A stretch of 64,000 nucleotides of DNA, taken from Eledone cirrhosa (lineage: Eukaryota). Made by a program: the position numbers and the translations under genes. The notes under the pieces are model-generated. The model was not told where the DNA came from. It did not search any database and saw nothing but the letters and a program-made list of their open reading frames with translations. Location: the NCBI GenBank assembly GCA_964016885.1, contig OZ024742.1, forward strand, positions 358,422,001 through 358,486,000. The letters are read 5' to 3'. Each line of letters starts with the position of its first letter. The first letter of the stretch is position 1. This document shows, one piece after another, positions 1-64,000 of this stretch.

Positions 1-195
1 TTCAAAGTTTTAGCATATGAACTTCATCTTGTCTCTTTATTTTTGCCTCTTGTTGTATAGTTAGAATGAATGGTGCATTATGTTCTTAAACAAGACGTTT
101 CATTTCATATTGCTTCAGTCATCTCAACTGAAAATAAGTATCACCAGCTGCTAACATCACATAGAAGGGGAAGTCCTGTTCACTCAATAATTTAA

Positions 196-391
196 CCCTT
201 TAGCATTTAAACCGGCTGTATCCGGCCAGAATTCTCTCACTTCTTTCTGCTCAAACTAACCATAACTGGCCACTCATACTGATGTTAAAGTATAGTTCTC
301 AAAATAAATAATATCAAAATCCCATGAATTTGATATGTGAGATAAAGCCTTTACCACGAAAATACAATAGAGTAATGTAAATGCTAAGGGT
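196..391. mobile_element. Decayed non-autonomous piggyBac-type DNA transposon (MITE), ~196 bp, flanked by TTAA at 192-195 and 392-395
   Basis: The left end reads TTAA|CCCTTTAGCATTT (192-208) and the right end AAATGCTAAGGGT|TTAA (379-395), an imperfect ~13-bp terminal inverted repeat. CCC...GGG termini with TTAA on both sides are the established piggyBac signature. The interior is AT-rich with no ORF. Confidence 0.75.
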
Positions 392-480
392 TTAATACTA
401 CTTGAAAGGGAAATAAACTCCAGGCTAAAGAGTCTCTAGTCTCAAGAAAGACTAAACCTTTAAACTTGTGTCTGAATATA

Positions 481-590
481 TTTCATTCTATTTTTCCTTG
501 TTTCTTTAAATCATTCCTCTTCTATTACATCTATTATTTCTTTGTCTTCTTTGTGTTGTAATTTATATCTTTTAATGAATTAATCTTTTA
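481..590. other. T-rich low-complexity spacer between the MITE and the satellite
   Basis: Strongly T/pyrimidine-biased sequence (tttcattctatttttccttgtttcttt...), with no ORF and no repeat unit. Confidence 0.4.
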
Positions 591-3500
591 CAAAGTGAAC
601 AATAATTAATTCACAGGGATTTATCTTAACCATTCAGTTATCAACATGTCCAAAACTGGCGTTGGTTCTATGAAATAAAACTATTTATCACTTTAGTTAT
701 CAACATGTCCAAAACTGGCTTTGGTTCTATGAAATAAAACTGTTTTATCCCTTTCAGTTACCAACATGTCCAAAACTGGCTTTGGTTCTATGAAATAAAA
801 ATGTTATCTCTTTAGTTATCAACATATCCAAAACTGGCTTTGGTTCAATGTAATAAAACTGTTTTATCCCTTTAGTTACCAACATGTCCAAAACTGGCTT
901 TGGTTCTATGAAATAAAACTGTTTTATCCCTTTCAGTTACCAACATGTCCAAAACTGGCTTTGGTTCTATGAAATAAAACTGTTTTATCCATTTCAGTTA
1001 CCAACATGTCTAAAACTAGCTTTGGTTCTATGTAATAAAACAGTTTTATCCCTTTAGTTACCAACATGTCCAAAAGTGGCTTGGTTCTATGAAATAAAAC
1101 TGTTTTATCCCTTTAGTTACCAACATGTCCAAAACTGGGTCTCGTTCTATGAAATAAAACTGTTTATCCCTTTAGTTACCAAACCAGCTAAAAAAAGCTC
1201 TGGTTCTATGAAATAAAACTGTTTTAGCCCTTTAGATATCAACACGGACAAAACCAGCTGTGATTCTATGAAATAAAACTGTTGCATCCGTTTACTTATC
1301 AACCCGGCCAAAACTGGCTTTGGTTTTATGAAATATAACTATTTTATCACTTTAGCTACCAACATGTCTAAAACTGGCTTTGGTTCTATGAAATAAAACT
1401 GTTTTATCCCTTTAGTTACCAACATGTCCAAAACTTGTTCTGGTTCTATGAAATAAAACTGTTTTATCCCTTTAGTTACCAACATGTCCAAAACTTGTTC
1501 TGGTTCTATGAAATAAAACTATTTTATCCCATTAGTTACCAAACCAGCTAAGAAAAGCTATGGTTCTATGAAATAAAACTGTTTAGTTATCAATCCGGCC
1601 AAAACCGGCTCTGATTCTATGAAATAAATCTGTTTCATCCCTTTATTTATCAACCCGGCCAAAACTGGCTTTGTTTCTATGATATAAAACTGTTGTATCC
1701 CTTTAGTTACCAACATGTCCAAAACTGACTTTGGTTCTATGAAATAAAACTGTTGTATCCCTTTAGTATCAACATGTCCAAAACTGGCTCTGGTTCTATG
1801 AAATAAAACTGTTTTATTCCTTTCAGTTACCAACATGTTCAAAACTGGCTATGGTTCTATGTAATAAAACTGTTTTATCCCTTTCAGTTGCCAACAGGCC
1901 CAAAACTGGCTCTGGTTCTATGGAATAACTGTTTTATCCCTTTAGTTATCAACATGTCCAAAACTGGCTCTGGTTCTATGTAATAAAATTGTTGTATCCC
2001 TTTAGTTATCAACCCGGCCAAAACTGGCTCTGGTTCTATGAAATAAAACAGTTTTATCCCCTTAGTTACCAACATGTCCAAAAGTGGTTTTGGTTCTATG
2101 AAATAAAACTGTTTTATCCCTTTAGTTATCAACATGTCCAAAACTGGCTCTGGTTCTATGAAATAGAATTGTTTTATCCCCTTAGTTACCAACATATCCA
2201 AAACTGGATCTGGTTCTATGAAATAAAACCGTTCTATCACCTTAGTTATCAACATGTCCAAAACTGGTTTTGGTTCTATAAAATAAAACTGTTTTATCCC
2301 TTTAGTTATCAACCCGGCCAAAATTGGCTTTGGTTCTATGAAATAAAACTGTTTTATCCCTTTAGTTACCAACATGTCCAAAGCTGGCTTTGGTTCTATG
2401 AAATGAAAATCTTTTATCCCTTTCAATTACCAACATGTCCTCAACTGGCTTTGGTTCTATGTAATAAAATTGTTTTATCCCTTTAGTTACCAAACCAGCT
2501 AAAAAAAGCTCTGGTTCTATGAAATATAACTGTTTTAGCCCTGTAGTTTTCAACACGGCGAAAACCAGCACTGATTCTATGAAATAAAACAGTTTCATCC
2601 CTTTAATTATCAACCCGGCCAAAACTGGCTTTGGTTCTATGAAATAAAACTGTTTTATCCCTTTAGTTACCAACATGTCCAAAACTGGCTTTGGTTTTAT
2701 GAAATAAAAATGCTTTATCCCTTCAGCTACCAACATGTCCAAAACTGGCTTTGGTTCTATGAAATAAAACTGTTTTATCCCTTTAGATACCAACAGGCTT
2801 AAAACTGGCTCTGTTTCTATGAAATAAAACTGTTTTATCCCCTTAGTTACCAACATATCCAAAACTGGTTTTAGTTCTATGAAATAAAACTGGTTTAACC
2901 CTTTAGTTATCAACATGTCCAAAACTAGCTATGGTTCTATGTAATAAAACTGTTTTAGCCATTTAGTTATCAACCCGGCCAAAACCAGCTCTGATTCTAT
3001 GAAATAAAACTGTTTCATCCCTTTAATTATCAACCAGGCCAAAACTGGCTTTAGTTCTATGACATAAAACTGTTTTATCCCATTAGTTACCAAACCAGCT
3101 AAAAAAGCTCTGGTTCTATGAAATAAAACTGTTTTAGCCCTTTAGTTATCAACCCGGCCCAAACCAGCTCTGATTCTATGAAATAAATCTGTTTTATCCC
3201 CTCAGTTACCAACATATCCAAAACTGGCTCTGGCTCTATGAAATAAAATTGTTTTATCCCCTTAGTTACCAACATATCCAAAACTGGATCTGGTTTTATG
3301 AAATAAAACTGTTATATCCACTTAGTTATCAACATGTCCAAAACTGGTTTTGGTTCTATAAAATAAAACTGTTTTATCCCTTTAGTTATCGACCCAGCCA
3401 AAATTGGCTTTGGTTCTATGAAATAAAACTGTTTTATACCTTTAGTTACCAACATGTCCAAAGCTGGCTTTGGTTCTATGAAATGAAAATGTTTTATCCC

Positions 3501-6500
3501 TTTCAATTACCAACATGTCCTCAACTGGCTTTGGTTCTATGTAATAAAACTGTTTTATCCCTTTAGTTACCAAACCAGCTAAAAAAAGCTCTGGTTCTAT
3601 GAAATAAAATTGTTTTATCCCCTTAGTTACCAACATATCCAAAATTGGCTCTGGTTCTATGAAATAAAACTGTTTTATCCCCTTATTTATCAACATGTCC
3701 AAAACTGGCTTCGGTTCTATGAAATAAAACTGTTTTATCCCATTAGTTACCAACATGTCCAAAACTGGCTTTGGTTCTATGAAATAAAACTGTTGTATTC
3801 CTTTCAGTTACCAACATGTCCCATACTGGCTCTGGTTCTATGAAATAAAACTGTTTTATCCATTTCAGTTACCAACATGTCCAAAACTGGCTTTGGTTCT
3901 ATGAAATAAAACTGTTTTATCCATTTCAGTTACCAACATATCTAAAACTAGCTTTGGTTCTATGTAATAAAACAGTTTTATCCCTTTAGTTACCAACATG
4001 TCCAAAAGTGGCTTGGTTCTATGAAATAAAACTGTTTTATCCCTTTAGTTACCAACATGTCCAAAACTGGGTCTCGTTCTATGAAATAAAACTGTTTATC
4101 CCTTTAGTTACCAAACCAGCTAAAAAAAACTCTGGTTCTATGAAATAAAACTGTTTTATCCCATTAGTTACCAACATGTCCAAAACTGGCTTTGGTTCTA
4201 TGAAATAAAACTGTTGTATTCCTTTCAGTTACCAACATGTCCCATACTGGTTCTGGTTCTATGAAATAAAACTGTTTTATCCATTTCAGTTACCAACATG
4301 TCCCAAACTAGCTTTGGTCCTATGTAATAAAACAATTTTATCCCTTTAGTTACCAACATGTCCAAAACTGGCTTTGGTTCTATGAAATAAAACTGTTTTA
4401 TCCCTTTAGTTACCAACATGTCCAAAACTGGGCCTCGTTCTACGAAATAAAACTGATTTATCCCTTTAGTTACCAAACCAGCTAAAAAAAGCTCTGGTTC
4501 TATGAAATAAAACTGTTTTAGCCCTTTAGATATCCACACGGACAAAACCAGCTGTGATTCTATGAAATAAAACTGTTGCATCCGTATAGTTATCAACCCG
4601 GCCAAAACTGGCTTTCGTTTTATGAAATAAAACTATTTTATCACTTTAGTTACCAACATGTCTAAAACTGGCTTTGGTTCTATGAAATAAAACTGTTTTA
4701 TCCTTTTAGTTACCAACATGGCCAAAACTGGTTCTGGTTCTATGAAATAAAACTGTTTTATCCCATTAGTTACCAAACCAGCTAAAAAAAGCTCTGGTTC
4801 TATGAAATAAAACTGTTTTATCCCTTTAGTTACCAACATGTCCAAAACTGACTTTGGTTCTATGAAATAAAACTGTTTTATCCCTTTAGTATCAACATGT
4901 CCAAAACTGGCTCTGGCTCTATGAAATAAAACTGTTTTATCACTTTAGTTATCAACATGTCCAAAACTGGTTTCGGTTCTATGAAATAAAACTGTTTTAT
5001 CCCTTTAGTTATAGACCCGGCCAAAACTGGCTTTCGTTCTATGAAATAAAACAGTTGTATCCCTTTCAGTTACCAACATGTTCAAAACTGGCTATGGTTC
5101 TATGTAATAAAACTGATTTATCCCTTTCAGTTACCAACATGTCCAAAACTGTCTCCGGTTCTATGGAATAACTGTTGTATCCCTTTAGTTATCAACATGT
5201 CCAAAACTCGCTTTGGTTCTATGTAATAAAACTGTTTTATCTCTTTAGTTATCAACATGTCCAAAACTGGCTCTGGTTCTATGAAATAAAACTGTTTTAT
5301 CCCCTTAGTTACCAACATATCCAAAACTGGTTTTAGTTCTATGAAAAAAAACTGTTTAACCCTTTAGTTATCAACATGTCCAAAACTAGCTTTGGTTCTA
5401 TGTAATAAAACTGTTTTGGCCATTTAGTTATCGAACCGGCCAAAACTGGCTTTGGTTCCATGAAATAAAACTGTTTTATCCCTTTCAGTTACCAACATGT
5501 CCAAAACTGGCTTTGGTTCTATGAAATAAAACTGTTTTATCCCTTTAGTTACCAACATGTCCAAAATTGGGTCTCGTTCTATGAAATAAAACTGATTTAT
5601 CCCTTTAGTTACCAAACCAGCTAAAAAAAGCTCTGGTTCTATGAAATAAAACTGTTTTAGCCCTTTAGTTATCAACCCGGACAAAACTGGCTTTGGTTCT
5701 ATGAAATAAAACTTTTTTATCCTTTTAGTTACCAACATGTCCAAAACTGGCTTTGGTTTTATGAAATAAAACTGTTTTATCCCTTTCAGTTACCAACATG
5801 TCTAAATCTGGCTTTGGTTCTATGAAATAAAACTGTTTTATCCCTTTAGTTACCAACATGTCCAAAACTTGTTCTTGTTCTGTGAAATAAAACTGTTTTA
5901 TCCCATTACTTATCAAACCAGCTAAAAAAAGCTCTGGTTCTATGAAATAAAACTCTTTTAGCCCTTTAGTTATCAATCCGGCCGAAACCGGCTCTGATTC
6001 TATGAAATAAATCTGTTTCATCCCTCTATTTAGCAACCCGGCCAAAACTGCCTTTGGTTCTATGAAATAAAACTGTTTTATCCCTTTAGTTACCAACATG
6101 TCCAAAACTGACTTTGGTTCTATGAAATAAAACTGTTTTATCCCTTTAGTATCAACATGTCCAAAACTGGGTCTGGTTCTATGAAATAAAACTGTTTTAT
6201 CCCTTTAGTTACCAACATGTCCAAAACTGGGTCTCGTTCTATGAAATAAAACTGATTTATCCCTTTAGTTACCAAACCAGCTAAAAACAGCTCTGGTTCT
6301 ATGAAATAAAACTGTTTTAGCCCTTTAGATATCAACACGGACAAAACCAGCTGTGATTCTATGAAATAAAATTGTTGCATCCGTTTAGTTATCAACCCGG
6401 CCAAAACTGGTTTTGGTTTTATGAAATAAAACTATTTTATCACTTTAGCTACCAACATGTCTAAAACTGGCTTTGGTTCTATGAAATAAAACTGTTTTAT

Positions 6501-8399
6501 CCCTTTAGTTACCAACATGTCCAAAACTTGTTCTTGTTCTGTGAAATAAAACTGTTTTATCCCATTACTTATCAGACCAGCTAAAAAAAGCTCTGGTTCT
6601 ATGAAATAAAACTGTTTTAGCCCTTTAGTTATCAATCCGGCCAAAACCGGCTCTGATTCTATAAAATAAATCTGTTTCATCCCTTTATTTATCAACCCGG
6701 CCAAAACTGGCTTTGGTTCTATGAAATAAAACTGTTTTATCCCTTTAGTTACCAACATGTCCAAAACTGACTTTGGTTCTATGATATAAAACTGTTTTAT
6801 CCCTTTAGTATCAACATGTCCAAAACTGGCTCTGGTTCTTTGAAATAAAACTGTTTTATCCCTTTCAGTTACCAACATGTTCAAAACTGGCTATGGTTCT
6901 ATGTAATAAAACTGTTTTATCCCTTTCAGTTACCAACAGGTCCAAAACTGGCTCTGGTTCTATGAAATAAAACAGTTTTATCCCCTTAGTTACCAACATG
7001 TCCAAAAGTGGTTTTGGTTCTATGAAATAAAACTGTTGTATCCCTTTAATTATCAACATGTCCAAAACTGGCTCTGGTTCTATGAAATAAAACTGTTTTA
7101 TCCCTTTAGTTATCAACATGTCCAAAACTGGCTCTGGTTCTATGAAATAGAATAGTTTTATCCCCTTAGTTACCAACATATCCAAAACTGGATCTGGTTC
7201 TATGAAATAAAACCGTTCTATCACCTTAGTTACCATCATGTCCAAAACTGGTTTTGGTTCTATAAAATAAAACTGTTTTATCCCTTTAGTTATCGACCCG
7301 GCCAAAATCTGCTTTGGTTCTATGAAATAAAACTGTTTTATCCCTTTAGTTACCAACATGTCCAAAGCTGGCTTTGGTTCTATGAAATGAAAATCTTTTA
7401 TCCCTTTCAATTACCAACATGTCCTCAACTGGCTTTGGTTCTATGTAATAAAACTGTTTTATCCCTTTAGTTATCAACATGTCCAAAACTGGCTCTGGTT
7501 CTATGAAATAGAATAGTTTTATCCCCTTAGTTACCAACATATCCAAAACTGGATCTGGTTCTATGAAATAAAACCGTTCTATCACCTTAGTTATCAACAT
7601 GTCCAAAACTGGTTTTGGTTCTATAAAATAAAACAGTTTCATCCCTTTAATTATCAACCCGGCCAAAACTGGCTTTGGTTTTATGAAATAAAAATGCTTT
7701 ATCCCTTCAGTTACCAACATGTCCAAAACTGGCTTCGGTTCTATGAAATAAAACTGTTTTATCCCTTTAGATACCAACAGGTCTAAAACTTGCTCTGTTT
7801 CTATGAAATAAAACTGTTTTATCCCCTTAGTTACCAACATATCCAAAACTGGTTTTAGTTCTATGAAATAAAACTGTTTTAACCCTTTAGTTATCAACAT
7901 GTCCAAAACTAGCTTTGGTTCTATGTAATAAAACTGTTTTAGCCATTTAGTTATCAACCCGGCGAAAACCAGCTCTGATTCTATGAAATAAAACTGTTTC
8001 ATCCCTTTAGTTATCAACCAGACCAAAACTGGCTTTAGTTCTATGACATAAAATTGTTTTATCCCATTAGTTACCAAACCAGATAAAAAGTGCTCTGGTT
8101 CTATGCAATAAAACTGTTTTAGCCCTTTAGTTATCAACCCGGCCCAAACCAGCTCTGATTCTATGAAATAAATCTGTTTTATCCCCTCAGTTACCAACAT
8201 ATCCAAAACTGGCTCTGGTTCTATGAAATAAAATTGTTTTATCCCCTTAGTTACCAACATATCCAAAACTGGATCTGGTTTTATGAAATAAAACTGTTAT
8301 ATCCACTTAGTTATCAACATGTCCAAAACTGGTTTTGGTTCTATGAAATAAAACTGTTTTATCCCTTTAGTTACCAACATGTCCAAAACTGACTTTGGT

Positions 8400-11300
8400 T
8401 CTATGAAATAAAACTGTTTTATCCCTTTAGTATCAACATGTCCAAAACTGGCTCTGGTTCTATGAAATAAAACTGTTTTATCCCCTTAGTTACCAACATA
8501 TCCAAAACTGGTTTTAGTTCTATGAAATAAAACTGTTTTAACCCTTTAGTTATCAACATGTCCAAAACTAGCTTTGGTTCTATGTAATAAAACTGTTTTA
8601 GCCATTTAGTTATCGACCCGGCCAAAATTGGCTTTGGTTCTATGAAATAAAACTGTTTTATCCCTTTAGTTACCAACATGTCCAAAGCTGGCTTTGGTTC
8701 TATGAAATGAAAATGTTTTATCCCTTTCAATTACCAACATGTCCTCAACTGGCTTTGGTTCTATGTAATAAAACTGTTTTATCCCTTTAGTTACCAAACC
8801 AGCTAAAAAAAGCTCTGGTTCTATGAAATAAAACTGTTTTAGCCCTTTAGTTATCAACCCGGACAAAACTGGCTTTGGTTCTATGAAATAAAACTTTTTT
8901 ATCCTTTTAGTTACCAACATGTCCAAAACTGGCTTTGGTTTTATGAAATAAAAATGCTTTATCCCTTCAGTTACCAACATGTCCAACACTGGCTTTGGTT
9001 CTATGAAATAAAACTGTTTTATCCCCTTAGTTACCAACATGTACAAAACTGGTTTTCGTTCTATGAAATAAACTGTTTTATCCCTTTAGTATCAACATGT
9101 CCAAAACTGGCTCTGGTTCTATGAAATAAAACTGTTTTTCCCTTTAGTTATCAACATGTCCAAAACTGGTTTTGGTTCTATGAAATTAAACTGTTTTATC
9201 CCTTTAGTTATCGACCCGGCCAAAACTGGATTTGGTTTTATGAAATAAAACAGTTGTATCCCTTTAGTTACCGACATGTCCAAACTGGCTTTGGTTCTAT
9301 GAAATAAAATTGTTTTATCCCTTTCAGTTACCAACATGTTCAAAACTGGCTATGGTGCTATGTATTATAACTGTTTTATCCCTTTCAGTTACCAACGTTT
9401 CCAAACCTGGCTCTGGTTCTATGGTATAACTGTTTTATCCCTTTAGTTATCAACATGTCCAAAACTGGCTTTGGTTCTATGTAATAACACTTTTTTATCC
9501 CTTTAGTTATCAACCCGGCCAAAACTGGCTCTGGTTCTATGAAATAAAACAGTTGTATTCCCTTAGTTACCAACATGTCCAAAAGTGGTTTTGGTTCTAT
9601 GAAATAAAACTGTTTTATCCCTTTAGTTACCAACATGTCCTCAACAGGCTTTGGTTCTATGTAATAAAAATGTTTTAGCACTTTAGTTATCAACACGGCC
9701 AAAACCAGGTCTGATTCTATGAAATAAAACTGTTTCATCACTTTAGATATCAACCCGGCCAAAACTGGTTTTGGTGCTATGAAATAAAACTATTTTATCC
9801 CTTTAGTTACCAACATGTCCAAAACTGGCTTTGGTTTTATGAAATAAAAATGCTTTATCCCTTCAGTTACCAACATGTCCAAAACTGGCTTTGGTTCTAT
9901 TAAATAAAACTGTTTTATCCCTTTCAGTTACCAACATGTCCAAAACTGGCTTTGGTTCTATGAAATAAAACTGTTTTATCTCTTTAGTTATCAACATATC
10001 CCAAACTGGCTTTGGTTCAATGTAATAAAACTGTTTTATACCTTTAGTTACCAACATGTCCAAAACTGGCTTTGGTTCTATGTAATAAAACTGTTTTATC
10101 CCTTTCAGTTACAAACATGTCCAAAACTGTCTTTGGTTCTATGAAATAAAACTGTTTTATCACTTTAGTTACCAACATGTCCATAACTTCTTTGGTTCTA
10201 TGAAATAAAACTGTTGTAATCCTTTCAGTTACCATCATGTCCAAAACTGGCTTTGGTTCTATGAAATAAAACTGTTTTATCCATTTCAGTTACCAACATG
10301 TCCAAAACTAGCTTTGGTTCTATGTAATAAAACTATTTTATCCCTTTAGTTACAAACATGCCAAAACTGCTTTGGTTCTTTGAAATAAAACTGTTTTATC
10401 CCTTTAATTACCAAACCAGCTAAAAAAAGCTCTGGTTCTATGAAATAAAACTGTTTTAGCCATTTAGTTATCAACCCGGCCAAAACCAGCTCTGATTCTA
10501 TGGAATAAAACTGTTTCATCCGTTTAGTTATCAACCAGGCCAAAGCTGGCTTTAGTTCGATGAAATAAAACTGTTGTATCCCTTTAGTTACCAACATGTC
10601 CAAAACTGACTTTGTTTCTATGAAATAAAACAGTTTTATCCCCTTAGTTACCAACATGTACAAAACTGGTTTTCGTTCTATGAAATAAAACTGTTTTATC
10701 TCTTTAGTTATCAACATGTCCAAAACTGGCTCTGGTTCTATGAAATAAAACTGTTTTATCCCTTTAGTTATCAACATGTCCAAAACTGGCTCTGGTTCTA
10801 TGAAATAAAATTGTTTTATCCCCTTAGTTACCAACATATCCAAAATTGGCTCTGGTTCTATGAAATAAAGCTGTTTTATCCGCTTATTTAGCAACATGTC
10901 CAAAACTGGCTTCGGTTCTATGAAATAAAACTGTTTTATCCCTTTAGTTACCAAACCAGCTAAACAAAGCTCTGGGTCTATGAAATAAAACTGTTTTAGC
11001 CATTTAGTTATCAACCCGGGTAAAACCAGCTCTGATTCCATGAAATAAAACTGTTTCATCCGTTTAGTTATCAACCAGGCCAAAACTGGCTTTAGTTCTA
11101 TGAGATAAAACTGTTTTATCCCTTTAGTTACCAACATGTCCAAAACTGACTTTGTTTCTATGAAATAAAACTGTTTTATCCCATTAGTATCAACATGTCC
11201 AAAACTGGCTCTGGTTCTATTAAATAAAACTGTTTTATCCCCTTAGTTACCAACATGTACAAAATTAGTTTTCGTTCTATGAAATAAAACTGTCTTATCT

Positions 11301-14300
11301 CTTTAGATATCAACATGACCAAAACTGGCTCTGGTTCTATGAAATAAAACTGTTTTATCCCCTTAGTTACCAACATATCCAAAATTGGCTCTGGGTCTAT
11401 GAAATAAAACTGTTTTATCCCCTTATTTATGAACATGTCCAAAACTGGCTTCGGTTCTATGAAATAAAACTGTTTTATCCCTTTAGTTATCAACATGTCC
11501 CAAACTGGTTTCGGTTCTATTAAATAAAACTGTTTTATCCCTTTAGTTACCAACATGTCCAAAACTGGTTCTGGTTATATGAAATAAAACTGTTGTATTC
11601 CTTTAGTTACCAACATGTCCAAAACTGGCTTTGGTTTTATGAAATAAAAATGCTTTATCCCTTCAGTTACCAACATGTCCAAAACTGGCTTTGGTTCTAT
11701 GAAACAAAACTGTTTTATCCCTTTAGTGACCAACATGTCCCAAACTGGCTTTGGTTCTATGAAATAAAACTATTTTATCCCTTTAGTTAACAACATGTCC
11801 AAAACTGGCTTTGGTTCTATGAAATAAAACTGTTTTATCCCTTTAGTTACCAACATGTTCCAAACTGGCTTTGGTTATATGAAATAAAACTGTTGTATCC
11901 CTTTAGTTACCAACATGTCCAAAACTTGCTTTGGTTCTATGAAATAAAACTATTTTATCCCTTTAGTTCCCAACATGTCCAAAACTGGGTCTCGTTCTAT
12001 GAAATAAAACTGTTGTATCCCTTTAGTTACCAAACCAGCTAAAAAAAGCTCTGGTTCTATGAAATAAAACTGTTGTATCCCTTTAGTTATCAACATGTCC
12101 AAAACTGGCTCTGGTTCTATGAAATAAAATTGTTTTATCCCCTTAGTTACCAACATATCCAAAACTGGCTCTGGTTCTATGAAATAAAACTATAGTATCC
12201 TCTTAGTTATCAACATGTCCAAAACTGGTTTTGGTTCTATGAAATAAAACTGTTTTATCCCTTTAGTTATCGACCCGGCCAAAACTGGCTCTGGTTCTAT
12301 GAAATAAAACAGTTGTATCCCTTTAGTTACCAACATGTCCAAAACTGGCTTTGGTTCTATGAAATAAAATTGTTTTGTCCCTTTCAGTTACCAACATATT
12401 CAAAACTGGCTATGGTTCTATGTAATAAAACTGTTTTATCCCTTTCAGTTACCAACATGTCCAAAACTGGCTCTAGTTCTATGGAATAACTTTTTTATCC
12501 TTTTAGTTATCAACATGTCCAAAACTGGCTATGGTTCTATGTAATACAACTGTTTTATCCCTTTAGTTATCAACCCGGCCAAAACTGGCTCTGGTTCAAT
12601 GAAATAAAACAGTTGTATCCCCTTAGTGACCAACATGTCCAAAAGTGGTTTTGGTTCTATGAAATAAAACTGTTTTATCCCTTTAGTTATCAACATATCC
12701 AAACTGGCTCTGGTTCTATGAAATAAAACTGTTTTATCTCTTTAGATATCAACATGTCCAGAACTGGCTCTGGTTCTATGAAATACAACTGTTTTATCCC
12801 CTTAGTTACCAACATGTCCCAAACTGGTTTTGGTTCTATTAAATAAAACTGTTTTATCCCTTTAGTTACCAACATGTCCAAAACTGGTTCTGGTTATATG
12901 AAATAAAACTGTTGTATTCCTTTAGTTAACAACATGTCCAAAACTGGCTATGGTTTTATGAAATAAAAATGCTTTATCCCTTCAGTTACCAACATGTCCA
13001 AAACTGGCTTTGGTTCTATGAAATAAAACTATTTTATCCCTTTAGTTACCAACATGTCCAAAACTGGCTTTGGTTCTATGAAATAAAACTGTTTTATCCC
13101 TTTAGTTACCAACATGTCCCAAACTGGCTTTGGGTCTATGAAATAAAACTGTTTTATCCCTTTAGTTACCAACATGTCCCAAACTGGCTTTGGTTCTATG
13201 AAATAAAACTGTTTTATACCTTTAGTTACCAACATGTCCAAAACTGGGTCTCGTTCTATGAAATAAAACTGTTGTATCCTTTTAGTTACCAAACCAGCTA
13301 AAAAAAGCTCTGCTTCTATGAAATAAAACTGTTTTATCCCTTTAGTTATCAACATGTCCAAAACTGGCTCTGGTCCTATGAAATAAAATTGTTTTATCCC
13401 CTTAGTTACCAACATATCCAAAACTGGCTCTGGATCTATGAAATAAAACTGTTGTATCCCCTTAGTTATCAACATGTCCAAAACTGGTTTTGGTTCTATG
13501 AAATAAAACTGTTTTATCCCTTTAGTTATCGACCCGGCCAAAACTGGCTTTGGTTCTATGAAATAAAACAGTTGTATCCCTTTAGTTACCAACATGTCCA
13601 AAACTGGCTTTGGTTCTATGAAATAAAATTGTTTTATCCTTTTCAGTTACCAACATATTCAAAACTGGCTAATGTTCTATGTAATAAAACTGTTTTATCC
13701 CTTTCAGTTACCAACATGTCCAAAACTGGCTCTGGTTCTATGGAATAACTGTTTTATCCCTTTAGTTATCAACATGTCCAAAACTGGCTATGGTTCTATG
13801 TAATACAACTGTTTTATCCCTTTAGTTATCAACATATCCAAACTGGCTCTGGTTCTATGAAATAAAACTGTTTTATCCCCTTAGTTACCAACATATCCAA
13901 AATTGGCTCTGGTTCTATGAAATAAAACTGTTTTATCCCTTTATTCATCAACATGTCCCAAACTGGTTTTGGTTCTATTAAATAAAACTGTCTTATCCCT
14001 TTAGTTACCAACATGTCCAAAACTGGTTCTGGTTATATGAAATAAAACTGTTGTATTCCTTTAGTTACCAACATGTCCAAAACTGGCTTTGGTTTTATGA
14101 AATAAAAATGCTTTATCCCTTCAGTTACCAACATGTCCAAAACTGGCTTTGGTTCTATAAAATAAAACTGTTTTATCCCTTTAGTTACCAACATGTCCCA
14201 AACTGGCTTTGGTTCTATGAAATAAAACTATTTTATCCCTTTAGTTACCAACGTGTCCAAAATTGGCTTTGGTTCTATGAAATAAAACTGTTTTATCCCT

Positions 14301-17300
14301 TTAGTTACCAACATGTCCCAAACTGGCTTTGGTTCTATGAAATAAAACTGTTGTATCCCTTTAGTTACCAACATGTCCAAAACTGGGTCTCGTTCTATGA
14401 AATAAAACTGTTGTATCCCTTTAGTTACCAAACCAGCTAAAAAAAGCTCTGGTTCTATGAAATAAAACTGTTTTATCCCTTTAGTTATCAACATGTCCAA
14501 AACTGGCTCTGGTTCTATGAAATAAAATTGTTTTATCCCCTTAGTTACCAACATATCCAAAACTGGCTCTGGTTCTATGAAATAAAACTGTTGTATCCCC
14601 TTAGTTATCAACATGTCCAAAACTGGTTTTGGTTCTATGAAATAAAACTGTTTTATCCCTTTAGTTATCGACCCGGCCAAAACTGGCTTTGGTTCTATGA
14701 AATAAAACAGTTGTATCCCTTTAGTTACCAACATGTCCAAAACTGGCTTTGGTTCTATGAAATAAAATTGTTTTATCCGTTTCAGTAACCAACATATTCA
14801 AAACTGGCTATGGTTCTATGTAATAAAACAGTTTTATCCCTTTCAGTTACCAACATGTCCAAAACTGGCTCTGGTTCTATGAAATAAAACTGTTCTATCC
14901 CCTTAGTTATCAACATGTCCAAAACTGGTTTTGGTTCTATAAAATAAAACTGTGTTATCCCTTTAATTATCGACCCGGCCAACATTGGCTTTGGTTCTAT
15001 GAAATAAAACTGTTTTATCCCTTTAGTTACCAACATTTCCAAAGCTGGTTTGGTTCTATGAAATGAAAATGTTTTATCCCTTTCAATTACCAACATATCC
15101 AAACTGGCTCTGGTTCTATGAAATAAAACTGTTTTATCTCTTTAGATATCAACATGTCCAAAACTGGCTCTGGTTCTATGAAATAAAACTGTTTTATCCC
15201 CTTAGTTACCAACATATCCAAAATTGGCTCTGGTTCTATGAAATAAAACTGATTTATCCCTTTAGTTACCAAACCAGCTAAAAAAGCTCTGGTTCTATGA
15301 AATAAAACTGTTTTAGACCTTTAGATATCAACACGGACAAAACCAGCTGTGATTCTATGAAATAAAACTGTTGCATCCGTATAGTTATCAACCCGGCCAA
15401 AACTGGCTTTCGTTTTATGAAATAAAACTATTTTATCACTTTAGTTACCAACATGTCTAAACCTGGCTTTGGTTCTATGAAATAAAACTGTTTTATCCCT
15501 TTAGTAACCAACATGACCAAAACTGGTTCTGGTTCTATGAAATAAAAATGTTTTATCCCATTTGTTACCAAACCAGCTAAAAAAAGCTCTGGTTCTGTGA
15601 AATAAAAATGTTTCAGCCCTTTAGTTATCAACCCGGCCAAAACCAGCTCTGATTCTATGAAATAAATCTGTTTCATCCCTTTATTTATCAACCCGGCCAA
15701 AACTGGCTTTGGTTCTATGAAATAAAACTGTTTTATCCCTTTAGTTACCAACATGTCCAAAACTGACTTTGGTTCTATGAAATAAAACTGTTTTATCCCT
15801 TTAGTATCAACATGTCCAAAACTGGCTCTGGTTCTATGAAATAAAACTTTTTTATCCCTTTAGTTATCGACCCGGCCAAAACTGGCTTTCGTTCTATGAA
15901 ATAAAACAGTTTTATCCCTTTCAGTTACCAACATGTTCAAAACTGGCTATGGTTCTATGTAATAAAACTGTTTTATCCCTTTCAGTTACCAACATGTCCA
16001 AAACTGTCTCTGGTTCTATGGAATAACTGTTGTATCCCTTTAGTTATCAACATGTCCAAAACTGGCTTTGGTTCTATGTAATAAAACTGTTTTATCTCTT
16101 TAGTTATCAACATGTCCAAAACTGGCTCTGGTTCTATGAAATAAAACTGTTTTATCCCCTTAGTTACCAACATATCCAAAACTGGTTTTAGTTCTATGAA
16201 ATAAAACTGTTTTAACCCTTTAGTTATCAACATGTCCAAAACTAGCTTTGGTTCTATGTAATAAAACTGTTTTAGCCATTTAGTTATCGACCCGGCCAAA
16301 ATTGGCTTTGGTTCTATGAAATAAAACTGTTTTATCCCTTTAGTTACCAACATGTCCAAAGCTGGCTTTGGTTCTATGAAATGAAAATGTCTTATCCCTT
16401 TCAATTACCAACATGTCCTCAACTGGCTGTGGTTCTATGTAATAAAACTGTTTTATCCCTTTAGTTACCAAACCAGCTAAAAAAAGCTCTGGTTCTACGA
16501 AATAAAACTGTTTTAGCCCTTTAGTTATCAACACGGCCAAAACCAGATTTGATTCTATGAAATAAAACTGTTTCATCCCTTTAGTTATCAACCCGGACAA
16601 AACTGGCTTTGGTTCTATGAAATAAAACTTTTTTATCCCTTTAGTTACCAACATGTCCAAAACTGGCTTTGGTTTTATGAAATAAAAATGCTTTATCCCT
16701 TCAGTTACCAACATGTCCAACACTGGCTTTGGTTCTATGAAATAAAACTGTTTTATCCCCTTAGTTACCAACATGTACAAAACTGGTTTTCGTTCTATGA
16801 AATAAACTGTTTTATCCCTTTAGTATCAACATGTCCAAAACTGGCTCTGGTTCTATGAAATAAAACTGTTTTTCCCTTTAGTTATCAACATGTCCAAAAC
16901 TTGTTTTGGTTCTATGAAATTAAACTGTTTTATCCCTTTAGTTATCGACCCGGCCAAAACTGGCTTTGGTTTTATGAAATAAAACAGTTGTATCCCTTTA
17001 GTTACCGACATGTCCAAACTGGCTTTGGTTCTATGAAATAAAATTGTTTTATCCCTTTCAGTTACCAACATGCCCTAAACTGGCTTTGGTTCTATGAAAT
17101 AAAACTGTTTTTCCCTTTAGTTATGAACGTGTCCAAAACTGTCTTTGGTTCTATGAAATAAATCTGTTTTATCCCTTTATTTACCAACAGGTCCAAAACT
17201 GGTTCTGGTTCTATGAAATAAAACTGTTTTATCCCTTTCAGTTACCAACATGTTCAAAACTGGCTATGGTGCTATGTATTATAACTGTTTTATCCCTTTC

Positions 17301-19026
17301 AGTTACCAACGTTTCCAAACCTGGCTCTGGTTCTATGGTATAACTGTTTTATCCCTTTAGTTATCAACATGTCCAAAACTGGCTTTGGTTCTATGTAATA
17401 ACACTTTTTTATCCCTTTAGTTATCAACCCGGCCAAAACTGGCTCTGGTTCTATGAAATATAACAGTTGTATTCCCTTAGTTACCAACATGTCCAAAAGT
17501 GGTTTTGGTTCTATGAAATAAAACTGTTTTATCCCTTTAGTTACCAACATGTCCTCAACTGGCTTTGGTTCTATGTAATAAAAATGTTTTAGCCCTTTAG
17601 TTATCAACACGGCCAAAACCAGGTCTGATTCTATGAAATAAAACTGTTTCATCCCTTTAGTTATCAACCCGGACAAAACTGGCTTTGGTTCTATGAAATA
17701 AAACTTTTTTATCCCTTTAGTTACCAACATGTCCAAAACTGGCTTTGGTTTTATGAAATAAATATGCTTTATCCCTTCAGTTACCAACATGTCCAAAACT
17801 GGCTTTGGTTCTATTAAATAAAACTGTTTTATCCCTTTCAGTTACCAACATGTCCAAAACTGGCTTTGGTTCTATGAAATAAAACTGTTTTATCTCTTTA
17901 GTTATCAACATATCCCAAATGGCTTTGGTTCAATGTAATAAAACTGTTTTATACCTTTAGTTACCAACATGTCCAAAACTGGCTTTGGTTCTATGTAATA
18001 AAACTGTTTTATCCCTTTCAGTTACAAACATGTCCAAAACTGTCTTTGGTTCTATGAAATAAAACTGTTTTATCACTTTAGTTACCAACATGTCCATAAC
18101 TTCTTTGGTTCTATGAAATAAAACTGTTGTAATCCTTTCAGTTACCATCATGTCCAAAACTGGCTTTGGTTCTATGAAATAAAACTGTTTTATCCATTTC
18201 AGTTACCAACATGTCCAAAACTAGCTTTGGTTCTATGTAATAAAACTATTTTATCCCTTTAGTTACAAACATGCCAAAACTGCTTTGGTTCTTTGAAATA
18301 AAACTGTTTTATCCCTTTAATTACCAAACCAGCTAAAAAAAGCTTTGGTTCTATGAAATAAAACTGTTTTAGCCATTTAGTTATCAACCCGGCCAAAACC
18401 AGCTCTGATTCTATGGGATAAAACTGTTTCATCCGTTTAGTTATCAACCAGGCCAAAACTGGCTTTAGTTCGATGAAATAAAACTGTTGTATCCCTTTAG
18501 TTACCAACATGTCCAAAACTGACTTTGTTTCTATGAAATAAAACAGTTGTATCCCCTTAGTTACCAACATGTACAAAACTGGTTTTCGTTCTATGAAATA
18601 AAACTGTTTTATCTCTTTAGTTATCAACATGTCCAAAACTGGCTCTGGTTCTATGAAATAAAACTGTTTTATCCCTTTAGTTATCAACATGTCCAAAACT
18701 GGCTCTGGTTCTATGAAATAAAATTGTTTTATCCCCTTAGTTACCAACATATCCAAATTTGGCTCTGATTCTATGAAATAAAGCTGTTTTATCCCCTTAT
18801 TTAGCAACATGTCCAAAACTGGCTTCGGTTCTATGAAATAAAACTGTTTTATCCCTTTAGTTACCAAACCAGCTAAACAAAGCTCTGGTTCTATGAAATA
18901 AAACTGTTTTAGCCATTTAGTTATCAACCCGGGTAAAACCAGCTCTGATTCCATGAAATAAAACTGTTTCATCCGTTTAGTTATCAACCAGGCCAAAACT
19001 GGCTTTAGTTCTATGAAATAAAACTA
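8400..19026. repeat. Dispersed higher-order duplication in the left domain: ~8400-11100 repeated at ~16080-19020
   Basis: The same diagnostic variants occur in the same order. ORF-track pairs are 8666/16340, 9119/16853, 9385/17299, 10044/17957 and 10346/18259 (offsets 7674-7914). Boundaries are approximate. Confidence 0.85.
11530..14860. repeat. Approximately three tandem copies of a 19-22-monomer higher-order unit
   Basis: The marker CTGGTTATATGAAATAAAACTGTTGTATTCC occurs at ~11571, ~12890 and ~14029 (spacings ~1319 and ~1139), each followed by the same variant series. Confidence 0.8.
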
Positions 19027-19089
19027 TTGGTTCTATGAAATAAAACTTTGGTTCTATGAAATAAAACTTTGGTTCTATGAAATAAAACT
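19005..19089. repeat. Mini-array of truncated monomers: 21-bp TTGGTTCTATGAAATAAAACT x3 plus one preceding near-copy
   Basis: Exact copies at 19027-19047, 19048-19068 and 19069-19089, preceded by TTAGTTCTATGAAATAAAACTA at 19005-19026. Confidence 0.95.
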
Positions 19090-22000
19090 ATTTTATTCCT
19101 TTAGTTATCAACATGTCCAAAACTGGATTTGGTTCTATGGAATAAATCTGTTTTATCCCTTTAGTTATCAACATGTCCAAAACTGGATTTGGTTCTATGA
19201 AATAAAACTGTTTTATCCCTTTAGTTATCAACATGTCCAAAACTGGCTTTGGTTCTATGAAATAAAACTATTTTATTCCTTTAGTTATCAACATGTCCAA
19301 AACTGGATTTGGTTCTATGAAATAAATCTGTTTTATCCCTTTAGTTATCAACATGTCCAAAACTGGATTTGGTTCTATGAAATAAAACTGTTTTATCCCT
19401 TTAGTTACCAACATGTCCAAAACTGGCTTTGGTTTATGAAATAAAAATGTTTTATCCCTTTAGTTATCAACATGTCCAAAACTGGTTCTGGTTCTATGAA
19501 ATAAATTGTTTTATCCCTTTAGTTACCAAACCAGCTAAAAAGAGCTCTGGTTCTATGGAATAAATCTGTTTTATCCCTTTAGTTATCAACATGTCCAAAA
19601 CTGGATTTGGTTCTATGAAATAAATCTGTTTTATCCCTTTAGTTATCAACATGTCCAAAACTGGCTTTGGTTCTATGAAATAAAACTGTTTTATCCCTTT
19701 AGTTACCAACATCTCCAAAACTGGCTTTGGTTATATGTAATACAACTGTTTTATCCCTTTCAGTTACCAACATGTCCAAAACTGGCTTTGGTTCTATGAA
19801 ATAAAACTGTTTTATCCATTTACTTATCAACATGTCCAAAATTGGCTTTGGTTCTATGAATTAAAACTGCTGTATCCCTTTAGTTACCAAAATGTCCAAA
19901 ACTGGTTCTGGTTCTATGAAATAGAATTGTTTTATTCCTTTAGCTACCAAACCGCTAAAAAAAGCTCTGGTTCTATGAAATAAATGTTTTAGCCCTTTAG
20001 TTATCAACCCAGCCAAAACCAGCTCTGGTTCTATGAAATAAAACTGTTTTATCCCTTTAATTATCAACCCGGCCAAAATTGATTCTGGTTCTATGGAATA
20101 AAACTGTTTTATCCGTTAGTTATCAACATGTCCAAAATTGGCTTTGGTTCTATGAAATAAAAATGTTTTAACCCTTTTGTTATCAACACGGCCAAAACCA
20201 GCTCTGGTTCTATGAAATAAAACTGTTGTGTCCCTTTCAGTTACCAACATGTCCAAAACTGGCTTTGGTTATATATAATAAAACTGTTTTATCCCTTTCA
20301 GTTAACAACATGTCCAAAACTGGCTTTGGTTCTATAAAATAAACTGTTTCATCCCTTTAGTTATCAACATGTCCAAAATTGGCTTTGGTTCTATGAAATA
20401 AAACTGTTTTATCCCTTTAGCTATAAACATATCCAAAACTGGCTTTGGTTCTATGTAATAAAACTGTTTTATCCCTTTAGTTATCAACCAGGCCAAAACT
20501 GGCTTTGGTTCTATGAAATAAAACTATTTTATCCCTTTATTTACCAATATGTCCAAAACTGGCTTTGGTTCTATGAAATAAAAATATTTTAGCCCTTTAG
20601 TTATCAACCCGGCCCAAACCAGCTCTGGTTCTATGAAATAAAACTGTTGTATACCTTTACTTATCAACCCGTCCAAAATTGGTTCTGGTTCTATGAAATA
20701 AAACTGTTTAATCCCTTTAGTTACCAACATGTCAAAAACTGGCTTTGGTTCTATGAAATAAAACTGTTTTATCACTTTAGTTACCAACATGTCCAAAACT
20801 GACTTTGGTTCTATGAAAGAAAACTGTTTTATCCCTTTCAGTTACCAACATGTCCAAAACTGACTTTGGTTCTATGAAATAAAAATGTTTTATCCCTTTA
20901 GTTATCAACATGTCCAAAACTGGTTCTGGTTCTATGTAATAAAATTGTTTTATCCCTTTAGTTACCAAACCAGCTAAAAAGAGCTCTGGTTCTATGAAAT
21001 AAAACTGTTTTATCCCTTCAATTATCAACCAGGCCAAAATTGGTTCTGGTTCTATGAAATAAAACTGTTTAATCCTTTTAGTTACCAACATCTCCAAAAC
21101 TGGCTTTGGTTCTATGAAATAAAACTGTTTTATCCCTTTCAGTTACCAACATGTCCAAAACTGGCTTTGGTTCTATGAAATAAAACTGTTTTATTCCTTT
21201 AGTTATCAACATGTCCAAAATTGGCTTTGGTTCTATGAAATAAAACTGTTTTATCCCTTTAGCTATAAACATGTCCAAAACTGGCTTTGGTCCTATGTAA
21301 TAAAACTGTTTTATCCCTTTAGTTATCAACCCGGCCAAAACTGTCTTTGGTTCTATGAAATAAAACTATTTTATCCCTTTATTTACCAACATGTCCAAAA
21401 CTGGCTTTGGTTCTATGAAATAAAACTGTTTTATCCCTTTAGTTACCAACAGGTCCAAAACTGGCTCTGGTTATATGTAATAAAACTGTTTTATCACTTT
21501 CAGTTACCAACATGTCCAAAACTGGCTTTGGTTCAATGAAATAAACCTGTCTTATCCCTTTCAGTTACCAACATGTCTAAAACTGGCTTTGGTTCTATGA
21601 AATAAAACTGTTTTATCCCTTTAGCTATAAACATGCCCAAAACTGGCTTTGGTTCTATGTAATAAAACTGTTTTATCCCTTTAGTTATCACCCCTCCCAA
21701 AACTGGCTTTTGTTCTATGAAATAAAACTATTTTATCCCTTTAGTTACCACCATGTCCAAAACTGGCTTTGGTTTTATGAAATGAAACTGTTTTATATCT
21801 TTACTTACCAACATGTCCAAAACTGGGTTTGGTTCTATGAAATAAAACTGTTTTATCCCTTTAGTTATCAACATGTCCAAAATTGGCTTTGGTTCTATGA
21901 AATAAAACTGTTTTATCCCTTTAGCTATAAACATATCCAAAACTGGCTTTGGTTCTATATAATAAAACTGTTTTATCCCTTTACTTATCAACCAGGCCAA

Positions 22001-25000
22001 AACTGGCTTTGGTTCTATGAAATAAAAATATTTTAGCCCTTTAGTTATCAACCCGGCCCAAACCAGTTCTGGTTCTATGAAATAAAACTGTTGTATACCT
22101 TTACTTATCAACCCTTCCAAAATTGGTTCTGGTTCTATGAAATAAAACTGTTTAATCCCTTTTGTTACCAACATGTCAAAAACTGGCTTTGGTTCTATGA
22201 AATAAAACTGTTTTATCCCTTTCAGTTACCAACATGTCCAAAACTGACTTTGGTTCTATGAAATAAAAATGTTTTATCCCTTTAGTTATCAACATGTCCA
22301 AAACTGGTTCTGGTTCTATGAAATAAAATTGTTTTATCCCTTTAGTTACCAAACCAGCTAAAAAGAGCTCTGGTTCTATGAAATAAAACTGTTTTATCCC
22401 TTCAATTATCAACCCGGCCAAATCCGGCTTTGGTTCTATGAAATAAAACTATTTTATCCCTTTATTTACCAACATGTCCAAAACTGGCTTTGGTTCTATG
22501 AAATAAAACTGTTTTATCCCTTTAGTTATCAACATGTCCAAAACTGATTTGGTTCCATGAAATAATACTGTTTTATCCCTTTATTTACCAACAGGTCCAA
22601 AACTGGCTCTGGTTCTATGTAATAAAACTGTTTTATCACTTTCAGTTACCAACATGTCCAAAACTGGCTTTGGTTCAATGAAATAAACCTGTCTTATCCC
22701 TTTCAGTTACCAACATGTCTAAAACTGGCTTTGGTTCTATGAAATAAAACTGTTTTATCCCTTTATCTATAAACATGTCCAAAACTGGCTTTGGTTCTAT
22801 GTAATAAAACTTTTTCATCCCTTTATTTATCACCCCTCCCAAAACTGGCTTTTGTTCTATGAAATAAAACTATTTTATCCCTTTAGTTACCACCATGTCC
22901 AAAACTGGCTTTGGTTTTATGAAATGAAACTGTTTTATATCTTTACTTACCAACATGTCCAAAACTGGGTTTGGTTCTATGAAATATAACTGTTTTATCC
23001 CTTTAGTTATCAACATGTCCAAAATTGGCTTTGGTTCTATGAAATAAAACTGTTTTATCCCTTTAGCTATAAACATGCCCAAAACTGGCTTTGGTTCTAT
23101 GTAATAAAACTGTTTTATCCCTTTAGTTATCACCCCTCCCAAAACTGGCTTTTGTTCTATGAAATAAAACTATTTTATCCCTTTAGTTACCACCATGTCC
23201 AAAACTGGCTTTGGTTTTATGAAATGAAACTGTTTTATATCTTTACTTACCAACATGTCCAAAACTGGGTTTGGTTCTATGAAATAAAACTGTTTTATCC
23301 CTTTAGTTATCAACATGTCCAAAATTGGCTTTGGTTCTATGAAATAAAACTGTTTTATCCCTTTAGCTATAAACATATCCAAAACTGGCTTTGGTTCTAT
23401 ATAATAAAACTGTTTTATCCCTTTAGTTATCAACCAGGCCAAAACTGGCTTTGGTTCTATGAAATAAAACTATTTTATCCTTTTATTTACCAATATGTCC
23501 AAAACTGGCTTTGGTTCTATGAAATAAAAATATTTTAGCCCTTTAGTTATCAACCCGGCCCAAACCAGCTCTGGTTCTATGAAATAAAACTGTTGTATAC
23601 CTTTACTTATCAACCCGTCCAAAATTGGTTCTGGTTCTATGAAATAAAACTGTTTAATCCCTTTTGTTACCAACATGTCAAAAACTGGCTTTGGTTCTAT
23701 GAAATAAAACTGTTTTATCCCTTTCAGTTACCAACATGTCCAAAACTGACTTTGGTTCTATGAAATAAAAATGTTTTATCCCTTTAGTTATCAACATGTC
23801 CAAAACTGGTTCTGGTTCTATGAAATAAAATTGTTTTATCCCTTTAGTTACCAAACCAGCTAAAAAGAGCTCTGGTTCTATGAAATAAAACTGTTTTATC
23901 CCTTCAATTATCAACCCGGCCAAAACCGGCTTTGGTTCTATGAAATAAAACTGTTTTATCCCTTTAGTTATCAACATGTCCAAAACTGATTTGGTTCCAT
24001 GAAATAATACTGTTTTATCCCTTTATTTACCAACAGGTCCAAAACTGGCTCTGGTTCTATGTAATAAAACTGTTTTATCACTTTCAGTTACCAACATGTC
24101 CAAAACTGGCTTTGGTTCAATGAAATAAACCTGTCTTATCCCTTTCAGTTACCAACATGTCTAAAACTGGCTTTGGTTCTATGAAATAAAACTGTTTTAT
24201 CCCTTTAGCTATAAACATGTCCAAAACTGGCTTTGGTTCTATGTAATAAAACTTTTTTATCCCTTTAGTTATCACCCCTCCCAAAACTGGCTTTTGTTCT
24301 ATGAAATAAAACTATTTTATCCCTTTAGTTACCACCATGTCCAAAACTGGCTTTGGTTTTATGAAATGAAACTGTTTTATATCTTTACTTACCACCATGT
24401 CCAAAACTGGGTTTGGTTCTATGAAATAAAACTGTTTTATCCCTTTAGTTATCAACATGTCCAAAATTGGCTTTGGTTCTATGAAATAAAACTGTTTTAT
24501 CCCTTTAGCTATAAACATGTCCAAAACTGGCTTTGGTTCTATGTAATAAAACTGTTTTAGCCCTTTAGTTATCAACACGGCCAAAACCAGCTCTGGTTCT
24601 ATGAAATAAAACTGTTGTATACCTTTAATTATCAACCCGTCCAAAATTGGTTCTGGTTCTATGAAATGAAACTGTTTAATCCCTTTAGTTACCAACATGT
24701 CCAAAACTGACTTTGGTTCTATGAAATAAAACTGTTTTATCCCTTTCAGTTACCAACATGTCCAAAACTGGCTCTGGTTCTATGAAATAAAACTGTTTTA
24801 TCCATTTAGTTACCAACATGTCCAAACCTGGCTTTGGTTCTATGAAATAAAAATGTTTTATCCCTTTAGTTATCAACATGTCCAAAACTGGTTCTGGTTC
24901 TATGAAATAAAATTGTTTTATCCCTTTAGTTACCAAACCAGCTAAAAAGAGCTCTGGTTCTATGAAATAAAACTGTTTTAGCCCTTTAGTTATCAACCAG

Positions 25001-26799
25001 GCCAAAACCAGCTCTGGTTCTATGAAATAAAACTGTTTTATCCATTCAATTATCAACCCGGCCAAAACTGGCTCTGGTTCTATGTAATAAAACTGTTTTA
25101 TCCCTTTCAGTTACCAACATGTCCAAAACTGGCTTTGGTTCTATGAAATAAAACTGTTTTATCCCTTTAGCTATAAACATGTCCAAAACTGGCTTTGGTC
25201 CTATGTAATAAAACTGTTTTATCCTTTAGTTATGAACCCGGCCAAAACTGGCTTTGGTTCTATGAAATAAAATTATTTTATCCCTTTAGTTACCAACATG
25301 TCCAAAATTGGGTTTGGTTCTATGAAATAAAACTGTTTTATCCCTTTAGCTATAAACATGTCCAAAATTGGCTTTGGTTCTATGAAATAAAACTGTTTTA
25401 TCCCTTTAGCTATAAACATGTCCAAAACTGGCTTTGGTTCTATGTAATAAAACTTTTTTATCCCTTTATTTACCAATATGTCCAAAACTGGCTTTGGTTC
25501 TATGAAATAAAACTATTTTATCCCTTTATTTACCAATATGTCCAAAACTGGCTTTGGTTCTATGAAATAAAAATATTTTAGCCCTTTAGTTATCAACACG
25601 GCCAAAACCAGCTCTGGTTCTATGAAATAAAACGGTTGTATACCTTTAATTATCAACCCGTACAAAATTGGTTCTGGTTCTATGAAATGAAACTGTTTAA
25701 TCCCTTTAGTTACCAACATGTCAAAAACTGGCTTTGGTTCTATGAAATAAAACTGTTTTATCCCTTTCAGTTACCAACATGTCCAAAACTGGCTTTGGTT
25801 ATATGTAATACATTTGTTTTATCCCTTTCAGTTACCAACATGTCCAAAACTGGCTTTGGTTCTATGAAATAAAACTGTTTTATCCCTTTAGTTACCAACA
25901 TGTCCAAAACTGGCTTTGGTTCTATGAAATAAAAATGTTTTATCCCTTTAGTTATCAACATGTCCAAAACTGGTTCTGGTTCTATGAAATAAAATTGTTT
26001 TATCCATTTAGTTACCAAACCAGCTAAAAAGAACTCTGGTTCTATGAAATAAAACTGTTTTAGCCCTTTAGTTATCAACCAGACCAAAACCAGCTCTGGT
26101 TCTATGAAATAAAACTGTTTTATCCCTTCAATTATCAACCCGGCCAAAATTGGTTCTGGTTCTATGAAATAAAACTGTTTAATCCTTTTAGTTATCAACA
26201 TGTCCAAAATTGGCTTTGGTTCTATGAAATAAAACTGTTTTATCCCTTTAGCTATAAACATGTCCAAAACTGGCTTTGGTCCTATGTAATAAAACTGTTT
26301 TATCCCTTTAGTTATCAACCCGGCCAAAACTGGCTTTGGTTCTATGAAATAAAACTATTTTATCCCTTTATTTACCAACATGTCCAAAACAGGCTTTGGT
26401 TCTATGAAATAAAACTGTTGTATCCCTTTAGTTACCAACATGTCCAAAACTGGTTCTGGTTCTATGAAATAAAACGGTTTTTTCCGTTTAGTTATCAACA
26501 TGTCCAAAACTGGCTTTGGTTCTATGAAATAATACTGTTTTATCCCTTAATTACCAACAGGTCCAAAACTGGCTCTGGTTCTATGTAATAAAACTGTTTT
26601 ATCACTTTCAATTACCAACATGTCCAAAACTGGCTTTGGTTCAATGAAATAAACCTGTCTTATCCCTTTCAGTTACCAACATGTCTAAAACTGGCTTTGG
26701 TTCTATGTAATAAAACTGTTTTATCCCTTTAGTTATCACCCCTCCCAAAACTGGCTTTTGTTCTATGAAATAAAACTATTTTATCCCTTTAGTTAACAC

Positions 26800-27610
26800 C
26801 ATGTCCAAAACTGGCTTTGGTTTTATGAAATGAAACTGTTTTATATCTTTACTTACCAACATGTCCAAAACTGGGTTTGGTTCTATGAAATAAAACTGTT
26901 TTATCACTTTAGTTACCAACATGTACAATACTGGCTTTGGTTCTATGAAATAAAACTGTTTTATCCCTTTAGTTACCACCGGGTCCAAAACTGGCTCTGG
27001 TTCTATGTAATAAAACTGTTTTATCCCTTTCAGTTACCAACATGTCCAAAACTGGCTTTGGTTCTATCAAATAAATCTGTTTTATCCCTTTAGTTTTCAA
27101 CATGTCCAAAACTGGCTTTGGTTTTATGAAATGAAACTGTTTTATATCTTTACTTACCAACATGTCCAAAACTGGGTTTGGTTCTATGAAATAAAACTGT
27201 TTTATCTCTTTAGTTACCAACATGTACAATACTGGCTTTGGTTCTATGAAATAAAACTGTTTTATCCCTTTAGTTACCACCGGGTCCAAAACTGGCTCTG
27301 GTTCTATGTAATAAAACTGTTTTATCCCTTTCAGTTACCAACATGTCCAAAACTGGCTTTGGTTCTATCAAATAAATCTGTTTTATCCCTTTAGTTTTCA
27401 ACATGTCCAAAACTGGCTTTGGTTTTATGAAATGAAACTGTTTTATATCTTTACTTACCAACATGTCCAAAACTGGGTTTGTTTCTATGAAATAAAACTG
27501 TTTTATCTCTTTAGTTACCAACATGTACAATACTGGCTTTGGTTCTATGAAATAAAACTGTTTTATCCCTTTAGTTACCACCGGGTCCAAAACTGGCTTT
27601 GGTTCTATGA
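26800..27610. repeat. 301-bp (5-monomer) higher-order repeat, about 2.7 copies
   Basis: The marker GTTACCACCGGGTCCAAAA occurs at ~26972, ~27273 and ~27574. ORF-track left coordinates 26969/27270/27571 are 301 apart. Confidence 0.9.
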
Positions 27611-29699
27611 AATAAAACAGTTTTATAACTTTCAGTTACCAACATGTCCAAAACTGGCTTTGGTTCTATGAAATAAAAATTCTGTATCCCTTTAGTTACC
27701 AACATGTCCAAAACTAGCTTTGGTTCTACGAAATTAAACTGTTGTATCCCCTTAGTTACCAACATGTCCAAAACTGGCTTTGGTTCTATGTAATAAAACT
27801 GTTTTATCCCTTTAGTTACCAACATGTCCCAAACTGGCTTTGGTTCTATGAAATAAAAATGTCTTATCCCTTTAGTTATCAACATGTCCAAAACTGGTTC
27901 TGGTTCTATGAAATAGAATTGTTTTATCCCTTTAGTTACCAAACCGCTAAAAAAAGCTCTGGTTCTATGAAATAAAACTGTTTTAGACCTTTAGTTATCA
28001 ACACGGCCAAAACCAGCTCTGGTTCTATGAAATAAAATTGTTTTATCCCTTTAATTATCAACCCGGTCAAAATTGGTTCTGGTTCTATGAAATAAAACTG
28101 TTTAATCCCTTTAGTTACCAACATGTCCAAAACTGGCTATGGTGATATGTAATAAAATTTTTTCATCCCTTTCAGTTACCAACATGTCCAAAACTGGCTT
28201 TGGTTCTATGAAATAAAACTGTTTTATCACTTTAGTTACCAACATGTCCAAAACTGACTTTGGTTCTATGAAATAAAACTGTTTTATCCCTTTAGGTACC
28301 AACATCTCCAAAACTGGCTTTGGTTCTATGAAATAAAACTGTTTTATCCCTTTCAGTTACCAACATGTCCAAAACTGGCTTTGGTTATATATAATAAAAC
28401 CGTTTTATCCCTTTCAGTTACCAGCATGTCCAAAACTGGCTTTGGTTCTATGAAATAAAACTGTTTTATCCCTTTAGTTATCAACATGTCCAAAATTGGC
28501 TTTGGTTCTATGAAATAAAATTGTTTTATCCCTTTAGCTATAAACATGTCCAAAACTGGCTTTGGTTCTATGTAATAAAAGTGTTTTATCCCTTTAGTTA
28601 TCACCCCTCCCAAAACTGGCTTTTGTTCTATGAAATAAAACTATTTTATCCCTTTAGTTACCACCATGTCCAAAACTGGCTTTGGTTTTATGAAATAAAA
28701 CTGTTTTATCCCTTTCAGTTACCAACATGTCCAAAACTGGCTTTGGTTATACATAATAAAACCGTTTTATCCCTTTCAGTTACCAGCATGTCCAAAACTG
28801 GCTTTGGTTCTATGAAATAAAACTGTTTTATCCCTTTAGTTATCAACATGTCCAAAATTGGCTTTGGTTCTATGAAATAAAACTGTTTTATCCCTTTAGC
28901 TATAAACATGTTCAAAACTGGCTTTGGTTCTATGTAATAAAAGTGTTTTATCCCTTTAGTTATCACCCCTCCCAAAACTGGCTTTTGTTCTATGAAATAA
29001 AAAATGTTATCCCTTTAGTTACCACCATGTCCAAAACTGGCTTTGGTTCTATGAAATAAAACTGTTTTATCCCTTTAGATACCAACAGGTCCAAAACTGG
29101 CTCTGTTTCTATGTAATACAACTGTTTTATCCCTTTCAGTTACCAACATGTCCAAAACTGGCTTTGGTTCTATCAAATAAATCTGTTTTATCCCTTTAGT
29201 TATCAGCATGTCCAAAACTGGCTTTGGTTCTATGAAATAAAACTGTTTTATCCCTTTAGTTACCAACATGTCCAAAACTGGCTTTGGTTCTATGAGATAA
29301 AACTGTTTTATCACTTTAGTTATCAACATGTCCAAAACTGGCTTTGATTCTATGAAATAAAAATTGTTTTATAACTTTCAGTTACCAACATGTCCAAAAC
29401 TGGCTTAGGTTCTATGAAATAAAACTGCTGTATCCCTTTAGTTAACAACATGTCCAAAACTAGCTTTGGTTCTATGAAATTAAACTGTTGTATCCCCTTA
29501 GTTACCAACATGTCCAAAACTGGCTTTGGTTCTATGTAATAAAACTGTTTTATCCCTTTAGTTACCAACATGTCCAAAACTGGCTTAGGTTCTATGAAAT
29601 AAAAATGTTTTATCCCTTTAGTTATCAACATGTCCAAAACTGGTTCTGGTTCTATGAAATAGAATTGTTTTATCCCTTTAGTTTCCAAACCGCTAAAAA

Positions 29700-32600
29700 A
29701 AGCTCTGGTTCTATGAAATAAAACTGTTTTAGCACTTTAGTTATCAACACGGCCAAAACCAGCTCTGGTTCTATGAAATAAAACTGTTTTATCCCTTTAA
29801 TTATCAACCCGGTCAAAATTGGTTCTGGTTCTATGAAATAAAACTGTTTAATCCCTTTAGTTACCAACGTGTCCAAAACTGGCTTTGGTTCTATGTAACA
29901 AAACTGTTTTATCACTTTAGTTACCAACATGTCCAAAACTGACTTTGGTTCTATGAAATAAAACTGTTTTATTCCTTTAGTTATCAACATGTCCAAAACT
30001 GGCTCTGGTTCTATGAAATAAAACTGTTGTATCCCTTTTGTTACCAACATGTCCAAAACTGGCTTCGGTTCTATGAAATAAAAATGTTTTATCCCTTTAT
30101 TTATCAACATGTCCAAAACTGGTTCTGGTTCTATGAAATAAAATTGTTTTTTCCCTTTAGTTACCAAACCAGCTAAAAAGTGCTCTGGTTCTATGAAATA
30201 AAACTGTTTTAGCCCTTTAGTTATCAACCAGGCCAAAACCAGCTCTGGTTCTATGAAATAAAACTGTTTTATCCCTTCAATTATCAACCCGGCCAAAATT
30301 GGTTATGGTTCTATGAAATAAAACAGTTTTATCCCTTTTGATATCAACATGTCCTCAACTGGCTTTGGTTCTATGAAATAAAACTGTTTTATCCCTTTAG
30401 TTATCAACATGTCCAAAATTGGCTTTGGTTCTATGAAATAAAAATGTTTTATCCCTTTAGCTATAAACATGTCCAAAACTGGCTTTGGTTCTATGTAATA
30501 AAACTGTTTTATCCCTTTAGTTATCAACCAGGCCAAAACTGGCTTTGGTTCTATGAATTAAAACTATTTTATCCCTTTATTTACGAATATGTCCAAAACT
30601 GGCTTTGGTTCTATGAAATAAAACAATTTTAGCCCTTTAGTTATCAACCCGGCCAAAACCAGCTCTGGTTCTATGAAATAAAACTGTTGTATACCTTTAA
30701 TTATCAACCCGTCCAAAATTGGTTCTGGTTCTATGAAATAAAACTGCTTAATCCCTTTAGTTACCAACATGTCAAAAACTGGCTTTGGTTCTATGAAATA
30801 AAACTGTTTTATCCCTTTCAGTTACCAACATGTCCAAAACTGGCTTTGGTTATATGTAATACATTTGTTTTATCCCTTTAGTTACCAACATGTCCAAAAC
30901 TGGTTTTGGTTCTATGAAATAAAAATGTTTTATCCCTTTAGTTATCAACATGTCCAAAACTGGTTCTGGTTCTATGAAATAAAATTGTTTTATCCCTTTA
31001 GTTACCAAACAAGCTAAAAAGAGCTCTGGTTCTATGAAATAAAACTGTTTTAGCACTTTAGTTATCAACACGGCCAAAACCAGCTCTGGTTCTATGAAAT
31101 AAAACTGTTTTATCCCGTTAATTATCAACCCGGTCAAAATTGGTTCTGGTTCTATGAAATAAAACTGTTTAATCCCTTTAGTTACCAACGTGTCCAAAAC
31201 TGGCTTTGGTTCTATGTAACAAAACTGTTTTATCACTTTAGTTACCAACATGTCCAAAACTGACTTTGGTTCTATGAAATAAAACTGTTTTATTCCTTTA
31301 GTTATCAACATGTCCAAAACTGGCTCTGGTTCTATGAAATAAAACTGTTGTATCCATTTTGTTACCAACATGTCCAAAACTGGCTTCGGTTCTATGAAAT
31401 AAAAATGTTTTATCCCTTTATTTATCAACATGTCCAAAACTGGTTCTGGTTCTATGAAATAAAATTGTTTTTTCCCTTTAGTTACCAAACCAGCTAAAAA
31501 GTGCTCTGGTTCTATGAAATAAAACTGTTTTAGCCCTTTAGTTATCAACCAGGCCAAAACCAGCTCTGGTTCTATGAAATAAAACTGTTTTATCCCTTCA
31601 ATTATCAACCCGGCCAAAATTGGTTATGGTTCTATGAAATAAAACAGTTCTATCCCTTTTGTTATCAACATGTCCTCAACTGGCTTTGGTTCTATGAAAT
31701 AAAACTGTTTTATCCCTTTAGTTATCAACATGTCCAAAATTAGCTTTGGTTCTATGAAATAAAAATGTTTTATCCCTTTAGCTATAAACATGTCCAAAAC
31801 TGGCTTTGGTTCTATGTAATAAAACTGTTTTATCCCTTTAGTTATCAACCAGGCCAAAACTGGCTTTGGTTCTATGAATTAAAACTATTTTATCCCTTTA
31901 TTTACGAATATGTCCAAAACTGGCTTTGGTTCTATGAAATAAAACAATTTTAGCCCTTTAGTTATCAACCCGGCCAAAACCAGCTCTGGTTCTATGAAAT
32001 AAAACTGTTGTATACCTTTAATTATCAACCCGTCCAAAATTGGTTCTGGTTCTATGAAATAAAACTGCTTAATCCCTTTAGTTACCAACATGTCCAAAAC
32101 TGACTTTGGTTCTATGAAATAAAACTGTTTTATTCCTTTAGTTATCAACATGTCCAAAACTGGCTCTGGTTCTATGAAATAAAACTGTTGTATCCCTTTT
32201 GTTACCAACATGTCCAAAACTGGCTTCGGTTCTATGAAATAAAAATGTTTTATCCCTTTATTTATCAACATGTCCAAAACTGGTTCTGGTTCTATGAAAT
32301 AAAATTGTTTTTTCCCTTTAGTTACCAAACCAGCTAAAAAGTGCTCTGGTTCTATGAAATAAAACTGTTTTAGCCCTTTAGTTATCAACCAGGCCAAAAC
32401 CAGCTCTGGTTCTATGAAATAAAACTGTTTTATCCCTTCAATTATCAACCCGGCCAAAATTGGTTATGGTTCTATGAAATAAAACAGTTTTATCCCTTTT
32501 GTTATCAACATGTCCTCAACTGGCTTTGGTTCTATGAAATAAAACGGTTTTATCCCTTTAGTTATCAACATGTCCAAAATTGGCTTTGGTTCTATGAAAT

Positions 32601-34620
32601 AAAAATGTTTTATCCCTTTAGCTATAAACATGTCCAAAACTGGCTTTGGTTCTATGTAATAAAACTGTTTTATCCCTTTAGTTATCAACCAGGCCAAAAC
32701 TGGCTTTGGTTCTATGAATTAAAACTATTTTATCCCTTTATTTACGAATATGTCCAAAACTGGCTTTGGTTCTATGAAATAAAACAATTTTAGCCCTTTA
32801 GTTATCAACCCGGCCAAAACCAGCTCTGGTTCTATGAAATAAAACTGTTGTATACCTTTAATTATCAACCCGTCCAAAATTGGTTCTGGTTCTATGAAAT
32901 AAAACTGCTTAATACCTTTAGTTACCAACATGTCAAAAACTGGCTTTGGTTCTATGAAATAAAACTGTTTTATCCCTTTCAGTTACCAACATGTCCAAAA
33001 CTGGCTTTGGTTATATGTAATACATTTGTTTTATCCCTTTAGTTACCAACATGTCCAAAACTGGCTTTGGTTCTATGAAATAAAAATGTTTTATCCCTTT
33101 AGTTATCAACATGTCCAAAACTGGTTCTGGTTCTATGAAATAAAATTGTTTTATCCCTTTAGTTACCAAACAAGCTAAAAAGAGCTCTGGTTCTATGAAA
33201 TAAAACTGTTTTAGCACTTTAGTTATCAACACGGCCAAAACCAGCTCTGGTTCTATGAAATAAAACTGTTTTATCCCGTTAATTATCAACCCGGTCAAAA
33301 TTGGTTCTGGTTCTATGAAATAAAACTGTTTAATCCCTTTAGTTACCAACGTGTCCAAAACTGGCTTTGGTTCTATGTAACAAAACTGTTTTATCACTTT
33401 AGTTACCAACATATCCAAAAGTGACTTTGGTTCTATGAAATAAAACTGTTTTATTCCTTTAGTTATCAACATTTCCAAAACTGGCTCTGGTTCTATGAAA
33501 TAAAACTGTTGTATCCCTTTTGTTACCAACATGTCCAAAACTGGCTTCGGTTCTATGAAATAAAACTGTTTTATCCCTTTATTTATCAACATGTCCAAAA
33601 CTGGTTCTGGTTCTATGAAATAAAATTGTTTTTTCCCTTTAGTTACCAAACCAGCTAAAAAGTGCTCTGGTTCTATGAAATAAAACTGTTTTAGCCCTTT
33701 AGTTATCAACCAGGCCAAAACCAGCTCTGGTTCTATGAAATAAAACTGTTTTATCCCTTCAATTATCAACCCGGCCAAAATTGGTTATGGTTCTATGAAA
33801 TAAAACAGTTTTATCCCTTTTGTTATCAACATGTCCTCAACTGGCTTTGGTTCTATGAAATAAAACTGTTTTATCCCTTTAGTTATCAACATGTCCAAAA
33901 TTGGCTTTGGTTCTATGAAATAAAAATGTTTTATCCCTTTAGCTATAAACATGTCCAAAACTGGCTTTGGTTCTATGTAATAAAACTGTTTTATCCCTTT
34001 AGTTATCAACCAGGCCAAAACTGGCTTTGGTTCTATGAATTAAAACTATTTTATCCCTTTATTTACGAATATGTCCAAAACTGGCTTTGGTTCTATGAAA
34101 TAAAACAATTTTAGCCCTTTAGTTATCAACCCGGCCAAAACCAGCTCTGGTTCTATGAAATAAAACTGTTGTATACCTTTAATTATCAACCCGTCCAAAA
34201 TTGGTTCTGGTTCTATGAAATAAAACTGCTTAATCCCTTTAGTTACCAACATGTCAAAAACTGGCTTTGGTTCTATGAAATAAAACTGTTTTATCCCTTT
34301 CAGTTACCAACATGTCCAAAACTGGCTTTGGTTATATGTAATACATTTGTTTTATCCCTTTAGTTACCAACATGTCCAAAACTGGCTTTGGTTCTATGAA
34401 ATAAAAATGTTTTATCCCTTTAGTTATCAACATGTCCAAAACTGGTTCTGGTTCTATGAAATAAAATTGTTTTATCCCTTTAGTTACCAAACAAGCTAAA
34501 AAGAGCTCTGGTTCTATGAAATAAAACTGTTTTAGCACTTTAGTTATCAACCAGGCCAAAACCAGCTCTGGTTCTATGAAATAAAACTGTTTTATCCCTT
34601 CAATTATCAACCCGGCCAAA
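29700..34620. repeat. 2161-bp (36-monomer = 22 + 14) higher-order repeat, near-identical copies
   Basis: The marker GGTTATGGTTCTATGAAATAAAACAGTT occurs at ~30301, ~31622, ~32462 and ~33783 (spacings 1321, 840, 1321). ORFs 30850..31617 and 33011..33778 are almost identical at offset 2161. Confidence 0.9.
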
Positions 34621-37600
34621 ATTGGTTCTGGTTCTATGAAATAAAACTATTTAATCCTTTTTGTTACCAACATCTCCAAAACTGGCTTTGATTCTATGAA
34701 ATAAAACTGTTTTATCCCTTTCAGTTATCAACATGTCCAAAACTGGCTTTGGTTCTATGAAATAAATCTGTTTTATCCCTTTAGTTATAAACATGTCCAA
34801 AACTGGATTTGGTTCTATGAAATAATACAGTTTTATCCCTTTAGTTACCAACAGGACCAAAACTGGCTCTGGTTCTATGTAATAAAACTGTTTTATCACT
34901 TTTAGTTACCAACATGTCCAAAACTGGCTTTGGTTCAATGAAATAAACCTGTGTTATCCCTTTCAGTTACCAACATGTCTAAAACTGGCTTTGGTTTTAT
35001 GAAATGAAACTGTTTTATATCTTTGCTTACCAACATGTCCAAAACTGGGTTTGGTTCTATGAAATAAAACTATTTTATCCCTTTAGTTACCACCATGTCC
35101 AAAACTGGCTTTGGCTTTATGAAATAAAACTATTTTATCCCTTTAGTTACCAACATGTCCAAAACTGGCTTTGGTTCTATGAAATAAAACTGTTTTATCC
35201 CTTTAGTTACCACCAGGTCCAAAACTGGCTCTGGTTCTATGTAATAAAACTGTTTTATCCCTTTCAGTTACCAACATGTCCAAAACTGGCTTTGGTTCTA
35301 TCAAATAAATGTTTTATCCCTTTAGTTATCAACATGTCCAAAACTGGCTTTGGTTCTATGAAATAAAACTGTTTTATCCCTTTAGTTACCAACATGTCCA
35401 AAACTGGCTTTGGTTCTATGAAATAAAACTGTTTTATCACTTTAGTTACCAACATATCCAAAACTGGCTTTAGTTCTATGAAATAAAACTGTTTTATCCC
35501 TTTCAGTTACCAACATGTCCAAAACTGGCTTTGGTTATATATCATAAAACTGTTTTATCCCTTTCAGTTACCAACATGTCCAAAACTGGCTTTGGTTCTA
35601 TGGAATAAAACTGTTTTATCCCTTTAGTAATCAACATGTCCAAAACTGGCTTTGGTTCTATGTAATAAAACTGTTTTATCCCTTTAGTTATCAACCAGCC
35701 CAAAACTGGCTTTGGTTCTATTGAAATAAAACTATTGTATCCCTTTATTTACCAATATGTCCAAAACTGGCTTTGGTTCTATGAAATAAAACTATTTTAG
35801 CCCTTTAGTTATCAACCCGGCCAAAACCAGCTCTGGTTCGATGAAATAAATCTGTTGTATACCTTTAATTATCAACCCGTCCAAAATTGGTTCTGGTTCT
35901 ATGAAATAAAACTGTTTAATCCCTTTAGTTACCAACATGTCAAAAACTGGCTTTGGTTCTATGAAATAAAACTGTTTTATCCCTTTCAGTTACCAACATG
36001 TCCAAAACTGGCTTTGGGTATATGTAATACATTTGTTTTATCCCTTTCAGTTACCAACATGTCCAAAATGACTTTGGTTCTATGAAATAAAACTGTTTTA
36101 TCCCTTTCAGTTACAAACATGTCCAAAACTGGCTCTGGTTCTATGAAATAAAACTGTTTTATCCCTTTAGTTACCAACATGTCCAAAACTGGCTTTGGTT
36201 CTTTGAAATAAAACTGTTTTATCCCTTTAGTTACCAACATGTCCAAAACTGGCTTTGGTTCTATGAAATAAAAATGTTTTATCCCTTTAGTTATCAACAT
36301 GTCCAAAACTGGTTCTGGTTCTATGAAATAAAATTGTTTTATCCCTTTAGTTACCAAACAAGCTAAAAAGAGCTCTGGTTCTATGAAATAAAACTGTTTT
36401 AGCACTTTAGTTATCAACCAGGCCAAAACCAGCTCTGGTTCTATGAAATAAAACTGTTTTATCCCTTCAATTATCAACCCGGCCAAAATTGGTTCTGGTT
36501 CTATGAAATAAAACTGTTTAATCCTTTTAGTTACCAACATCTCCAAAACTGGCTTTGATTCTATGAAATAAAACTGTTTTATCCCTTTCAGTTATCAACA
36601 TGTCCAAAACTGGCTTTGGTTCTATGAAATAAATCTGTTTTATCCCTTTAGTTATAAACATGTCCAAAACTGGATTTGGTTCTATGAAATAATACAGTTT
36701 TATCCCTTTAGTTACCAACAGGACCAAAACTGGCTCTGGTTCTATGTAATAAAACTGTTTTATCACTTTTAGTTACCAACATGTCCAAAACTGGCTTTGG
36801 TTCAATGAAATAAACCTGTGTTATCCCTTTCAGTTACCAACATGTCTAAAACTGGCTTTGGTTTTATGAAATGAAACTGTTTTATATCTTTGCTTACCAA
36901 CATGTCCAAAACTGGGTTTGGTTCTATGTAATAAAACTATTTTATCCCTTTAGTTACCACCATGTCCAAAACTGGCTTTGGCTTTATGAAATAAAACTAT
37001 TTTATCCCTTTAGTTACCAACATGTCCAAAACTGGCTTTGGTTCTATGAAATAAAACTGTTTTATCCCTTTAGTTACCACCAGGTCCAAAACTGGCTCTG
37101 GTTCTATGTAATAAAACTGTTTTATCCCTTTCAGTTACCAACATGTCCAAAACTGGCTTTGGTTCTATCAAATAAATGTTTTATCCCTTTAGTTATCAAC
37201 ATGTCCAAAACTGGCTTTGGTTCTATGAAATAAAACTGTTTTATCCCTTTAGTTACCAACATGTCCCAAACTGGCTTTGGTTCTATGAAATAAAACTGTT
37301 TTATCACTTTAGTTACCAACATATCCAAAACTGGCTTTAGTTCTATGAAATAAAACTGTTTTATCCCTTTCAGTTACCAACATGTCCAAAACTGGCTTTG
37401 GTTATATATCATAAAACTGTTTTATCCCTTTCAGTTACCAACATGTCCAACACTGGCTTTGGTTCTATGGGATAAAACTGTTTTATCCCTTTAGTAATCA
37501 ACATGTCCAAAACTGGCTTTGGTTCTATGTAATAAAACTGTTTTATCCCTTTAGTTATCAACCAGCCCAAAACTGGCTTTGGTTCTATTGAAATAAAACT

Positions 37601-37718
37601 ATTGTATCCCTTTATTTACCAATATGTCCAAAACTGGCTTTGGTTCTATGAAATAAAACTATTTTAGCCCTTTAGTTATCAACCCGGCCAAAACCAGCTC
37701 TGGTTCGATGAAATAAAA
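34350..37718. repeat. Duplication at 1867-bp (31-monomer) offset: ~34350-35850 and ~36217-37718
   Basis: Shared rare variants include the insertion CTATTGAAATAAAACTATTGTA at ~35718 and ~37585. ORF pairs are 35004/36871 and 35264/37131. Confidence 0.9.
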
Positions 37719-38961
37719 CTGTTTTATCCCTTTCAGTTACCAACATGTCCAAAACTGGCTCTGGTTCTATGAAATACAACTGTTTTATCCCTTTAGTTAC
37801 CAACATGTCCAAAACTGGCTTTCGTTCTATGAAATAAAAATGTTTTATCCCTTTAGTTATCAACATGTCCAAAACTGGTACTGGTTCTATGAAATAAAAT
37901 TGTTTTATCCCTTTAGTTACCAAAACAGCTAAAAAGAGCTCTGGTTCTATGAAATAAAACTGTTTTAGCCCTTTAGTTATCAACCCGGCCAAAATTGGTT
38001 CTGGTTCTATGAAATAAAACTGTTTAATCCTTTTAGTTACCAACATCTCCAAAACTGGCTTTGGTTCTATGAAATAATACTGTTTTATCCCTTTCAGTTA
38101 CCAACATGTCCAAAACTGGCTTTGGTTCTATGAAATAATACTGTTTTATCCCTTTAGTTATCAACATTTCCAAAATTGGCTTTGGTCCTATGTAATAAAA
38201 CTGTTGTATACATTTAGTTATAAACCCGGCCAAAACTGGCTTTGGTTCTATGAAATAAATCTGTTTTATCCCTTTAGTTATCAACATGTCCAAAACTGGA
38301 TTTGGTTCTATGAAATAATACTGTTTTATCCCTTTAGTTACCAACAGGTCCAAAACTGGCTTTGGTTCTATTTAATAAAACTGTTTTATCCCTTTAGTTA
38401 TCACCCCTCCCAAAACTGGCTTTTGTTCTATGAAATAAAACTATTTTATCCCTTTAGTTACCACCATGTCCAAAACTGGCTTTGGTTTTATGAAATGAAA
38501 CTGTTTTATATCTTTACTTACCAACATGTCCAAAACTGGGTTTGGTTCTATGAAATAAAACTGTTTTATCTCTTTTAGTTACCAACATGTACAATACTGG
38601 CTTTGGTTCTATGACATAAAACTGTTTTATCCCTTTAGTTACCAACATGTCCAAAACTGGCTTTGGTTCTTTGAAATAAAACTATTTTATCCCTTTAGTT
38701 ACCAACATGTCCAAAACTGGCTTTGGTTCTATGAAATAAAACTTTTTTATCCCTTTAGTTGCCACCAGGTCCAAAACTGGCTCTGGTTCTATGTAATAAA
38801 ACTGTTTTATCCCTTTCAGTTACCAACATGTACAAAACTGGCTTTGCTTCTATCAAATAAATCTGTTTTATCCCTTTAGTTACCAACATGTCCAAAACTG
38901 GCGTTGGTTCTATGAAATAAAACTGTTTTATCCCTTTTAGTTACCAACATGTCCAAAACTG

Positions 38962-38979
38962 GCTTTGGTTATATATAAT
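38962..38979 (+). repeat. Left target-site duplication of the SINE (GCTTTGGTTATATATAAT)
   Basis: An identical 18-mer lies at 39163-39180. The first GC of the right copy could belong to the SINE 5' end, so the TSD is 16-18 bp. Confidence 0.92.
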
Positions 38980-39162
38980 TGTTTCTACTATTGGCACAAG
39001 GCCAGAAATTATCCAGTACATTACTGGTACTTTATTTTATCGACCCCGTAAGGATGAAAGGCAAAGTTAACCTCGGCGGGATTTGAACTCAGAATAGCAA
39101 GGGCCGTAACTCTATGCATCAAAGCATGGCGTCCGAACCTCTACCGATACTGCCAATCCACC
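38980..39162 (-). mobile_element. tRNA-derived SINE (183 bp) with a Meta/MESC-like central domain, inserted into a satellite monomer
   Basis: This is the only non-satellite sequence in the array. The minus strand reads (GC)GGTGGATTGGCAGTATCGGTAGAG...CTGAGTTCAAATCCCGCCGAGGTTAACTTTGCCTTTCATCCTTACGGGGTCGATAAAATAAAGTACCAG...GGCCTTGTGCCAATAGTAGAAACA. It has Pol III A- and B-box-like motifs in a tRNA-like head and perfect direct repeats on both sides. The Meta/MESC and octopus assignments are from recall, not a search. Confidence 0.9.
39080..39155 (-). promoter_or_regulatory. Internal RNA polymerase III promoter of the SINE (A box ~39144-39155, B box ~39080-39088)
   Basis: On the minus strand, TGGCAGTATCGG is A-box-like and lies ~10 nt from the 5' end, and GTTCAAATC matches the B-box consensus GWTCRANNC. 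Confidence 0.7.
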
Positions 39163-39180
39163 GCTTTGGTTATATATAAT
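39163..39180 (+). repeat. Right target-site duplication of the SINE
   Basis: Identical to 38962-38979. The satellite resumes in register (AAAACTGTTTTATCCCTTTCAG) at 39181. Confidence 0.92.
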
Positions 39181-41389
39181 AAAACTGTTTTATCCCTTTC
39201 AGTTACCAACATGTCCAAAACTGGCTTTGGTTCTATGTAATAAAACTGTTTTATCCCTTTAGTTATCACCCCTCCCAAAACTGGCTTTTGTTCTATGAAA
39301 TAAAACTATTTTATCCCTTTAGTTACCACCATGTCCAAAACTGGCTTTGGTTTTATGAAATAAAACTGTTTTATATCTTTACTTACCAACATGTCCAAAA
39401 CTGGGTTTGGTTCTATGAAATAAAATTGTTTTATCTCTTTAGTTACTAACATGTACAACACTGGCTTTGGTTCTATGACATAAAACTGTTTTATCCCTTT
39501 AGTTACCAACAGGTCCAAAACTGGCTTTGGTTCTATGAAATAAAACTATTTTATCCCTTTAGTTACCAACATGTCCAAAACTGGCTTTGATTCTATGAAA
39601 TGAAACTGTTTTATCCCTTTAGTTACCACCAGGTCCAAAAGTGGCTCTGGTTCTATGTAATAAAACTGTTTTATCCCTTTCAGTTACCAAAATGTCCAAA
39701 ACTGGCTTTGGTTCTATCAAATAAATCTGTTTTATCCCTTTAGTTATCAACATGTCCAAAACTGGCTTTGGTTCTATGAAATAAAACTGTTGTATCCCTT
39801 TAGTTACCAACATGTCCAAAACTGGCTTTGGTTCTATGAAATAAAACTGTTTTATCCCTTTCAGTTACCAACATGTCCAAAACTGGCTTTGGTTCTATCA
39901 AATAAATCTGTTTTATCCCTTTAGTTATCAACATGTCCAAAACTGGCTTTGGTTCTATGAAATAAAACTGTTTTATCCCTTTAGTTACCAACATGTCCAA
40001 AACTGGCTTTGGTTCTATGAAATAAAACTGTTTTATCACTTTAGTTACCAACATGTCCAAAACTGGCTTTGGTTCTATGAAATAAAACTGTTTTATAACT
40101 TTCAGTTACCAACATGTCCAAAACTGGCTTTGGTTCTATGAAATAAAACTGCTGTATCCCTTTAGTTACCAACATGTCCAAAACTTCCTTTGGTTCTATG
40201 AAATTAAACTGTTGTATCCCCTTAGTTACCAACATGTCCAAAACTGGCTTTGGTTCTATGTAATAAAACTGTTTTATCCCTTTAGTTACCAACATGTCCC
40301 AAACTGGCTTTGGTTCTATGAAATAAAACTGTTTTATCCCTTTAGTTACCAACATGTCCCAAATTGGCTTTGGTTCTATGAAATAAAACTGTTTTATCCC
40401 TTTAGTTACCAACATGTCCTCAACTGGCTTTGGTTCTATGAAATAAAAATGTTTTATCCCTTTAGTTATCAACATGTCCAAGACTGGTTCTGGTTCTATA
40501 AAATAGAGTTGTTTTATCCCTTTAGTTAGCAAACCGCTAAAAAAAGCTCTGGTTCTATGAAATAAAACTGTTTAATCCCTTTAGTTACCAACGTGTCCAA
40601 AACTGGCTTTGGTTCTATGTAATAAATTTTTTTTATCCCTTTCAGTTACCAACATGTCCAAAACTGGCTTTGGTTCTATGAAATAAAACTGTTTTATCAC
40701 TTTAGTTACCAACATGTCCAAAACTGACTTTGGTTCTATGAAATAAATCTGTTTTATTCCTTTAGTTATCAACATGTCCAAAACTGGCTCTGGTTCTATG
40801 AAATAAAATTGTTTTTTCCCTTTAGTTACCAAACCAGCTAAAAAGTGCTCTGGTTCTATGAAATAAAACTGTTTAATCCCTTTAGTTACCAACATGTCCA
40901 AAACTGGCTTTGGTTATATGTAATAAATTTTTTTTATCCCTTTCAGTTACCAACATGTCCAAAACTGGCTTTGGTTCTATGAAATAAAACTGTTGTATCC
41001 CTTTAGTTATCAACATGTCCAAAACTGGATTTGGTTCTATGAAATAATACTGTTTTATCCCTTTAGTTACCAATATGTCCAAAACTGGTTCTGGTTCTAT
41101 GAAATAAAACGGTTTTATCCGTTTAGTTATCAACATGTCCAAAACTGGCTTTGGTTCTATGAAATAAATCTGTTTTATCCCTTTAGTTATCAACATGTCC
41201 AAAACTGGATTTGGTTCTATGAAATAATACTGTCTTATCCCTTTAGTTACCAACAGGTCCAACACTGGCTCTGGTTCTATGTAATAAAACTGTTTTATCA
41301 CTTTCAGTTACCAACATGTCCAAAACTGGCTTTGGTTCAATGAAATAAACCTGCCTTATCCCTTTCAGTTACCAACATGTCTAAAACTG

Positions 41390-44300
41390 GCTTTGGTTCT
41401 ATGAAATAAAACTGTTTTATCCCTTTAGCTATAAACATGTCCAAAACTGGCTTTGGTTCTATGTAATAAAACTGTTTTATCCCTTTAGTTATCACCCCTC
41501 CCAAAACTGGCTTTTGTTCTATGAAATAAAACTATTTCATCCCTTTAGTTACCACCATGTCCAAAACTGGCTTTGGTTTTATGAAATGAAACTGTTTTAT
41601 ATCTTTACTTACCAACATGTCCAAAACTGGGTTTGGTTCTATGAAATAAAACTGTTTTATCTCTTTAGTTACCAACATGTACAATACTGGCTTTGGTTCT
41701 ATGACATAAAACTGTTTTATCCCTTTAGTTAACAACATGTACAAAACTGGCTTTGGTTCTATGAAATAAAACTATTTTATCCCTTTAGTTACCAACATGT
41801 CCAAAACTGGCTTTGGTTCTATGAAATAAAACTGTTTTATCCCTTTAGTTACCACCAGGTCCAAAACTGGCTCTGGTTCTATGTAATAAAACTGTTTTAT
41901 CCCTTTCAGTTTCTAACATGTCCAAACTGGCTTTGGTTCTATCAAATAAATCTGTTTTATCCCTTTAGTTATCAACATGTCCTAAACTGGCTTTGGTTAT
42001 ATGAAATAAAACTGTTTTATCCCTTTAGTTACCAACATGTCCAAAACTCGCTTTGGTTCTATGAAATAAAACTGTTTTATCACTTTAGTTACCAACATGT
42101 CCAAAACTGGCTTTAGTTCTATGAAATAAAACTGTTTTATAACTTTCAGTTACCAACATGTCCAAAACTGGCTTTGGTTCTATGTAATAAAACTGTTTTA
42201 TCCCTTTAGTTACCAACATGTCCCAAACTGGCTTTGGTTCTATGAAATAAAAATGTTTTATCCCTTTAGTTACCAACATGTCCAAAACTGGCTTTGGTTC
42301 TATGAATTAAAATGTTTTATCCCTTTAGTTACTAAACCAGCTAAAAAAGCTCTGGTTCTATGAGATAAAACTGTTTTAGCCCTTTAGTTATCAACACGGC
42401 CAAAACCAGCTCTGGTTCTATGAAATACAACTGTTTTATCCCTTTAATTATCAACCCGGTCAAAATTGGTTCTGGTTCTATGAAATAAAACTGTTTAATC
42501 CCTTTAGTTACCAACATGTCCAAAACTGGCTTTGGTTACATGTAATACATTTTTTTTATCCCTTTCAGTTACCAACATGTCCAAAACTGGCTTTGGTTCT
42601 ATGAAATAAAACTGTTTTATCACTTTAGTTACCAACATGTCCAAAACTGATTTTGGTTCTATGAAATAAAGCTGTTTTATTCCTTTAGTTATCAACATGT
42701 CCAAAACTGGCTTTGGTTCTATGAAATAAAACTGCTGTATCCCTTTAGTTACCAACATGTCCAAAATTAGCGTTGATTCTATGAAATAAAACTGTTTTAT
42801 CCCTTTGGGTACCAACATCTCCAAAACTGGCTTTGGTTCTATGAAATAAAACTGTTTTATCCCTTTCAGTTACCAACATGTCCAAAACTGGCTTTGATTA
42901 TATATAATAAAACTGTTTTATCCCTTTCAGTTACCAACATGTCCAAAACTGGCTTTGGTTCTATGAAATAAAACTGTTTTATCCCTTTAGTTATCAACAT
43001 GTCCAAAATTGGCTTTGGTTCTATGAAATAAAACTGTTTTATCCCTTTAGCTATAAACATGTCCAAAACTGGCTTTGGTTCTATGTAATAAAACTGTTTC
43101 ATCCCTTTAGTTATCACCCCTCCCAAAACTGGCTTTTGTTCTATGAAATAAAACTATTTTATCCCTTTAGTTACCACCATGTCCAAAACTGGCTTTGGTT
43201 TTATGAAATAAAACTGTTTTATATCTTTACTTAGCAACATGTCCAAAACTGGGTTTGGTTCTATGAAATAAAACTGTTTTATCTCTTTAGTTACCAACAT
43301 GTACAACACTGGCTTTGGTTCTATGACATAAAACTGTTTTCTGCCTTTAGTTACCAACAGGTCCGAAACTGGCTTTGGTTCTATGAAATAAAACTGCTGT
43401 ATCCCTTTAGTTACCAACATGTCCAAAATTAGCGTTGATTCTATGAAATAAAACTGTTTTATCCCTTTGGGTACCAACATCTCCAAAACTGGCTTTGGTT
43501 CTATGAAATAAAACTGTTTTATCCCTTTCAGTTACCAACATGTCCAAAACTGGCTTTGATTATATATAATAAAACTGTTTTATCCCTTTCAGTTACCAAC
43601 ATGTCCAAAACTGGCTTTGGTTCTATGAAATAAAACTGTTTTATCCCTTTAGTTATCAACATGTCCAAAATTGGCTTTGGTTCTATGAAATAAAACTGTT
43701 TTATCCCTTTAGCTATAAACATGTCCAAAACTGGCTTTGGTTCTATGTAATAAAACTGTTTCATCCCTTTAGTTATCACCCCTCCCAAAACTGGCTTTTG
43801 TTCTATGAAATAAAACTATTTTATCCCTTTAGTTACCACCATGTCCAAAACTGGCTTTGGTTTTATGAAATAAAACTGTTTTATATCTTTACTTAGCAAC
43901 ATGTCCAAAACTGGGTTTGGTTCTATGAAATAAAACTGTTTTATCTCTTTAGTTACCAACATGTACAATACTGGCTTTGGTTCTATGACATACAACTGTT
44001 TTATCCCTTTAGTTACCAACATGTCCAAAACTGGCTTTGGTTCTATGAAATAAAACTATTTTATCCCTTTAGTTACCAACATGTCCAAAACTGGCTTTGG
44101 TTCTATGAAATAAAACTGTTTTATCCCTTTAGTTACCACCAGGTCCAAAACTGGCTCTGGTTCTATGTAATAAAACTGTTTTATCCCTTTCAGTTTCTAA
44201 CATGTCCAAACTGGCTTTGGTTCTATCAAATAAATCTGTTTTATCCCTTTAGTTATCAACATGTCCTAAACTGGCTTTGGTTATATGAAATAAAACTGTT

Positions 44301-45675
44301 TTATCCCTTTAGTTACCAACATGTCCAAAACTGGCTTTGGTTCTATGAAATAAAACTGTTTTATCACTTTAGTTACCAACATGTCCAAAACTGGCTTTAG
44401 TTCTATGAAATAAAACTGTTTTATAACTTTCAGTTACCAACATGTCCAAAACTGGCTTTGGTTCTATGTAATACAACTGTTTTATCCCTTTAGTTACCAA
44501 CATGTCCCAAACTGGCTTTGGTTCTATGAAATAAAAATGTTTTATCCCTTTAGTTACCAACATGTCCAAAACTGGCTTTGGTTCTATGAATTAAAATGTT
44601 TTATCCCTTTAGTTACTAAACCAGCTAAAAAAGCTCTGGTTCTATGAGATAAAACTATTTTAGCCCTTTAGTTATCAACACGGCCAAAACCAGCTCTGGT
44701 TCTATGAAATACAACTGTTTTATCCCTTTAATTATCAACCCGGTGAAAATTGGTTCTGGTTCTATGAAATAAAACTGTTTAATCCCTTTAGTTACCAACA
44801 TGTCCAAAACTGGCTTTGGTTATATGTAATAAATTTTTTTTATCCCTTTCAGTTACCAACATGTCCAAAACTGGCTTTGGTTCTATGAAATAAAACTGTT
44901 TTATCACTTTAGTTACCAACATGTCCAAAACTGATTTTGGTTCTATGAAATAAAGCTGTTTTATTCCTTTAGTTATCAACATGTCCAAAACTGGCTTTGG
45001 TTCTATGAAATAAAACTGCTGTATCCCTTTAGTTACCAACATGTCCAAAATTAGCGTTGATTCTATGAAATAAAACTGTTTTATCCCTTTGGGTACCAAC
45101 ATCTCCAAAACTGGCTTTGGTTCTATGAAATAAAACTGTTTTATCCCTTTCAGTTACCAACATGTCCAAAACTGGCTTTGATTATATATAATAAAACTGT
45201 TTTATCCCTTTCAGTTACCAACATGTCCAAAACTGGCTTTGGTTCTATGAAATAAAACTGTTTTATCCCTTTAGTTATCAACATGTCCAAAATTGGCTTT
45301 GGTTCTATGAAATAAAACTGTTTTATCCCTTTAGCTATAAACATGTCCAAAACTGGCTTTGGTTCTATGTAATAAAACAGTTTCATCCCTTTAGTTATCA
45401 CCCCTCCCAAAACTGGCTTTTGTTCTATGAAATAAAACTATTTTATCCCTTTAGTTACCACCATGTCCAAAACTGGCTTTGGTTTTATGAAATAAAACTG
45501 TTTTATATCTTTACTTAGCAACATGTCCAAAACTGGGTTTGGTTCTATGAAATAAAACTGTTTTATCTCTTTAGTTACCAACATGTACAACACTGGCTTT
45601 GGTTCTATGACATAAAACTGTTTTCTGCCTTTAGTTACCAACAGGTCCGAAACTGGCTTTGGTTCTATGAAATAA
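41390..45675. repeat. 2284-bp (38-monomer) duplication with a nested 662-bp (11-monomer) duplication
   Basis: The marker TTCTAACATGTCCAAACTGG occurs at ~41911 and ~44195. ORF pairs 42085/44369, 42504/44788 and 42866/45150 are 2284 apart, and 42866/43528 and 43154/43816 are 662 apart. Confidence 0.88.
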
Positions 45676-48600
45676 AACTATTTTATCCCTTTAGTTACCA
45701 ACATGTCCAAAACTGGCTTTGGTTCTATGAAATAAAACTGTTTTATCCCTTTAGTTACCACCAGGTCCAAAACTGGCTCTGGTTCTATGTAATAAAACTG
45801 TTTTATCCCTTTCAGTTACCAACATGTCCAAAACTGGCTTTGGTTCTATCAAATAAATCTGTTTTATCCCTTTAGTTATCAACAGGTCCAAAACTGGCTT
45901 TGGTTCTATGAAATAAAACTATTTTATCCCTTTAGTTACCAACATGTCCAAAACTGGCTTTGGTTCTATGAAATAAAACTGTTGTATCCCTTTATCTATA
46001 AACATGTCCAAAACTGGCTTTGGTTCTATGAAATAAAACTGTTTTATCCCTTTAGTTACCAACATGTCCAAAACTGGCTTTGGTTCTATGAAATAAAACT
46101 GTTTTATCACTTTAGTTACCAACATGTCCAAAACTGGCTTTGGTTCTTTGAAATAAAACTGTTTTATAACTTTCAGTTACCAACATGTCCAAAACTGGCT
46201 TTGGTTCTATGAAATTAAACTGTTGTATCCCCTTAGTTACCAACATTTCCAAAACTGGCTTTGGTTCTATGTAATAAAACTGTTTTATCCATTTAGTTAC
46301 CAACATGTCCCAAACTGGCTTTGGTTCTATGAAATAAAACTGCTGTATCCCTTTAGTTATCAACATGTCCAAAACTGGCTTTGGTTCTATGTAATAAAAA
46401 TGTTTTATCCCTTTAGTTATCAACATGTCCAAAACTGGTTCTGGTTCTATAAAATAGAATTGTTTTATCCCTTTAGTTACCAAACCGCTAAAAAAAGCTC
46501 TGGTTCTATGAAATAAAACTGTTTTATCCCTTTAATTATCAACCCGGTCAAAATTGGTTCTGGTTCTATGAAATAAAACTGTTTAATCCCTTTAGTTACC
46601 AACGTGTCCAAAACTGGCTTTGGTTCTATGAAATAAAACTGTTTTATCACTTTAGTTACCAACATGTCCAAAACTGACTTTGGTTCTATGAAATAAAACT
46701 GTTTTATTCCTTTAGTTATCAACATGTCCAAAACTGGCTCTGGTTCTATGAAATAAAACTGTTGTATCCATTTTGTTACCAACATGTCCAAAACTGGCTT
46801 TGGTTCTATGAAATAAAAATGTTTTATCCCTTTAGTTATCAACATGTCCAAAACTGGTTCTGGTTCTATGAAATAAAATTGTTTTTTCCCTTTAGTTACC
46901 AAACCAGCTAAAAAGTGCTCTGGTTCTATGAAATAAAACTGTTTTAGCCCTTTAGTTATCAACCAGGCCAAAACCAGCTCTGGTTCTATGAAATAAAACT
47001 GTTTTATCCCTTCAATTATCAACCCGGCCAAAATTGGTTATGGTTCTATGAAATAAAACTGTTTTATCCCTTTAGTTATCAACATGTCCAAAATTGGCTT
47101 TGGTTCTATGAAATAAAACTGTTTTATCCCTTTAGTTATAAACATGTCCAAAACTGGCTTTGGTTCTATGTAATAAAACTGTTTTATCCCTTCAGTTATC
47201 AACCAGGCCAAAACTGGCTTTGGTTCTATGAAATAAAACTATTTTATCCCTTTATTTACCAATATGTCCCAAACTGGCTTTGGTTCTATGAGATAAAACT
47301 ATTTGAGCCCTTTAGTTATCAACCCGGCCAAAACCAACTCTGGTTCTATGAAATAAAACTGTTGTATACCTTTAATTATCAACCCGTCCAAGATTGGTTT
47401 TTGTTCTATGAAATAAAACTGTTTTATCCGTTTAGTAACCAACATGTCCAAAACTGGCTTTGGTTCTATGAAATAAAACTGTTTTATACCTTTCAGTTAC
47501 CAACAGTCCAAAACTGGCTTTGGTGATATGTAATACAACTGTTTTATACCTTTCAGTTACCAACATGTCCAAAACTGGCTTTGGTTCTATGAAAGAAAAC
47601 TGTTTTATCCCTTTAGTTATCAACATGTCCAAAGCTGCCTTTGGTTCTATGAAATAAAACTGTTTTATCCTTTAGCTATAAACATGTCCAAAACTGGCTT
47701 TGGTTCTATGAAATAAAACTGTTGTATCCCTTTAGTTATTAACACGGGCAAAACTGGCTTTTGTTCTATGAAATAAAACTGTTTTATCCCTTTCAGTTAC
47801 CAACATGTCCAAAACTGGCTTTGGTTCTATGTAATAAAACTGTTTTATCTCTTTCAGTTACCAACATGTCCAAAACTGGCTTTGGTTCTATGAATTAAAA
47901 CTGCTGTATCCCTTTAGTTACCAACATGTCCAAAACTGGCTTTGGTTCTATGAATTAAAATATTTTATCCCTTTAGTTACTAAACCAGCTAAAAAAAGCT
48001 CTGGTTCTATGAAATAAAACTGTTTTAGCCCTTTAGTTGTCAACCCAGCCAAAACCAGCTCTGGTTCTATGAAATGAAACTGTTTTATCGATTTAATTAT
48101 CAACCCGGCCAAAATGTATTCTGGTTCTATGAAATAAAACTGTTTTATCCCTTTAGTTATCAACATGACCAAAATTGGCTTTGGTTCTATGAAATAAAAA
48201 TATTTTAACCCTTTAGTTATCAACTTGTCCAAAACTGGTTCTGGTTCTATGAAATAGAATTGTTTTATTCCTTTAGTTACCAAAGCGCTAAAAAAAGCTC
48301 TGGTTCTATGAAGTAAAACCGTTTTAGCCCTTTAGTTATCAACCAGGCCAAAACCAGCTCTGGTTCTATGGAATAAAACTGTTTTATCCCTTCAATTATC
48401 AACCTGGCCAAAATTGGTTCTGGTTCTATGAAATAAAACTGTTTTATCCCTTTAGGTACCAACATCTCCAAAACTGGCTTTGGTTCTATGAAATAAAACT
48501 GTTTTATCCCTTTCAGTTACCAACATGTCCAAAACTGGCTTTGGTTATAAGTAATAAAACTGTTTTATCCCTTTCAGTTACCAACATGTCCAAAACTGGC

Positions 48601-51600
48601 TTTGGTTCTATGAAATAAAACTGTTTTATCCCTGTAGTTATCAACATTTCCAAAATTGGCTTTGGTTCTATCAAATAAAACTGTTTTATCACTTTAGTTA
48701 CCAACATGTCCAAAACTGGCTTTGGTTATATGTAATAATTTTTTTTTTTTCCCTTTCAGTTACCAACATTTCCAAAACTGGCTTTGGTTCTATGAAATAA
48801 AACTGTTTTATCACTTTAGTTACCAACATGTCCAAAACTGACTTTGGTTCTATGAAATAAAACTATTTTATTCCTTTATTTACCAACATGTCCAAAACTG
48901 GCTTTGGTTCTATGAAATAAAACTGTTTTATCCCTTTAGTTACCAACATGTCCAAAACTTGTTCTGGTTCTATGAAATAAAACGGTTTTTTCCGTTTAGT
49001 TATCAACATGTTCAAAACTAGCTTTGGTTCTATGAAATAAATCTGTTTTATCCCTTTAGTTATCAACATGTCCAAAACTGGATTTGGTTCTATGAAATAA
49101 TACTGTGTTATCCCTTTAGTTACCAGCAGGTCCAAAACTGGCTCTGGTTCTATGTAATAAAACTGTTTTATTCCTTTCAGTTACCAACATGTCCAAAACT
49201 GGCTTTGGTTCTATGAAATAAAACTGTTTTATACCTTTAGCTATAAACATGTCCAAAATTGGCTTTGGTTCTATGAAATAAAACTGTTTTATCCCTTTAT
49301 CTATAAACATGTCCAAAACTGGCTTTGGTTCTATGAAATAAAACTATTTTATCCCTTTAGTTACCAACATGTCCAAAACTGGCTTTGGTTCTATGAAATA
49401 AAACTGTTTTATCTCTTAGATTACCAACATGTACAAAACTGGCTTTGGTTCTATGAAGTACAAATGTTTTATCTCTTAGATTACCAACATGTACAAAACT
49501 GGCTTTGGTTCTATGACATAAAACTGTTTTGTCCCTTTAGTTACCAACAGGTCCAAAACTGGCTTTGGTTCTATGAAATAAAACTGTTTTATCCCTTTAT
49601 CTATAAACATGTCCAAAACTGGCTTTGGTTCTATGTAATAAAACTATTTTATCCCTTTAGCTATCAACCCGGTCAAAACTGGCTTTGGTTCTATGAAATA
49701 AAACTATTTTATCCCTTTATTTACCAATATGTCCAAAACTGGCATTTGGTTCTATGAAATAAAACTGTTTTATCCCTTTAGTTACCAACATGTCCAAAAC
49801 TTGTTCTGGTTCTATGAAATAAAACGGTTTTACCCGTTTAGTTATCAACATGTCCAAAACTGGCTTTGGTTCTATGAAATAATACTGTTTTATCCCTTTA
49901 GTTACCAACATGTCCCAAACTGGCTTTGGTTTCATGAAATAAAACTGTTTTATCCCTTTAGTTACCAACAGGTCCAAAACTGGCTCTGGTTCTATGTAAT
50001 AAAACTGTTTTATCCCTTTCAGTTACCAACAGGTCCAAAGCTGGCTTTGGTTCTATGAAATAAAACTGTTTTTCCCTTTAGTTATTAACATGTCCAAAAC
50101 TGGCTTTGGTTCTATGAAATAAACCTGTTTTATCCCTTTAGCTATAAACATGTCCAAAACTGGCTTTGGTTCTATGTAATAAAACTGTTTTATCCCTTTA
50201 GTTATCACCCCTCCCAAAACTGGCTTTTATTCTATGAAATAAAACTAATTTATCCCTTTAGTTACCACCATGTCCAAAACTGGCTTTGGTTTTATGAAAT
50301 AAAAATGTTTTATATCTTTAATTACCAACATGTCCAAAACTGGATTTGGTTCTATGAAATAAAACTGTTTTATCTCTTTAGTTACCAACATGTACAAAAC
50401 TGGCTTTGGTTCTATGAAATAAAACTGTTTTATACCTTTCAGTTACCAACAGTCCAAAACTGGCGTTGGTGATATGTAATACAACTGTTTTATACCTTTC
50501 AGTTACCAACATGTCCAAAACTGGCTTTGGTTCTATGAAAAAAAACTGTTTTATCCCTTTAGTTATCAACATGTCCAAAGCTGCCTTTGGTTCTATGAAA
50601 TATAACTGTTTTATCCTTTAGCTATAAACATGTCCAAAACTGGCTTTGGTTCTATGTAATAAAACTGTTGTATCCCTTTAGTTATTAACACGGGCAAAAC
50701 TGGCTTTTGTTCTATGAAATAAGACTGTTTTATCCCTTTCAGTTACCAACATGTCCAAAACTGGCTTTGGTTCTATGTAATAAAACTGTTTTATCTCTTT
50801 CAGTTACCAACATGTCCAAAACTGGCTTTGGTTCTATGAATTAAAACTGCTGTATCCCTTTAGTTACCAACATGTCCAAAACTGGCTTTGGTTCTATGAA
50901 TTAAAATGTTTTATCCCTTTAGTTACTAAACCAGCTAAAAAAAGCTCTGGTTCTATGAAATAAAACTGTTTTAGACCTTTAGTTGTCAACCCAGCCAAAA
51001 CCAGCTCTGGTTCTATGAAATGAAACTGTTTTATCGATTTAATTATCAACCCGGCCAAAATGTATTCTGGTTCTATGAAATAAAACTGTTTTATCCCTTT
51101 AGTTATCAACATGACCAAAATTGGCTTTGGTTCTATGAAATAAAAATGTTTTAACCCTTTAGTTATCAACTTGTCCAAAACTGGTTCTGGTTCTATGAAA
51201 TAGAATTGTGTTATTCCTTTAGTTACCAAAGCGCTAAAAAAAGCTCTGGTTCTATGAAGTAAAACCGTTTTAGCCCTTTAGTTATCAACCAGGCCAAAAC
51301 CAGCTCTGGTTTTATGGAATAAAACTGTTTTATCCCTTCAATTATCAACCTGGCCAAAGTTGGTTCTGGTTCTATGAAATAAAACTGTTTTATCCCTTTA
51401 GGTACCAACATCTCCAAAACTGGCTTTGGTTCTATGAAATAAAACTGTTTTATCCCTTTCAGTTACCAACATGTCCAAAACTGGCTTTGGTTATAAGTAA
51501 TAAAACTGTTTTATCCCTTTCAGTTACCAACATGTCCAAAACTGGCTTTGGTTCTATGAAATAAAACTGTTTTATCCCTGTAGTTATCAACATGTCCAAA

Positions 51601-54600
51601 ATTGGCTTTGGTTCTATGAAATAAAACTGTTTTATCCCTTTAGCTATAAACATGTCCAAAACTGGCTTTGGTTCTATCAAATAAAACTGTTTTATCACTT
51701 TAGTTACCAACATGTCCAAAACTGGCTTTGGTTATATGTAATCATTTTTTTTTTATCCCTTTCAGTTACCAACATTTCCAAAACTGGCTTTGGTTCTATG
51801 AAATAAAACTGTTTTATCACTTTAGTTACCAACATGTCCAAAACTGAATTTGGTTCTATGAAATAAAACTGTTTTATCCCTTTAGTTATCAACATGTCCA
51901 AAACTGGCTTTGGTTCTATGTAATAAAACTGTTTTATCCCTTTAGGTATCAACCCGGCCAAAACTGGCTTTGGTTCTATGAAATAAAACTATTTTATTCC
52001 TTTATTTACCAACATGTCCAAAACTGGCTTTGGTTCTATGAAATAAAACTGTTTTATCCCTTTAGTTACCAACATGTCCAAAACTTGTTCTGGTTCTATG
52101 CAATAAAACGGTTTTTTCCGTTTAGTTATCAACATGTTCAAAACTAGCTTTGGTTCTATGAAATAAATCTGTTTTATCCCTTTAGTTATCAACATGTCCA
52201 AAACTGGATTTGGTTCTATGAAATAATACTGTGTTATCCCTTTAGTTACCAGCAGGTCCAAAACTGGCTCTGGTTCTATGTAATAAAACTGTTTTATTCC
52301 TTTCAGTTACCAACATGTCCAAAACTGGCTTTGGTTCTATGAAATAAAACTGTTTTATACCTTTAGCTATAAACATGTCCAAAATTGGCTTTGGTTCTAT
52401 GAAATAAAACTGTTTTATCCCTTTATCTATAAACATGTCCAAAACTGGCTTTGGTTCTATGAAATAAAACTATTTTATCCCTTTAGTTACCAACATGTCC
52501 AAAACTGGCTTTGGTTCTATGAAATAAAACTGTTTTATCTCTTAGATTACCAACATGTACAAAACTGGCTTTGGTTCTATGACATAAAACTGTTTTGTCC
52601 CTTTAGTTACCAACAGGTCCAAAACTGGCTTTGGTTCTATGAAATAAAACTATTTTATCCCTTTAGTTACCAACATGTCCAAAACTGGCTTTGGTTCTAT
52701 GAAATAAAACTGTTTTATCCCTTTATCTATAAACATGTCCAAAACTGGCTTTAGTTCTATGTAATAAAACTATTTTATCCCTTTAGTTATCAACCCGGTC
52801 AAAACTGGCTTTGGTTCTATGAAATAAAACTATTTTATCCCTTCATTTACCAATATGTCCAAAACTGGCTTTTGTTCTATGAAATAAAACTGTTTTATCC
52901 CTTTAGTTACCAACATGTCCAAAACTTGTTCTGGTTCTATGAAATAAAACGGTTTTATCCGTTTAGTTATCAACATGTCCAAAACTGGCTTTGGTTCTAT
53001 GAAATAATACTGTTTTATCCCTTTAGTTACCAACATGTCCAAAACTGGCTTTGGTTTCATGAAATAAAACTGTTTTATCCCTTTAGTTACCAACAGGTCC
53101 AAAACTGGCTCTGGTTCTATGTAATACAACTGTTTTATCCCTTTCAGTTACCAACATGTCCAAAACTGGCTTTGGTTCTATGAAATAAAACTGTTTTTCC
53201 CTTTAGTTATTAACATGTCCAAAACTGGCTTTGGTTCTATGAAATAAACCTGTTTTATCCCTTTAGCTATAAACATGTCCAAAACTGGCTTTGGTTCTAT
53301 GAAATAAATCTGTTTTATCCCTTTAGTTATCACCCCTCCTAAAACTGGCTTTTATTCTATGAAATAAAACTAATTTATCCCTTTAGTTACCACCATGTCC
53401 ACAACTGGCTTTGGTTTTATGAAATAAAAATGTTTTATATCTTTAATTACCAACATGTCCAAAACTGGCTTTGGTTCTATGAAATAAAACTGTTTTATCT
53501 CTTTAGTTACCAACATGTACAAAACTGGCTTTGGTTCTATGACATAAAACTGTTTTATCCATTTAGTTACCAACAGGTCAAAAACTGGCTTTGGTTCTAT
53601 GAAATAAAACTATTTTATCCCTTTCAGTTACCAACATGTCCAAAACTGGCTTTGGTTCTATGAAATAAAACTGCTGTATCCCTTTAGTTACCAACATGTC
53701 CAAAACTTGTTCTGGTTCTATGAAATAAAACGGTTTTATCCGTTTAGTTATCAACATGTCCAAAACTGGCTTTGGTTCTATGAAATAATACTGTTTTATC
53801 CCTTTAGTTACCAACATGTCCAAAACTGGCTTTGGTTTCATGAAATAAAAACTGTTTTATCCCTTTACTTACCAACAGGTCCAAAACTGGCTCTGGTTCT
53901 ATGTAATAAAACTGTTTTATCCCTTTCAGTTACCAACATGTCCAAAACTGGCTTTGGTTCTATGAAATAAAACTGTTTTTCCCTTTAGTTATTAACATGT
54001 CCAAAACTGGCTTTGGTTCTATGAAATAAACCTGTTTTATCCCTTTAGCTATAAACATGTCCAAAACTGGCTTTGGTTCTATGTAATAAAACTGTTTTAT
54101 CCCTTTAGTTATCACCCCTCCCAAAACTGGCTTTTATTCTATGAAATAAAACTAATTTATCCCTTTAGTTACCACCATGTCCAAAACTGGCTTTGGTTTT
54201 ATGAAATAAAAATGTTTTATATCTTTAATTACCAACATATCCAAAACTGGCTTTGGTTTTATGAAATAAAACTGTTTTATATCTTTACTTAGCAACATGT
54301 CCAAAACTGGGTTTGGTTCTATGAAATAAAACTGTTTTATCTCTTTAGTTACCAACATGTACAACACTGGCTTTGGTTCTATGACATAAAACTGTTTTCT
54401 GCCTTTAGTTACCAACAGGTCCGAAACTGGCTTTGGTTCTATGAAATAAAACTATTTTATCCCTTTAGTTACCAACATGTCCAAAACTGGCTTTGGTTTC
54501 ATGAAATAAAAACTGTTTTATCCCTTTAGTTACCAACAGGTCCAAAACTGGCTCTGGTTCTATGTAATAAAACTGTTTTATCCCTTTCAGTTACCAACAT

Positions 54601-55502
54601 GTCCAAAACTGGCTTTGGTTCTATGAAATAAAACTGTTTTTCCCTTTAGTTATTAACATGTCCAAAACTGGCTTTGGTTCTATGAAATAAAACTGTGTTA
54701 TCCCTTTAGCTATAAACATGTCCAAAACTGGCTTTGGTTCTATGTAATAAAACTGTTTTATCCCTTTAGTTATCACCCCTCCCAAAACTGGCTTTTATTC
54801 TATGAAATAAAACTAATTTATCCCTTTAGTTACCACCATGTCCAAAACTGGCTTTGGTTTTATGAAATAAAAATGTTTTATATCTTTAATTACCAACATG
54901 TCCAAAACTGGCTTTGGTTCTATGAAATAAAACTGTTTTATCTCTTTAGTTACCAACATGTACAAAACTGGCTTTGGTTCTATGACATAAAACTGTTTTA
55001 TCCCTTTAGTTACCAACAGGTCAAAAACTGGCTTTGGTTCTATGAAATAAAACTATTTTATCCCTTTCAGTTACCAACATGTCCAAAACTGGCTTTGGTT
55101 CTATGAAATAAAACTGCTGTATCCCTTTAGTTACCAACATGTCCAAAACTGGCTTTGGTTCTATGAAATAAGAATATTTTATCCCATTAGTTACAAACAT
55201 GTCCAAAACTGGCTTTGGTTCTATGAAATAAAAATGTTTTAACCCTTTAGTTAAAAAAAGCTCTGGTTCTATGAAATACAACTGTTTTAGCCCTTTAATT
55301 ATCAACCCAGACAAAACCAGCTCTGGTTCTATGAAATAAAACTGTTTCATCCCTTTAATTATCAACCCGGCCAAAACTGGTTCTGGTTCTATGAAATAAA
55401 ACAGTTTTATCCCTTTAGTTATCAACATGTCCAAAATTGGCTTTGGTTCTATGAAATAAAACTGTTTTATCCCTTTAGTTACCAACAGGTCAAAAACTGG
55501 CT

Positions 55503-55550
55503 TTGGTTCTATGAAATAAAATTAATTTGGTTCTATGAAATAAAATTAAT
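55503..55550. repeat. 24-bp direct duplication TTGGTTCTATGAAATAAAATTAAT x2 replacing part of a monomer
   Basis: Copies at 55503-55526 and 55527-55550, after which the array resumes at TACCAACATG. Confidence 0.92.
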
Positions 55551-58506
55551 TACCAACATGTCCAAAACTGGCTTTGGTTCTATGTAATAAAACTGTTTTA
55601 TCCCTTTAGTTACCAACATGTCCAAAACTGGCTTTGGTTCTATGAAATAAAACTGTTTTATAATTTTCAGTTACCAACATGTCCCAAACTGGCTTTGGTT
55701 CTATGAAATAAAACTGCTGTATCCCTTTAGTTATCAACATGTCCAAAACTGGCTTTGGTTCTATGAAATAAAACTGTTTTATCCCTTTAGTTACCAACAT
55801 GTCCAAAACTTGTTCTGGTTCTATGCAATAAAACGGTTTTTTCCGTTTAGTTATCAACATGTTCAAAACTAGCTTTGGTTCTATGAAATAAATCTGTTTT
55901 ATCCCTTTAGTTATCAACATGTCCAAAACTGGATTTGGTTCTATGAAATAATACTGTGTTATCCCTTTAGTTACCAGCAGGTCCAAAACTGGCTCTGGTT
56001 CTATGTAATAAAACTGTTTTATTCCTTTCAGTTACCAACATGTCCAAAACTGGCTTTGGTTCTATGAAATAAAACTGTTTTATACCTTTAGCTATAAACA
56101 TGTCCAAAATTGGCTTTGGTTCTATGAAATAAAACTGTTTTATCCCTTTATCTATAAACATGTCCAAAACTGGCTTTGGTTCTATGAAATAAAACTATTT
56201 TATCCCTTTAGTTACCAACATGTCCCAAACTGGCTTTGGTTCTATGAAATAAAACTGTTTTATCTCTTAGATTACCAACATGTACAAAACTGGCTTTGGT
56301 TCTATGACATAAAACTGTTTTGTCCCTTTAGTTACCAACAGGTCCAAAACTGGCTTTGGTTCTATGAAATAAAACTATTTTATCCCTTTAGTTACCAACA
56401 TGTCCAAAACTGGCTTTGGTTCTATGAAATAAAACTGTTTTATCCCTTTATCTATAAACATGTCCAAAACTGGCTTTGGTTCTATGTAATAAAACTATTT
56501 TATCCCTTTAGTTATCAACCCGGTCAAAACTGGCTTTGGTTCTATGAAATAAAACTATTTTATCCCTTCATTTACCAATATGTCCAAAACTGGCTTTGGT
56601 TCTATGAAATAAAACTGTTTTATCCCTTTAGTTACCAACATGTCCAAAACTTGTTCTGGTTCTATGAAATAAAACGGTTTTATCCGTTTAGTTATCAACA
56701 TGTCCAAAACTGGCTTTGGTTCTATGAAATAATACTGTTTTATCCCTTTAGTTACCAACATGTCCAAAACTGGCTTTGGTTTCATGAAATAAAACTGTTT
56801 TATCCCTTTAGTTACCAACAGGTCCAAAACTGGCTCTGGTTCTATGTAATACAACTGTTTTATCCCTTTCAGTTACCAACATGTCCAAAACTGGCTTTGG
56901 TTCTATGAAATAAAACTGTTTTTCCCTTTAGTTATTAACATGTCCAAAACTGGCTTTGGTTCTATGAAATAAACCTGTTTTATCCCTTTAGCTATAAACA
57001 TGTCCAAAACTGGCTTTGGTTCTATGAAATAAATCTGTTTTATCCCTTTAGTTATCACCCCTCCTAAAACTGGCTTTTATTCTATGAAATAAAACTAATT
57101 TATCCCTTTAGTTACCACCATGTCCAAAACTGGCTTTGGTTTTATGAAATAAAAATGTTTTATATCTTTAATTACCAACATGTCCAAAACTGGCTTTGGT
57201 TCTATGAAATAAAACTGTTTTATCTCTTTAGTTACCAACATGTACAAAACTGGCTTTGGTTCTATGACATAAAACTGTTTTATCCATTTAGTTACCAACA
57301 GGTCAAAAACTGGCTTTGGTTCTATGAAATAAATCTATTTTATCCCTTTCAGTTACCAACATGTCCAAAACTGGCTTTGGTTCTATGAAATAAAACTGCT
57401 GTATCCCTTTAGTTACCAACATGTCCAAAACTTGTTCTGGTTCTATGAAATAAAACGGTTTTATCCGTTTAGTTATCAACATGTCCAAAACTGGCTTTGG
57501 TTCTATGAAATAATACTCTTTTATCCCTTTAGTTACCAACATGTCCAAAACTGGCTTTGGTTTCATGAAATAAAAACTGTTTTATCCCTTTAGTTACCAA
57601 CAGGTCCAAAACTGGCTCTGGTTCTATGTAATAAAACTGTTTTATCCCTTTCAGTTACCAACATGTCCAAAACTGGCTTTGGTTCTATGAAATAAAACTG
57701 TTTTTCCCTTTAGTTATTAACATGTCCAAAACTGGCTTTGGTTCTATGAAATAAACCTGTTTTATCCCTTTAGCTATAAACATGTCCAAAACTGGCTTTG
57801 GTTCTATGTAATAAAACTGTTTTATCCCTTTAGTTATCACCCCTCCCAAAACTGGCTTTTATTCTATGAAATAAAACTAATTTATCCCTTTAGTTACCAC
57901 CATGTCCAAAACTGGCTTTGGTTTTATGAAATAAAAATGTTTTATATCTTTAATTACCAACATGTCCAAAACTGGCTTTGGTTCTATGAAATAAAACTGT
58001 TTTATCTCTTTAGTTACCAACATGTACAAAACTGGCTTTGGTTCTATGACATAAAACTGTTTTATCCCTTTAGTTACCAACAGGTCAAAAACTGGCTTTG
58101 GTTCTATGAAATAAAACTATTTTATCCCTTTCAGTTACCAACATGTCCAAAACTGGCTTTGGTTCTATGAAATAAGAATATTTTATCCCATTAGTTACAA
58201 ACATGTCCAAAACTGGCTTTGGTTCTATGAAATAAAAATGTTTTAACCCTTTAGTTAAAAAAAGCTCTGGTTCTATGAAATACAACTGTTTTAGCCCTTT
58301 AATTATCAACCCAGACAAAACCAGCTCTGGTTCTATGAAATAAAACTGTTTCATCCCTTTAATTATCAACCCGGCCAAAACTGGTTCTGGTTCTATGAAA
58401 TAAAACAGTTTTATCCCTTTAGTTATCAACATGTCCAAAATTGGCTTTGGTTCTATGAAATAAAACTGTTTTATCCCTTTAGTTACCAACAGGTCAAAAA
58501 CTGGCT

Positions 58507-58554
58507 TTGGTTCTATGAAATAAAATTAATTTGGTTCTATGAAATAAAATTAAT
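58507..58554. repeat. Second copy of the 24-bp x2 scar (offset 3004)
   Basis: Identical to 55503-55550, with identical flanks. Confidence 0.92.
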
Positions 58555-61500
58555 TACCAACATGTCCAAAACTGGCTTTGGTTCTATGTAATAAAACTGT
58601 TTTATCCCTTTAGTTACCAACATGTCCAAAACTGGCTTTGGTTCTATGAAATAAAACTGTTTTATAATTTTCAGTTACCAACATGTCCCAAACTGGCTTT
58701 GGTTCTATGAAATAAAACTGCTGTATCCCTTTAGTTATCAACATGTCCAAAACTGGCTTTGGTTCTATGTAATAAAAATGTTTTATCCCTTTAGTTATCA
58801 ACATGTCCAAAACTGGTTCTGGTTCTATAAAATAGAATTGTTTTATCCCTTTAGTTACCAAACCGCTAAAAAAAGCTCTGGTTCTATGAAATAAAACTGT
58901 TTTAGCACTTTAGTTATCAACACGGCCAAAACCAGCTCTGGTTCTATGAAATAAAACTGTTTTATCCCTTTAATTATCAACCCGGTCAAAATTGGTTCTG
59001 GTTCTATGAAATAAAACTGTTTAATCCCTTTAGTTACCAACGTGTCCAAAACTGGCTTTGGTTCTATGAAATAAAACTGTTTTATCACTTTAGTTACCAA
59101 CATGTCCAAAACTGACTTTGGTTCTATGAAATAAAACTGTTTTATTCCTTTAGTTATCAACATGTCCAAAACTGGCTCTGGTTCTATGAAATAAAACTGT
59201 TGTATCCATTTTGTTACCAACATGTCAAAAACTGGCTTTGGTTCTATGAAATAAAAATGTTTTATCCCTTTAGTTATCAACATGTCCAAAACTGGTTCTG
59301 GTTCTATGAAATAAAATTGTTTTTTCCCTTTAGTTACCAAACCAGCTAAAAAGTGCTCTGGTTCTATGAAATAAAACTGTTTTAGCCCTTTAGTTATCAA
59401 CCAGGCCAAAACCAGCTCTGGTTCTATGAAATAAAACTGTTTTATCCCTTCAATTATCAACCCGGCCAAAATTGGTTATGGTTCTATGAAATAAAACTGT
59501 TTTATACCTTTAGGTACCAACATGTCCAAAACTGGCTTTGGTTATATATAATAAAACTGATGTATCCCTTTCAGTTACCAACATGTCCAAAACTGGCTTT
59601 GGTTCTATGAAATAAAACTGTTTTATCCCTTTAGTTATCAACATGTCCAAAACTGGCTTTGGTTCTATGTAATAAAACTGTTTTATCCCTTCAGTTATCA
59701 ACCAGGCCAAAACTGGCTTTGGTTCTATGAAATAAAACTATTTTATCCCTTTATTTACCAATATGTCCAAAACTGGCTTTGGTTCTATGAGATAAAACTA
59801 TTTGAGCCCTTTAGTTATCAACCCGGCCAAAACCAGCTCTGGTTCTATGAAATAAAACTGTTGTATACCTTTAATTATCAACCCGTCCAAAATTGATTTT
59901 GGTTCTATGAAATAAAACTGTTTTATCCGTTTAGTAACCAACATGTCCAAAACTGGCTTTGGTTCTATGAAATAAAACTGTTTTATACCTTTCAGTTACC
60001 AACAGTCCAAAACTGGCTTTCGTGATATGTAATAAAACTATTGTATCCCTTTAGTTATTAACACGGCCAAAACTGGCTTTTGTTCTATGAAATAAAACTG
60101 TTTTATCCCTTTCAGTTACCAACATGTCCAAAACTGGCTTTGGTTCTATGTAATAAAACTGTTTTATCTCTTTCAGTTACCAACATGTCCAAAACTGTCT
60201 TTGGTTCTATGAATTAAAACTGCTGTATCCCTTTAGTTACCAACATGTCCAAAACTGGCTTTGGTTCTATGAATTAAAATGTTTTATCCCTTTAGTTACT
60301 AAACCAGCTAGAAAAAGCTCTGGTTCTATGAAATAAAACTGTTTTAGCCCTTTAGTTGTCAACGGAGCCAAAACCAGCTCTGGTTCTATGAAATGAAACT
60401 GTTTTATCGATTTAATTATCAACCCGGCCAACATGTATTCTGGTTCTATGAAATAAAACTGTTTTATCCCTTTAGTTATCAACATAACCAAAATTGGCTT
60501 TGGTTCTATGAAATAAAAATATTTTAACCCTTTAGTTATCAACTTGTCCAAAACTGGTTCTGGTTCTATGAAATAGAATTGTTTTATTCCTTTAGTTACC
60601 AAAGCGCTAAAAAAAGCTCTGGTTCTATGAAGTAAAACCGTTTTAGCCCTTTAGTTATCAACCAGGCCAAAACCAGCTCTGGTTCTATGGAATAAAACTG
60701 TTTTATCCCTTCAATTATCAACCTGGCCAAAATTGGTTCTGGTTCTATGAAATAAAACTGTTTTATCCCTTTAGGTACCAACATCTCCAAAACTGGCTTT
60801 GGTTCTATGAAATAAAACTGTTTTATCCCTTTCAGTTACCAACATGTCCAAAACTGGCTTTGGTTATAAGTAATAAAACTGTTTTATCCCTTTCAGTTAC
60901 CAACATGTCCAAAACTGGCTTTGGTTCTATGAAATAAAACTGTTTTATCCCTGTAGTTATCAACATGTCCAAAATTGGCTTTGGTTCTATGAAATAAAAC
61001 TGTTTTATCCCTTTAGCTATAAACATGTCCAAAACTGGCTTTGGTTTTATGTAATAAAACTGTTGTATCCCTTTAGTTATCAACCAGGTCAAAACTGGCT
61101 TTGGTTCTATGAAATAAAACTATTTTATCCCTTTATTTACCAATATGTCCAAAACTGGCTTTGGTTCTATGAAATAAAACTATTTTAGCCCTTTAGTTAC
61201 CAACCCGGCCAAAACCAGCTCTGGTTCTATGAAATAAAACTGTTTTATCCCTTTAGTTACCAACATCTCCAAAACTGTCTTTGGTTCTATGAAATAAAAC
61301 TGTTTTATCCCTTTCAGTTACCAACATGTCCAAAACTGGCTTTGGTTATATGTAATAATTTTTTTTTTATCCCTTTCAGTTACCAACATTTCCAAAACTG
61401 GCTTTGGTTCTATGAAATATAACTGTTTTATCACTTTAGTTACCAACATGTCCAAAACTGACTTTGGTTCTATGAAATAAAACTGTTTTATCCCTTTATT

Positions 61501-64000
61501 TATCAACATGTCCAAAACTGGCTTTGGTTCTATGTAATAAAACTGTTTTATCCCTTTAGGTATCAACCCGGCCAAAACTGGCTTTGGTTCTATGAAATAA
61601 AACTGTTTTATCCCTTTAGTTACCAACATGTCCAAAACTTGTTCTGGTTCTATGAAATAAAACGGTTTTTTCCGTTTAGTTATCAACATGTTCAAAACTA
61701 GCTTTGGTTCTATGAAATAATACTGTGTTATCCCTTTAGTTACCAGCAGGTCCAAAACTGGCTCTGGTTCTATGTAATAAAACTGTTTTATTCCTTTCAG
61801 TTACCAACATGTCCAAAACTGGCTTTGGTTCTATGAAATAAAACTGTTTTATACCTTTAGCTATAAACATGTCCAAAATTGGCTTTGGTTCTATGAAATA
61901 AAACTGTTTTATCCCTTTATCTATAAACATGTCCAAAACTGGCTTTGGTTCAATGAAATAAAACTATTTTATCCCTTTAGTTACCAACATGTCCAAAACT
62001 GGCTTTGGTTTTATGAAATAAAACTGTTTTATCTCTTAGATTACCAACATGTACAAAACTGGCTTTGGTTCTATGAAGTACAACTGTTTTATCTCTTAGA
62101 TTACCAACATGTACAAAACTGGCTTTGGTTCTATGACATAAAACTGTTTTGTCCCTTTAGTTACCAACAGGTCCAAAACTGGCTTTGGTTCTATGAAATA
62201 AAACTATTTTATCCCTTTAGTTACCAACATGTCCAGAACTGGCTTTGGTTCTATGAAATAAAACTGTTTTATCCCTTTATCTATAAACATGTCCAAAACT
62301 GGCTTTGGTTCTATGTAATAAAACTATTTTATCCCTTTAGTTATCAACCCGGTCAAAACTGGCTTTGGTTCTATGAAATAAAACTATTTTATCCCTTTAT
62401 TTACCAATATGTCCAAAACTGGCTTTGGTTCTATGAAATAAAACTGTTTTATCCCTTTAGTTACCAACATGTCCAAAACTTGTTCTGGTTCTATGAAATA
62501 AAACGGTTTTATCCGTTTAGTTATCAACATGTCCAAAAGTGGCTTTGGTTCTATGAAATAATACTGTTTTATCCCTTTAGTTACCAACATGTCCAAAACT
62601 GGCTTTGGTTTCATGAAATAAAACTGTTTTATCCCTTTAGTTACCAACAGGTCCAAAACTGGCTCTGGTTCTATGTAATAAAACTGTTTTATCCCTTTCA
62701 GTTACCAACATGTCCAAAACTGGCTTTGGTTCTATGAAATAAAACTGTTTTTCCCTTTAGTTATTAACATGTCCAAAACTGGCTTTGGTTCTATGAAATA
62801 AACCTGTTTTATCCCTTTAGCTATAAACATGACCAAAACTGGCTTTGGTTCTATGTAATAAAACTGTTTTATCCCTTTAGTTATCACCCCTCCCAAAACT
62901 GGCTTTTATTCTATGAAATAAAACTAATTTATCCCTTTAGTTACCACCATGTCCAAAACTGGCTTTGGTTTTATGAAATAAAAATGTTTTATATCTTTAA
63001 TTACCAACATGTCCAAAACTGGCTTTGGTTCTATGAAATAAAACTGTTTTATCTCTTTAGTTACCAACATGTACAAAACTGGCTTTGGTTCTATGACATA
63101 AAACTATTTTATCCCTTTCAGTTACCAACATGTCCAAAACTGGCTTTGGTTCTATGAAATAAAACTGCTGTATCCCTTTAGTTACTAAACCAGCTAAAAA
63201 AAGCTCTGGTTCTATGAAATACAACTGTTTTAGCCCTTTAATTATCAACCCAGACAAAACCAGCTCTGGTTCTATGAAATAAAACTGTTTCATCCCTTTA
63301 ATTATCAACCCGGCCAAAACTGGTTCTGGTTCTATGAAATAAAACAGTTTTATCCCTTTAGTTATCAACATGTCCAAAATTGGCTTTGGTTCTATGAAAT
63401 AAAACTGTGTTATCCCTTTAGTTATCAACATGTCCAAAAATGGCTCTGGTTCTATGAAATTAAACTGTTTTATCCCCTTAGTTACTAACATGTCCAAAAC
63501 TGACTTCGGTTCTATGAAATAAAACTGTTTTATCCCTTTAGTTATCAATATGTCCAAAACTGGCTCTGGTTCTATGAAATAAAACTGTTTTATCCCTTTA
63601 GTTACCAACATGTCCAAAACTGGCTTTGGTTCTATGAAATAAAAATGGTTTATCCCTTTAGGTATCAACATGTCCAAAACTGGTTCTGGTTCTATGAAAT
63701 AAAATTGTTTTATCCCTTTAGTTACCAAACCAGCTAAAAAGAGCTCTGGTTCTATGAAATAAAACTGTTTTATCCCTTCAATTATCAACCCGGCCAAAAT
63801 TGGTTCTGGTTCTATGAAATAAAACTGTTTTATCCCTTCAATTACCAACCCGGCCAAAATTGGTTCTGGTTCTATGAAATAAAACTGTTTTATCCCTTTA
63901 GTTACCAACATCTCCAAAACTGTCTTTGGTTCTATGAAATAAAACTGTTTTATCCCTTTCAGTTACCAACATGTCCTAAACTGGCTTTGGTTCTATAAAA

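Follow-up and report, generated by a model that had tools for sequence, protein, structure and literature searches.

The window analysed here, a stretch of 64,000 nt at positions 358,422,001-358,486,000 of contig C3 in a 3.0-Gb assembly, is occupied from position 630 to its last base by a 60-bp satellite. This satellite, about 83 kb in total, sits inside one copy of a piggyBac-type MITE and is built from the left tip of that element. The features of the locus are as follows.

192..396, + strand: TTAA MITE distinct from the host element and belonging to a sibling piggyBac family, with ends CCCTTTAGCATT and degenerate AATGCTAAGGGT (39 other loci among 40 scored; ends match the family with a 561-aa protein)
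626..629, + strand: left target-site TTAA of the host MITE (boundary reading, alignment of dispersed copies)
630..681, + strand: first monomer head, left TIR plus subterminal sequence, equal to MITE bases 1-52 (alignment with 29 dispersed copies)
630..64000, continuing to window-extended 83,705, + strand: 60-bp satellite (TRF, head detection, far-end sequence)
733..747, + strand: example of the derived linker, palindrome ATAAAAC-T-GTTTTAT (sequence)
20168..20223, + strand: ancestral-like monomer with a TTAA junction (a dispersed MITE copy matches it at 91% over 56 bp)
38980..39162, - strand: 183-bp insertion in the array with an 18-bp target-site duplication (38962-38979 and 39163-39180), possibly SINE-like
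Window-extended 83,706-83,883 (L012:9706-9883), + strand: MITE body and right TIR (far-end sequence)
Window-extended 83,884-83,887 (L012:9884-9887), + strand: right target-site TTAA (far-end sequence)

Unique sequence ends with the TTAA at 626-629, and CCATTCAGTTATCAACATG follows directly. TRF assigns a period of 60 to 636-38974 and 39163-64000, and neighbouring stretches carry the array 19.7 kb past the end of the window, giving an 83-kb satellite, its exact length known from the assembly only, in which 1,369 monomer heads were detected. Head spacing is 60 bp in 1,055 cases, 61 bp in 206 and 59 bp in 66. At the far end the last head leads through a normal linker, the only normal head-body linker in the array, into a 166-bp AT-rich body that closes with GGTCATGAAAGGC followed by TTAA. 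Because the body, the right TIR and this TTAA lie at the far end, and because the first monomer is in phase with the first base of dispersed MITE copies, the satellite is contained within one MITE copy; the whole host element runs from 630 to window-extended 83,883 and is flanked by TTAA on either side. A sequence-only reading of the window had held that the array starts exactly at a TTAA in the CCCTTT register, that it was amplified more than 1,000 times and that the rest of the element might still bound it, and had proposed searching the far end for a MITE body, an inverted CCCTTT terminus and a TTAA. Each of these expectations is borne out by the boundaries and head count above. Dispersed copies also start at monomer position 1 after a TTAA and continue into a MITE body, and other arrays share the same starting phase, both as that reading anticipated.

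The array has the attributes of a satellite, namely a long head-to-tail arrangement, a fixed monomer and local homogenisation. Array-majority variants reach frequencies of 70-88%, and no fixed higher-order period was found up to 40 monomers. Duplicated blocks of 1-4.4 kb with 97-99.7% identity, the most identical of which could include assembly error, point to recent growth. Short-read contigs from one sample, which may be the source sample of the assembly, read through the left junction without a single difference, and the tandem unit is seen in raw reads from another sample and study under the same species label (35 reads, of which 18 reach back 61 bases); the array is therefore not an assembly artefact. 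No empty TTAA site turned up among contigs from other species, which do not reach the flank.

The host MITE belongs to a dispersed family of uniform, non-coding elements of about 232 bp, for which a first look across the genome gave 3,183 candidates. The body at the far end of the array is 91-94% identical to 39 other scored loci, which are best matches, and the 27-base head-body junction has 604 exact genome matches, some of them within one array. When 29 dispersed copies were aligned by eye, 18 started with TTAA followed by CC and 28 ended with TTAA; in a scripted count of 47 C1 copies chosen by their head-body junction, TTAA was present on the left in 35, on the right in 30 and on both sides in 22. 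The family ends, CCCTTTAGTTACCA and CCCTTTCATGACCA, match at 11 of 14 positions and show the CC[C/T]T terminal motif and short TIRs; the terminal CCC and GGG of the host copy itself each carry one substitution.

Similar ends occur on elements that encode a transposase. The genome holds 125 matches to PF13843, 30 of which were retrieved for study. Seven elements of one PF13843 family have the ends CCCTTT(C/T)GTTACCAA and GTAAC(G/A)AAAGGG, with 82-86% identity to the MITE head over about 30 bp; between TTAAs, the ends are CCCTTTCGTTACCAA and GGTAACGAAAGGG in one family of ~2.6-kb elements. In the L136 element, the last 222 bp are 68% identical to the right end of the host MITE, and a 589-aa piggyBac transposase frame contains PF13843 and PF13842, with piggyBat as best PDB match; no MITE-type left end was found within 5.7 kb upstream of this frame. 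The exact autonomous parent of the MITE was not among the 30 of 125 PF13843 matches. On its target site, its termini and the ends it has in common with transposase-bearing piggyBacs, the host element qualifies as a member of the piggyBac superfamily. Kolobok elements and T2-MITEs also use TTAA, and this assignment was rejected because their RR termini (AGGRR; PMC6004289) differ from the CCCTTT found here. The upstream MITE, which starts with TTAA followed by CCCTTTAG at 192 and which the sequence-only reading had compared with the monomer junctions, was likewise set aside as a parent of the array: its CCCTTTAGC ends are those of a second, young piggyBac family (561 aa), which places it in the sibling family.

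Each monomer consists of the first 52 bp of the MITE plus an 8-bp linker that replaces MITE bases 53-64, a segment that in the intact element finishes in the first internal TTAA. The earlier description of the monomer as the ~60-bp end of a piggyBac MITE thus stands for the first 52 bp, while the last 8 bp are an altered linker. The derived linker forms the palindrome ATAAAAC-T-GTTTTAT, which is exact in 747 of 1,261 linkers and is the commonest form. It ends in TTAT, a non-canonical piggyBac target site, in 978 of the 1,261 linkers scored, and in TTAA in nine. The 12-mer CCCTTTAG had been reported at six monomer junctions; it is present at all six and at four more, although linkers ending in TTAA are rare. 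The 12 TTAA-CCCTTT sites inside the array cluster in a few near-identical groups and so probably arose by back-mutation and were multiplied by segment duplication; they carry little evidential weight. The variant at 20168-20214, which had been likened to abundant octopus MITEs, lies in the ancestral-like monomer listed above (20168..20223).

A DNA search with two monomers placed the giant array alone among the matches listed, and junction patterns were used instead. The derived 60-bp junction has 342 genome matches, of which 341 belong to the giant array and the last to a copy with 5 heads, 10.8 Mb from it. In a run under another species label, contigs carry the derived junction together with ancestral-type heads, one of them with two units 60 bases apart, which makes it likely that the 60-bp seed predates the large expansion; depth over the derived part was zero in that run (7 contigs), where absence is not proof.

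An unaltered seed is predicted to have the left TIR joined to the first internal TTAA with a 64-bp period, and this junction was therefore searched for. It has 324 exact genome matches, with 0 for the control. The first 100 matches correspond to 23 loci, all examined. At 21 of these the head is repeated to give 2-29 units, mostly before one body; at the other two, a sibling MITE is nested in the TTAA at +61, so that this TTAA is a used target. Other joints are present as well. A 107-head array on C1 has the left TIR joined to the second internal TTAA (+76) with a period of about 78-79 bp, and two loci have it joined to the TTAA at +120, forming 123-bp dimers with one body each. The right TIR is joined to the +61 TTAA in five matches, four of which have a second body start (head-body-body), and a sibling MITE has a right-end array of 26 units of 48 bp. 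Two other predicted joints, left TIR with +81 and right TIR with the last internal TTAA, had no genome match.

Duplications that lack a TIR anchor also occur, which weakens a simple TIR-to-TTAA rule. In a sample of 51 C1 loci taken blind to duplication, which does not discriminate between seeding routes, five were duplicated and three of the five were not TIR-anchored. One class of such non-TIR duplication is common to 13 loci on four contigs, indicating that duplicated variants move as units and can spread from one founder.

Sequence divergence places these events in relative order. The two units of a dimer differ by 12.0% in five head dimers, against 12.9% for a random-head baseline, and by 7-19% across 19 dimers of all classes, not all of them independent loci; none of the 19 lies under 7%, and choosing dimers by exact match would favour young ones. 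In some dimers the units differ in family variants (L116). Since the two units of a dimer have diverged as far as random family copies have, seeding likely took place while the MITE family was transposing. The giant array is 14.2% diverse within, versus 14.1% among dispersed heads (30 of 40 scored), while 14 small arrays have 1.9-9.1% divergence within them and several have their own fixed changes. Expansion therefore came later and in place, and we infer that it went by unequal exchange.

Tree-based evidence is uninformative on whether the joints arose once or many times. A tree of the bodies (93 rows) has a star-like shape, with one of 90 branches starred, and an AU test, in which the host row of the giant array was excluded from the arrayed set, does not reject a single origin of the 64-bp joint (p=0.192; 14 changes for 14 arrayed rows). 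A common dimer master marked by T at +52 is not established, the last heads having this base in 6 of 18 cases versus 4 of 29 singles (p=0.15; 4 loci unscored).

We consider it probable, at roughly 70%, that the satellite began with transposase-era joining of a MITE end to an internal TTAA, followed by some spread of dimers and then by unequal exchange. In such a sequence of events, transposase would have joined one end to the internal TTAA at +61 by a single-ended or two-molecule reaction, or through repair of a transposase break, to give head-head-body with one body, and part of these dimers would then have transposed as units. In an ancestor of the giant array and the 5-head locus, a fold-back template switch may have converted the 12-bp linker to the 8-bp palindrome, a form that a single switch of this kind could explain. 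Amplification would have followed by host unequal exchange in a distal, tandem-repeat-rich region. Descent of the giant array from a 64-bp joint is presumed, its own linker now lacking a terminal TTAA.

The 4-bp TTAA microhomology yields the same joint without transposase. The seed might have formed between the target and internal TTAAs by slippage or by microhomology repair, with one or a few founders spread by ordinary transposition. One natural MITE copy contains 160 microhomology pairs of at least 4 bases, about 9% of them TIR-to-TTAA pairs, duplications without a TIR anchor exist, the AU test does not reject a single origin and slippage has been proposed for coral piggyBac MITE arrays (PMC2872659). 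However, all three separate left-end joints fall at exact TIR/TTAA boundaries. Slippage should also outlast transposition and yield young dimers, which the lower limit of dimer divergence contradicts, and a T before the left TTAA, which would lengthen the microhomology, showed by eye no enrichment at arrayed loci relative to 14 of 31 singles. We therefore regard this route as unlikely.

Two-ended insertion of one MITE into the internal TTAA of another, giving head-head-body-body with later loss of one body by recombination, would fit the acceptance of nested elements at that site and the dimers whose units differ like independent copies, and double insertion has been described as a seed of satellites (PMC5932611). 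Yet no complete head-head-body-body was found at the 23 + 5 + 2 junction loci examined, right-end joints have a single head in front wherever readable, and head arrays have one body, which leaves this reading improbable. It is scarcely credible that the satellite came first and its monomer was captured by a MITE, as proposed for miDNA4 according to PMC12628747, or that the array was selected to serve the chromosome, for instance as a centromere. The large size of the array is compatible with these ideas, but the monomer includes a TIR common to transposase-bearing piggyBacs, the 60-bp junction is nearly exclusive to the giant-array locus and the run under another species label has short ancestral-type units only.

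Returning to transposase-era joining, we tentatively extend it, at somewhat less than even odds, to the possibility that one-ended joining of piggyBac ends to internal TTAAs of their own MITEs is a repeatable generator of satellites, in which the unit length would equal the TIR-to-TTAA distance (64, 79 and 123 bp for the left end, 48 bp for the right end of a sibling) and all stages from dimer to 83-kb array would be kept, the latter still within its original target duplication.

The extreme size of the array is likely due to its region and not its monomer. Tandem repeats make up 63% of the downstream 150 kb, in arrays of 13-29 kb, and 21% of the upstream 80 kb, and many arrayed loci lie less than 10 Mb from contig ends. 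Flanking frames of at least 110 aa listed over 230 kb resemble simple repeats and mobile-element fragments, although short exons are possible. The giant array is most likely a by-product without selected function, and it may constitute a dense cluster of putative transposase-binding sites.

The first step in the birth of a satellite is usually erased. Here one genome displays the founder element, both boundaries, the junction, its relative age and a series of 2, 3-29, 107 and 1,369 units, on which seeding models such as aberrant transposition, nested insertion and slippage can be tested. The finding predicts which MITEs should seed satellites and the monomer length that results. If the joint was made by transposase, it would preserve in a natural genome the kind of single-ended reaction that piggyBac vectors are known to undergo.

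Tetris of Drosophila virilis is a foldback element whose TIRs already have internal repeats, unlike the host MITE here, which has a single head. Its TIR-220 is likewise a satellite from DNA-transposon TIR sequence (PMC4079207), and there is ample precedent for satellites derived from MITEs and TIRs (PMC9659126, PMC12628747). Coral CMITEs, piggyBac MITEs for which tandem arrays have been described, likewise have TTAA duplication, CC[C/T]T ends, short imperfect TIRs and autonomous piggyBacs in the genome; however, their arrays are short and composed of whole elements, whereas here the left end alone is repeated over 83 kb in one element (PMC2872659). Drosophila dimers made by double insertion were likewise formed during transposon activity and expanded later by unequal exchange (McGurk and Barbash, PMC5932611), but in those dimers complete elements follow one another head to tail on either side of a TSD, whereas here an end is joined to an internal site with one body.

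Single-ended and two-molecule piggyBac reactions aimed at TTAA are documented, with single-ended events at TTAA accounting for 11 of 23 mapped products (PMC3952818). Single-ended or bimolecular transposition likewise joins one end to a TTAA, either within the element or in DNA close to it; those reactions involved plasmids in cell culture, and no link to satellites is drawn in that account. We found no published report of end arrays formed by a TIR-to-internal-TTAA joint; closer precedents may exist in the first descriptions of Xstir and miDNA4 and in the work on partial piggyBac-MITE arrays that PMC2872659 cites as reference 33. In an octopus repeat annotation (PMC13282606), no word of the main text begins with 'satellite'.

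In Xenopus, Xmix/Xstir and miDNA4 likewise consist of repeats amplified within a MITE, with single units, short arrays and long arrays, and their duplicated variants are likewise carried by the element (PMC6004289, PMC9659126, PMC12628747). Xmix is a T2/Kolobok-type MITE with AGGRR ends and an amplified internal segment, whereas here each unit begins with the TIR, and miDNA4 is a Tc1/mariner element, whereas the host MITE here is piggyBac-type. The route from MITE to satellite is thus known, and what is new is the preserved series together with the TIR-to-internal-TTAA joint.

Elsewhere in the assembly (G000; contigs C, retrieved stretches L), the MITE underlying the giant satellite has also multiplied its heads:

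L166-L167 (G000:C1:415.37-415.38 Mb): 107-head array, 8.3 kb
L169:3610-4195 (G000:C3:347.64 Mb): 5-head MITE copy with the palindromic linker of the giant array

Units of the 107-head array measure 78 and 70 bp, and its joining point is the second internal TTAA of the MITE. The 5-head copy carries the TGTTGTAT variant alongside the palindromic linker, and its left boundary is TTAT, not TTAA.

All five right-end joints (5/5) fall within ~3 Mb (L173-L177, G000:C6:92.9-96.0 Mb), a clustering that suggests local hopping or a local hotspot. In one of these loci, L176, there is a further, separate array of 19 heads.

Long tandem arrays also occur near the giant-satellite locus (L013-L027 and L237-L236), and the satellite itself contains a putatively SINE-like insertion:

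GTG-rich array, ~29 kb
AAC-rich array, ~13 kb
period-27 array, ~20 kb
period-52 array, >21 kb
period-34 array, upstream, 8.7 kb
window 38980-39162: insertion, unduplicated, the single one of its kind across the 83-kb array

The flanking stretches L013 and L029 hold copies similar to this insertion.

Two sets of piggyBac sequences also stood out:

L137-L145, L147, L148, L152: young piggyBac family, ~2.6-kb elements
G000:C25:605362-626745: three piggyBac transposase fragments with identical scores, 10.4 kb apart

Several copies of the young family have 561-aa open frames, and the family may be active, given the 100% identity between two of its copies across 2,577 bp. The three fragments are possibly a tandem segmental repeat.

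A sibling piggyBac MITE, distinct from the parent of the giant satellite, has been amplified from its right TIR end:

L228:164-1404 (G000:C27:6.35 Mb): 26 units of 48 bp

Each unit closes with GGG-TTAA; with the right end repeated, this array is the mirror image of the giant satellite.
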